A DNA stretch of 20,000 nt from an uncultured virus (IMG/VR IMGVR_UViG_3300032167_006623). Taxonomy: Duplodnaviria > Heunggongvirae > Uroviricota > Caudoviricetes. Both the position numbers and the translations under genes were made by a program. Numbering within the stretch: the stretch's first letter is position 1; each line of letters starts with the position of its first letter. The notes below the pieces were generated by a model. That model had not been told where the DNA came from. It saw only the letters and a list, made by a program, of their open reading frames with translations, and searched no databases. This document shows, piece after piece, positions 1 through 20,000 of this stretch. The stretch lies in the IMG/VR virus record IMGVR_UViG_3300032167_006623. One strand, given 5' to 3'.

Positions 1-254
1 TGTTCAACAGACTGTGATGTGTCGGCAGGCTTTTTGTAAGCCTGTTCATATTTTACAGCAGCAGCATCATCTGTCATCATAGGTAAACAGGTCGCATCAA
101 TCATTCCATGCTTCGCAATGTAATCTTTGATTACTAATCTGATGCTTGATGAAAAGTTATGCTGAGCTTCAATCCATTCTGCTATCTGTACATCAGACGC
201 CGGAGCCGAAAAATGATATCTTATGGTCTTAGGTCCTCGTTCCACGATTTTCAT
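1..254 (-). CDS. Partial (runs off left edge) ParR-like ribbon-helix-helix DNA-binding protein, putative partition adaptor
   Basis: Hand translation MKIVERGPKTIRYHFSAPASDVQIAEWIEAQHNFSSSIRLVIKDYIAKHGMID... is open to the window edge, with AAAGTGAGG RBS (GTG at 245 is an alternative start). The beta-helix-helix pattern W.E.Q.N.S.SIR.VI resembles adaptors next to ParM/StbA genes on Firmicute plasmids (recognition, not a search). Confidence 0.6.
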   Translation of the reverse strand, partial: MKIVERGPKTIRYHFSAPASDVQIAEWIEAQHNFSSSIRLVIKDYIAKHGMIDATCLPMMTDDAAAVKYEQAYKKPADTSQSVE

Positions 255-296
255 CCTCACTTTCTGTCATTATGTTTGGTCTTTGACCTTACATAT

Positions 297-325
297 ATTG
301 TACCACTTTTGTTACAAAAAGTCAA
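297..325 (-). promoter_or_regulatory. Sigma-A promoter for the leftward gene, embedded in repeat array 1
   Basis: Minus strand TTGACT-N17-TACAAT with TG extended -10. Confidence 0.7.
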
Positions 326-481
326 CCAAAATTGCACCTTTTTTGTTACAAAATTGGAACATTCTCCTTTTTGCACAAAATTGATACTTTATTGTAACAA
401 AAATGGGTACTTTTTTGTTACAATTTTGCGACGCTCAATTTTGTAACAATTTTTGCACCTTTTTTGTTACAATTTTGCAAC
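298..481. repeat. TTGTWACAA repeat array 1 (centromere-like)
   Basis: Many TTGTTACAA/TTGTAACAA and variant units; core TTGTAACAAAAATGGGTACTTTTTTGTTACAA at 392-423. Confidence 0.85.
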
Positions 482-536
482 ACTATTTTATTTGAAAATC
501 TTTTTTAAACAAGCATCTTTTTCTCTTTTTTTTATA

Positions 537-571
537 ACGGCGAAAGACTCGCCGTCGGGTTTTAAATAAAA
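537..571 (+). promoter_or_regulatory. Hairpin-CGG-N7-ATAAAA element
   Basis: ACGGCGA aagac TCGCCGT CGG GTTTTAA ATAAAA; identical to the copy at 1455. Confidence 0.75.
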
Positions 572-591
572 AACGAGAGGAAATGATTATT

Positions 592-867
592 ATGACACAT
601 GCACAGTTTATGGAAAGAATTAACGCTATCACAGCACAAAGCATTGCTTATGCTACCGAACATGCTGAAGAAATCAAGCAGCGACGGGAAGAAAGTATAA
701 CCAACTCTGAGAAACTCATTGGAGCTATTCTCCTTGACGCTAAGAATGCACCTAAGAAATCTTGGACTGTATATGAAAGCTTCAAGAACAGAATTTCTGT
801 GACAGCAACAAGTTCTGAACAGTATGAAATCGCTATTCAGAAACTTACAAAAATTCTGAACGTATAA
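592..867 (+). CDS. Hypothetical protein
   Basis: ORF with GAGAGG RBS, followed by a hairpin at 875-898. Confidence 0.8.
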   Translation: MTHAQFMERINAITAQSIAYATEHAEEIKQRREESITNSEKLIGAILLDAKNAPKKSWTVYESFKNRISVTATSSEQYEIAIQKLTKILNV

Positions 868-927
868 AATACCAAAGCTGTCAGCCAACTGACAGCTTAT
901 TATTTCAAAGAAAGGATGATTTTAATT

Positions 928-1335
928 ATGTCAACTATCAACGTTGCGGGTGTCACATTCGCAAATCCCGATAACGAAAGCCGTCAGGAAATTCTGAAAA
1001 ATCTCGGCTTTGGCTATCATTATGCTATTCTTCAACAGACTACATTTGAGAATGAACGAGCTGTTGAGGTTTGGGTAGATAGCAAACTCATCGGATACGT
1101 TCCTCGAAAGGAACTCGGCAATCCTATGAGCTATGAAGCGATTCTGGTCGTCCAGATATGCTATAATGAAGAAACTGATACTTTTTATGCCATTCTCTCC
1201 CCTATTGAGCCATTAAGCTTTGAGCAGATGAATGAAATGTCAGAATTTTTCAAAGAACACCATCCTGAGCTACCCATTGTCTTTGACAAAAGGGCTTACG
1301 CAATAATGAAATACGTGCTTATACCGCAGTTGTAA
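928..1335 (+). CDS. HIRAN-domain protein
   Basis: VAGVTF..RQEIL..ENERAVEV..KLIGYVPR motifs; AAAGGA RBS. Confidence 0.75.
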   Translation: MSTINVAGVTFANPDNESRQEILKNLGFGYHYAILQQTTFENERAVEVWVDSKLIGYVPRKELGNPMSYEAILVVQICYNEETDTFYAILSPIEPLSFEQMNEMSEFFKEHHPELPIVFDKRAYAIMKYVLIPQL

Positions 1336-1357
1336 CTGCGGCGGATTTGCAATAAAA
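1324..1357 (+). promoter_or_regulatory. Hairpin-CGG-N7-ATAAAA element
   Basis: CCGCAGT tgta ACTGCGG CGG ATTTGCA ATAAAA. Confidence 0.75.
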
Positions 1358-1358
1358 A

Positions 1359-1451
1359 CAGATAATTGAGTAGGTGATTCAGTGTCACACGGAACGGTAA
1401 TAACCGCGAAGAGCTCGCCACGGCATTGCATTATTGGTGAAAGATTATCTG
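1359..1451 (+). ncRNA. Putative short structured RNA between two hairpin elements
   Basis: Closed by CAGATAAT/ATTATCTG, GC-richer interior, no evident gene. Confidence 0.35.
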
Positions 1452-1454
1452 AAT

Positions 1455-1489
1455 ACGGCGAAAGACTCGCCGTCGGGTTTTAAATAAAA
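1455..1489 (+). promoter_or_regulatory. Hairpin-CGG-N7-ATAAAA element
   Basis: Exact repeat of 537-571. Confidence 0.75.
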
Positions 1490-1533
1490 ACAGAGATTAT
1501 CATAATCTCACAACTATGAAAGGAATTGATACT

Positions 1534-1950
1534 ATGAAGAATACTATTCGCGTTGCAGGAGTAACATTTTCAAACCCAGACGGTACAAACCGTCAGGATA
1601 TTCTTAAGGGCCTTGGCATTGGCTGGAAAACAGCAAAGCTGAAGCAGACAACTTTCGAAGGTGAAAGAGCTGTAGAGGTTCGCATCAATGGTCATCTTGT
1701 TGGCTATGTTCCAAGAACACAGCTCAGCAATCCCCTCTCTTCGATGACAGAACTTACGGCAATGGTAGAATACTACCCCGCTAAGAAAGCAAATGGCGAC
1801 GGAAAGTGGTATGTGACACTTTCAGAGAGAATCAGACCAAGTTCTGCAGAATACGGTCTCATGAAGAAGCTCTGTGCAGAAGCAAAGCTCCCTATGCCTG
1901 CATATGACACCAGAGCCTACGCAGGTTACTGGGCTGTCGTAAAGGCTTAA
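1534..1950 (+). CDS. HIRAN-domain protein (paralog of 928-1335)
   Basis: VAGVTFSNPDGTNRQDIL..ERAVEV..LVGYVPR; visibly alignable with the upstream paralog. Confidence 0.75.
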   Translation: MKNTIRVAGVTFSNPDGTNRQDILKGLGIGWKTAKLKQTTFEGERAVEVRINGHLVGYVPRTQLSNPLSSMTELTAMVEYYPAKKANGDGKWYVTLSERIRPSSAEYGLMKKLCAEAKLPMPAYDTRAYAGYWAVVKA

Positions 1951-1957
1951 AAACACA

Positions 1958-1990
1958 GACCCCGGCTTAACAGCTGGGGTCTTATTTTTT
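1958..1990 (+). terminator. Intrinsic terminator
   Basis: AGACCCCGGC/GCTGGGGTCT stem followed by a T-rich tract. Confidence 0.6.
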
Positions 1991-2010
1991 ATTAAGAAAG
2001 GACTATAATT

Positions 2011-2280
2011 ATGAAAATTTTTACACATATTTTGAGTATTATACTCGGCATTGTCGTTATCGCATTTGCCCTTATCATCTCCCCTATCATAACCTTTGGT
2101 GCAGGTTATCTTGGCGGAATGATTCTTGAGTTAATTGTTGGAGATTGTATTACGGCTACTCTTAATACAATCTTTGACACAACTCGTTTCACAAATGACT
2201 TGATTCCACCTGTTTGTGCCGTACTTGCTGTACTTGGCAGTTTCTTCAAGCCATCTATTGAAAATAAGAAAGATGAATAA
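2011..2280 (+). CDS. Small membrane protein
   Basis: Long hydrophobic segments; GAAAGGA RBS. Confidence 0.8.
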   Translation: MKIFTHILSIILGIVVIAFALIISPIITFGAGYLGGMILELIVGDCITATLNTIFDTTRFTNDLIPPVCAVLAVLGSFFKPSIENKKDE

Positions 2281-2290
2281 GGGTGAAATT

Positions 2291-2500
2291 ATGCCAGAAA
2301 TAAAATATCCTGTTGATATCGACAAATACAAAGATTTAGTCGATGAACCTGAAGACTCGGCTATACCTAAAAATGTCATCATTGTGACAAACAATGAAGC
2401 TAAAAGCAGAGAGATTATTGCTAAGGCAATGATTGAAATGTACTGGAAACAATTGAATGAAAAGAATAAGCAACTGAGTGAAAAAATGGGTGATAATTAA
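2291..2500 (+). CDS. Hypothetical protein
   Basis: MPEIKYPVDID...; AAGGGTGA RBS; terminator follows. Confidence 0.65.
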   Translation: MPEIKYPVDIDKYKDLVDEPEDSAIPKNVIIVTNNEAKSREIIAKAMIEMYWKQLNEKNKQLSEKMGDN

Positions 2501-2524
2501 AGCTATGCTTCGGCATAGCTTTTT
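2499..2524 (+). terminator. Intrinsic terminator
   Basis: AAAGCTATGC ttcg GCATAGCTTT TT. Confidence 0.8.
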
Positions 2525-2559
2525 CTTTACAACAAACAACGGCTGCATTTACGCAGCCG

Positions 2560-2651
2560 TTATTTGCTTGACAAAATAGAGATGGAAATCAAAACATTTC
2601 GTTACTCATTCGTCATTGTAACAAAATTTCAACACTTTGTCAAGCAAATAA
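2560..2651 (-). promoter_or_regulatory. Long inverted repeat carrying a minus-strand sigma-A consensus (Frpo-like or antisense promoter)
   Basis: TTATTTGCTTGACAAA / TTTGTCAAGCAAATAA arms; minus strand TTGACA(2643-2638)-N17-TACAAT(2620-2615). Confidence 0.55.
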
Positions 2652-2664
2652 TTGTGAACAATTA

Positions 2665-2734
2665 GCAAGCGTGACCGCTTGCCGGATTTGTAATAAAAAG
2701 AATAGTCAGCTGTAAAGACGTTAAAACAGAGAAA
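2665..2734 (+). promoter_or_regulatory. Hairpin element plus GTCAGCTG-GACGTTAAAACAGAG leader
   Basis: GCAAGCG tgac CGCTTGC CGG ATTTGTA ATAAAA; leader at 2705-2734. Confidence 0.75.
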
Positions 2735-2747
2735 TGGAGTGTATATC

Positions 2748-2885
2748 ATGTTTGAATATAAGATTTCTTATGAAGAAGCTGTTGAACAGTTTTTAAGCGA
2801 CCATCCTGAATTCTTTCCTACTGATATTGAATACTGTCCTGATGTATTCCGTCAGATGTGCGAAGAAACAGGCTATGTTGCATAA
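2748..2885 (+). CDS. Small acidic protein (45 aa; not in ORF track)
   Basis: MFEYKISYEEAVEQFLSDHPEFFPTDIEYCPDVFRQMCEETGYVA; GGAG RBS after the leader motif. Confidence 0.75.
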   Translation: MFEYKISYEEAVEQFLSDHPEFFPTDIEYCPDVFRQMCEETGYVA

Positions 2886-2889
2886 ACAC

Positions 2890-2928
2890 TCCGTATGTGA
2901 TACGGAAATACTCCGTATTACATACGGA
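2890..2928. repeat. Two TCCGTAT-N3-ATACGGA palindromes
   Basis: Same heptamer as the repeats inside 4661-5647. Confidence 0.7.
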
Positions 2929-2983
2929 TATTACTCTTAAATCTAAAGAAATTCCTTTTAAAAGTTTTTAAGAGGAATTTCTA

Positions 2984-3017
2984 TGCAGATTGAAATCTGC
3001 ACGGGTTTTATTTAAAG
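2984..3017 (+). promoter_or_regulatory. Hairpin-CGG-N7-TTAAAG element
   Basis: TGCAGAT tgaa ATCTGCA CGG GTTTTAT TTAAAG. Confidence 0.7.
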
Positions 3018-3020
3018 CTG

Positions 3021-3123
3021 ATTATTCACTGCGTACAGGCCGACTGTAGTCATCGTAAATGTCAAACAGGAGCAGCAAGTCACGTGTGCGGCACATTTTG
3101 CAGCATTTACCGTAGTGAATGAT
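3021..3123 (+). ncRNA. Putative structured leader RNA
   Basis: ATTATTCACTGCG/CGTAGTGAATGAT closing stem and inner GTAAATG/CATTTAC stem. Confidence 0.45.
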
Positions 3124-3151
3124 TATATAAAAGAAAGGATTGTGTATACTT

Positions 3152-3331
3152 ATGACTACTATTATTGCAATTTTTATGGTTCTTGTTATGGCTGCTGCTA
3201 ATTATGCAGTTTTCAATGCTGATGATGTAATGCTTCTCGAAGGTGAATACGAGGATTATTATGGCCGTGACGAGTCTGAACCAGAGGGTTGGACAGAAGA
3301 GATGGAAAAAGAATATTATGGTCTTGATTGA
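3152..3331 (+). CDS. Small protein with an N-terminal hydrophobic anchor and acidic tail
   Basis: MTTIIAIFMVLVMAAAN...EGEYEDYY; GAAAGGA RBS. Confidence 0.7.
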   Translation: MTTIIAIFMVLVMAAANYAVFNADDVMLLEGEYEDYYGRDESEPEGWTEEMEKEYYGLD

Positions 3332-3345
3332 AAGGAGTAATCACA

Positions 3346-3504
3346 ATGATTGAAGTATCAAAGATGTCCAAGAAAGCACAGAAAGAATATTACAGCAGAC
3401 AGCGTAATACATGGGGTTCTCTCTCCCCTGTTACACGTAAGCCTGCTAAGCCTCAGGCTTACAATCGTGCTAAAATGAAGTCAGCTCTCCGAGCTGACTT
3501 TTAA
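3346..3504 (+). CDS. Small basic protein (52 aa; not in ORF track), possibly ArfA/BrfA-like
   Basis: MIEVSKMSKKAQKEYYSRQRNTWGSLSPVTRKPAKPQAYNRAKMKSALRADF; AAAGGAG RBS. Confidence 0.75.
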   Translation: MIEVSKMSKKAQKEYYSRQRNTWGSLSPVTRKPAKPQAYNRAKMKSALRADF

Positions 3505-3512
3505 TTTTTTTT
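3478..3512 (+). terminator. Intrinsic terminator overlapping the last codons of 3346-3504
   Basis: AAGTCAGCTC tcc GAGCTGACTT TTAATTTTTTTT. Confidence 0.75.
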
Positions 3513-3571
3513 GTGTCTGTTTGTATGTCGTTTTGCATGTACGTATGTATGTCATAATGAATGTCAAAAAT

Positions 3572-3663
3572 AAACACCTGACGGTGTTTCGGATTTATTA
3601 TAAAAGAATTATAATTCTTTCTCCTGATAATAAGCGTGAACGCTTATCGGGTGTTTTTTAAAG
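3572..3663 (+). promoter_or_regulatory. Two tandem hairpin elements upstream of the ncRNA cluster
   Basis: AAACACC tgac GGTGTTT CGG ATTTATT ATAAAA (3572) and ATAAGCG tgaa CGCTTAT CGG GTGTTTT TTAAAG (3630). Confidence 0.75.
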
Positions 3664-3846
3664 AATGAAGTGGGACGATGGTCCATAGCTGTCATTCGCC
3701 GGGTCCGAATTGCCCGTGACAGGCTGCTCCTGTTGAAGAAATGTGTCGCATTCGCAAGCTTGGCAGTGGCTAATTAAGCTTGCAAATTGGTGTTAATGCT
3801 GAATTCGCAGATGAGTTTAACACCGACTGCATCGCAGTATAAACAA
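3663..3846 (+). ncRNA. Structured RNA repeat, copy 1
   Basis: Aligns with 3854-4045, with compensatory stem changes. Confidence 0.6.
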
Positions 3847-3853
3847 GCGATAA

Positions 3854-4045
3854 GAGTGAAGTGGGACGACGGTCCATAGCTGTCACTCGACAGGTACAGA
3901 TTGCCTGAGACAGCGCTCCTGTCTGAATAAGCGTTGCAGCCTTTGTAAGCATAGGCTGAGGAAATAAAGAAGCTTACAAAATTCATAACAGATACTGAAT
4001 CTGCAGGGTAACTCAGTTATGGACTGTTTTTAACAGTATAAACAA
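3854..4045 (+). ncRNA. Structured RNA repeat, copy 2
   Basis: Shared GAAGTGGGACGAYGGTCCATAGCTGTCAYTCG ... GCTCCTGT ... CTGAAT ... CAGTATAAACAA. Confidence 0.6.
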
Positions 4046-4071
4046 CAATCAGGCAGCATGACTGCCGATAT

Positions 4072-4185
4072 GGGAACATAGCTTAGCGGATAAAGCAAGT
4101 CTTTGTAAGGGGTTCAACTCCCCTATCATCAACGGATTTGATACATGGACAGTCTACGCGGGTTCGAATCCTGCTGTTCTCACCA
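4072..4185 (+). tRNA. tRNA-like RNA (114 nt) with no assignable anticodon
   Basis: Acceptor GGGAACA/TGTTCTC+ACCA, D arm GCTT-AGCGGATA-AAGC, T arm GCGGG-TTCGAAT-CCTGC; the anticodon arm is replaced by an expanded branched insert. Confidence 0.75.
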
Positions 4186-4342
4186 GAAGCTGTCAGCAAT
4201 TGCTGCCGTACGGGCAATGGAGTGCGTACGGAGCGCAGACGGCGTCGATTGTGCCTGCATGTGCCGAAATCAGTGCCTCCATGCAGGGCGTCGACTTAAT
4301 TAAGCTCATTACTCATTATATACATTCCTCTCTCTCCTTTCT

Positions 4343-4388
4343 GAATACACCGTATGTGCCCTCCCGCATACGGTGTATTTCTTTTTTT
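4343..4388 (+). terminator. Intrinsic terminator ending the ncRNA cluster
   Basis: GAATACACCGTATGTG ccctcc CGCATACGGTGTATTT CTTTTTTT. Confidence 0.8.
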
Positions 4389-4428
4389 CACATTGAAGCA
4401 TTACATGAAGCTTCAATGTGATATTTTT

Positions 4429-4596
4429 TTTGTATCAATATTGTAACAAAAATGGGTATCTTTTTGTTACAATATTGCACACTGATTTTTATTGTTACAA
4501 TATTGTAACAATAAAAGCACCAAAATTGATACAATTTTGTTACACGAACTTTTTTGCTACAATTTTGTTACAATTTTGGTGCAAAAATTGTTACAC
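4429..4596. repeat. TTGTWACAA repeat array 2
   Basis: Core TTGTAACAAAAATGGGTATCTTTTTGTTACAA at 4441-4472 plus further units. Confidence 0.85.
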
Positions 4597-4598
4597 CC

Positions 4599-4627
4599 TT
4601 GACATTTGGTGACAAATGTATTATAAT
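4599..4627 (+). promoter_or_regulatory. Consensus sigma-A promoter
   Basis: TTGACA-N17-TATAAT, perfect match. Confidence 0.9.
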
Positions 4628-4660
4628 GATACATATATCAAATTATGAAGGATGTGCATC

Positions 4661-5647
4661 ATGGGAAAAACAATAAAAGCAATAGCCGACGAACTCGGCA
4701 TATCCAAACAAGCTGTATACAAGCGTGTTACAGGCAAGCTTAACACCGTATGTGCTCCACATACATATATGGAGAACAACGTCATGTTTCTGGATGAAGA
4801 AGGCGAAGCTATTGTAAAAAATGATTTTAAAAATAAACCATGTGCTACTCCCCTATTTCGTACGGAGCAAATACTTATGTCATATGGAGCTAATACGTCA
4901 CCATATCCAAATCCAACGGTTCCTTACGTACAACATACGGAACAGATACGGAATAACTCCGATAATATGCCTCAAAATCCATACGGAGCACTCCCCTATC
5001 CTACTCCGAATCAATCCATTCAATACGTATCCAATACGGAGCATATCCAAACCACTCCTGTTTCAAATACGGAACACTCCGGCATTCCTATTCAAAACAC
5101 ATACGGAACACCGCAGCAATTCACTCCTAATCCGTATCCCAATCCGTATACGGAGCAATCCGTATCTAATCCTAATATGGATACGCATACGGAGCAAATA
5201 TCAATTCCTGATACGGAGCAAATACAACCGACATACGGAGCTGATACGGAAGATGTGAATTTATTACGTATGCAGCTTGAGGAAATCAAAGAAAAAAACC
5301 ATGAAACTGAGATTGAACTTGTTAAAGCTAATGCTGAAAAAGAGAAATATGAAGAAATAATCAATCAGCTTAACCAAAGACTCAAAGATAAAGATTCACA
5401 AATCATGGAACAGCGTTTGTTAATAGAAAAAACCGACAATGAACGTAAGATTTTAACGGCTTCATTGTTTAGAAACAATGAATTTTTAAGGAAGCTATTG
5501 CAGCTGCCGTTAGCTAAACGTATTTTTGATTGGAAAAATATCCAAAAACGACTGATGACAGAGCAGGATGACATTTCAAATGACATAATAGGGGAATCAG
5601 ATATTGATGTTTCACTATTTGATGAAAATATTAGTAAAAAGGATTGA
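4661..5647 (+). CDS. HTH + low-complexity linker + coiled-coil protein, pSK1 Par / DUF536-like plasmid maintenance protein
   Basis: N-terminus KTIKAIADELGISKQAVYKR (HTH), C-terminal coiled coil ending LAKRIF; GAAGGA RBS. Confidence 0.65.
   Translation: MGKTIKAIADELGISKQAVYKRVTGKLNTVCAPHTYMENNVMFLDEEGEAIVKNDFKNKPCATPLFRTEQILMSYGANTSPYPNPTVPYVQHTEQIRNNSDNMPQNPYGALPYPTPNQSIQYVSNTEHIQTTPVSNTEHSGIPIQNTYGTPQQFTPNPYPNPYTEQSVSNPNMDTHTEQISIPDTEQIQPTYGADTEDVNLLRMQLEEIKEKNHETEIELVKANAEKEKYEEIINQLNQRLKDKDSQIMEQRLLIEKTDNERKILTASLFRNNEFLRKLLQLPLAKRIFDWKNIQKRLMTEQDDISNDIIGESDIDVSLFDENISKKD
4935..5250. repeat. Intragenic ATACGGA iteron array
   Basis: 11 ATACGGA and 3 TCCGTAT copies counted; ATACGGA occurs in all three codon phases. 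Confidence 0.8.
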
Positions 5648-5652
5648 TTGGA

Positions 5653-6012
5653 ATGTTGTTTTATACTCAAAAACATGAAATGAATTATCTATGGTTCTTT
5701 GCAAAAATGCCTCGTGATGTCTATCACAGAGCATTGATTTATTTATTAACCTTGGATGAAGCCTGCTGTGACCATATTTCAGAGATATATGATTTTGAAA
5801 ATCAGCAAATTATTCCTGAAGCATTGACAAAACCTTGGAATACTTCAGTATCCATAAAGACAATGAGGCTTGCTTTTAATCTTTTCACAGGTCATACAAA
5901 TTGGTCTGATGATAAAAGTCCTGATTTATTCAGTCCGGCTGAATTGTTTTGTTCAGAATATATGAAATATTACATTGAAGCAGTTAAAATGCGTTATCCT
6001 GAGTTTATGTAA
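5653..6012 (+). CDS. DUF6075-like protein
   Basis: DVYHRALIYLL..IYDF..PW.TS.S.K..RLAFNLF..ELFCS..RYPE motifs typical of this Clostridial mobile-element family. Confidence 0.7.
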   Translation: MLFYTQKHEMNYLWFFAKMPRDVYHRALIYLLTLDEACCDHISEIYDFENQQIIPEALTKPWNTSVSIKTMRLAFNLFTGHTNWSDDKSPDLFSPAELFCSEYMKYYIEAVKMRYPEFM

Positions 6013-6014
6013 AT

Positions 6015-6047
6015 ACGGTTTTACAACCGTTCGGGGTGTATATAAAA
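6015..6047 (+). promoter_or_regulatory. Hairpin-CGG-N7-ATAAAA element
   Basis: ACGGTT ttac AACCGT t CGG GGTGTAT ATAAAA. Confidence 0.7.
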
Positions 6048-6129
6048 ATGATTTTTACTTATTTTTTGATATACATTTCCTTTCGAGTAGGGAACCAGTT
6101 GCTTAAAGCAGTGGTTCCTTATTTTTTTT
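6048..6129 (+). ncRNA. Putative ~80-nt sRNA with anti-SD seed and terminator
   Basis: TATACATTTCCTTTC (6070-6084), then AGGGAACCA/TGGTTCCTT stem and T tract. Confidence 0.45.
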
Positions 6130-6184
6130 GGAACACTTACGTATATTTTACGTATTTAATACGTATGCAAATTTTTTTTCATAT

Positions 6185-6219
6185 CCAAATGCTCAGCATT
6201 TGGCGGATTTATTATAAAA
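6185..6219 (+). promoter_or_regulatory. Hairpin-CGG-N7-ATAAAA element
   Basis: CCAAATGC tca GCATTTGG CGG ATTTATT ATAAAA. Confidence 0.75.
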
Positions 6220-6241
6220 AATTTGAAAGGATTGAAATGTT

Positions 6242-6931
6242 ATGAGAATCGCTGATACTATTGATATTTTTAAAGAAACTGCAGACGCTGTGTGTGTTAC
6301 TACAAATGGAATCGTTAAGCGTGACGGTTCAGCTGTAATGGGTGCAGGTATTGCAAGATTGGCTGATGCTAAATATAAGCTTGCATCAAAGCTTGGTGCA
6401 ATGCTTAGAAAATCAGGCAATCATTGCTATGATATGGGTCTTTATGATAATAAGCATATCGTTACTTTTCCAACCAAAAAACATTGGAAAGATATGAGCA
6501 GCATTACGCTCATTAAGCAAAGCTGTCATGAACTTGTAGCTATGGCTGACAAGAACAACTGGAGTAATGTTTTGCTGCCGGCTATAGGCTGTGGTCTTGG
6601 TCAGCTTGATTTTGAGACACAGGTAAAGCCTGCAATCGAGACTATTCTTGATGACAGATTTACAATTTGTTTTCTCACCAACGCCCGCCAGTCTGATAAA
6701 GCAGGGGAGTGTGCTGATAAAAAATTCGAGCATAACGGTTATGTGATTTCCCAGTGCGGAAGCAATCATCATGTTATGATTTCCAAGGATGGAAAGATGG
6801 TATTTCATTCACAGGTTGACCACGATATGAACCGTGAAGAACTCATCAAAGTTTTTGACGGCTATATCGAGCTCACAAAACACATTGATTTTGCCAAAGA
6901 GTTTTACAGAAATGAAGGGAGAATAGATTAA
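6242..6931 (+). CDS. Macrodomain (ADP-ribose binding/hydrolase) protein with extra C-terminal domain
   Basis: TTNG..VMGAGIA, FPTKKHW, LPAIGCGLGQL motifs. Confidence 0.85.
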   Translation: MRIADTIDIFKETADAVCVTTNGIVKRDGSAVMGAGIARLADAKYKLASKLGAMLRKSGNHCYDMGLYDNKHIVTFPTKKHWKDMSSITLIKQSCHELVAMADKNNWSNVLLPAIGCGLGQLDFETQVKPAIETILDDRFTICFLTNARQSDKAGECADKKFEHNGYVISQCGSNHHVMISKDGKMVFHSQVDHDMNREELIKVFDGYIELTKHIDFAKEFYRNEGRID

Positions 6932-6932
6932 T

Positions 6933-7178
6933 ATGAACGAATGCGCTTTTTGCAAACATATGGAGTTTCTTAAGGGTCTTGAAGAGGATTTTCAGAATAA
7001 TCCGAATCGATACAATAAAGAATCCCATACTTATGCACTCAAATCAGCATTGATTCATCAGAGCTACTATGAAGGAAGACCAACAGGTAGTTCAACTATT
7101 GAATTTTCACTTAATTTCTGTCCTGAGTGCGGCAGAAAAATCGATGAAACGGAAAAGGGAAGTGCTGTAAATGCTTAA
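6933..7178 (+). CDS. Small zinc-ribbon-like protein
   Basis: CAFC ... FCPECGRK. Confidence 0.75.
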   Translation: MNECAFCKHMEFLKGLEEDFQNNPNRYNKESHTYALKSALIHQSYYEGRPTGSSTIEFSLNFCPECGRKIDETEKGSAVNA

Positions 7179-7695
7179 TACACCAAAATGCTTGAATTCA
7201 TACAATGATTTCAAGGTGAATGATACTGTATATATCTATCATTCTCTTGCAAAACCTGAGCCGTTTATGCGAGGTCGTATCACTATCATTCATGAAAATG
7301 ATGATTTTACAGTATCATTTTTCGTTGAATGGGAAACAGGCGATGGTAGTTGGGCTGTTCCTGAGCATGTTTTCAAGACAAAATATGATGTTCTTGATTA
7401 CATAGAGCGACAAAAAGACGCTGAAAAGAATAAATACAAGGTCAATATCAGGTCTTTTGATGATTTGATTGATTTTTGTATCCAGACTATCACATATACA
7501 AATGACCCTGACTATGCTGCTATTGCGGCTATAAAAGAAAAATACGAAGAACTCAAATCAGAAACATCTGAAACCATGATAACGCCTATCGGTATTCTGC
7601 CTATAAATGCAGACGGTATGAAAACAGTAGTATCTGAGTTAAATAAGCTCCGGACGAAGCTTAATAATATCAGAAAATGCTGCGATAATGATTAA
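7171..7695 (+). CDS. Hypothetical protein with TPIG.L...GM module
   Basis: Overlaps the upstream stop; C-terminal module shared with 7716 and 8334. Confidence 0.8.
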   Translation: MLNTPKCLNSYNDFKVNDTVYIYHSLAKPEPFMRGRITIIHENDDFTVSFFVEWETGDGSWAVPEHVFKTKYDVLDYIERQKDAEKNKYKVNIRSFDDLIDFCIQTITYTNDPDYAAIAAIKEKYEELKSETSETMITPIGILPINADGMKTVVSELNKLRTKLNNIRKCCDND

Positions 7696-7715
7696 TTTTG
7701 AAAGGATTTGATACT

Positions 7716-8084
7716 ATGTCAACAATAACAATGGAACATTCCAAGTATTCCGTAAACATTACCAATGAAACCACTATGGAATATCGCATCACACGAGGTG
7801 ATGAAGATGTAACAAAGGCTCTTGACAGCAATTTTGCAAGAGATATGATTTATGAAATTGCAAAGCTCAGAGAAGAAAATGAGCGTCTCAGAACTGCTGT
7901 CAATGCTGAAATTACAAATCCTGCAATTATGACAAGTCCGATAGGGGATTTGACTATTGATTCAGCAGGTATGCGTAAAGCCATCGATACAATCGACGCT
8001 CTTCAGAAAAAACTCAAGCAGGTTGAATCAGCGGCAGGTTATCTTCAGTATGTGCTGAATGATAACAAAGCAGATAACACTTGA
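7716..8084 (+). CDS. Hypothetical coiled-coil protein (paralog of 8334-8705)
   Basis: YRIT....DVT ... MTSPIGDLTIDSAGMRKAID. Confidence 0.8.
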   Translation: MSTITMEHSKYSVNITNETTMEYRITRGDEDVTKALDSNFARDMIYEIAKLREENERLRTAVNAEITNPAIMTSPIGDLTIDSAGMRKAIDTIDALQKKLKQVESAAGYLQYVLNDNKADNT

Positions 8085-8101
8085 TAACGAAAGGAGTCCA
8101 T

Positions 8102-8302
8102 ATGAGATTCACAAATTTGTTCATCGGATATAACGAAATCGAAGACTTCCGTATTCTCATCTGTGCATTTGACACAGAAGAAGCAAGCGAACTTGCTGAA
8201 GAATACCGTGTTGATTCAAATATGGACGGACATTTCGATATATCCGAACCGACAATGTCTATTGACAACACGCATTTTGACTGTGATTACGTTATTTCGT
8301 AA
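8102..8302 (+). CDS. Small acidic hypothetical protein
   Basis: AAAGGAG RBS; D/E-rich. Confidence 0.75.
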   Translation: MRFTNLFIGYNEIEDFRILICAFDTEEASELAEEYRVDSNMDGHFDISEPTMSIDNTHFDCDYVIS

Positions 8303-8333
8303 GCATTGAAAAAAGCAGAAAAGGAGAATATCT

Positions 8334-8705
8334 ATGAGCATATCCAATGAAATTGAGCATGGTTATACGGTTGAATTAAAAACCGACCGTATAATTCCTC
8401 AGAACCCGTCATATCGCATTACACAGAACGATGTTGATGTTACAGCACGCTTTGAAAATTCTTTTACAGAGGCTATTATTAATGCATATTTTAATGAAAA
8501 ACACGCTAATAGCATCTTGGAGAACAAGAATAAAAGGCTCACTGAAACAATTGAGACCTATTCTTCCAAAGCAGCTGTCATGACGAGTCCAATCGGCGAT
8601 TTGACCGTTGATTCAGCAGGTATGAGAAAAGCAATTGATGAAATCGCTCATCTCAGAAGCGTAATCGCTGATATCAAAACCATTTGTAATATGAATTTAC
8701 AGTAA
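8334..8705 (+). CDS. Hypothetical coiled-coil protein (paralog of 7716-8084)
   Basis: YRITQNDVDVT ... MTSPIGDLTVDSAGMRKAID. Confidence 0.8.
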   Translation: MSISNEIEHGYTVELKTDRIIPQNPSYRITQNDVDVTARFENSFTEAIINAYFNEKHANSILENKNKRLTETIETYSSKAAVMTSPIGDLTVDSAGMRKAIDEIAHLRSVIADIKTICNMNLQ

Positions 8706-8721
8706 AATACGAGGTGATATC

Positions 8722-8901
8722 ATGAATAAAATAGTAAGAAACGATGTAACAAGACTTGATAATACTTGTATTCATCGCCAGAATGGTTGCTGCATCAAAT
8801 GTGGTGAAAGCTGCCCCGGAATAGTAAAATACAGTGAAAATAACGATAATAACCTGCCTTGTGATATGGTTGGTTATGAACCCACTGATGAATCGCTGTA
8901 A
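8722..8901 (+). CDS. Small Cys-rich protein (59 aa; not in ORF track)
   Basis: GAGGTG RBS; MNKIVRNDVTRLDNTCIHRQNGCCIKCGESCPG... Confidence 0.65.
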   Translation: MNKIVRNDVTRLDNTCIHRQNGCCIKCGESCPGIVKYSENNDNNLPCDMVGYEPTDESL

Positions 8902-8919
8902 ACAGAAAGGACAAACATC

Positions 8920-9114
8920 ATGACCAAAGTAAAATTCTTTTGGAATAATTCACAAGAAGCTCTTGAAGCTGATGTCAATAAATTTATTGAACAGCTTGAG
9001 ATTAAGCATTTTGCCGTGAATGTTGTGAGCATTTCTTATTCTACAAGCAAAACTGTTTCGAATTATCAGATTGACCACCATTGTTGTTTATGCTATCGTT
9101 GTGAAAATATGTAA
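8920..9114 (+). CDS. Small protein, Cse60/DUF2758-like
   Basis: KVKFF....EALEADVNKFI...VVSISYS pattern. Confidence 0.55.
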   Translation: MTKVKFFWNNSQEALEADVNKFIEQLEIKHFAVNVVSISYSTSKTVSNYQIDHHCCLCYRCENM

Positions 9115-9142
9115 TTGCTTTGCAATCGGTTTGTCTCTAAAA
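9114..9142 (+). promoter_or_regulatory. Hairpin element (short stem)
   Basis: ATTGC ttt GCAAT CGG TTTGTCT CTAAAA. Confidence 0.55.
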
Positions 9143-9163
9143 TCATGAAAAGGAGAATATGGT

Positions 9164-9634
9164 ATGTCAAAAGTATTTATTTCGGGAACAGCAGGTTTTG
9201 GAACAGGGAATAAACTCACATCACTTCCTCAGCCTGTTATGGATATGCTTATGAAGTTAATCCATGATGGTGATGAAATCCTTGTGGGTGATTGTCAGGG
9301 TGTTGATACTCTTGTTCAGGAAGTCCTTAAGCGAGCTAAATATCCTAATGTAACAGTATATTGCTCAGGTTCTACTTGTCGCAATGTTCTTAATTCAAGT
9401 TGGCCTGTAAAGCATATTCAGGTTCCAAGAGGATACACAGGTAGAGCGTTTTATGCTGTTAAAGATAACGCAATGGCTATAGCTGCTGATTCGGGCATTG
9501 CTATTTGGGACGGCAAGTCTGTTGGTACAGGTAATAACATCAAAAACCTCACTTTCAGAGGCAAAACTGTTACTGTATTCCGTACGGACTTGAATAAAAT
9601 CGAATGTCATCAGCCTAAAACGCTTGGTGAATAA
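9164..9634 (+). CDS. SLOG-superfamily (YspA/DprA-like) nucleotide-binding protein
   Basis: VFISG, VGDCQGVD, KDNAMA..AD, WDGKSVGT motifs. Confidence 0.75.
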   Translation: MSKVFISGTAGFGTGNKLTSLPQPVMDMLMKLIHDGDEILVGDCQGVDTLVQEVLKRAKYPNVTVYCSGSTCRNVLNSSWPVKHIQVPRGYTGRAFYAVKDNAMAIAADSGIAIWDGKSVGTGNNIKNLTFRGKTVTVFRTDLNKIECHQPKTLGE

Positions 9635-9686
9635 ACAAAAGCCAGCCTTTACGGCTGGCACTTTTTTATAGAAAGGACGATGAAAT

Positions 9687-10349
9687 ATGCATAGAAGCAA
9701 ATATTATGCCGTTAAAAACGGCAGAAAACCCGGTGTATATACAACATGGGCTGATTGTCAGAAGCAGGTTAATGGCTATCCTAATGCTATTTTCAAGAGC
9801 TTTCATACAGACTGGGAAGCCGAAGCTTATATCAATAGCAAACCGTCTGTTGAACAGGAAAACAAACAGTTCATTTATGACAGCCTTGCTGAATATACTT
9901 CTGAAATGTTCATTAAGGTTTCAGCAGAAATGTCTGATACAGCTTTTTGCTTTGTAGACGGCAGTAATATAAAGAGTGAAGCCTATTCTTACGGTCTTAT
10001 CATGTTCTTCAACGGCGAGATGATTACACGTAAAGGTGTCGGCTCTAATAAAGCACATGGACAGTTCAACAATGTAGCAGGAGAATTGCTTGGTGCAATT
10101 CATGCTGTTCACTTGGCTGAAGAGAAGGGTGCCAAAGCTCTTGTTATCTATCATGACTATGAAGGCATCAGAGCATGGGCTAACAAAGATTGGACTGCTA
10201 AGATTGAAATGGCAGTCAATTATGCCGATTTGGTTCGTGACAAGCGAGATATTATGACCATTGACTTTGTCAAAGTTGCGGGTCATACAGGTGTTCCTGT
10301 GAATGAAATGGTTGATAAGCTTGCTAAATCAGCTCTTAATATAAAATGA
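9687..10349 (+). CDS. rnhA: Ribonuclease HI with N-terminal hybrid-binding (viroplasmin-like) domain
   Basis: YYAVKNGRKPGVYTTWADC..QV.GY; catalytic VDGS, NVAGEL, HDYEGI, KVAGHTG..NE.VD.LAK. Confidence 0.9.
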   Translation: MHRSKYYAVKNGRKPGVYTTWADCQKQVNGYPNAIFKSFHTDWEAEAYINSKPSVEQENKQFIYDSLAEYTSEMFIKVSAEMSDTAFCFVDGSNIKSEAYSYGLIMFFNGEMITRKGVGSNKAHGQFNNVAGELLGAIHAVHLAEEKGAKALVIYHDYEGIRAWANKDWTAKIEMAVNYADLVRDKRDIMTIDFVKVAGHTGVPVNEMVDKLAKSALNIK

Positions 10350-10404
10350 TTCAGCCAATTCTATAATAATTTCTGCTTTATCATCTTTATTATCATCTCT
10401 TTTA

Positions 10405-10437
10405 ACATAACTCCGTTATGTCGGACTTGTAATAAAA
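10405..10437 (+). promoter_or_regulatory. Hairpin-CGG-N7-ATAAAA element
   Basis: ACATAAC tcc GTTATGT CGG ACTTGTA ATAAAA. Confidence 0.75.
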
Positions 10438-10459
10438 ATTTTATAAGGAGAGATTTGTA

Positions 10460-10885
10460 ATGGCAAGCTTCAGAGGAGAAAAATACTTTTTAAGCAATAT
10501 GTACCCATGTCCTGTGACTATTAAGATTAAAGGTGAGCTTATTACCTTTAAAAGCTCTGAGTCCGTATTTCAGGCACTTCGCAGCCCTGACCGTCTCAGA
10601 GAATTTATTCCGCTCAATGGCTTTGAAGCGAAAAAACACGCTAAAAGCTGTACACGTCGTGCTGATTGGTTTGATGTGAGCCTTGATGTAATGATGTATG
10701 CACTCAGATGCAAATTTACCCAAAATCCTGACCTTGCGGCAAAGCTCATAGCCATTGATGATGACATTGTGGAAATCAATGAATGGCATGATACTTTTTG
10801 GGGCGTTTGTAATGGAGTAGGGGAGAACCATTTGGGCAAATTGCTTATGCAGCTCAGAGACGAGCTTCGAGCAGCGGCTCATTAA
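10460..10885 (+). CDS. NADAR (YbiA-like) family protein
   Basis: FLSNMY, SSESVFQA, KFTQNPDL, E.N.WHDTFWG, GENHLGKLLM.LR. Confidence 0.9.
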   Translation: MASFRGEKYFLSNMYPCPVTIKIKGELITFKSSESVFQALRSPDRLREFIPLNGFEAKKHAKSCTRRADWFDVSLDVMMYALRCKFTQNPDLAAKLIAIDDDIVEINEWHDTFWGVCNGVGENHLGKLLMQLRDELRAAAH

Positions 10886-10941
10886 GCTATAATCACGGCT
10901 ATCTTAGCCGTGATTCATTTTAATATGAAAGGATATTGACT

Positions 10942-11391
10942 ATGAAATTTGAACACACTATTGAAGCTTTGAGACTTTGTTCTCAGAATTATGACAACTG
11001 TAAAGATTGTCCATATGAAAACATCGAACGCTGCACTGAGCACCTGCATTTCAATGCTCTCATTGAAATCAAGCACGTATCTGCGAAAATCAAAGAATCA
11101 AACCCTGATTTCTTTGAGAATTTATCGCAGGAAACAGCTCAGCTTTACAACCGAGTTAATCGCAGCTTGGATGCTTGTCAGACATTGAGACATTGTGGAC
11201 GCTGTGATTATTCAAACGGCTGCAGCAATTATTCATCTCATAATGGTGAACGTGCATTACGAGCTGATACACTGACAATACTTACGGAATTACATTCCAC
11301 ATATGATGAACTATGTGATGAAAAAGAAGTTTTGAATGTTATTGAATTCAAACATCAATATACGAAGATGCGGAGGTATAAAAATGTTTGA
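10942..11391 (+). CDS. Cys-rich hypothetical protein
   Basis: Two C..C.Y clusters; AAAGGA RBS. Confidence 0.75.
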   Translation: MKFEHTIEALRLCSQNYDNCKDCPYENIERCTEHLHFNALIEIKHVSAKIKESNPDFFENLSQETAQLYNRVNRSLDACQTLRHCGRCDYSNGCSNYSSHNGERALRADTLTILTELHSTYDELCDEKEVLNVIEFKHQYTKMRRYKNV

Positions 11392-11587
11392 AAATATCAA
11401 AAAATTCATTGAAGAAACCGAAACAATCAAAAATAAGATAGAACAGACATCAGAACAGCTCACAGACGAAGAAACAGATTGTTTCGAATATATGCATTTT
11501 CATATCGCAAAAGCACTCATACGTGATTTGGGCAAAAAGGATTCGTCTAAAATCGCAAAAATAATTCTTACCTTGATGGAAGAATAA
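11384..11587 (+). CDS. Hypothetical protein
   Basis: GGAGG RBS; overlaps the upstream stop. Confidence 0.7.
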   Translation: MFENIKKFIEETETIKNKIEQTSEQLTDEETDCFEYMHFHIAKALIRDLGKKDSSKIAKIILTLMEE

Positions 11588-11607
11588 AAATTTTCACTTC
11601 ATGGCAA

Positions 11608-11674
11608 GCAGTTGCTTGTAACTGCCAGAATTTCAATAAAATAGTCAGCTGTAAAGACGTTAAAAACAGAGAAA
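11608..11674 (+). promoter_or_regulatory. Hairpin element plus GTCAGCTG leader
   Basis: GCAGTTG cttg TAACTGC CAG AATTTCA ATAAAA; leader at 11644. Confidence 0.7.
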
Positions 11675-11687
11675 AGAGGAATCCATC

Positions 11688-11918
11688 ATGGCTTATGTAT
11701 CTGAAGAACAGTATAACTACATTCGCAACAATCGTGACATCATTGACGGTTGTCTTAATCGCATTGCTGTTACCGATGAACCCGCTGAAATTGAACAGCA
11801 GCTTGAAACCCTCAAGCATTACATCGAACAGTATGCCGAGCGCAATCGTGAACGAATTCGAGGTGAATTCAAGCCTGAACCCATTCGTTCAATCTCTGAT
11901 GACGGTCTTGATTTTTAA
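11688..11918 (+). CDS. Small protein ending SDDGLDF
   Basis: GAGGA RBS; terminator at about 11923-11950. Confidence 0.8.
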   Translation: MAYVSEEQYNYIRNNRDIIDGCLNRIAVTDEPAEIEQQLETLKHYIEQYAERNRERIRGEFKPEPIRSISDDGLDF

Positions 11919-11951
11919 GAACAACCCTGCTGTAATACAGCAGGGTTTTTA

Positions 11952-12130
11952 ATATCACTCACGTGATATCGGATTTATATTAAAAAATAACGTTGAAAAC
12001 AATCATGAATGATTGTCGGAAATGTTATAAACAATAATTTTTCCGAAAAATAATGACTGAAAACAGTCATCGGGAAAGTTATAAAAGAACCACGAAAAAC
12101 AGTTTCACAACTGTCGGAATGGTAATAAAA
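11952..12130 (+). promoter_or_regulatory. Four tandem hairpin elements
   Basis: Copies at 11952, 11999, 12053 and 12099, each with a different stem but the same CGG-N7-WTAAA. Confidence 0.8.
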
Positions 12131-12177
12131 AATCAGAGGTAACAATGCCTCACAACTTTGAAAGGAAGTATAATTTT

Positions 12178-12474
12178 ATGAAAACTTTTATCGTATCTAC
12201 AAAGATGATTATTGCCAAGAACATTGCATGTAAAGCTCTCAAGGCTGCTGACAACAATGACGTTACACACGGTCTTTACAAGAAGGCGTGTATGGACGGC
12301 GGCAAGATTGTAATCACAAACATTGCAGAAATGCAGGCATGGCAGACAGCTATCAGCGCTTACAAGGCAGCTAACACTACTGAAGGCAAGGTTCTCAGAG
12401 TGCTTAAGAGAAATGCTACACTTGGTCTTAAGAGCCGTCTTGACGCAGCTACAACTCCTGCTACAGCTGCATAA
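12178..12474 (+). CDS. Hypothetical protein (paralog of 13302-13604)
   Basis: IAK....KALK...N....L.KKA...G pattern; AAAGGA RBS. Confidence 0.8.
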   Translation: MKTFIVSTKMIIAKNIACKALKAADNNDVTHGLYKKACMDGGKIVITNIAEMQAWQTAISAYKAANTTEGKVLRVLKRNATLGLKSRLDAATTPATAA

Positions 12475-12478
12475 CAAC

Positions 12479-12516
12479 AAATCAACCAACCGTTTAACGG
12501 TTGGTTGATTTTTTTT
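12479..12516 (+). terminator. Intrinsic terminator
   Basis: AAATCAACCAACCG ttta/a CGGTTGGTTGATTT followed by a T tract. Confidence 0.85.
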
Positions 12517-12706
12517 CTTTGTTTGACAGCAGTCTACTGCAAATCTCCGCTTGCAGACAAGCTTTGATAATTGACCTGATGAATCAGGTCATTGCTTAAC
12601 AAAACTCACGAGGGTGAGTATTGTTAAGCAACACAGCTATCATTATGTATTCATGACATTAGGATAATATTTTGATTAACGCTTTGCGATTATTTTCTCC
12701 AAAAAA

Positions 12707-12769
12707 ACAGACTCCGTCTGTCTGATTTTCAATAAAATAGTCAGCTGTAAAGACGTTAAAACAGAGAAA
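12707..12769 (+). promoter_or_regulatory. Hairpin element plus GTCAGCTG leader
   Basis: ACAGAC tcc GTCTGT CTG ATTTTCA ATAAAA; leader at 12740. Confidence 0.7.
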
Positions 12770-12782
12770 CGGAGAGAATACT

Positions 12783-13154
12783 ATGAGAAATTTTGAAAAT
12801 ATGGAAGCAATTGCAACAGAAATCGAAGCAATTATTTCAAGAGAAGGGGAGTATCAGAATGAAAATATTGATACCAATGCACCTCTTTTCTTACAGATTG
12901 CAAGAAATACACAGGACAAAAAGGCTGTGATTGAACACATAACAGCTGCATTGACTAACGATAAGCATGAAATTGATGAAATCTATCATTATCTTGAATA
13001 TAGTGAAGATGAAATAGCATCTGATTACGAGTTTGAAAAGCATACAAACAACAATGTATCAGATGAAACAGCTAATCGTTTTGCAGCAATAGAACGCATA
13101 ATCACAGCTGTTGAGGATTGTGGTAAGAAGCTTCTTGCCACAATTTCTGAATAA
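12783..13154 (+). CDS. Acidic hypothetical protein
   Basis: GGAG RBS; hairpin terminator follows. Confidence 0.8.
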   Translation: MRNFENMEAIATEIEAIISREGEYQNENIDTNAPLFLQIARNTQDKKAVIEHITAALTNDKHEIDEIYHYLEYSEDEIASDYEFEKHTNNNVSDETANRFAAIERIITAVEDCGKKLLATISE

Positions 13155-13216
13155 AACAATCAAAAAAAACTAATCAGAAGCTCACGCTTCTGATTAGTTT
13201 TCCATAGTCTCTGACA

Positions 13217-13289
13217 GCAAGCGTGACCGCTTGCCGGATTTGCAATAAAAAGAATAATTGTCAGCTGTAAAGACGTTAAAACAGAGAAA
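13217..13289 (+). promoter_or_regulatory. Hairpin element plus GTCAGCTG leader
   Basis: Near-identical to 2665-2734. Confidence 0.75.
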
Positions 13290-13301
13290 AGAGGAAATGT
13301 T

Positions 13302-13604
13302 ATGTTTGTTATTTTTGTAAAAAATTTCATCGCAAAATGCGTAGTTTTCAATGCACTTAAGTCATACATTGACAATGAAACAGCTGTTGCTCTTCGCAAG
13401 AAAGCCCGTGAACAGTGTGATTCAGGCGAATTTGTACTTGACACATTTGTTGAAGTAGAAGAATGGAATAAGATTCTGCTTGCTTATAACCCTAAGACTA
13501 AGGCAGAACAGACCGTTCGTGAAGCAATGCTCAGAAGTGTCACAAACGAAATCGAAGATGTCAAGTGTATAGAGCTTGACTGGCGTTATGCTTGTATGGA
13601 TTAA
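13302..13604 (+). CDS. Hypothetical protein (paralog of 12178-12474)
   Basis: GAGGA RBS; alignable with its paralog. Confidence 0.8.
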   Translation: MFVIFVKNFIAKCVVFNALKSYIDNETAVALRKKAREQCDSGEFVLDTFVEVEEWNKILLAYNPKTKAEQTVREAMLRSVTNEIEDVKCIELDWRYACMD

Positions 13605-13618
13605 GAAAGGATGGGACT

Positions 13619-14014
13619 ATGAAAAATTTTACTACAACGGCTAAAATGAGCTATGATGAACTCAAAGGGGTGTTCCCTATGGAAGAAAGCTTCACTGTCA
13701 ACAATATTGATATTGAATATCTTGGCATCACCTTTGACGGTGAAATGGCTTATGAATTTGATGGTCTTATTGTTGACAGAGACCGCCTTTTGGAGCTGAT
13801 TTATGCAATGTGTCTTGCTGATGACATCATGCTTGATAAAGGCGTTCTGCTCACAGAAGCCACTGAAACTGATGATTTCAGCTTTATTGAAGAACTTCAG
13901 AAGCTTGTTTCAAAGCTTGAAACATTTGAATTCTGTCAGCCAAGAACAGAAGCTCTGGATGAAATTATCAGACTTGCCAGAAAATATGACAGAATACCAT
14001 CTGTCGAATTGTAA
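13619..14014 (+). CDS. Acidic hypothetical protein
   Basis: AAAGGA RBS; terminator at about 14021-14055. Confidence 0.8.
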   Translation: MKNFTTTAKMSYDELKGVFPMEESFTVNNIDIEYLGITFDGEMAYEFDGLIVDRDRLLELIYAMCLADDIMLDKGVLLTEATETDDFSFIEELQKLVSKLETFEFCQPRTEALDEIIRLARKYDRIPSVEL

Positions 14015-14072
14015 CAAATAAAAATCAGAAGCGAAAAAGGCTTCTGATTTTTTATTTTAAGCCTTACGGCAA

Positions 14073-14145
14073 GCAGTTGTGAACAACTGCCGGGATTTCA
14101 ATAAAAAGAACAATTGTCAGCTGCAAAGACGTTAAAACAGAGAAA
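14073..14145 (+). promoter_or_regulatory. Hairpin element plus GTCAGCTG leader
   Basis: GCAGTTG tgaa CAACTGC CGG GATTTCA ATAAAA; leader at 14116. Confidence 0.75.
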
Positions 14146-14156
14146 TGAGGAAATGT

Positions 14157-14567
14157 ATGTATACTTTTAAAATTGAAAATATGACCAAGGATGCAATTCT
14201 TGAAGCAATGATTGCTGCTTATAACGAACACAAGGGTCGTTTTGCAATCAAGCTTTCCGAAGAAGAAACAGCTTTCGTCAGAGCTTTTGAATACAAGCCT
14301 GACCACAAAGACTGTGAATGGTTCTTTGTAGACGGTACTGAGTATCCATGGGTAAGCGATGATAGTCTTGAAAAGCTTGCTGGTTACTTTGCAAACTATA
14401 GCAAAGAAAAGGCAGAGCTTGCTGAAGAAAAGGCTAAGCTCAGAGCTTATGCAGAGGAACTTAAGGCAATTACTGATAAAAATTCCGAAGAATACCGTGA
14501 AAAATTCGGATATTACAGTGATTGGCATAAGGACCTGTACGGCAGACGTCCCAGAAACATCATATGA
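14157..14567 (+). CDS. Hypothetical protein with C-terminal YSDWHKDLYGRRPR motif
   Basis: GAGGA RBS; terminator at about 14574-14611. Confidence 0.8.
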   Translation: MYTFKIENMTKDAILEAMIAAYNEHKGRFAIKLSEEETAFVRAFEYKPDHKDCEWFFVDGTEYPWVSDDSLEKLAGYFANYSKEKAELAEEKAKLRAYAEELKAITDKNSEEYREKFGYYSDWHKDLYGRRPRNII

Positions 14568-14664
14568 TAAAATAGCCTGTCAGTTTGATAACTGACAGGT
14601 TTTATTTTTTTCTTGAATGTCAAACTTCGATGCCTTTTTAGTATGCCTGTCTTGATGTCAAAAG

Positions 14665-14874
14665 AAACACCTGACGGTGTTTCGGATTTATTATAAAGAG
14701 TTACGATAAAACAAACAAAAATGTTTGTCGGTTGTAATTCAAAAGATACGATAAAACAAACAGGAATGTTTGTCGGTTGTGTCTTAAAGAAATGCCGATG
14801 TTGCGAACGGGGTCTGCTTGACAGATGTCCAGCTCATAATGCAATCAAGAATGATTGCCGGTGTTTTAAGAAAG
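14665..14874 (+). promoter_or_regulatory. Four hairpin elements upstream of the ssb leader
   Basis: Copies at 14665 (same as 3572), 14711, 14756 and 14841. Confidence 0.75.
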
Positions 14875-14893
14875 GAAATGTAATAAGTGAGAA

Positions 14894-14996
14894 GTAGGTT
14901 CCTGCAGGGATGTTCATACCTACATAAACAAGTTACATTAACATTCTTCGATAGTTAATCCTGAAAGTGAGTTCCTGTCTGGCGATTCATACTCAC
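14894..14996 (+). ncRNA. Two covarying 30-nt stem-loops in the ssb leader
   Basis: GTAGGT-TCCTG-N8-TTCAT-ACCTAC and GTGAGT-TCCTG-N8-TTCAT-ACTCAC. Confidence 0.5.
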
Positions 14997-15089
14997 ACAC
15001 AAAAGAGTAAGCTATCATGTACGTCATAAACATAGGGCGGTGTTACATGCCGCCCAAAAATTAAAAACAATTTTTTGGAGGTAATCTAT

Positions 15090-15512
15090 ATGAACATGAA
15101 CAACTTTTCCGTACTCAGAGGACGTCTTACTGCTGACCCTGCAATCTTTAACAACAAAGATGGCTCCAGCAAGGTAAAGTTCACCATCGCTTGTGAAAAC
15201 AACTATAAGAACAAGGAAGGTAAGCGCGACGTTCAGATGATTCCCGTTGAAGCTTTTGTTAAGGCTGATTACGACAAGTCTCCTTTCGCAAAGATTCACA
15301 AGGGCGACAAGGTAAGCGTTGAGTGTTCGCTCAGAACAAACAACTATGAGAAGGACGGTCAGATGGTTTACTCCACTGTAGTCTTCGTTGAAGGCATTCA
15401 GTTCGAGGAAAGCAAGTCCGTTACTGATGCACGTCTTGCGGCAAGAGACGCAGACGCTGCAACAGCTGCTGCTGCAACAATTGCAGAAGCTCCTGCTGAG
15501 GCTCAGGCATAA
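15090..15512 (+). CDS. ssb: Single-stranded DNA-binding protein lacking the canonical acidic tip
   Basis: N...LRGRLTADP, KFTIA, KGDKVSVE..LRTNNYEKDG OB-fold motifs; GGAGG RBS. Confidence 0.9.
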   Translation: MNMNNFSVLRGRLTADPAIFNNKDGSSKVKFTIACENNYKNKEGKRDVQMIPVEAFVKADYDKSPFAKIHKGDKVSVECSLRTNNYEKDGQMVYSTVVFVEGIQFEESKSVTDARLAARDADAATAAAATIAEAPAEAQA

Positions 15513-15539
15513 GCCTGACCTCGCAGTCACATAATAACA

Positions 15540-15571
15540 AAAGCCAAGGCTTCGGCCTTGGCTTTTTTTTT
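15540..15571 (+). terminator. Intrinsic terminator
   Basis: AGCCAAGGC ttcg GCCTTGGCT TTTTTTTT. Confidence 0.9.
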
Positions 15572-15592
15572 CAACAGCTCGCAAGCTCGCAG

Positions 15593-15626
15593 TATCGCTT
15601 CGCAGCGATACGGAATTTCAATAAAA
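15593..15626 (+). promoter_or_regulatory. Hairpin-CGG-N7-ATAAAA element
   Basis: TATCGCT tcgc AGCGATA CGG AATTTCA ATAAAA. Confidence 0.75.
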
Positions 15627-15655
15627 TATTGAAATAAAAAAAGGAGAAATGTATT

Positions 15656-16033
15656 ATGTCAACAATAACAGGTTTTATAGGGATAACCGATATAGGAGCC
15701 ATTTTTGTAAACTTGGAACACACCATTTCTGTCTCTGATAATGGAACAACACAAGAACATATTGATGAATTATTTGAAATATGTCAAGAAATATGTGAAG
15801 ACGAAGTTGAAACCATTTACTGTATATTTGACAGTAAAATCGACCTTGACACATGTGAAATCATAATATCTGACGGTTCATATGAAAATGGAACAGAACG
15901 GATAAACGACAATGCTATGTATGTTTACAGTGAAGAATATGCTGATTTCATAGCAAGTGTATCCGCAACTCTTGAAAATGGAGAAGAATTCTTCAAAGAT
16001 TTGAATGAAAATTACTTATCCTTTGACTATTGA
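15656..16033 (+). CDS. Highly acidic protein (DNA-mimic candidate)
   Basis: Very D/E-rich with almost no K/R; AAGGAG RBS. Confidence 0.8.
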   Translation: MSTITGFIGITDIGAIFVNLEHTISVSDNGTTQEHIDELFEICQEICEDEVETIYCIFDSKIDLDTCEIIISDGSYENGTERINDNAMYVYSEEYADFIASVSATLENGEEFFKDLNENYLSFDY

Positions 16034-16201
16034 TTCTGCTATCAATCAATTTTTGACAAATCAGACACGTTTCGTGTCTGATTTTGTTTTCTTATTCTCA
16101 GATTAAAATGTAGTTGCAATCTTCAAGGGGATGGGGCGGTCTCATCGCCGCAGTTGTAATGAGCTACCGAGTACCTCATTACAACAATAGCTTCCGTTTT
16201 C

Positions 16202-16230
16202 TTGACGTGCCTCATAATCTGATATATACT
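16202..16230 (+). promoter_or_regulatory. Possible sigma-A promoter
   Basis: TTGACG-N17-TATACT. Confidence 0.5.
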
Positions 16231-16317
16231 CAAAACAGCAACATTTGTTTCTGTTACTATATATAACCTACACGTCCCTGTAAATAATGATTTACAGGGA
16301 GAAGACCTTAAACCTAA

Positions 16318-16352
16318 TCTGACCTGTTCGGTCAGACGGTTTTTCAATAAAA
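16318..16352 (+). promoter_or_regulatory. Hairpin-CGG-N7-ATAAAA element
   Basis: TCTGACC tgttc GGTCAGA CGG TTTTTCA ATAAAA. Confidence 0.75.
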
Positions 16353-16373
16353 CTTGAAAGGATATGTTGATTT

Positions 16374-16658
16374 ATGAAAGAACCCGGATTTGTCAAAGAA
16401 GCTCGTGAATATGGTATGTCAGAAAGAGACATTGATTTCTTGAAATCAGTATACGAGCGTCATAAGAAAATAAACTCAGATGATAATGACTGTGAGCGAT
16501 TTTGCAAAACAGCAATACAAGAGGATATTCATCCTGATGATATTGCTCCAGCTGTTGCTTTGATTGAAAAACACCGTCATGCTTCTCGTAATAACGATAA
16601 GTCTTTTGATATCAATGACCTAAAGAAGCAGTTGCAGAAAGACTCTGCGACAAAATAA
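16374..16658 (+). CDS. Hypothetical protein
   Basis: GAAAGGA RBS. Confidence 0.75.
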   Translation: MKEPGFVKEAREYGMSERDIDFLKSVYERHKKINSDDNDCERFCKTAIQEDIHPDDIAPAVALIEKHRHASRNNDKSFDINDLKKQLQKDSATK

Positions 16659-16687
16659 TAATAAAACACTGAAAGGAAATGATTATT

Positions 16688-17011
16688 ATGCCAATAATAA
16701 GAAAATGTATTCATCTCTCAAGTGATGAAAAAGTAATGCTTACAAAAGCCGTAACGAACATTATTGATGAGTGTCTCATTGGAACAGATAGTGACATGTA
16801 TGATATTTACAGACATATCATTGTTAAGCTTGATGCGCTCACAATCAAACCTGCCCGTATACCGGGTCATATTGAAGAGCATTATTCTCTGGACATTGTT
16901 GGCGGTGAATACGACAGCTGTCTTTTTGCACTCAGCAATTTTGCTGACAACACAGACATGCTTCAGACTAAAATTCGCAATGCACCGAATGTTTGCGAAA
17001 AATATATCTGA
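16688..17011 (+). CDS. Hypothetical protein
   Basis: GAAAGGA RBS; terminator at about 17038-17072. Confidence 0.75.
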   Translation: MPIIRKCIHLSSDEKVMLTKAVTNIIDECLIGTDSDMYDIYRHIIVKLDALTIKPARIPGHIEEHYSLDIVGGEYDSCLFALSNFADNTDMLQTKIRNAPNVCEKYI

Positions 17012-17264
17012 CTTTTTAAGTAACCTATATGTAAATAAAAATCAGCTGCTCACGCAGCTGATTTTTCTTTTTGATAACTGTGAAACCATAGCAAGTCTTT
17101 CAGACTATTGCAGCTTTGCTGCAGTATAATTTGTCTCCGTGCGGAGCTTCCCGGTCACAGACCAGTTCAGCACCGCCATTCCGCCAAATTATATCCACAG
17201 CTTTATAAAACTTATTATGTGACAAGAACCAATCCAATCAGAAACGTTGTTTCAATACCCAATA

Positions 17265-17298
17265 ACGAGCCTGACGGCTCGTCGGGTATCAAATAAAA
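17265..17298 (+). promoter_or_regulatory. Hairpin-CGG-N7-ATAAAA element
   Basis: ACGAGCC tgac GGCTCGT CGG GTATCAA ATAAAA. Confidence 0.75.
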
Positions 17299-17330
17299 AG
17301 CTTATTTGCTTAAATCGGAGGAAATGTAAT

Positions 17331-17537
17331 ATGTTTATTATCAACTTAATCAAAGCATTGGTTATCGGTATTCATGATGAAATGAAATGGAATGGTCAGA
17401 ACCTCAAGAATGCTATTCTTGAAGAATACTACATGATTAAAAATGTAATGGGTCTTGACCTTTACGTTAAATACATGAATGGCACTGCTGTTGAAGGCGT
17501 TGACTATTTTGAAAATATCGACCATGTTTGCTGTTAA
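17331..17537 (+). CDS. Hypothetical protein
   Basis: GGAGG RBS; terminator follows. Confidence 0.75.
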   Translation: MFIINLIKALVIGIHDEMKWNGQNLKNAILEEYYMIKNVMGLDLYVKYMNGTAVEGVDYFENIDHVCC

Positions 17538-17750
17538 TGATGAACCCGGACGCATTTGCGTCTGGGTTTTTCTTTTTCTTGACCCGTAATTTAATATCTC
17601 GTGACTATCTCGTGAAATCAACACGATATTCACAAAATAAGCAAAAGATATCAAATTTCATTTTTATATGAATAACGTTTTGTTCTAATACAATAATACA
17701 AGTCCTTTTGGGGACTTATTCTTTTGTATTAAAATTGCAATTCTTGCAAA

Positions 17751-17783
17751 ATGCCCCTGCGGGGCATCGGATTTGCAATAAAA
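17751..17783 (+). promoter_or_regulatory. Hairpin-CGG-N7-ATAAAA element
   Basis: ATGCCCC tgc GGGGCAT CGG ATTTGCA ATAAAA. Confidence 0.75.
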
Positions 17784-17811
17784 ATTCTATATTGAAAGGA
17801 AAAGAGAATAA

Positions 17812-18054
17812 ATGTTACAGGAATACGCTGAAATCAGAAACAGAATAGGGGAGCCACGTTATAATGAAATAACTGCATTTCTTGACGCCAATCCTGAATT
17901 TGATTTATCCGATGTATACTACAATCCATATGTTCACGCCATGAGTGTTCAGTGGGCAAGAAATACATTCGGAAAAACAGTATACGACGAGACTGACAAC
18001 GGTCTCTACAAATTCGATATCGTTGCTGACGACGGCGACGACTTACCGTTTTGA
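17812..18054 (+). CDS. Small protein with an SSB-like C-terminal tip (DDGDDLPF)
   Basis: Paralog of 18070-18312 with an added acidic tail. Confidence 0.8.
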   Translation: MLQEYAEIRNRIGEPRYNEITAFLDANPEFDLSDVYYNPYVHAMSVQWARNTFGKTVYDETDNGLYKFDIVADDGDDLPF

Positions 18055-18069
18055 AAGGAGAAATAAACA

Positions 18070-18312
18070 ATGACTGTTATCAACGCTTATGAAAATATCA
18101 AAAACGAAATCGGACAGAACCGATTAAATGAAATGTGGGCTTATCTTCATGCTAACCCAAATCGTATGTTTTCTGATATTTTCTATAACAAAGAAATCCA
18201 TGCAGAAAGCATCCAGTGGGCTAAGGATACACTTGGTTTCACATATGCTTCCGATGATGAATTTGAAATCATCTCCGCCGAACTTGCAAAGGTCAACGAA
18301 ATATGTGCTTGA
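18070..18312 (+). CDS. Small protein (paralog of 17812-18054)
   Basis: Y..I.N.IG..R.NE...L.ANP....SD..YN...HA.S.QWA..T.G shared. Confidence 0.8.
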   Translation: MTVINAYENIKNEIGQNRLNEMWAYLHANPNRMFSDIFYNKEIHAESIQWAKDTLGFTYASDDEFEIISAELAKVNEICA

Positions 18313-18328
18313 GAAAGGAATAATATTT

Positions 18329-18703
18329 ATGAAAAAATATGAACTTGTTGAAACATTTACTTTTGTACTTTATGACAACGTGTCTGTAACAAAGTCTACC
18401 AAAACTGCTGACCTCGGTAGAATGGTACCAAAACATTTTATTGTACCATGCAATGACCCTGAAAACAAATATTCAAACGGAGAATACACAGATGGTTACT
18501 CCGATGGTACACATAGCGAATATTGCTTCTGTTTTGATAATCTGCTTGATTGTTACACACATTGTCAATTTGATAAGACCAGATGGTCTGAAATCAATAT
18601 CGACAAACTTGATGAAGCAGACAAACTTCTTGCACAGCAGATACTCAATAAGATTGCTGAATCAAATGATTGTTTTCCACAGCAGTTGTCCAAGACCATC
18701 TAA
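18329..18703 (+). CDS. Hypothetical protein
   Basis: GAAAGGA RBS. Confidence 0.75.
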   Translation: MKKYELVETFTFVLYDNVSVTKSTKTADLGRMVPKHFIVPCNDPENKYSNGEYTDGYSDGTHSEYCFCFDNLLDCYTHCQFDKTRWSEINIDKLDEADKLLAQQILNKIAESNDCFPQQLSKTI

Positions 18704-18889
18704 ACCTCATATTCCGATTTAAGCCATCAGCTTAAGTCGGAATTTTTTCTGCTTTTAACAAAGCAGCGGGTTGTGTACAAAGGATAAGAAATACGCCAAC
18801 ACATTCTCACAAAAGGTCTCAACCTACGGGTTGAGATTTTTTTATTTATAATACGACAACATTTATTGCTATTTTCGATTTCTAAGATA

Positions 18890-19091
18890 ACGCTCCTTAC
18901 GGAGCGTCGGGATTCCAATAAAGAAACCCAATAGCAAGTTCACAGATGCTGTAAACGATGTTGTCATCAGAACTTGTCTTGATTTCTTGAAATTTGCTCT
19001 CGGGGAGCAAACAGAGTTCCAATAAACGAGTCTGAAAGGCTTGTTACTTACAAACCCATCTGTCAGCTGAAAAGACGTTAAAACAGAGAAA
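18890..19091 (+). promoter_or_regulatory. Two hairpin elements plus GTCAGCTG leader
   Basis: ACGCTCC ttac GGAGCGT CGG GATTCCA ATAAAG (18890); TTTGCTC tcggg GAGCAAA CAG AGTTCCA ATAAAC (18993); leader at 19062. Confidence 0.7.
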
Positions 19092-19104
19092 AAGGAGAAT
19101 GTAT

Positions 19105-19254
19105 ATGAATAACACAACAATCAACACTAATGAAGTAGCAGTAAACGAAACTCAGCTTCAGCTTTTCCAGTTCATTCTTACCAATGGTCTCATTGTAACC
19201 ATTCCTGCATCCAGCTATATGGAAGCTGTAAGAATTGCTCGTGAAGAATACTAA
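19105..19254 (+). CDS. Small protein (49 aa; not in ORF track)
   Basis: MNNTTINTNEVAVNETQLQLFQFILTNGLIVTIPASSYMEAVRIAREEY; AAAGGAG RBS; terminator at about 19262-19306. Confidence 0.75.
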   Translation: MNNTTINTNEVAVNETQLQLFQFILTNGLIVTIPASSYMEAVRIAREEY

Positions 19255-19307
19255 TAACACCAACCTCAGTTCAGGATTAACCGCTTGAGCTGAGGTTATT
19301 TTTTTTA

Positions 19308-19549
19308 CTGTAACAAAATTGTTACAATTTTGGTGCAATTTTTGCACACTAATGATTTGAACGCGTGTACCAATTTTGTTACAATTTTGTACCAATTTTG
19401 ACTGTTCCAAAATTGTTACTTTTTTGGTGCAATATTGTAACAATAAAGTTACTATTTCGGTGCATTTTTTGTAACAATTTTGTACCACGGAAAATCCGCT
19501 GTATCAATTTTGTTACAAAAATGGGTATCTTTTTGTTACAATTTTTACA
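19308..19549. repeat. TTGTWACAA repeat array 3
   Basis: Core TTGTTACAAAAATGGGTATCTTTTTGTTACAA at 19510-19541 plus many further units. Confidence 0.85.
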
Positions 19550-19643
19550 CAGCATTTTATGAGGAACAGGTTGTGTAAAGACTGATTTTCAATCACAAAT
19601 CGGAACTTGAACTGAAAATCATATCCCAAATGACCAACCCCTT

Positions 19644-19935
19644 GTGTGACACGCAGAAAAATATCTGCAACAAAATTTGTCACACGGGGATTATTTTTTT
19701 ACCGCAAAGCCTTATTATGAAGCTGACATTTTGTGACACATTAGCTTTGCATCAGGATATGGAATCCGCCCCTGCGGGGGCAAGGGAACACGGCTGATAT
19801 ATGAAATATCAGGCTCAATATCTGCCTGTCAGGAAATACCAAACCAAGCAGGCAGACAAGCCAAAACGGCATACAAATTATGACGCAAAGAGCCGTTTTT
19901 GCAAAAAGTTGACTTTTACAACCGTGTGACACGCA
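19644..19935. repeat. GTGACA(C) repeats and inverted repeats in a gene-free, origin-like region
   Basis: GTGTGACACGCA at 19644 and 19924, TGTGACAC at 19732, inverted TGTCACAC at 19678. Confidence 0.55.
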
Positions 19936-20000
19936 CTATGAAAAAGGTTGACTTTTTGCTTATTTTAAGCCACGTATTTACGTCGTTTAAAGCACCAAGG

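Follow-up and report, generated by a model that had tools for sequence, protein, structure and literature searches.

Several promoters and stem-loop elements described in phages and conjugative plasmids bear on the elements reported here. Transcription of N4 is described as starting 11 nt from the centre of a promoter loop (PMC4496689), and that of LUZ7 at a G 13-14 nt from the loop centre, with tandem promoters driving its ssDNA-binding protein (PMC9163698). The early promoters of the two-barrel RNA polymerases of jumbo phages are given as an AT box, six nucleotides and then the start (PMC5312081), and the AR9 enzyme is reported to read the template strand and to work on ssDNA (PMC7598289, PMC5312081). 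Frpo is both a promoter and a primer source, according to a title cited in PMC8708921, and PeSLs of T4-like phages are described as cassettes of a promoter and a stem-loop upstream of ORFans, some of the stem-loops overlapping the -35 element (PMC2839356). We found no description in print of a hairpin-promoter system of the present kind.

We analysed a stretch of 20,000 nucleotides (the window), for which 29 copies of a hairpin followed by CGG-N7-ATAAAA had been proposed as hairpin promoters. With somewhat more confidence than doubt, we hypothesize that the elements, now 30, are promoter cassettes of a private regulon on a conjugative megaplasmid, probably read by a polymerase of the plasmid family.

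Architecture of the elements

A perfect hairpin is present at all 29 starts previously listed, and a 30th copy was added (hairpin 18749-18766, box end 18782). Each cassette consists of a hairpin, a C-N-G triplet at its foot, a T-rich 7-nt spacer and a TAAA(A/G) box. The copies are as follows (coordinates, strand, description, evidence).

537..571, +, ACGGCGA/aagac/TCGCCGT, CGG, N7, ATAAAA; ORF 583-867 downstream (model 33.6 bits)
1324..1357, +, 7-bp stem, loop tgta, CGG, ATAAAA; begins 12 nt upstream of the stop of ORF 916-1335 (model 40.3 bits)
1455..1489, +, hairpin identical to 537; ORF 1516-1950 downstream (model 28.7 bits)
2665..2698, +, loop tgac; conserved 30-nt leader and ORF 2748-2885 downstream (model 47.8 bits)
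2984..3017, +, loop tgaa, box TTAAAG (model 35.7 bits)
3572..3605, +, upstream of a non-coding RNA region; RNA contig start 3615 (+10) (hairpin check, model)
3630..3663, +, tandem to 3572; RNA contig reads through (hairpin check, model)
6015..6047, +, 6-bp stem, 1-nt gap, then CGG; short terminated non-coding unit downstream (34.1 bits)
6185..6219, +, 8-bp stem, 3-nt loop; macro-domain gene 6242-6931 downstream (hairpin check, model)
9114..9142, +, weakest copy, 5-bp stem, box CTAAAA; ORF 9164-9634 downstream (hairpin check; missed by the model at E<=1)
10405..10437, +, loop tcc; NADAR gene 10460-10885 downstream (hairpin check, model)
11608..11641, +, degenerate, CAG, the sole possible G-T pair; leader downstream (model 20.1 bits)
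11952..11985, +, array copy 1/4 upstream of ORF 12145/12178-12474 (hairpin check, model)
11999..12032, +, array copy 2/4 upstream of the same ORF, box ATAAAC (hairpin check, model)
12053..12086, +, array copy 3/4 upstream of the same ORF; RNA contig start 12093 (+7) (hairpin check, model)
12099..12130, +, array copy 4/4 upstream of the same ORF, 6-bp stem (hairpin check, model)
12707..12737, +, CTG, 6-bp stem; leader downstream (model 24.6 bits)
13217..13250, +, hairpin identical to 2665; leader downstream (model 46.8 bits)
14073..14106, +, RNA contig start 14108 (+2) (hairpin check, model)
14665..14698, +, ssb-leader array copy 1/4; RNA contig starts 14705 (+7) and 14709 (+11) (hairpin check, model)
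14711..14744, +, ssb-leader array copy 2/4, box TCAAAA; RNA contig start 14754 (+10) from the other study (hairpin check, model)
14756..14789, +, ssb-leader array copy 3/4 (hairpin check, model)
14841..14874, +, ssb-leader array copy 4/4, box AGAAAG (hairpin check, model)
15593..15626, +, upstream of ORF 15656-16033 (hairpin check, model)
16318..16352, +, upstream of ORF 16374-16658 (hairpin check, model)
17265..17298, +, upstream of ORF 17331-17537 (model 45.2 bits)
17751..17783, +, 3-nt loop; ORF 17812-18054 downstream (hairpin check, model)
18749..18782, +, added copy CTGCTTT/taac/AAAGCAG, CGG, N7, ACAAAG (25.1 bits, E 3.9e-5)
18890..18923, +, box ATAAAG (model 43.8 bits)
18993..19027, +, degenerate, CAG, box ATAAAC; leader and ORF 19105-19254 downstream (15.2 bits)

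All 30 copies lie on the + strand, in keeping with the shared orientation originally proposed. Among the 29 listed copies, stems measure 7 bp in 23, 6 bp in four, 8 bp in one and 5 bp in one, and loops 4 nt in 19, 3 nt in five, 5 nt in four and 6 nt in one; the expected preference for 7-bp stems (range 5-8) was thus borne out. The triplet is CGG in 27 of the 30 copies, CAG in two and CTG in one, as predicted, and abuts the hairpin in 28 of the 29 listed copies but not in copy 6015, where a gap of 1 nt intervenes. The spacing from triplet to box is constant, with AAA at +12 to +14 after the C in every copy and T at +11 in 27/30; the box itself is less uniform than had been claimed, being degenerate in five copies (ATAAAC twice, TCAAAA, AGAAAG, ACAAAG). 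Stem sequence is free, and the loop is lineage-specific (TGAC/TGAA in the window, TTGC in a relative, G406, described below). The G-N(N)-A pattern suggested for the bottom-strand loops held in part: by our count of 20 four-nt loops, 15 have the final A and 10 the initial G on that strand.

The string CGG-N7-WTAAAR matches the window 24 times against 0.55 expected and a shuffle maximum of 3. Of these matches 22 are family members; the others are a chance match within a gene (9959) and copy 10405 read in reverse. A hairpin of at least 5 bp abuts 21 of the 24 window matches vs 2 of 170 chance matches in 157 unrelated control loci (766,669 nt). A covariance model built from 19 copies recovered, at E<=1, 28 of the 29 listed copies and the 18749 copy, that is 29 matches on the + strand, with two weak ones (15.6 and 13.9 bits) on the - strand.

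Every copy is intergenic, two of them touching a stop codon. At least one copy occurs in each of the 17 gaps of at least 100 nt, vs 1 of 20 shorter gaps. The claim that most copies follow a terminator was also upheld, a terminator being predicted between the preceding stop and the hairpin in 22/30. Downstream, the SD core is never nearer than +7. Four-copy tandem arrays precede ssb and ORF 12178-12474. Relatives differ from the window by whole cassettes whose joints lie at or near motif or leader copies; for example, the 15593 promoter together with ORF 15656-16033 is missing from the relative in run X9.

The hairpin is selected as DNA

Across the 19 model copies, 95.5% of stem cells are paired, compared with 49.3% in shuffles, none of 500 of which equalled the observed value. 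All seven stem pairs vary on both sides, with no one-sided (G-T) change, so that stems are indeed free in sequence yet paired. G-T occurs in 0 of 205 pairs of the motif stems vs G-U in 13 of 259 pairs (5%) of 21 terminators in the window (Fisher p = 8e-4; p = 0.0046 if the possible G-T of copy 11608 is counted). Since this covariation is Watson-Crick only, unlike the pairing in the terminators, we conclude that selection acts on the hairpin as DNA.

Some RNA contigs begin behind the boxes

Six of 21 listed metatranscriptome contig pieces begin 2-11 nt after a box (+2, +7, +7, +10, +10 and +11; binomial p ~1e-6), although these Logan contigs are unstranded, have imprecise ends and may include DNA. 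They come from two studies, lie behind five different copies and span whole genes; the deepest (depth ~14) start behind copy 1 of the ssb array and end at the ssb terminator. The CGG-N7-box of the first promoter copies is covered by no RNA contig, and the contig pieces listed read through six copies, so the hairpins are inefficient terminators. Position, tandem arrays and RNA contig starts support the promoter role that had been proposed.

A conjugative relative and a giant polymerase

The relative G406 (198,537 bp) shares syntenic homologs with the window (SSB 82%, NADAR 64%, macro 60%). It has 19 covariance-model matches, all on one strand, and 22 hairpin copies on one strand vs 3 on the other, upstream of an RBS and ATG over ~50 kb. 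This motif block begins with ssb and adjoins the transfer genes; a search of the transfer block itself yielded no hairpin copy. Genes of G406 for a MobL relaxase and a T4SS coupling protein bear out the conjugative setting first suspected; topoisomerase III, a Rep_3 initiator and a ParM-like protein are encoded as well. A phage identity was rejected, given the transfer block and no capsid or terminase match among the G406 ORFs scanned. We best explain the window as a segment of a ~189-kb conjugative megaplasmid, within its establishment and probably leading region.

Adjoining the coupling-protein gene in the G406 transfer block is a 1985-aa single-chain beta::beta'-type RNA polymerase (ORF 141645-147602), which matches Rpb2_6 and Rpb1_2. 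Its family consensus contains GDK..GNKGV and FDGDFDGD, and the family profile matches RNAP beta' chains in the PDB with E down to 5.6e-16. The fusion is a strong candidate for the element-encoded polymerase that had been postulated, and it probably reads the motif. No T7-like RNAP domain was found among the G406 ORFs scanned. A coupling protein was present in 5/5 polymerase carriers tested, and an HK97 capsid in 0/5. A polymerase 51% identical to that of G406 (P0240) lies on a 188,868-bp contig, and the longest contig carrying window proteins P0002 and P0020 is likewise 188,868 bp; from these equal sizes, the polymerase is most likely also on the window's own replicon.

A variant motif was examined in two polymerase carriers. 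In G427, whose polymerase is ~30% identical, hairpin-CGA-N7 copies number 22 vs 4 by strand, and 12 of the 22 have a WRTRAW box; G427 thus keeps the architecture with other letters, hairpin-CGA-N7-WRTRAW. In G407 the signal is weak (16 vs 6). In 23 polymerase carriers besides G406, G427 and G407 included, the covariance model detected no copy of the CGG/TAAA type. The proposed link between polymerase and promoter draws on their co-occurrence in two to three lineages.

Proposed mechanism and alternatives

We propose that transcription would start a few nucleotides behind the box. With a start at +7, the box would span roughly -12 to -7 and the hairpin roughly -40 to -23; the contig start at +2 conflicts with a strict +7. 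The hairpin may be recognised as folded DNA, on the transferred single strand or in an extruded cruciform, most plausibly by the family's giant single-chain beta::beta' two-barrel polymerase, which could give an incoming plasmid immediate expression without a host sigma factor. The putative regulon comprises ssb, ADP-ribose-removing enzymes (macro, NADAR), RNase H, small RNAs and many small ORFs. The original interpretation is thus partly supported: the evidence favours the promoter role, the conjugative context, the DNA-level hairpin and a candidate polymerase, whereas we infer the reading enzyme, the DNA state, the transferred strand, the start site and the timing. If the G406 oriT lies at the divergent junction and the tra genes enter last, the coding strand would be the one transferred, and as ssDNA it could not template these mRNAs; the transferred strand is described as likewise not an ssDNA template for mRNAs of the pLS20 establishment genes (PMC8708921).

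Alternatively, and in our view unlikely, each element is a host sigma-A promoter that carries its own stem-loop, as PeSL cassettes do. The loop (TGAC/TGAA; TTGC in G406) would be a -35 core and TAAAAn a weak -10, and the palindromic arms a supercoil-sensitive switch, attenuator or recombination hot spot. We retain this reading because the loops are similar to a -35 core and stand exactly 17 bp from TAAAAn. If TAAAAn occupies -12 to -7, the 4-nt loop covers -34 to -31, in register with TTGACA, and closing pairs yield TTGAAA, TTTACA, TTCACA and TTAACA in four copies. The two +7 contig starts match a sigma-type distance, and cassette exchange between relatives also fits. However, in the 17-bp register T stands at -7 in only 4/30 copies, the -35 position is a free stem base, and the letters that never change are C-G and AAA rather than those of a -35. 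A simple sigma-70 scan has one of 30 copies (6015) in register among the matches listed, and a perfect sigma-A promoter lies elsewhere in the window (4599-4627). The reading leaves the fixed, Watson-Crick-only 7-bp stem unexplained, the read-through of six copies speaks against efficient terminators, and in G427 the architecture is retained with a box that is not of the sigma-A type.

Priming is an improbable but live alternative, or a second function. The elements would be single-strand initiation signals on the transferred strand (G4-type/ssi/sso logic), with synthesis of the complementary strand started at hairpin and C-N-G by a primase or by the plasmid RNAP in that role; they would act alone or double as promoters, as Frpo does. 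E. coli DnaG starts at CTG beside a G4 hairpin, and a T-strand entering 5' first needs repeated priming. An sso has reportedly been described for ICEBs1 (PMC4595007). The DNA-selected hairpin free of G-T pairs, the C-N-G directly at its foot and the single-strand orientation over 20 kb in the window and ~50 kb in G406 all fit, and if the G406 tra genes enter last, the transferred strand carries hairpin-CGG as written. Left unexplained by priming alone are the TAAA box at its fixed distance of 7 nt, the placement just upstream of an RBS with its minimum SD distance, the tandem arrays upstream of the genes with the highest coverage, and the RNA contigs that run through whole genes from a start just behind the box; nor does a copy-free G406 transfer block favour it.

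It is rather improbable that the geometry is N4-like, with CGG supplying the start G 11-12 nt from the loop centre, the TAAA box transcribed at +9 to +14, and 5' ends behind the box due to coverage drop-off or processing. At the left end of N4, 3-4 nt and then a G come after the hairpins that precede gp1 and gp2; in the window, a 7-bp stem with C-G-G puts the last G at the corresponding place, and with depths of only 3-14 a contig could plausibly begin 15-23 nt behind the true 5' end. Against this, first-copy contigs lack the CGG-N7-box, the invariance of AAA within a transcribed leader would have to be accounted for separately, and both the jumbo-phage promoter order and the enzyme class point elsewhere: the comparison with N4 made originally holds for geometry, but the candidate enzyme is two-barrel, not T7-like.

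Very improbable is an RNA-level element (processing, 5' stabiliser, attenuator) or an attC-like cassette recombination site: a simple terminator scan flags 8/30 copies as terminator-like and cassette joints lie near motif and leader copies, but the stems lack G-U, first-copy RNA contigs exclude the hairpin while downstream copies are read through, no integrase gene is present among the window ORFs checked, and the 18-nt perfect hairpin is without the extrahelical bases of attC sites.

As to the host, the best explanation is an animal-gut bacterium, for which the strong Shine-Dalgarno sites and the closest homologs point to a Firmicute.

Motif anatomy and counts

Each of the 29 elements located by the original prediction is present in the window at its position and contains a perfect hairpin, with a stem that is mostly of 7 bp, as had been described (7 bp in 23 copies, 6 bp in four, and 8 bp and 5 bp in one each), and a loop of 4 nt in 19 copies, 3 nt in five, 5 nt in four and 6 nt in one. 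A covariance model, proposed as a check at the time and built here on 19 copies (model R1), recovers 28 of the 29, misses the copy at 9114 and adds one further copy:

hairpin 18749-18766 (model match 18746-18784), + strand, new copy found by the covariance model

The hairpin is 13-19 nt long, with the conserved CGG and TAAA lying outside the stem, and its end abuts a C-N-G triplet in all copies except 6015, where there is a 1-nt gap. The triplet agrees with its description as CGG and rarely CAG or CTG (27, 2 and 1 of 30 copies, respectively), and is followed by R and then by TTT, these three positions being T in 19, 24 and 25 of 30 copies. The box had been described as ATAAAA or a WTAAAR-like variant, always after exactly 7 nt; the spacing is indeed fixed and AAA is found in 30/30 copies, but the flanking letters vary, with T before AAA in 27/30 and A or G after it in 28/30. 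The copies also share one orientation. On the - strand the model gives nothing comparable, only two matches of 15.6 and 13.9 bits, and one of these two is the reverse reading of copy 10405. The string CGG-N7-WTAAAR occurs 24 times in the window compared with 0.55 expected, and a hairpin of at least 5 bp abuts 21 of these 24 matches versus 2 of 170 chance matches from 157 unrelated loci.

The proposal that many bottom-strand loops read G-N(N)-A stands in part: 15 of 20 four-nt loops end with A on that strand, but only 10 of the 20 start with G. The loop letters kept in the window are TGAC, TGAA, TTAC and TCAC, and given this conservation the loop is probably contacted.

The hairpin is under selection as DNA

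With 19 copies placed in register, 95.5% of stem cells are paired, compared with 49.3% in shuffled sets, none of which (0/500) scored as high. All seven stem pairs change on both sides, every position shows each of the four kinds of Watson-Crick pair, and no stem pair in these copies shows a one-sided (G-T) change. G-U pairs account for 13 of 259 pairs in 21 + strand terminators of the window, whereas the motif stems contain no G-T among 205 pairs (Fisher p = 8e-4; p = 0.0046 with the one closing pair that may be G-T, in the degenerate copy 11608, included). Since an RNA helix would tolerate G-U, while a DNA hairpin or a two-strand cruciform would not, the hairpin is under selection as DNA. 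The mean calculated DNA hairpin energy is nearly equal for the top (-5.5 kcal/mol) and bottom (-5.6 kcal/mol) strands and therefore does not point to a functional strand.

Placement of the copies in the window

The 20-kb window (37.5% G+C) holds 38 ORFs on the + strand, all small, and a single ORF at the left edge that runs leftward. Occurrence inside genes had been named as counter-evidence to a promoter role; all 30 copies are intergenic. Every gap of at least 100 nt holds at least one copy (17/17), whereas just one of the 20 shorter gaps does. In 22/30 copies a predicted terminator separates the hairpin from the preceding stop codon, as expected from the claim that most copies follow a terminator. 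Where the copy is directly followed by an ORF, the start codon is 11-51 nt behind the box end (77 nt in one copy), and no Shine-Dalgarno core begins closer to the box than +7. Two arrays contain four copies each:

14665-14874, + strand, four-copy array before ssb
11952-12130, + strand, four-copy array before ORF 12178-12474

ORF 12145-12474, behind the four tandem copies, encodes a small helical protein (family of 18) that has a distant paralog at 13302-13604. Its AlphaFold model (pLDDT 72.5; P0002 family) has no PDB fold match at E<=0.001.

In a relative of about 95% identity in run X9, and in one RNA contig, whole promoter-plus-ORF cassettes are lost, replaced or reordered with respect to the window, and several of the joints lie in or beside copies of the motif or of the leader described below. 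The window stretches concerned are:

12158-12414
12743-13172
13289-14565
15570-16043
18312-18778

The sole clearly host-type promoter in the window is a perfect TTGACA-17-TATAAT at 4599-4627, which lies directly behind a repeat array and ahead of the genes for an HTH protein (4661-5647) and a DUF6075 protein.

Some RNA contigs begin behind a box

The sequence stretch occurs in animal faecal and gut metagenomes. Logan contigs from two studies, with three metatranscriptome runs in all, were aligned to the window; these contigs are unstranded, have imprecise ends and possibly include DNA, and parts of the window that they leave uncovered are not evidence of silence. Among the 21 pieces listed (there are 50 further), six start 2-11 nt behind a box, at five copies (binomial p ~1e-6), two of them at +7 and the others at +2, +10, +10 and +11:

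3615, contig start at +10 behind the box end
12093, contig start at +7
14108, contig start at +2
14705, contig start at +7
14709, contig start at +11
14754, contig start at +10

The deepest contigs (depth ~14) extend from behind the first copy of the ssb array to just short of the ssb terminator, through three downstream copies, and read-through is seen at copies 3630, 12053 (in part), 12099, 14711, 14756 and 14841. The segment from CGG to box of a first copy is covered by none of the RNA pieces listed. As weak to moderate evidence, these contigs place the transcription start no more precisely than +2 to +11 or further upstream. Transcription may thus also begin at the G of CGG, the position given by the N4 rule (start 11 nt downstream of the loop centre); the contigs begin 15-23 nt downstream of that G and, their ends being imprecise, do not fix a 5' end.

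A syntenic relative is annotated as a conjugative plasmid

Megablast comparison of the window with phages and plasmids yielded no match, and no close relative turned up when viral contigs were searched for the HTH protein, the macro protein and the P0002 family. P0001, a further window protein, had no match among genome contigs, metagenome contigs or longer proteins; the SSB had 13 distant loci in metagenome contigs, none with the motif; and a P0002-family alignment had no match in 401 genomes of the family of G003. Model R1 gave no convincing match on phages SP-15, LIS04 and MTATph1, on G001 and G002 or on three MAGs, and the DUF6075-containing region of plasmid OY725857 has no motif. P0002 and P0020, also encoded in the window, are recorded on contigs of up to 188,868 bp, and the contigs that carry their homologs measure 206-266 kb.

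Alignment of the HTH-protein family led to G406, an IMG/VR record of 198,537 bp that is called complete. Model R1 has 19 matches in G406, on a single strand and mostly at 55-102 kb, and a direct scan finds 22 hairpin-CNG-N7-box copies on the motif strand versus 3 weak ones on the other. These copies have 7-bp stems and lie upstream of an RBS and ATG. Window proteins with syntenic homologs in G406 are the SSB (82% identity), NADAR (64%) and macro (60%) proteins, the 9164-9634 protein (57%), P0002 (55%) and the HTH protein (35%), and ahead of ssb G406 has the same unit of tandem promoters and structured leader as the window. Its further genes include:

MobL relaxase; T4SS coupling protein (two ORFs); topoisomerase III
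Rep_3 initiator beside TTGTWACAA repeats; ParM-like protein; toxin-antitoxin genes; C5 methylases

No match to a capsid or terminase was found in G406, whose annotation is that of a conjugative plasmid. A reading of the element as a large phage, based on macro homologs in SP-15, LIS04 and MTATph1, a tRNA-like gene and a leader common with a 231-kb phage contig, was dropped because of this annotation. The motif block of G406 (- strand) meets its transfer block (+ strand) at ~101.6 kb, ssb being the first motif-driven unit, and the transfer block contains no motif copies. Within the latter, a 1369-aa AAA+ (Clp-like) ORF at 128966-133075 contains homing-endonuclease domains (LAGLIDADG and Hom_end) suggestive of an intein.

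A family of giant single-chain RNA polymerase homologs

The original prediction had proposed that an RNA polymerase gene be sought in relatives, and G406 provides a candidate reader of the beta::beta' type. Directly behind the coupling-protein genes lies an ORF of 1985 aa (141645-147602). Its Pfam matches are RNA_pol_Rpb2_6 (E 3.8e-7) and RNA_pol_Rpb1_2 (E 2.7e-4), and it also has a weak match to a PHROG annotated as RNA polymerase beta subunit. Its core retrieves 393 representative relatives (sequence clusters) at E<=0.001; among the 150 listed, the great majority have 1800-2900 aa. An alignment of 24 sequences contains the motifs IGDKICD..GNKGVIS and FDGDFDGDS, in the order beta-like then beta'-like, and residues D1288, D1290 and D1292 are invariant (24/24). 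A profile search of the PDB returns RNAP beta' and Rpb1 chains to E 5.6e-16; 149 sequences match at E<=0.01, and the best 60 of these 149 are RNAP largest subunits (beta', Rpb1, gamma and equivalents). From the Pfam matches, the order of the motifs, the invariant aspartates and the PDB matches, the protein is identified by homology as a putative single-chain two-barrel RNA polymerase. No T7-like RNAP domain is detected by Pfam in the 187 G406 ORFs of at least 90 aa (E<=1e-5), the sole RNAP being of the beta/beta' type.

A second member of the family, P0240 (2171 aa), has 51% identity to the G406 polymerase over 1579 residues and contains both motifs. It is carried by a contig of 188,868 bp, a figure equal to that of the longest contig with P0002 and P0020; the replicon of the window therefore very likely encodes P0240. 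Relatives at ~30% identity are carried by 23 other IMG/VR records (67-155 kb). The polymerase and coupling-protein genes adjoin in G406 and in two of these more distant carriers, G407 and G422. In the five carriers tested, a T4SS coupling protein scores above cut-off in 5/5 and an HK97 capsid in 0/5; given also the relaxase of G406, these records (G406, G407, G422, G424 and G427), which are filed as complete viruses, look like conjugative plasmids in their gene content.

Model R1, with its CGG and TAAA letters, finds no copy in the 23 distant carriers. A lineage-free search for variants covered two of the 23. G427 (155.5 kb, 29.6% G+C) has 6-8-bp hairpins abutting CGA, 22 on one strand versus 4 on the other, and in 12 of the 22 a WRTRAW box lies 7 nt behind CGA, followed by an RBS and ATG; in G407 the strand signal is weaker (16 versus 6). 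The loop differs as well, being TGAC or TGAA in the window and mostly TTGC in G406. An architecture that appears to be kept while its letters shift with the polymerase lineage is the pattern expected of a promoter and its private reader, here in a few genomes.

Comparison with known systems

In recognition logic the closest parallel is the virion-RNAP promoter of N4 and the Schitoviridae, in setting the Frpo promoter, and in enzyme class the two-barrel RNAPs of jumbo phages and killer plasmids. N4-type promoters likewise have a small DNA hairpin (5-7 bp) with a free stem and conserved loop letters and, as proposed for the motif, are read as extruded or single-stranded DNA and drive early genes of an incoming element; the stem foot plus C-G-G here would match their distance from loop centre to start. 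N4 virion RNAP requires a hairpin of 5-7 bp with free stem bases, which gyrase extrudes and SSB keeps (PMC4496689), and LUZ7 has tandem hairpin promoters ahead of its gene for a ssDNA-binding protein (PMC9163698); in the window, tandem copies of the motif precede ssb. In contrast to N4, the loop here is mostly 4 nt instead of 3 and a second fixed box follows 7 nt on. The copies number 30 over 20 kb, compared with 3-9, and belong to a conjugative plasmid instead of a podovirus; the polymerase proposed as reader is of the beta::beta' two-barrel class and not T7-like, and RNA contigs begin behind the box.

The Frpo promoters in the leading regions of F and ColIb-P9 are similar in that they belong to conjugative elements, share one orientation, lie upstream of ssb and anti-defence-type genes and use DNA secondary structure as the signal. 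Frpo forms a long stem-loop with imperfect pairing, in which the -35 and -10 elements become duplex again for the host RNAP (PMC8708921). It spans several hundred nt and is read by host sigma-70 RNAP, whereas the hairpin here is of 18 nt, CGG and TAAA are left unpaired and the polymerase is likely private; no copy forms a long stem-loop with duplex -35 and -10.

In genome organisation the closest system is the PeSL cassettes of T4-like phages (PMC2839356, PMC4122927): dozens of short promoter and stem-loop cassettes before small ORFans in a plastic region, where relatives differ by entire cassettes. PeSLs have near-consensus sigma-70 boxes, a variable stem-loop position and terminator activity; the copies here have rigid geometry (30/30), a box unlike that of sigma-A and RNA contig read-through, and do not fit a pair of TTGACA-like and TATAAT-like elements 16-18 bp apart with A at -11 and T at -7. 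Nor are they intrinsic terminators, as CGG intervenes before the short T run and RNA contigs continue past the copies; a simple terminator scan flags 8/30, and the mean RNA folding energy is -7.2 kcal/mol.

The early promoters of phiKZ and AR9 resemble the motif, as we propose it to be read, in an AT-rich box near -10 with a start ~6 nt behind it, and in a non-canonical two-barrel RNAP made or brought by the element. Promoters of jumbo-phage two-barrel RNAPs have an AT box, 6N and then the start, and the AR9 (non-virion) enzyme is a template-strand reader that accepts ssDNA (PMC7598289, PMC5312081). These systems have no hairpin, no CGG and split multisubunit RNAPs, compared with one chain of ~2000-2200 aa in a conjugation module here. 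Orf6 of pGKL2, from yeast cytoplasmic killer plasmids, is likewise a plasmid-encoded single-chain fusion, beta-like then beta'-like, with private promoters, but that system is eukaryotic, its plasmids are linear and it is much smaller. The killer-plasmid fusion RNAP has a private upstream promoter motif; we know of no hairpin in it. Other fused or odd two-barrel RNAPs have been published (PMC2919709). The G4-type ssi/sso priming signals are alike in anatomy alone (hairpin and C-N-G, on one strand). As the system misses defining features of each of these families, we favour private promoters for an element-encoded polymerase.

Proposed mechanism and alternatives

We hypothesize that the cassettes are promoters of the establishment regulon of the plasmid: the hairpin would fold in ssDNA or extrude from supercoiled DNA, the plasmid's own polymerase would recognise the hairpin along with the adjoining C-N-G and the TAAA box, and transcription would start shortly behind the box. 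A wider reading, which we offer tentatively and consider slightly more apt to fail than to hold, is that large conjugative plasmids of gut anaerobes have a transcription system of their own, comprising a giant single-chain beta::beta' RNAP from the transfer operon, hairpin/C-N-G/box promoters, an early anti-defence regulon and letters co-evolved with the lineage. In this scheme the polymerase might be delivered with the DNA, as plasmid primases are, and would read compact hairpins, each with its C-N-G and short box, either in the single strand as it enters or in cruciforms, so that the establishment and anti-defence regulon would be on before the host could act; it may also prime the complementary strand, and the promoter letters would co-evolve with it (CGG/TAAA, with loop TGAC in the window and TTGC in G406; CGA/WRTRAW in G427). 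Plasmid primases travel with the DNA, and N4-like RNAPs have been reported only in phages (PMC5512222).

One alternative is priming of the complementary strand by the hairpin-CNG. Should oriT lie at the divergent junction and the tra genes be the last to enter, the strand received would be the coding strand of the motif-driven genes, and priming would then fit better than transcription of ssDNA; the same argument has been made for the establishment genes of pLS20 (PMC8708921). A cruciform mode, or a dual role as promoter and primer (the Frpo logic), would resolve this coding-strand problem. A second reading of the motif by host RNAP on duplex DNA is possible, given that the loop sits exactly at the place of a -35 core, 17 bp from TAAAAn. 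Host sigma-A alone is an unlikely reader because in this 17-bp register T is found at -7 in only 4/30 copies, although A is found at -11 in 30/30; moreover, the -35 and -30 positions are free stem bases, and a promoter scan placed only copy 6015 in this register among the matches listed.

In the literature covered, to which subscription journals did not belong, we found no description of a hairpin-CGG-N7-TAAA promoter and no two-barrel RNAP of a conjugative plasmid with hairpin promoters. To our knowledge, structure-specific hairpin promoters have so far come only from N4-like phages, and the only known mechanism for expressing the first genes of a single-stranded, defence-exposed plasmid is the long Frpo promoter read by host RNAP. 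Our findings point to another hairpin-promoter system that is independent of the phage one and linked to giant plasmid-borne RNAPs, a family that had not been studied before. If true, conjugative elements can bring a private transcription machine, their early anti-defence genes could be located by a sequence rule, and the promoter and polymerase would be a compact orthogonal pair usable as a tool.

Other elements of the window

A 30-nt leader (GTCAGCTGTAAAGACGTTAAAACAGAGAAA) is found directly before the RBS of six genes:

2705-2734
11644-11674
12740-12769
13260-13289
14116-14145
19062-19091

It recurs exactly, again before an RBS, at L001:10001-10030(-) and L002:10001-10030(-), on two otherwise unrelated IMG/VR contigs (85.7 and 231 kb) without the hairpin motif, and may be a portable translation or stability leader.

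Arrays of TTGTWACAA with ~11-bp phasing are present in both elements and are likely to be iterons or operator arrays of the plasmid:

window 297-487, 4424-4598 and 19302-19555
G406 77749-79056, 86202-86359 and 92560-92671, one beside the Rep_3 initiator gene

The matches listed for the exact 17-mer CGGATTTGCAATAAAAA, in viral contigs (7 loci) and genome contigs (at least 120 loci), are chance ones. A Ruminococcus MAG (L087:2980-3400(-)) has ~155-nt tandem repeats with CGGATTTGCAATAAAAA and a AAATTGCAACACTTT word, the latter similar to the repeat arrays of the window, and no hairpin.

The region 3661-4305 of the window, which is under RNA contig cover, begins with two units of ~190 nt (starts 3661 and 3852) whose first 62 nt align at 84%. 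Behind them, at 4072-4182, lies a 111-nt tRNA-like gene (43.2 bits with Rfam) with insertions of 25 and 16 nt and no ARAGORN call; G406 has a tRNA-like sequence at the matching place.

A structured leader of ~230 nt ahead of ssb is conserved in both elements:

window 14860-15085
G406 101200-101420(-)

The 397-nt stretch 14699-15095, which contains the window leader, has a z-score of -5.55. The leader includes a pair of CUGUCUGGCGA-type hairpins as well as a GGGCGG..CCGCCC hairpin with a U-rich run behind it, and may serve as attenuator or autoregulatory site.

What the first reader, a model, noticed from the sequence alone, without database searches (positions are those of the whole stretch)
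2705..19091. Six-copy 30-nt leader GTCAGCTGNAAAGACGTTAAAACAGAGAAA directly before RBSs
Seen at 2705, 11644, 12740, 13260, 14116 and 19062, always downstream of a hairpin element and immediately upstream of the SD of unrelated small genes. It is near-invariant while its flanks diverge. It can be drawn as a minimal H-type pseudoknot (GUC/GAC, with loop CUG pairing to CAG after GUUAAAA). Inference: a shared RNA element (translation enhancer, 5' stabiliser, or protein or ligand-binding site) that co-regulates a gene subset. A DNA operator is the alternative.
Basis: partly seen in the sequence, partly recalled or inferred. Interest (0 to 1): 0.7.

Follow-up and report, generated by a model that had tools for sequence, protein, structure and literature searches.

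The report
Tiny pseudoknot leader on phage mRNAs
A 30-base block repeated six times in this phage DNA folds, as RNA, into a very small knot-like structure directly in front of the ribosome-binding site of unrelated genes; the same device occurs in many unrelated gut phages, so it is probably a shared, still unexplained booster or switch for phage protein production.

Summary
The 30-mer occurs exactly five times, and a sixth copy carries one extra A; chance expects 0. All six copies are on the + strand, and each ends 11-13 nt before the start codon of an unrelated small gene.

Diverged copies in other phage contigs keep both helices through compensatory changes. S1 appears as GUC/GAC, GAC/GUC, GAG/CUC, GGG/CCC, GCG/CGC, AAG/CUU and AAC/GUU. 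The outer S2 pair appears as C-G, A-U and G-C. On 40 distinct rows, 96.6% of cells pair against 69.6% when shuffled (0/500 shuffles).

A scan that left those positions free returned 123 matches. Full pairing and an SD+ATG context coincide (34/6 against 5/78, p=6e-19).

The element sits between a promoter and the SD. It occurs in at least six mutually unrelated phage lineages, probably of gut Bacillota. It is not in Rfam 15, not a preQ1-I member, was not found by BLAST in the cultured-phage collection, and its sequence string is not in the searched literature.

Function is unresolved. My best guess (0.42) is a ligand-independent leader acting with the host ribosome and mRNA-decay machinery. A protein operator and a riboswitch remain open.

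The parts
2705..2734 (+). Pseudoknot leader copy 1: S1 2705-2707 with 2717-2719; S2 2710-2712 with 2727-2729; tail AGAAA 2730-2734
   Evidence: Exact match; helices as counted
11644..11674 (+). Pseudoknot leader copy 2, with one extra A in loop 3: S1 11644-11646 with 11656-11658; S2 11649-11651 with 11667-11669
   Evidence: D4; CM hit of 40.9 bits. A related strain in DNA run X7 lacks the extra A (table 4)
12740..12769 (+). Pseudoknot leader copy 3
   Evidence: Exact match; CM hit of 49.7 bits
13260..13289 (+). Pseudoknot leader copy 4
   Evidence: Exact match; CM hit of 49.7 bits
14116..14145 (+). Pseudoknot leader copy 5 (C at position 9)
   Evidence: Exact match. A metatranscriptome contig spans 14108-14335, so it starts 8 nt upstream and runs through the element (one low-depth contig)
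19062..19091 (+). Pseudoknot leader copy 6 (A at position 9)
   Evidence: Exact match
2665..2704 (+). Hairpin 2665-2682 plus box CGGATTTGTAATAAAAAGAATA: the promoter-like element upstream of copy 1
   Evidence: (D5, D7, D8)
11604..11643 (+). Hairpin plus box AGAATTTCAATAAAATA upstream of copy 2
   Evidence: D6
12707..12739 (+). Hairpin 12707-12721 plus box CTGATTTTCAATAAAATA upstream of copy 3
   Evidence: (D6)
13217..13259 (+). Hairpin 13217-13234 plus box CGGATTTGCAATAAAAAGAATAATT upstream of copy 4
   Evidence: (D5)
14073..14115 (+). Hairpin 14073-14090 plus box CGGGATTTCAATAAAAAGAACAATT upstream of copy 5
   Evidence: The RNA contig's left end at 14108 falls right after AATAAAAA
18993..19030 (+). 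Hairpin plus box (..GTTCCAATAAACGAG), 31 nt upstream of copy 6
2748..2885 (+). 45-aa ORF served by copy 1; no family match
11688..11918 (+). 76-aa ORF served by copy 2; no family match
12783..13154 (+). 123-aa acidic ORF served by copy 3; no family match; terminator at 13164-13203
13302..14014 (+). 100-aa and 131-aa ORFs served by copy 4; no family match; terminator at 14020-14052
14157..14567 (+). 136-aa ORF served by copy 5; no family match; terminator at 14574-14601
19105..19254 (+). 49-aa ORF served by copy 6 (the in-frame ATG at 19099 lies too close to the SD); no family match

Best explanation
The 30-mer is the DNA template of a very small H-type RNA pseudoknot that forms most of the 5' untranslated leader of a subset of phage transcription units.

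Its anatomy is as follows:
- S1, 3 bp (positions 1-3 with 13-15)
- loop 1, AG
- S2, 3 bp (positions 6-8 with 23-25)
- loop 2, (N)UAAA
- loop 3, NUUAAAA
- a purine tail AGAAA that runs into the Shine-Dalgarno sequence

Shown here: the structure, its position in the leader, and its spread across phages.

Inferred: it is a portable, gene-independent leader module that works without a dedicated phage factor or metabolite. The compact knot occupies the short stretch between the 5' end and the ribosome-binding site. It sits at a fixed 5-7 nt from the core SD, where it would lie on the 30S platform. In this way it sets translation initiation, shields the 5' end of the mRNA from the host's decay enzymes, or does both. 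In Bacillota those enzymes are the 5' exonuclease RNase J1 and RNase Y. The result is standardised expression of whatever gene is placed behind it.
For: STRUCTURE
- On 40 distinct rows, 96.6% of 235 cells pair against 69.6% in shuffles. The covariation score is 0.584 against 0.143 (0/500 shuffles), and slid controls reach at most 0.176.
- Pair types: 1-16 GC33/AU5; 2-15 AU20/UA14/GC4/CG1; 3-14 CG25/GC13; 6-26 CG16/AU15/GC5/UG1. The smaller set gives the same picture.
- Two IMG/VR scans left S1 and pair 6-26 free. Of 123 matches, 34 of the 40 with an SD+start context are fully paired, against 5 of the 83 without it (p=6e-19).

RNA RATHER THAN DNA
- The two helices cross, and there is one U-G pair.
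- All copies have the orientation of the gene.
- The distance to the SD is fixed, but the distance to upstream promoter-like motifs is not: 0-31 nt in the window and 5-39 nt in G002-like phages.

IN THE 5' UTR
- In other phages a TATAAT-like -10 ends 2-34 nt before S1, most often 11 nt (10 of the 30 members with a detectable hexamer).
- In contig L153 the copies follow TTGACA-17-TATAAT promoters.
- One RNA-library contig starts 8 nt before copy 5 and runs through it.

NO DEDICATED PHAGE FACTOR OR GENE CLASS
- The carriers are mutually unrelated. An all-against-all blastp of ORFs links only G001 with G002. The two complete genomes G002 (231 kb) and G005 (75 kb) share only HNH/NUMOD4 endonucleases and one other ORF.
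- None of the window's 38 ORFs hits G001 or G002.
- Downstream genes are unrelated and mostly without a family.

HOST LINK
- Two carrier contigs lie in Bacillota/Clostridium MAGs.
- The tail AGAAA is complementary to the 16S 3' end ..CCUCCUUUcu read from two genomes of that order.

PRECEDENT
- In B. subtilis, 5' structures plus bound ribosomes stabilise mRNAs against RNase J1 (abstract of PMC5737220; titles in the reference list of PMC3997798).
Against: - No experiment or 5'-end mapping supports it. The RNA evidence is one low-depth contig from a library that may contain DNA.
- The knot is thermodynamically feeble on its own: either hairpin is about -1.5 kcal/mol, and 351 of 1000 shuffles are as stable. 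A mechanical block or a constitutive fold would more simply be built with longer stems.
- Helices held strictly at 3+3 bp, with near-invariant loops, look like a precise binding pocket, which favours a ligand or a protein.
- In the window, PK-bearing genes do not have stronger SD pairing than the other genes (-9.8 against -10.4 kcal/mol).
- In most members the tail needs a mismatch or bulge to pair together with the core SD. The idea that the knot stacks flush on an extended SD helix is therefore only partly supported, and it is partly circular, because AGAA was in the search patterns.
- Some copies are internal or tandem rather than 5'-terminal (L153 8977, 9463).
- Blastp at 1e-5 cannot exclude a small, fast-evolving shared RNA-binding protein.
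Confidence: 0.42

Rival explanations
1. The pseudoknot is an operator for a trans-acting RNA-binding protein, either phage-encoded or a host protein. Binding stabilises the knot next to the SD and represses, or activates, a regulon of leader-bearing genes. This would resemble T4 RegA or gp32, or S15 on rpsO.
For: - Near-invariant loops with freely covarying stems are typical of protein or ligand sites.
- The fold is marginally stable and needs a partner.
- Only a subset of the window's units carries it: 6 copies against at least 15 hairpin+box elements.
- Tandem copies exist.
- The element sits at a fixed distance from the SD.
- T4 precedents for shutting off many early mRNAs at their initiation regions come from passages of PMC3014915.
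Against: - No protein family is shared by the carriers at blastp E<=1e-5 apart from HNH endonucleases and one ORF with a domain shared with large ORFs of G001 and G002 (not annotated further).
- No window ORF hits G001 or G002.
- Only fragments of most genomes were held.
- A host protein would be expected to have sites in host genomes. None was seen in 185,579 species genomes with the block-B pattern (2 genuine hits of 72, both on small phage-like MAG contigs). None was seen among 150 other genomes of one order either.
Confidence: 0.23
2. The pseudoknot is a miniature riboswitch: an aptamer of about 26 nt with the topology of preQ1-I but a different pocket. It would sense a small molecule and thereby gate translation of leader-bearing phage genes. 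Candidate ligands are a nucleobase-like metabolite, a host-state signal or a defence second messenger.
For: - The topology and loop lengths match those described for preQ1-I in PMC11625349 (passages): an H-type knot, a 2-nt L1, a 4-6-nt L2 directly before the 3' strand of P1, an A-rich L3, and a position next to the SD.
- The loops and the junction-proximal S2 pairs are invariant.
- The fold is marginal without a partner.
- Tandem arrangement occurs, as in some riboswitches.
Against: - There is no expression platform. The SD is outside the knot, and no general anti-SD exists.
- Downstream genes are unrelated and mostly of unknown function, with no metabolic theme.
- No convincing copy was found on a bacterial chromosome in what was searched, which is unusual for a riboswitch.
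- P1 is only 3 bp.
- The cytosine specificity base of preQ1-I is replaced by an A in 39 of 40 rows.
Confidence: 0.18
3. The block is a DNA site: an operator, a promoter for a phage RNA polymerase, or a recombination hotspot that shuffles gene cassettes. Its conservation would then reflect DNA recognition or recent exchange rather than RNA structure.
For: - CAGCTG is a palindrome.
- The block lies next to promoter-like elements.
- DNA run X7 gives contigs that join the leader of one unit to the gene of another (loose ends at 12774 and 13259). These could be recombinants or assembly ambiguities at a repeat.
- HNH homing endonucleases are the only proteins shared by several carriers.
Against: - Compensatory changes preserve two crossing helices, which has no meaning in duplex DNA.
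- The element is spaced from the SD, not from the promoter.
- It follows three different promoter types: hairpin+box, an AT-rich TTAATATG type, and sigma-A TTGACA/TATAAT.
- There are only 1-6 copies per genome of 75-231 kb, which is too few for a general promoter.
- Recent exchange cannot explain the diverged, covarying copies.
Confidence: 0.04

Closest known systems
preQ1-I riboswitch (Rfam RF00522)
   Same: Both are very small H-type pseudoknots in a 5' UTR next to the SD. Shared features are a short L1, an L2 of 4-6 nt immediately before the 3' strand of P1, an A-rich L3, and a 3-bp P2 formed with the 3' tail (features read in passages of PMC11625349; ours).
   Different: - No cmscan hit to RF00522 or any other family at the element, even at E<=10.
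- RF00522 finds nothing in genome G006, which holds at least 14 copies.
- P1 is 3 bp, not the 5 bp I recall for preQ1-I.
- The base before the 3' strand of P1 is A, not the specificity cytosine.
- L1 is AG, not U-containing.
- The SD is not inside the knot.
- The genes served are not queuosine genes.
T4 post-transcriptional control of early mRNAs (RegA operators, RegB sites, gene 32 leader pseudoknot)
   Same: Phage cis-elements in translation-initiation regions that put many unrelated early mRNAs under one control. Gene 32 uses a 5' pseudoknot upstream of its RBS (PMC3014915 passages; PMC10690425 passage).
   Different: - RegA sites are unstructured and overlap the AUG.
- RegB cuts GGAG itself.
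- The gene 32 knot serves one gene, the ssb. The window's SSB gene (15090-15512) has no copy.
- No homologue of these proteins was seen in the window.
5' mRNA stabilisers of Bacillus (aprE leader stem-loop plus RBS, STAB-SD, SP82 polypurine, hbs)
   Same: A 5'-proximal structure and/or a strong ribosome-binding site close to the 5' end that protects mRNA from 5'-to-3' decay in Bacillota (abstract of PMC5737220; titles in the reference list of PMC3997798).
   Different: Those are simple hairpins or SD-like tracts of single genes. This element is a covarying pseudoknot with invariant loops, reused before many genes and across phages. No stability data exist for it.
PeSL (promoter-early stem-loop) cassettes of T4-type phages
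   Same: Repeated promoter plus stem-loop modules flanking small, unrelated, shuffled genes in hyperplastic phage regions. The window's hairpin+box elements look like this.
   Different: PeSLs are DNA and promoter modules thought to mediate shuffling. The leader here is a separate module, downstream of the promoter, with RNA covariation.

Membership tests
preQ1-I riboswitch (RF00522) | Scores against the family covariance model | tested here: not met
   No hit at any copy with cmscan at E<=10 on the window or on 12 short carrier loci. RF00522 gave 0 of 101 genomes over cut-off and no hit in G006, which holds at least 14 copies
preQ1-I riboswitch (RF00522) | H-type pseudoknot with an A-rich 3' tail | tested here: met
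   Both helices covary; L3 is NUUAAAA
preQ1-I riboswitch (RF00522) | Cytosine specificity base directly before the 3' strand of P1 (UC or AC; PMC11625349 passages) | tested here: not met
   Column 13 of A4 is A in 39 of 40 rows and G in one; never C
preQ1-I riboswitch (RF00522) | Association with queuosine biosynthesis or transport genes | tested here: not met
   Downstream ORFs have no such Pfam or PHROG match
preQ1-I riboswitch (RF00522) | SD partly or wholly inside the knot (expression platform) | tested here: not met
   The core SD starts 5-7 nt after S2
Any Rfam 15 family | Match to a curated covariance model | tested here: not met
   nothing at the element
T4 gene 32-type autoregulatory leader | Lies upstream of the phage ssDNA-binding protein gene | tested here: not met
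   The SSB gene at 15090-15512 has no copy; the six copies precede other ORFs
Type III toxin-antitoxin RNA antitoxin (ToxI-like; features recalled) | Tandem array of pseudoknot repeats directly upstream of an endoribonuclease toxin gene | tested here: inconclusive
   Tandem copies exist only in L153 (2-3 units), and the ORFs behind them have no Pfam or PHROG match. Most copies are single and precede unrelated genes. PADLOC was not searched
Sigma-70-type or phage-RNAP promoter | Fixed distance to the transcription start, many copies per genome, no need for RNA pairing | tested here: not met
   Consensus -10 hexamers lie upstream of it. There are 1-6 copies per genome of 75-231 kb. Crossing helices covary

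The most novel reading that the evidence does not exclude
The element is the smallest natural ligand-sensing aptamer yet seen, about 26 nt with 3+3 bp. It would be a phage-borne riboswitch class with a preQ1-I-like fold but an adenine in place of the specificity cytosine. It would read a host-state or infection signal, such as a nucleobase derivative or a defence second messenger, and gate a regulon of small early or anti-host genes across many gut phages.
Probability: 0.15. Interest if true: 0.95.

Novelty: new variant of a known kind. Interest (0 to 1): 0.72.

Why it matters
Structured 5' leaders are known for single genes, such as riboswitches, r-protein leaders and T4 gene 32. This one differs in three ways. 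It is a 26-31-nt pseudoknot. It is reused as a portable cassette in front of unrelated genes. It is shared by phage lineages that otherwise have nothing in common.

If it acts through the host ribosome or the host decay machinery, it would show how phages of Gram-positive gut bacteria privilege their own mRNAs. It would also give synthetic biology a minimal 5' UTR insulator or enhancer for Bacillota.

If it binds a protein or a small molecule, it defines a new regulon marker for phage genes of unknown function, many of them small and acidic. It would possibly also be the smallest natural aptamer.

It also provides a sequence tag for finding one class of phage transcription units in metagenomes.

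Tried and rejected
RELATIVES OF THE WINDOW
- Megablast of the whole window against INPHARED: no match.
- No whole genome is held for the window.
- The search for related loci with the 328-aa ORF: no relatives.
- The 17-nt box motif in IMG/VR gave 7 single hits, which I take as chance.

PARTNERS AND PAIRING
- Pairing partner for the leader inside the window: the best duplex, in the SSB coding region, is -23.7 kcal/mol. Twenty shuffled leaders reached -23.3, so this is not significant.
- Extended SD idea: the tail is complementary to the 16S 3' end. However, the members were selected with AGAA in the pattern, most need a mismatch or bulge, and PK genes of the window have no stronger SD than the others. 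I kept this only as a partial point. My 'contiguous' classifier was faulty (54 of 54 flagged) and I do not use it.

WIDER SEARCHES
- Strict 24-nt pattern in 185,579 species genomes: 0 hits.
- Block-B pattern in the same genomes: 72 hits, 2 genuine.
- CM R1 over 151 genomes of G006's order: strong hits only in G006's own contig. The 16 weak hits (22-30 bits, in 14 other genomes) are mostly coding or lack an SD. One, L157, pairs fully but lies before a tRNA-like sequence.
- The 1-nt-linker scan of IMG/VR: 66 matches, of which only 3 are genuine, all in G001 or G002.
- The scan that left S2 free: 35 matches, 1 genuine. It therefore gave no unbiased test of the two inner S2 pairs.
- BLAST of two leader types against cultured phages: the Staphylococcus jumbo-phage, Streptococcus satellite and Enterococcus phiSHEF16 hits are only AT-rich RBS regions without the knot.

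LITERATURE
- The sequence string occurs in no paper.
- Word searches returned no description of it in their listings or in the three papers I opened from them.
- Supplements of PMC10690425 hold no occurrence in the 6 files searched; 3 files were not searched.

SEQUENCING RUNS AND EARLIER FINDINGS
- Parts of the window region without RNA-contig cover in X15, X23 and X24 are not used as evidence.
- The search of earlier findings returned nothing.

Full report
OBSERVATION

The pattern GTCAGCTGNAAAGACGTTAAAACAGAGAAA matches exactly at 2705, 12740, 13260, 14116 and 19062. All five matches are on the + strand, and no match appeared in 200 dinucleotide shuffles. A sixth copy at 11644-11674 has one extra A in the A-run and is grouped with the others by the repeat finder (family D4).

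Identity stops sharply at both ends. Only position 9 varies among the six copies. Each copy is followed within 0-2 nt by GGAG, GAGG or AGGAG and by an ATG 11-13 nt after the last A.

The six ORFs behind the copies (45-136 aa) are unrelated to each other and have no Pfam or PHROG match.

SETTING

The window looks like an accessory or early region of a lytic phage.
- It has about 38 short + strand ORFs with SDs.
- It has 64 terminator-like sites where 12.4 are expected.
- It encodes RNase H, SSB, macro, NADAR and DUF6075 proteins.
- It has no relative in INPHARED, and no genome is held for it.

A second, much commoner repeat precedes most genes. It is a hairpin of variable sequence followed by CGG(A/G)TTTnnAATAAAA. 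A regex gives 15 hits (families D5-D9). Five of the six leaders begin right after such a box; the sixth begins 31 nt after one. The 30-mer is therefore a separate module inserted between a promoter-like element and the SD in a subset of units.

THE SAME BLOCK IN OTHER PHAGES

Exact or near-exact copies occur in several other sequences:
- IMG/VR contigs G001 (85.7 kb), G002 (231 kb, terminal repeats, 6 copies), G003 (33 kb), G004 (76 kb) and G005 (75 kb, terminal repeats)
- four metagenome contigs
- two small contigs binned into Bacillota/Clostridium MAGs

In every case the block lies directly before an SD and ATG of a different gene, and the flanks are unrelated.

These phages are not relatives of each other. 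An all-against-all blastp of their ORFs links only G001 with G002 (27 ORFs). The other pairs share HNH/NUMOD4 homing endonucleases and a few other ORFs (G004 and G005 share two; G002 shares one each with G003 and G004). None of the window's 38 ORFs hits G001 or G002.

The promoter-like sequence upstream differs by phage: hairpin+box in the window, and an AT-rich ..TTAATATG motif 5-39 nt upstream in G002-like contigs. The spacing to the SD is constant. The block therefore belongs to the ribosome-binding region, not to the promoter.

STRUCTURE

On its own the 30-mer is not predicted to fold stably. Its MFE is -1.5 kcal/mol, and 351 of 1000 shuffles are as stable. The window's six copies carry no informative variation.

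Variation came from contig L153 (14 kb, 28% GC, inside a Bacillota MAG). It holds at least 14 diverged copies. Most of them lie a few nucleotides after a consensus TTGACA-17-TATAAT promoter, and some are in tandem.
- S1: GUC/GAC becomes GAC/GUC, AAC/GUU or AAG/CUU.
- The outer S2 pair: C-G becomes A-U or G-C.

On a MAFFT alignment of 21 distinct rows, 96.8% of cells pair. The covariation score is 0.408 against 0.130 in shuffles (0/500), and slid controls reach at most 0.159.

I then scanned IMG/VR with two patterns that fix only loop and tail letters and leave S1 and pair 6-26 free. The scans returned 57 and 66 matches.
- Matches with an SD-plus-start context: 34 of 40 are fully paired.
- Matches without that context: 5 of 83 are fully paired (Fisher p=6e-19). 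Three of those five are evident members whose SD my regex missed.

New S1 types appear in these matches: GAG/CUC, GGG/CCC and GCG/CGC.

On 40 distinct rows, 96.6% of 235 cells pair against 69.6% shuffled. The covariation score is 0.584 against 0.143 (0/500), and slid controls reach at most 0.176. All three S1 pairs and pair 6-26 show two to four pair types.

Rows and their selection:
- The 40 rows include two probable non-members that passed the context filter and were kept.
- Identical sequences were entered once.
- Copy 11644 was left out of A2 and A4 because MAFFT misplaced its extra A.
- L153:8941 and L153:10224 are in A2, where a misplaced gap counts against S1, but not in A4.
- L153:1406, 6731, 8977 and 9463 have other loop lengths and are in neither alignment. 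Read by eye they also pair; 1406 has S2 as GAG/CUC, shifted by one.

Caveats:
- Pairs 7-25 and 8-24 never vary, but they were fixed by the pattern in 23 of the 40 rows. The scan that freed them found only one member.
- Many variant rows come from few contigs, so the number of independent events is smaller than the cell counts suggest.

ANATOMY
- S1, 3 bp
- L1, AG
- S2, 3 bp
- L2, (N)UAAA; 4 nt in the window type and 5 nt in most others
- S1', the 3' strand of S1
- L3, 7 nt, NUUAAAA
- S2', the 3' strand of S2
- AGAAA, then the core SD 0-1 nt later in 29 of 34 scan members, and the start codon 7-14 nt after the tail

In the SD-distal tandem copies the AGAAA tail is not kept. The tail therefore belongs to the ribosome-binding region.

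The tail is complementary to the 16S 3' end ..CACCUCCUUUcu, read from two genomes of the order that holds L153. In most members a mismatch or bulge separates it from the core SD. PK genes of the window have no stronger SD than the other genes.

WHERE TRANSCRIPTION STARTS

In the IMG/VR members a TATAAT-like hexamer ends 2-34 nt before S1, most often 11 nt (10 of the 30 with a detectable hexamer). By the usual spacing, this puts the start a few nucleotides upstream of the knot.

In the window there is one metatranscriptome contig, of low depth and from one study, spanning 14108-14335. It begins right after the AATAAAAA box, 8 nt before copy 5. Other RNA-library contigs end at the terminators (12478, 14015), while a DNA run reads through.

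These are weak hints. They come from contigs, not reads, and such libraries can hold DNA.

In the related strain of DNA run X7 the extra A of copy 2 is absent. The listed differences lie in the flanks, but that table was truncated.

WHAT IT IS NOT
- No Rfam 15 family matches at the element at E<=10, either on the window or on 12 short carrier loci.
- RF00522 (preQ1-I) finds nothing in G006 or over its cut-off in 101 genomes of that order.
- The base before the 3' strand of P1 is A, not the cytosine that defines preQ1 recognition (PMC11625349 passages).
- Bacterial chromosomes do not seem to use it. The strict pattern gave 0 hits, and the block-B pattern gave 2 genuine hits of 72 in 185,579 species genomes, both on small phage-like contigs. 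Among 151 genomes of one order, only G006's contig scored strongly.
- BLAST against cultured phages gave only RBS-like look-alikes.
- The sequence string is in no searched paper.
- Word searches gave no description of it in their listings or in the three papers I opened from them.
- The IMG/VR catalogue of candidate structured RNAs (PMC10690425) does not show it in the six supplementary files that could be searched; three could not.

MECHANISM

Shown: this is an RNA-level H-type pseudoknot in the leader, at a fixed distance from the SD. It is portable between genes and shared by unrelated phages that use different promoters.

Inferred: because the carriers share no evident protein and the genes served have no common theme, the common partner is most simply the host, namely its ribosome and its mRNA-decay enzymes. 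I therefore favour a ligand-independent leader that fills the short space between the 5' end and the ribosome-binding site. It would help or standardise initiation and/or shield the 5' end (0.42).

The feeble helices and invariant loops argue for a binding pocket instead. A protein operator (0.23) and a miniature riboswitch (0.18) therefore remain serious rivals. A DNA site is unlikely (0.04).

VERDICT

The element is a new RNA family of a known general kind, a cis-acting 5'-UTR pseudoknot, with an unusual multi-gene, cross-phage use. Its function is untested.

Noticed in passing
window 556, 1342, 1474, 2683, 10422, 11970, 12115, 13235, 14091, 15611, 16337, 17283, 17768, 18908 (starts of the CGG box); also 3572-3600, 3630-3660, 6185-6215, 14664-14700, 14841-14875: A hairpin whose stem sequence varies from copy to copy is followed by CGG(A/G)TTTnnAATAAAA and, 3-17 nt later, by an SD. 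This is the commonest repeat of the window and the only conserved sequence between terminators and genes, so it is probably this phage's promoter type. A hairpin-dependent promoter would be unusual. RNA-library contig left ends at 12093, 14108 and 14705/14709 fall 17-22 nt after the hairpins.
   Followed up: partly
window 290-490, 4420-4600, 19300-19550: Arrays of an 11-bp-periodic repeat (TGTTACAAAATT / TGGTGCAATTT variants), up to 13 units per family (D1-D3). Each array sits in a non-coding stretch after a terminator. The arrays are iteron-like or a phased protein-binding array; their function is unknown.
   Followed up: no
window 4072-4182 (+), and 3661-3722 / 3852-3913: A tRNA-like sequence scores 43.2 bits against RF00005 (gathering score 29). 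It has a 25-nt insertion in the anticodon loop and a long variable region, and ARAGORN calls nothing. Upstream lie two 62-nt repeats that are 84% alike (D14), in a 1.1-kb stretch without convincing ORFs.
   Followed up: partly
window 14600-15090: A long non-coding stretch lies before the SSB gene. It holds three to four hairpin+CGG units and a 45-nt tandem repeat (14696-14735 / 14741-14780). RNA-library contigs of two studies begin inside the repeat, within its GATAAAAC motif (14705, 14709, 14754), and have the highest depth of the laid region. This may be an abundant non-coding RNA or a long SSB leader.
   Followed up: no
L153 (G006:C107) 8941-9055 and 9463-9540: Two or three pseudoknot units stand in tandem before one ORF. 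The second set lies right after the stop codon of the previous ORF, with no promoter between them, so the element also occurs inside polycistronic RNAs.
   Followed up: partly
window 6242-6931 and 10460-10885: Macro-domain and NADAR-domain ORFs, both ADP-ribose processing, lie in the same region. This hints at a counter-defence or ADP-ribosylation theme among the neighbouring genes.
   Followed up: no
DNA run X7 laid on window 12727-13276: Contigs of a related strain join the leader of one unit to the gene or upstream region of another unit: loose ends match the surroundings of the copies at 2705 and 19062 (table 7). This is either cassette shuffling at the repeat or assembly ambiguity.
   Followed up: no

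Follow-up and report, generated by a model that had tools for sequence, protein, structure and literature searches.

Genomic setting of the repeats

The window, by which we mean the whole 20,000-nt stretch of DNA that was analysed, has a G+C content of 37.5% and carries small genes that lie mostly on the + strand. Among them are genes for a DarG-like macrodomain protein (PADLOC, 1.7e-17), NADAR, RNase H, SSB and DUF6075, and the region looks like the early region of a phage that is rich in counter-defence functions. The DarG-like macrodomain, 2.2 kb from the repeats described below, was the only toxin or defence match among the neighbouring ORFs. A neighbouring 331-aa HTH protein has 55 homologues in Logan/ENA assemblies, on contigs of up to 189-266 kb, which points to a large phage.

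This phage-like contig has an ORF-free gap of 1.1 kb (3505-4651) that houses two repeat units on the + strand: copy 1 (W1, 3661-3848, 188 nt) and copy 2 (W2, 3852-4047, 196 nt). No credible + strand ORF covers the repeats within the gap. A strong terminator (3477-3501) closes the small genes upstream, and a perfect sigma-70 promoter (TTGACA-17-TATAAT, 4599-4627) serves the next gene, which starts at 4652. Ahead of copy 1, the + strand segment 3630-3660 comprises the hairpin P0 (3630-3647), a terminator-like match with a 7-bp stem, and a conserved linker, TCGGGTGTT..AAAG, that extends up to 3660; together they may form the 5′ part of a transcript or a weak terminator. A consensus scan of 3505-3660 returned no promoter, and nothing convincing was seen ahead of the units. 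A TATAAT hexamer at 3610-3615 lacks a −35 partner, and one contig assembled from an RNA library (X18, see below) begins already at 3615, ahead of P0.

Downstream of copy 2 the + strand carries a small hairpin (GGCAG-CATGA-CTGCC, 4052-4066) and then, 25 nt after the end of copy 2, a tRNA-like gene (4072-4185). The latter matches the Rfam tRNA model at 4072-4182 with 43.2 bits, has a Tyr-type anticodon (GUA) in the Rfam alignment, an encoded CCA, a 25-nt insert after position 37 and an enlarged variable region; ARAGORN calls no tRNA at this gene. A resemblance of 12 nt between copy 2 (3938-3949) and the anticodon arm of this gene (4098-4109) was judged to be at chance level. Next is a G+C-rich double hairpin (4183-4300, + strand; fold of 4183-4385, z = -5.37) to which we assign no role, and the non-coding block ends at a strong intrinsic terminator with a 16-bp stem and a T run (4343-4380, + strand). 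The repeats also adjoin an array of TTGTTACAA repeats.

The two units are tandem paralogues

The original prediction placed two structured repeats at 3663-3846 and 3854-4045; the tandem repeats are real, and their borders need only the slight extension to 3661-3848 and 3852-4047. A direct repeat of 62 nt (3661-3722 versus 3852-3913) is 84% identical at a spacing of 191 nt, and the element GGTCCATAGCTGTCA occurs twice where 0.31 occurrences are expected. The common 3′ end that had been noticed is the 12-mer CAGTATAAACAA, which is found exactly at 3835-3846 and 4034-4045 and so ends both units. Over their whole length the units show 79% mean column identity in a MAFFT alignment, and 132 of 185 positions (71.4%) are identical in a structure-fitted alignment. 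When a covariance model was built from copy 1 alone, with a structure derived from the fold of that copy, it recovered copy 2 with 99.3 bits (E 2.5e-28) and only one non-canonical pair, and the next-best match on either strand of the 20-kb window, with filters off, reached 9.6 bits. W1 and W2 are tandem paralogues.

Relatives in a gut Clostridia genome

By aligning homologues of the neighbouring protein we located 36 loci in gut Clostridia genomes. One of the 36 (L009) gave a model match, at 90.5 bits, on a 10.8-kb contig (C384) of an Oscillospiraceae MAG (G001). A search of this entire MAG revealed a second copy on a 4-kb contig (C31). The copies on C384 and C31 are termed G1 and G2, respectively. 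By tblastx, both contigs are related to the window phage; C31 matches window 900-4600, and C384 matches window 4669-6700, 9149-9610, 12109-12450 and 17812-17979.

The position of the G2 locus is that of the window pair. There, a small membrane ORF is followed by terminators, a hairpin with the linker UCGGGUGUUAAUUAAAG, one RNA, a terminator and the TTGTTACAA array. G1 is placed elsewhere, upstream of a homologue of the window ORF 12145-12474, and an ORF with a ribosome-binding site begins about 80 nt past the RNA. Both G1 and G2 are preceded by a hairpin of differing sequence and then by a near-identical linker, and the ATGACTGCCGA element of the 4052-4066 hairpin is found also 3′ of G1. The downstream genes differ among the three loci; in two of the three (window and G2) it is a terminator and not an ORF that comes after the RNA or the non-coding block, the architecture of a stand-alone gene. 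G1 and G2 both lack an adjacent tRNA, neither MAG contig has an Rfam match, and the block of tRNA-like and G+C-rich elements (4046-4345) was not found in the MAG.

Each of the two phage lineages thus carries two copies. Identity is 71-74% between paralogues of one phage and 54-65% between copies from different phages. As paralogues are closer to each other than to cross-lineage copies, either a separate duplication took place in each lineage or the copies have been homogenized.

Further searches added no members. In INPHARED, 3500-4400 had no blastn match, and the two downstream proteins gave only weak, unrelated tblastn matches. Two strict patterns for the 5′ motif had no match in IMG/VR, and three looser ones returned 6, 5 and at least 120 stretches. 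None of eight pattern loci from IMG/VR and JGI, two of them from JGI, was confirmed by the covariance model; the five loci of the second looser pattern scored at best 14.7 bits and none was confirmed, nor was any of 80 loci from the at least 120 stretches of the third. One stretch (L051, 1493-1595) shares only a AGUGGGAC-loop-GUCCAUAGCUG piece and was treated as a chance match or as undecided. IMG/VR also yielded no relative when searched with the neighbouring protein, either as a single sequence or as alignment A2. The two matches of one pattern in JGI metagenomes both lie in G+C-rich coding DNA and are both negative with the model, and a strict pattern had no match in GTDB genomes. Samples of 101 genomes from the genus of the MAG and 151 each from its family and order, 405 counted with the MAG, were searched with model R2; the MAG alone matched, with no copy in the 404 other sampled genomes. 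So far, the RNA is known from four copies in two related gut phages. Word searches of the open-access literature, a thin basis for calling the RNA unpublished, returned no description of it.

A conserved secondary structure

All stems listed in the original prediction are present and pair in both window copies, namely GAATGA/TCATTC versus GAGTGA/TCACTC, CGGG/CCCG versus CAGG/CCTG, GCAAGCTT/AAGCTTGC versus TTTGTAAGC/GCTTACAAA, and GGTGTTAA/TTAACACC versus CATAAC/GTTATG. The fold begins with a 5′ stack of P1, P1b and P1a interrupted by invariant bulges, which is followed by the hairpins P2, P3 and P4. In the 3′ part, P5 and P5b enclose the hairpin P5a, and P6 closes the fold. On the + strand, the W1 helices are P1 (3663-3668/3692-3697), P1b (3669-3671/3688-3690), P1a (3673-3676/3681-3684), P2 (3700-3704/3712-3716), P3 (3718-3722/3730-3734), P4 (3754-3761/3776-3783), P5 (3789-3796/3817-3824), P5a (3799-3801/3808-3810) and P6 (3826-3830/3834-3838). 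Their W2 counterparts on the same strand are P1 (3854-3859/3883-3888), P1a (3864-3867/3872-3875), P2 (3891-3895/3903-3907), P3 (3909-3913/3919-3923), P4 (3945-3952/3970-3977), P5 (3984-3989/4016-4021), P5a (3995-3997/4004-4006) and P6 (4023-4027/4033-4037).

Between the two window copies, pairing is retained in 88 of 89 cells, and both sides have changed at 10 of 45 pairs. In alignment A7, which has all four copies and 47 pairs in nine helices (two groups), 95.7% of cells pair, and compensatory change on both sides is seen at 21 of the 47. When the partners were slid by 1-3 columns as a control, 30-44% of cells paired and one or two pairs covaried, and none of 500 column shuffles matched the observed percentage, pair count or score. 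P5 is formed by four unrelated sequences (GGUGUU, CAUAAC, CUGCAGC and CGCAGC), each matched by an exact complement. Several unpaired nucleotides are invariant: G12, AUA at 25-27, the UCG after P1 and the GAC before P6. Inspection by eye of the conserved bulges for K-turn, T-loop and tetraloop-receptor motifs gave no reading that fits.

The model to which the alignments were fitted came from copy 1, and with four sequences in all, from two related phages, the covariation events are few and not independent. A blind scan for antiparallel segments with pairing in every one of the four copies and at least one covarying column, with a cut-off of four columns, recovered the modelled helices, the kissing loop described below and two weak extras; P5b appeared only as an outer extension of P5, and the 3-bp P5a falls under the cut-off. 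The folding energies of single sequences are ordinary (z-scores -1.40 and -2.61), so the case for structure rests on covariation. RNAalifold, given the two window copies, proposed a long 3′ hairpin (AUGCUG with CAGUAU, GCAG with CUGC), which we rejected because G1 and G2 lack it while P5, P5a and P6 covary.

A covarying kissing loop joins P2 and P5a

By inspection, the loop of P2 was found to be complementary to that of P5a over six bases in all four copies, with the two loops changing together. The partners on the + strand are CGAATT (3706-3711) and AATTCG (3802-3807) in W1, or CGAAUU/AAUUCG in the RNA, and CAGATT (3897-3902) and AATCTG (3998-4003) in W2, or CAGAUU/AAUCUG. The corresponding sequences are CGGAUU/GAUCCG in G1 and CGAGUU/UACUCG in G2. 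Pairing is seen in 23 of 24 cells, three of the six pairs are compensatory, and slid controls are 12-54% paired. Because the loop columns are unpaired in the model behind the alignment, this test is independent of the fitting. It had been suggested that GCTGTC(A) pairs with a downstream GACAG as a switch or pseudoknot; these sequences exist, but a systematic scan did not find them among the helices kept in the four homologues, and the conserved pseudoknot is the P2-P5a kissing pair in their place.

Within one phage, the loop of one paralogue mismatches the partner loop of the other centrally, and owing to these central mismatches the fit across paralogues fails. Judged from the loop sequences, the paralogues of both phages each carry their own matched, apparently orthogonal, loop pair.

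Strand, RNA libraries and natural variants

None of the reading frames stays open across the four copies, and a 70-aa ORF on the minus strand has no Pfam match. U.G pairs are conserved at A7 columns 11/28 (all four copies) and 46/54 (three of four). Together with two natural changes, C3830>T and A3860>G, that give wobble pairs, these U.G pairs fit only the + strand, from which we conclude that the RNA is encoded on that strand.

Near-identical DNA occurs in 20 runs from 15 studies among the matches listed, from animal faeces and gut including bovine gut. Three bovine-gut metatranscriptome runs (two studies) and one DNA run were mapped on 3100-4700. The contigs of the RNA runs cover 3615-3859 and 3855-4008 (X18), 3707-4107 and 4144-4305 (X19), and 3684-4087 and 4094-4297 (X20); they are confined to 3615-4305, other pieces being shorter than 40 nt with unlike flanks. 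The second contigs of X19 and X20 lie over the G+C-rich double hairpin. The flanking genes have no contig from the three RNA runs, whereas the DNA run (X17) covers 3150-3601. These RNA-run contigs in themselves prove neither transcription nor its strand, do not fix RNA ends and do not show that there was one transcript, but their distribution hints at a stable RNA that extends from the two units over the tRNA-like gene to the G+C-rich hairpin. The break between the X18 contigs at 3855-3859 falls where the repeated sequence starts and is uninformative about processing. Co-transcription with the tRNA mimic, as first proposed, is consistent with the X19 and X20 contigs that run from copy 2 into the tRNA-like gene (3707-4107 and 3684-4087), but an obligatory link does not hold, since G1 and G2 have no tRNA alongside and the association is therefore facultative.

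Sixteen listed changes fall inside 3661-4047, six in stems and ten in loops, junctions or linkers; the counts refer to the listed changes, with 21 more across 3100-4700 beyond these. Pairing is kept in five of the six listed stem variants. In run X20, C3755>T occurs together with G3782>A, so that both sides of a P4 pair change in a compensatory way; G3718>A replaces G.U by A-U, and the two wobble-forming changes account for the others. The exception, G3865>T in X19, disrupts a P1a pair and has no compensating change.

Comparison with known RNA families

Searched against Rfam 15, the whole window yields the tRNA at 4072-4182 as its only match. With E values up to 10 over 3450-4450, only P26 overlaps 3661-4047, on the minus strand and with 13.3 bits against a gathering score of 36 bits; this match over the repeats is due to chance. 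The models for pRNA, ROOL and GOLLD gave no match in the same search, and there was no match to the models of self-cleaving ribozymes in Rfam (hammerhead, twister, pistol, hatchet, HDV-like and others). A structured RNA that has undergone compensatory changes and matches nothing in Rfam 15 represents a new family, and the proposal of a new ncRNA class is borne out by both results. We are highly confident of the fold and of the family.

Two established classes differ from the window RNAs in organization. The RNAs of type III toxin-antitoxin systems are tandem repeats of about 34-40 nt that adjoin a gene for an endoribonuclease toxin; unlike ToxI, the repeat unit here is 191 nt and there are two copies only. 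Nor is the placement that of a riboswitch or cis-acting leader, as the window and G2 RNAs precede terminators or RNA genes and an ORF lies within about 80 nt only at G1.

In organization, the closest known system is T4 rnaC/rnaD. Those two small RNAs, annotated simply as stable RNAs, are likewise arranged head to tail within an RNA operon of the phage, with a tRNA gene directly alongside (AF158101, 70908-71046 and 71053-71171, next to tRNA-Arg). At 139 and 119 nt they are shorter than the window RNAs of about 190 nt, and model R2, run on the T4 RNA cluster with filters off, scores at best 4.5 bits elsewhere in the cluster and at best -0.3 bits over rnaC, so that homology is not detectable.

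In flavour, ROOL and GOLLD are closest, and phi29 pRNA is also close. The pRNA is part of the packaging motor of small phi29-like phages and multimerizes through its CE and D loops, whereas the window RNA is encoded in a large phage, within a region of early type, and showed no connection with packaging. It is described as an RNA of about 174 nt from a Firmicutes phage with two mutually complementary loops (PMC2241910), and the window RNA also has two mutually complementary, covarying loops. ROOL and GOLLD are described as phage- or prophage-encoded, often near tRNA islands, abundant and equipped with covarying kissing loops, and one ROOL originates from cow rumen (PMC12286853). The window RNA is likewise phage-encoded and next to a tRNA-like gene, with the MAG copies lacking a tRNA. 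ROOL and GOLLD are 600-800 nt or longer and form cages of 8 or 14 chains, whereas the window units of 188 and 196 nt lie below a length criterion of >500 nt. Given that no model matches and that sizes and contexts differ, the family is not a member of T4 rnaC/rnaD, ROOL/GOLLD or pRNA. A catalogue drawn from IMG/VR is described as holding 8,495 candidate structured RNAs of 29-151 nt, obtained from uncultured phages by comparative genomics, many near or resembling tRNAs (PMC10690425); these are shorter than the window RNA of about 190 nt, in a comparison made by text description that leaves room for an overlapping fragment.

Discussion

Our results suggest that W1 and W2 are tandem genes for an uncatalogued, compact and stable phage RNA of about 190 nt that acts in trans, with binding of a protein, possibly as a decoy, as its likeliest mode; we place this reading as a whole slightly above an even chance. 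Large phages of animal-gut Clostridia carry it, with Oscillospiraceae as the probable hosts. The two units would be made within a non-coding transcript of about 0.7 kb that begins near 3615, ends at the terminator (4343-4380) and also carries the tRNA-Tyr-like element and the G+C-rich hairpin. In each unit the six-base kiss between P2 and P5a would lock the nine-helix fold, and the RNA is presumed to accumulate as a stable folded particle and to act in trans. Expressed from an early, counter-defence-rich region, it may serve as a decoy or scaffold that binds or sequesters a protein of the host or the phage, and two copies per phage could raise the dose or diversify the target.

The trans-acting, protein-binding step is the more tentative part of this proposal; it draws on analogy and also on the exclusion of other roles, and we would give it slightly less than an even chance. 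It is favoured because folds this rich in information, with bulges that do not vary, as a rule make specific contacts, and because the gene is tied to no single downstream gene. The neighbourhood argues in the same direction, as it includes a tRNA-Tyr look-alike and tRNA-Tyr is a target of defence systems: the retron Ec78 and Septu defences are described as attacking tRNA-Tyr, and phage tRNAs as countering them (PMC11555353, PMC13096335).

A different use of the same loops would be self-assembly, in which the P2 and P5a loops pair between molecules and each paralogue builds its own homo-oligomer as a ring, chain or cage. The loop pair covaries, and the central mismatches that spoil cross-pairing of paralogues from the same phage would fit orthogonal assembly codes. 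There are also precedents, since the kissing loops of ROOL and GOLLD, first read as tertiary contacts from covariation, are reported to have proved intermolecular (PMC12286853), and the 174-nt phage pRNA is described as multimerizing through two loops (PMC2241910). However, covariation is blind to whether pairing is within or between molecules, and two hairpins separated by about 100 nt could kiss within one molecule with no unusual steric demand. In addition, neither sequence nor model matches pRNA, ROOL or GOLLD, and 190 nt is far below the size of cage-forming RNAs. We consider self-assembly unlikely, and hold the same view of its extension, in which each phage would make two incompatible RNA-only assemblies, a miniature counterpart of pRNA, ROOL or GOLLD, that might display or cage the co-transcribed tRNA-Tyr look-alike against tRNA-cutting defences.

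Catalysis is less probable still, and we regard it as a long shot. The conserved ends of the units (5′ AAG..., ...GUAUAAACAA 3′) would then mark where a tandem precursor undergoes self-processing. Ribozymes typically have such compact, pseudoknotted folds in which some unpaired nucleotides do not vary, and the head-to-tail units have common ends. Yet no known ribozyme family matches at E values up to 10, the single-copy G1 and G2 retain the same ends without a tandem partner, and the contig breaks at 3855-3859, falling at the start of the repeat, do not identify RNA ends.

A cis regulator is less likely than a trans-acting RNA, and the specific proposal of a leader or riboswitch, tandem like the glycine riboswitches and controlling read-through into downstream genes, appears very unlikely. 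Large riboswitch aptamers are of comparable size and have a comparable kissing-loop architecture, and the arrangements at G1, with its ORF and ribosome-binding site about 80 nt past the RNA, and at the terminators downstream of the G2 RNA and of the window's non-coding block would suit such a role. Against it, the tRNA-like gene, a further structured element and 300 nt intervene between copy 2 and the terminator, the next window gene has its own perfect sigma-70 promoter (4599-4627), the three loci have differing downstream genes, and no alternative pairing of the 3′ part of the RNA with a terminator was seen. Finally, a DNA-level element (an origin, packaging site or protein-binding repeat) or a decaying duplication devoid of RNA function would agree with the adjoining TTGTTACAA array and the lack of an identified promoter, but it is highly improbable in view of compensatory changes that keep strand-specific G.U pairs, of four diverged copies (54-74% identical) that retain 95.7% of pairs, and of RNA-library contigs confined to the non-coding block.

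Large, intricately folded RNAs of bacteria and phages are rare, and past cases have turned out to be ribozymes, sensors or RNA-only machines. What is new here is a structurally elaborate family of phage RNAs with a covarying kissing loop. With nine helices and this loop in just 190 nt, the RNA is small enough for chemical probing, crystallography, cryo-EM and compensatory mutants. The orthogonal loop codes of the two paralogues, as predicted from their sequences, would provide a natural experiment on whether the loops kiss within or between molecules. Placed with a tRNA-Tyr look-alike in the early, counter-defence-rich part of a large gut phage, the RNA offers a tractable case for the role of the stable RNAs that phages keep beside tRNA genes, such as T4 rnaC/rnaD, ROOL and GOLLD.

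Sequences adjoining and resembling the tandem RNAs

Nucleotides 3640-3656, which comprise the linker and the 3′ strand of the hairpin upstream of the tandem RNAs, are 82% complementary over 17 nt to the tail of copy 1 (3841-3857), and pairing of these two strands would form a long-range helix enclosing copy 1. When the homologous RNA G2 from the related phage was inspected by eye, the counterpart of this helix comprised only a 5-bp GGGUG/CACCC pairing. One strand of P4 in copy 2 (3938-3949, AGCCTTTGTAAG) resembles the anticodon arm of the neighbouring tRNA-like gene (4098-4109, AGTCTTTGTAAG) over 12 nt with one mismatch, a likeness that we estimate to be about what chance would produce in 1.1 kb.

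The motif of the 5′ stack also occurs, as AAGGCAGGAGUGGGAC-CCAU-GUCCAUAGCUG with an intact GGAC/GUCC stem, at nucleotides 1493-1530 of L051, an unrelated IMG/VR viral contig. This locus scores 14.7 bits with the covariance model, and the remainder of the RNA beyond the 5′ stack motif is absent there. The occurrence reflects either chance or a shared module.

Other elements of the non-coding block

In the tRNA-like gene (4072-4185, plus strand), the acceptor, D and T arms are all present and the CCA is encoded. The Rfam tRNA model matches the gene at 43.2 bits, whereas ARAGORN does not detect it. The Rfam alignment places UUGUAA in the anticodon loop, with GUA (Tyr) as the anticodon. This sequence is followed, at the canonical intron position, by a 25-nt hairpin insert, and the variable region is approximately 16 nt larger than usual. 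The gene might serve as a decoy or as a processing handle, or it might be a tRNA that has been disabled.

Between this gene and the terminator is a G+C-rich double hairpin (4183-4300) that gives no match in Rfam. Folding of the stretch containing it (4183-4385) yields a z score of -5.37, contigs from RNA runs extend over it, and small indels between strains concentrate within it at 4219-4231. The palindrome TTAATTAA follows at 4296-4305 and is found repeatedly at RNA gene borders. In the related phage it lies both upstream and downstream of the RNA copy G1 (L009, 4205-4215 and 4438-4448) and upstream of G2 (L047, around 430, minus strand).

Repeat arrays and protein genes

The 9-mer TTGTTACAA is present in 19 exact copies in the window, where 0.44 are expected, and forms arrays in both orientations in three intergenic regions (309-472, 4441-4573 and 19319-19541). 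Contig C31 of the related phage terminates in the same array. They probably represent iterons or else arrays of operators or promoters.

A pair of paralogous ORFs precedes the RNA locus, and the duplication is present in both phages (window 916-1335 and 1516-1950; L047 1189-1719 and 3327-3809, minus strand). Their sole match is a weak one, to a PHROG of unknown function. The window also encodes two candidate enzymes for the reversal of ADP-ribosylation: a DarG-like macrodomain protein at 6242-6931 (PADLOC DarG, 1.7e-17; Pfam Macro) and, at 10460-10885, a protein with a NADAR domain. Their presence suggests a counter-defence gene cluster.

Follow-up and report, generated by a model that had tools for sequence, protein, structure and literature searches.

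The tRNAs of Lak megaphages carry introns that were termed 'enigmatic', among them one in tRNA-Tyr(GTA), and the intron of a Lak tRNA-Thr 'may encode a tRNA' (Devoto et al. 2019, PMC6784885). Intron-free alleles exist for another Lak tRNA (Devoto et al. 2019, PMC6784885). As read here from Table S6 of the same report (PMC6784885), the Lak Tyr, Phe and Gly introns form an acceptor-like stem around a T-arm hairpin. A literature search for nested tRNAs and for minihelix or T-arm introns in phages, whose scope left out bioRxiv supplements and non-open papers, returned nothing beyond Devoto 2019. Large structured phage RNAs are a further point of reference, and a preprint places tRNAs in the GOLLD linker in some cases (bioRxiv 10.1101/2024.12.08.627333).

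The tRNA-shaped gene described here has an insert in its anticodon loop and lies at positions 4072-4185 of the + strand in a 20,000-nucleotide stretch of DNA from an uncultured virus (IMG/VR record IMGVR_UViG_3300032167_006623), which is referred to as the window. This unusual feature is genuine, is transcribed and far exceeds what chance would produce. It is an instance of a phenomenon already in print, that of phage tRNA genes with short inserts that are not self-splicing, which is rare and still unexplained.

A tRNA body with an interrupted anticodon loop

The gene spans 114 nt including an encoded CCA and has an intact acceptor stem (4072-4078/4175-4181, +), D arm (4081-4096, +) and T arm (4158-4174, +), followed by A73 (4182, +) and CCA (4183-4185, +), which confirms the intact acceptor stem, D arm, T arm and encoded CCA of the sequence-only reading. 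The tRNA core further includes GG in the D arm, UUCGAAU in the T arm, U8 and the G10-C25 pair, while the anomalies of the body are an A27/A43 mismatch and a variable loop of 6 nt. The sequence-only reading had proposed checking the gene with ARAGORN and with Infernal against Rfam. The Rfam covariance model for tRNA (RF00005) matches 4072-4182 with 43.2 bits (gathering cut-off 29, E 2.3e-6) and aligns the excess of ~40 nt in the anticodon region as an insertion, which makes this gene the sole gathering-level Rfam match across the 20 kb. ARAGORN in default mode was silent, calling no tRNA gene in the window as encoded, and made no tmRNA call for the gene.

As encoded, 44 nt lie between the strands of the anticodon stem instead of a 7-nt loop on a 5-bp stem. 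The minimum free energy (MFE) fold of the gene reproduces the architecture that had been described for it, at -31.6 kcal/mol (z -2.05, 3 of 200 shuffles as good), which is 10 kcal/mol lower than the -21.4 kcal/mol of a cloverleaf with a normal anticodon arm, and the ensemble pair probability of a normal anticodon arm is ~0. Two other ways of reading the gene as a tRNA were rejected. One, the proposal of ARAGORN when introns are allowed, is a tRNA-Thr(tgt) that combines a long variable arm with an intron of 26 nt and needs a stem with a pair probability of 0.03, and a class-II reading with the anticodon arm AGUCU/GGGUU has a pair probability of ~0 and is 10 kcal/mol worse.

The hairpins of the insert

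The stem that had been proposed to enclose the extra module, read as GTCT/GGAC (4099-4102/4147-4150, +) and TGTA/TACA (4104-4107/4142-4145, +), is present in the fold as a 9-bp extended 'anticodon' stem, GUCU-U-UGUA/UACA-U-GGAC, that carries both hairpins of the insert on top. Its 5' strand (4099-4107, +) contains U33, G34, U35 and A36 and pairs with 4142-4150 at probabilities of 0.30-0.55. The first of the two hairpins, AGGGG-UUCAACU-CCCCU (4108-4124, +), is the second T-like hairpin that the sequence-only reading had recognised in the anticodon region, and this assignment holds, as the hairpin has the exact T-loop consensus and a 5-bp stem with pair probabilities of 0.91-0.99; it is unchanged in the sole variant contig that spans it. 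The consensus GGTTCRANTCC occurs exactly twice in the 20 kb, once in the true T arm and once in the insert, where 0.04 copies are expected and none of 200 shuffles contained two. No further copy of the 37-nt insert was found elsewhere in the window.

The second hairpin, AUCAA-CGGAU-UUGAU (4128-4142, +), is part of the MFE fold with pair probabilities of 0.18-0.38 and has analogues in two other phage loci (L119 and L255, see below). T4142 is assigned both to the TGTA/TACA stem and to this 5-bp hairpin, so one of the two pairs must give way. The hairpin had been taken for a D arm, giving a permuted order of T then D. Its presence behind the T-like hairpin stands, if weakly, but its identity as a D arm is not convincing, since only CGGAT is shared and since in L119 and L255 the hairpin that directly follows the T-like one lacks a GG loop. 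The hairpin reads better as a capped acceptor-like stem. The 7 nt following the T-like hairpin pair in the fold with downstream and not with upstream sequence, which closes them into a capped hairpin. A 7-bp acceptor-like stem around the T arm with a discriminator (and CCA) was not found in the insert by the screen that was also applied to the IMG/VR loci described below. The insert looks like a circular permutation of an open minihelix, in the order T arm, 3' strand, cap loop and 5' strand.

The anticodon before and after removal of the insert

In the predicted fold of the primary transcript U33-G34-U35-A36 is paired with UACA of the insert, and the insert-bearing RNA would be unable to decode because its GUA triplet is paired with UAC of the insert. 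Removal in silico of a 37-nt segment at 4109-4145 (+), which corresponds to the canonical 37/38 register with registers shifted by up to 3-4 nt being equally possible, leaves the 7-nt loop UUGUAAU, which keeps U33 and A37, in a product with a cloverleaf fold. When the 37-nt deletion is placed in registers 2-5, ARAGORN in default mode calls a standard tRNA in 4/4 cases (Tyr-gta, Asp-gtc, Val-gac and Val-tac), calls that are weaker than they sound because the borders were chosen to leave 7 nt; the non-trivial features of the restored loop are U33 and A37 only. The earlier claim that the RNA has no anticodon is thus correct for the transcript, in which GUA is buried in a helix, and incorrect once the 37 nt are removed.

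The insert is too short to be self-splicing, as had been pointed out, and Rfam intron or ribozyme families had no match at E<=5 in 2300-4800. A group I tRNA intron was rejected, as the insert of 37 nt compares with a catalytic core of ~200 nt or more and no Rfam match was obtained at E<=5. For a bulge-helix-bulge (BHB) intron of the archaeal or eukaryal type, defined by two 3-nt bulges, a 4-bp helix and flanking helices, a script scan returned neither a full-flank motif nor a sensible tRNA product, and the closest relatives of the single-stranded DNA-binding protein (SSB) encoded in the window are phages of Bacillota. Cuts of the RNase III or RNase P type measured from the inner T loop would, by reasoning only, yield no usable tRNA.

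The noncoding locus and its surroundings

No convincing open reading frame was found in 3505-4651, and, going by the ARAGORN and Rfam results, the tRNA-like gene is alone there and not a member of a tRNA array. Upstream of it lie two copies of a structured RNA module, A1 (3661-3800, +) and A2 (3852-3990, +), which are direct repeats of each other with 84% identity over 62 nt and a 26-nt core that is found twice where 0 copies are expected. A2 has a fold z of -2.73, and in the fold common to A1 and A2 3 of 24 pairs are compensatory. A small leader hairpin, read by eye with its stem listed on the other strand, occupies 4050-4067 (+) just 5' of the tRNA-like gene, which has T at position -1 (4071). 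Downstream, RNA B (4186-4300, +) forms two long hairpins with a predicted energy of -52.8 kcal/mol (z -3.46, 0/200 shuffles as good), and an intrinsic-terminator-like hairpin with a T run (4343-4380, +) closes the noncoding unit. A1, A2, the tRNA-like gene and B together make up a structured noncoding unit of ~0.7 kb with the tRNA-like gene in the middle.

The A1 and A2 modules and 4186-4300 match no Rfam family. Among the specific candidates, YrlA (RF02553) gave no match at E<=5, nor did the flanks as GOLLD (RF02032) or ROOL at the same threshold, where the positive control, L124, scored 253.8 bits with GOLLD; no ribozyme family in Rfam, HDV-like or other, matched the downstream RNA at E<=5.

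The window contains many short genes on the + strand, with PHROG and Pfam matches to a Macro-domain phosphatase, NADAR, RNase H1, SSB and DUF6075, and looks like a phage region. Protein family searches revealed no ligase or endonuclease gene in the window and no integrase gene. The host is very likely bacterial and probably a species of Bacillota, judging from strong Shine-Dalgarno sites, a TTGACA-17-TATAAT promoter, T-run terminators and the SSB, whose 466 tblastn matches fall mostly in phages of Staphylococcus, Streptococcus, Listeria, Clostridium and Bacillus. The promoter, a perfect TTGACA-17-TATAAT at 4599-4627, serves the gene at 4652-5647, which has a weak helix-turn-helix (HTH) match. 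At 4430-4595, just upstream of this promoter, there are at least 4 copies of an inverted-repeat box of the TTGTAACAA type, and a related box is located at 2615-2638; the boxes at 4430-4595 look like an operator array. The Macro-domain gene (6242-6931) and the NADAR-domain gene (10460-10885) lie a few kb downstream of the RNA locus. A role in counter-defence is possible because both domains are linked to ADP-ribose handling.

Coverage in RNA libraries and strain differences

Of 24 runs listed, 20 contain the stretch; these come from 15 studies of animal gut, faeces or rumen, and 3 of them are metatranscriptomes. Four runs were compared over 3450-4700 as contigs rather than reads, namely the RNA runs X18, X19 and X20 and the run X15, which is presumably DNA. 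The RNA-run contigs are confined to about 3615-4305 (3615-4008 in X18, 3707-4107 and 4144-4305 in X19, 3684-4087 and 4094-4297 in X20) and cover A1, A2 and B, while X15 also covers 3450-3601. This distribution is a weak hint that the ~0.7-kb unit is transcribed. The X20 contig at 4094-4297 carries the whole insert at a depth of 4.36, comparable with the 6.78 of the neighbouring contig. A joined (spliced) contig was absent from the 3 RNA runs, in which contigs drop rare forms such as a spliced tRNA and cannot show mature RNA ends. Cover is interrupted in X19 at 4108-4143, close to the insert borders, and in X15 at 4112-4134 and at other places, but these gaps prove nothing because the depth is ~3-6, because X15 has gaps elsewhere and because contigs under ~150 nt are seemingly absent.

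Four differences between strains fall within the tRNA-like gene. Three of them, all in X20, affect unpaired positions in the linker (4127 C>T), the U/U mismatch (4146 T>C) and the variable loop (4154 C>A). The fourth, 4160 G>A (X20, X19 and X15), converts the G.U pair with 4172 to A-U. In the downstream RNA, 4211 C>T occurs together with 4226 G>A in X19 and X20, a compensatory change from a C-G to a U-A pair. Changes amount to 1 in the 37 nt of the insert versus about 4-6% in the flanks, a comparison that is too thin to show constraint.

Relatives and other phage tRNA genes with inserts

No homologue of the locus was found with 3600-4650 as the blastn query against INPHARED, or with exact and IUPAC patterns (the insert junction, the A core and both exons) in IMG/VR, JGI metagenomes and GTDB genomes. 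The 14 loci obtained from one JGI metagenome scan and a GTDB scan have only the T-arm word in common with the window and not its flanks; of the 6 loci from an IMG/VR pattern scan, 2 are tRNAs with the D arm alone in common and 4 are not tRNAs. Routes through neighbouring proteins led to no confirmed relative and to 2 unannotated fragments. A covariance model built from the single sequence and run over 297 loci and the window gave a self score of 146.3 bits, a best non-self score of 43.0 bits (L255) and 42.1 bits for an ordinary tRNA, so that L255 does no better than ordinary tRNAs. The sequence-only reading had looked to homologues for covariation in the insert; with none in any collection searched, the insert has no covariation support, and there were no relatives that could carry insert-free alleles.

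Three scans of IMG/VR for two T loops 25-50 nt apart yielded at least 123, 80 and 105 stretches, representing at least 289 distinct loci, and a screen for a complete outer cloverleaf left at least 31 and 7 candidates besides the window. Many of the other loci with two T loops look like ordinary neighbours or duplicated tRNA ends. Among the matches listed there is a clear class of genes that have either a whole tRNA or a 'minihelix' within the anticodon loop, the minihelix being made up of an acceptor-like stem of 7 bp, a connector, a T arm, a discriminator and, in most cases, CCA. The inner stem is present in at least 10 loci (L023, L065, L071, L099, L160, L165, L166, L223, L293 and L297); L287 repeats L071 and was not counted, and L223, L293 and L297 were parsed by hand. 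L116 was also assigned to this group of phage tRNA genes with a whole tRNA or a minihelix in the anticodon loop.

Once the minihelix is removed, 8 of these 10 loci among the matches listed recover a loop of exactly 7 nt that has U33 and a purine at 37, the exceptions being L023 and L293. The cut that achieves this lies after the discriminator plus 3 nt in 7 of the restoring loci and after the discriminator in L099. All eight restored genes (L065, L071, L099, L160, L165, L166, L223 and L297) are normal tRNAs by ARAGORN, for Arg, Ile, Gln (twice), Leu, Pro and Asn (twice), and the restored UUG anticodon of L160 appears to fit its outer Gln-like D arm and G73. The CCA of the minihelix suggests that such inserts may be excised by RNase P and a 3' endonuclease, with sealing by a 3'-OH/5'-P ligase.

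Two unrelated loci of huge phages, L119 (37.0 bits, 362-kb contig) and L255 (49.5 bits, 271-kb contig), score above the Rfam tRNA cut-off and have a T hairpin followed by a second hairpin; judged by eye, removal of the insert leaves no canonical loop in L255 and only a poor one in L119. In L124 (1290-1876), a gap of 7 nt separates a GOLLD RNA (253.8 bits) from the tRNA-like gene that comes next (41.8 bits), beyond which lies a normal tRNA; this tRNA-like gene bears an additional T-like hairpin and lacks a normal anticodon loop. The tRNA-like gene of L074 is located inside a noncoding stretch of at least 840 nt. The flanks of the window have no sequence similarity to those of L124 or L125.

Other tRNA-like arrangements were seen in the course of the survey. 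L125 (reverse strand) holds, ~300 nt downstream of the L074 tRNA-like gene, a free-standing mini-tRNA in a noncoding region of at least 840 nt, in which a connector links an acceptor-like stem of 7 bp (TAGCAAG/CTTGCTA) and a T-arm hairpin. A tRNA-like sequence at 140-239 of L067 (reverse strand, 41.2 bits) seemingly comprises two tandem units of D arm, short linker and T arm and has no anticodon arm. L080, L149, L152, L171, L185 and L191 form a conserved insert-bearing tRNA-like family with the acceptor CGGAACG that occurs in several IMG/VR contigs; a T-like hairpin opens its anticodon region, and its scores of 34-41 bits with the window's model reflect similarity of the tRNA core only.

Possible fates and roles of the RNA

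The explanation placed first, tentatively and with slightly more doubt than belief, is that the tRNA-like gene is a class-I tRNA derivative with a remnant anticodon of the Tyr-GUA type, and that it gives rise to an unspliced, non-decoding, tRNA-shaped RNA that is released by tRNA processing and also punctuates the flanking RNAs. The anticodon loop would now carry a 37-nt module made up of the T-arm hairpin and the small capped hairpin on the 9-bp extension of the anticodon stem, and the gene would be transcribed as the middle part of the ~0.7-kb locus. Host RNase P would most likely cut at 4071/4072 using the intact acceptor, T and D core, and with 3' trimming to the encoded CCA this would separate the flanking RNAs and free a stable tRNA-shaped RNA of ~114 nt. 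A role as a processing signal is plausible because the gene sits between other structured RNAs. The freed RNA would have two surfaces that resemble an acceptor/T-arm 'minihelix', one real and one closed, and could serve as a structural module of a larger RNA or, for factors that bind the T arm or elbow, as a mimic, adaptor or decoy.

This non-decoding RNA is ranked first because the insert is without the features of the class that restores its loops exactly, because L119 and L255 restore theirs poorly, because the gene stands alone in a noncoding locus and because the insert-bearing form is present in an RNA library, although none of these points is decisive. It is also supported by a tRNA core that scores above the Rfam cut-off, by the exact T-loop consensus of the T-like hairpin, by the lack of a joined contig in the 3 RNA runs, by the 10 kcal/mol advantage of the insert-bearing fold, by the four in-gene strain differences, which fall at unpaired positions or turn G.U into A-U, by the structured flanks with their compensatory changes and the limitation of RNA contigs to ~3615-4305, by the GOLLD-adjoining tRNA-like gene of L124 with its extra T-like hairpin, and by a window that is without a ligase or endonuclease and has Macro, NADAR and RNase H1 among its neighbours. 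Against it, the lack of homologues leaves the insert without covariation support, the X19 contigs stop at 4107 and restart at 4144 as processing at the borders would predict, U33, the GUA triplet, A37 and a usable anticodon stem have all been retained, and there are precedents for real inserts in phage tRNAs.

These last points lead to the main alternative, which we consider unlikely, if the least unlikely of the competitors, namely that this is a true interrupted tRNA gene whose insert is a protein-dependent mini-intron of 37 nt. It would be removed by an uncharacterised cut-and-rejoin pathway involving a phage or host endonuclease and an RNA ligase, and the product would decode Tyr-GUA (37/38 cut) or else Val or Asp. 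The position of the insert in the anticodon loop, the 7-nt loop with U33 and A37 and the cloverleaf that its removal leaves, the ARAGORN calls in all four registers and the X19 contig breaks fit such an intron, as does the regaining of exact loops by 8/10 minihelix-interrupted IMG/VR genes among the matches listed, with 8/8 then being normal tRNAs; the restoration of a 7-nt loop is nevertheless trivial here, the borders having been chosen to fit. The Lak tRNA-Tyr(GTA) intron at the same place, which has a T-arm hairpin, and the intron-free alleles known for another Lak tRNA are further support (PMC6784885). Set against this are an insert with no open acceptor-like stem or CCA by its T hairpin, no BHB motif and no ribozyme or intron family, a body with an A27/A43 mismatch and a 6-nt variable loop, a gene that stands alone in a noncoding RNA locus instead of in a tRNA array and, as weak evidence, the absence of a joined contig from the 3 RNA runs. 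A class-I body, moreover, would not fit bacterial Tyr identity.

It is improbable that the gene serves a larger RNA assembly as a structural or cargo module that stays covalently linked to A1/A2 and B, as the GOLLD linker tRNAs do, with the extra T loop making tertiary or quaternary RNA-RNA contacts. RNA contigs that cross both tRNA borders (3707-4107 and 4094-4297), a ~0.7-kb locus that is structured throughout, the tRNA-like genes of L124, 7 nt from GOLLD, and L074, in its noncoding stretch of at least 840 nt, and the GOLLD linker tRNAs in print (10.1101/2024.12.08.627333) all agree with such a module. The locus, however, has no match to GOLLD, ROOL or another large-RNA Rfam family at E<=5 and no similarity to the flanks of L124 or L125, the border-bridging contigs may be mere precursors, and the encoded CCA and U-1 fit processing. 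An equally doubtful origin is that of a decaying pseudogene or recombination scar, in which a fragment from the 3' end of another tRNA (a T arm with ATCATCA-A, such as the core of an old attachment site) broke up a tRNA gene that is now without a function of its own. The T-like hairpin is indeed followed by 7 nt and A that could be an acceptor 3' strand with its discriminator, many of the IMG/VR loci with two T loops look like such duplications, and the body has small anomalies (A/A mismatch, 6-nt variable loop). Yet the T hairpin is preserved along with every position of the tRNA core, differences between strains leave pairs alone or restore them, the gene is part of an RNA-covered, terminator-bounded noncoding unit in a window with no integrase, and the putative acceptor strand forms a hairpin with the strand downstream of it. 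There is a slim but real chance that the capped-minihelix chimeras (the window gene, L119 and L255) are circularly permuted, end-capped mini-tRNA elements, an undescribed class of two-headed tRNA mimics from large phages that would be processed by RNase P and would occupy or mislead host readers of the T arm or elbow such as tRNA-directed defence nucleases; the window gene has Macro and NADAR genes as neighbours.

Comparison with known systems

With a canonical tRNA (RF00005) the gene has the core elements in common, but it has 44 nt where a 7-nt anticodon loop belongs. It shares the anticodon-loop position of the insert and the pairing between anticodon and insert with archaeal and eukaryal 37/38 introns and with bacterial group I tRNA introns, and differs from them in having no BHB motif, a bacterial host and 37 nt with no group I match. 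Like the open minihelix inserts of the survey (L065, L071, L099, L160, L165, L166, L223 and L297), the window's insert places a T-arm hairpin in the anticodon loop of an otherwise complete phage tRNA, whereas those of the survey additionally possess an acceptor-like stem of 7 bp with a discriminator and, in most cases, CCA, which the window's insert lacks. The tRNA-like domain of YrlA and other bacterial Y RNAs (RF02553) is a permuted tRNA mimic with a long stem that carries a T arm and a closed acceptor-like hairpin. The capped T-hairpin layout of the insert recalls this design. Unlike in YrlA, the inner module has no D arm and lies within a complete tRNA, and there is no Rsr/Ro gene in its vicinity. 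Like the tRNAs beside or inside the GOLLD and ROOL phage RNAs, as described in the preprint (10.1101/2024.12.08.627333), the gene is embedded in large structured noncoding RNA; unlike in those cases, the flanking RNAs of the window match neither model.

The closest comparison is with the Lak introns (PMC6784885). In both cases a tRNA gene of a gut phage is interrupted in the anticodon loop at or next to 37/38, and both the Lak introns and the window's insert belong to no Rfam family and have no known removal mechanism (PMC6784885). The class-I-looking Lak tRNA-Tyr(GTA) has a similar acceptor (GGGAAYA in Lak) and likewise a T-arm-like hairpin in its intron (PMC6784885). Lak introns are mostly 79-141 nt long and combine a 5' hairpin and an A-rich linker with a T arm enclosed in an open acceptor-like stem (PMC6784885), whereas the window's insert has 37 nt, no open acceptor stem and a T hairpin that is followed by a capped hairpin. 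The Lak host is Prevotella (PMC6784885), in contrast to the Bacillota signals of the window, and the comparison is one of layout, with no sequence homology shown. The open-minihelix class is in essence already in print (Devoto 2019, PMC6784885), and to this class the survey adds a testable rule, according to which removal of the acceptor/T-arm/CCA minihelix restores the anticodon loop exactly. If such inserts are cut out, they point to a bacterial or phage pathway of tRNA splicing, and if they are kept, to a new family of tRNA mimics. Inserts of this kind have been published since 2019 with no mechanism; what the present locus adds is a layout of T-arm hairpin and capped hairpin in an expressed, structured RNA locus of a Bacillota-type gut phage.
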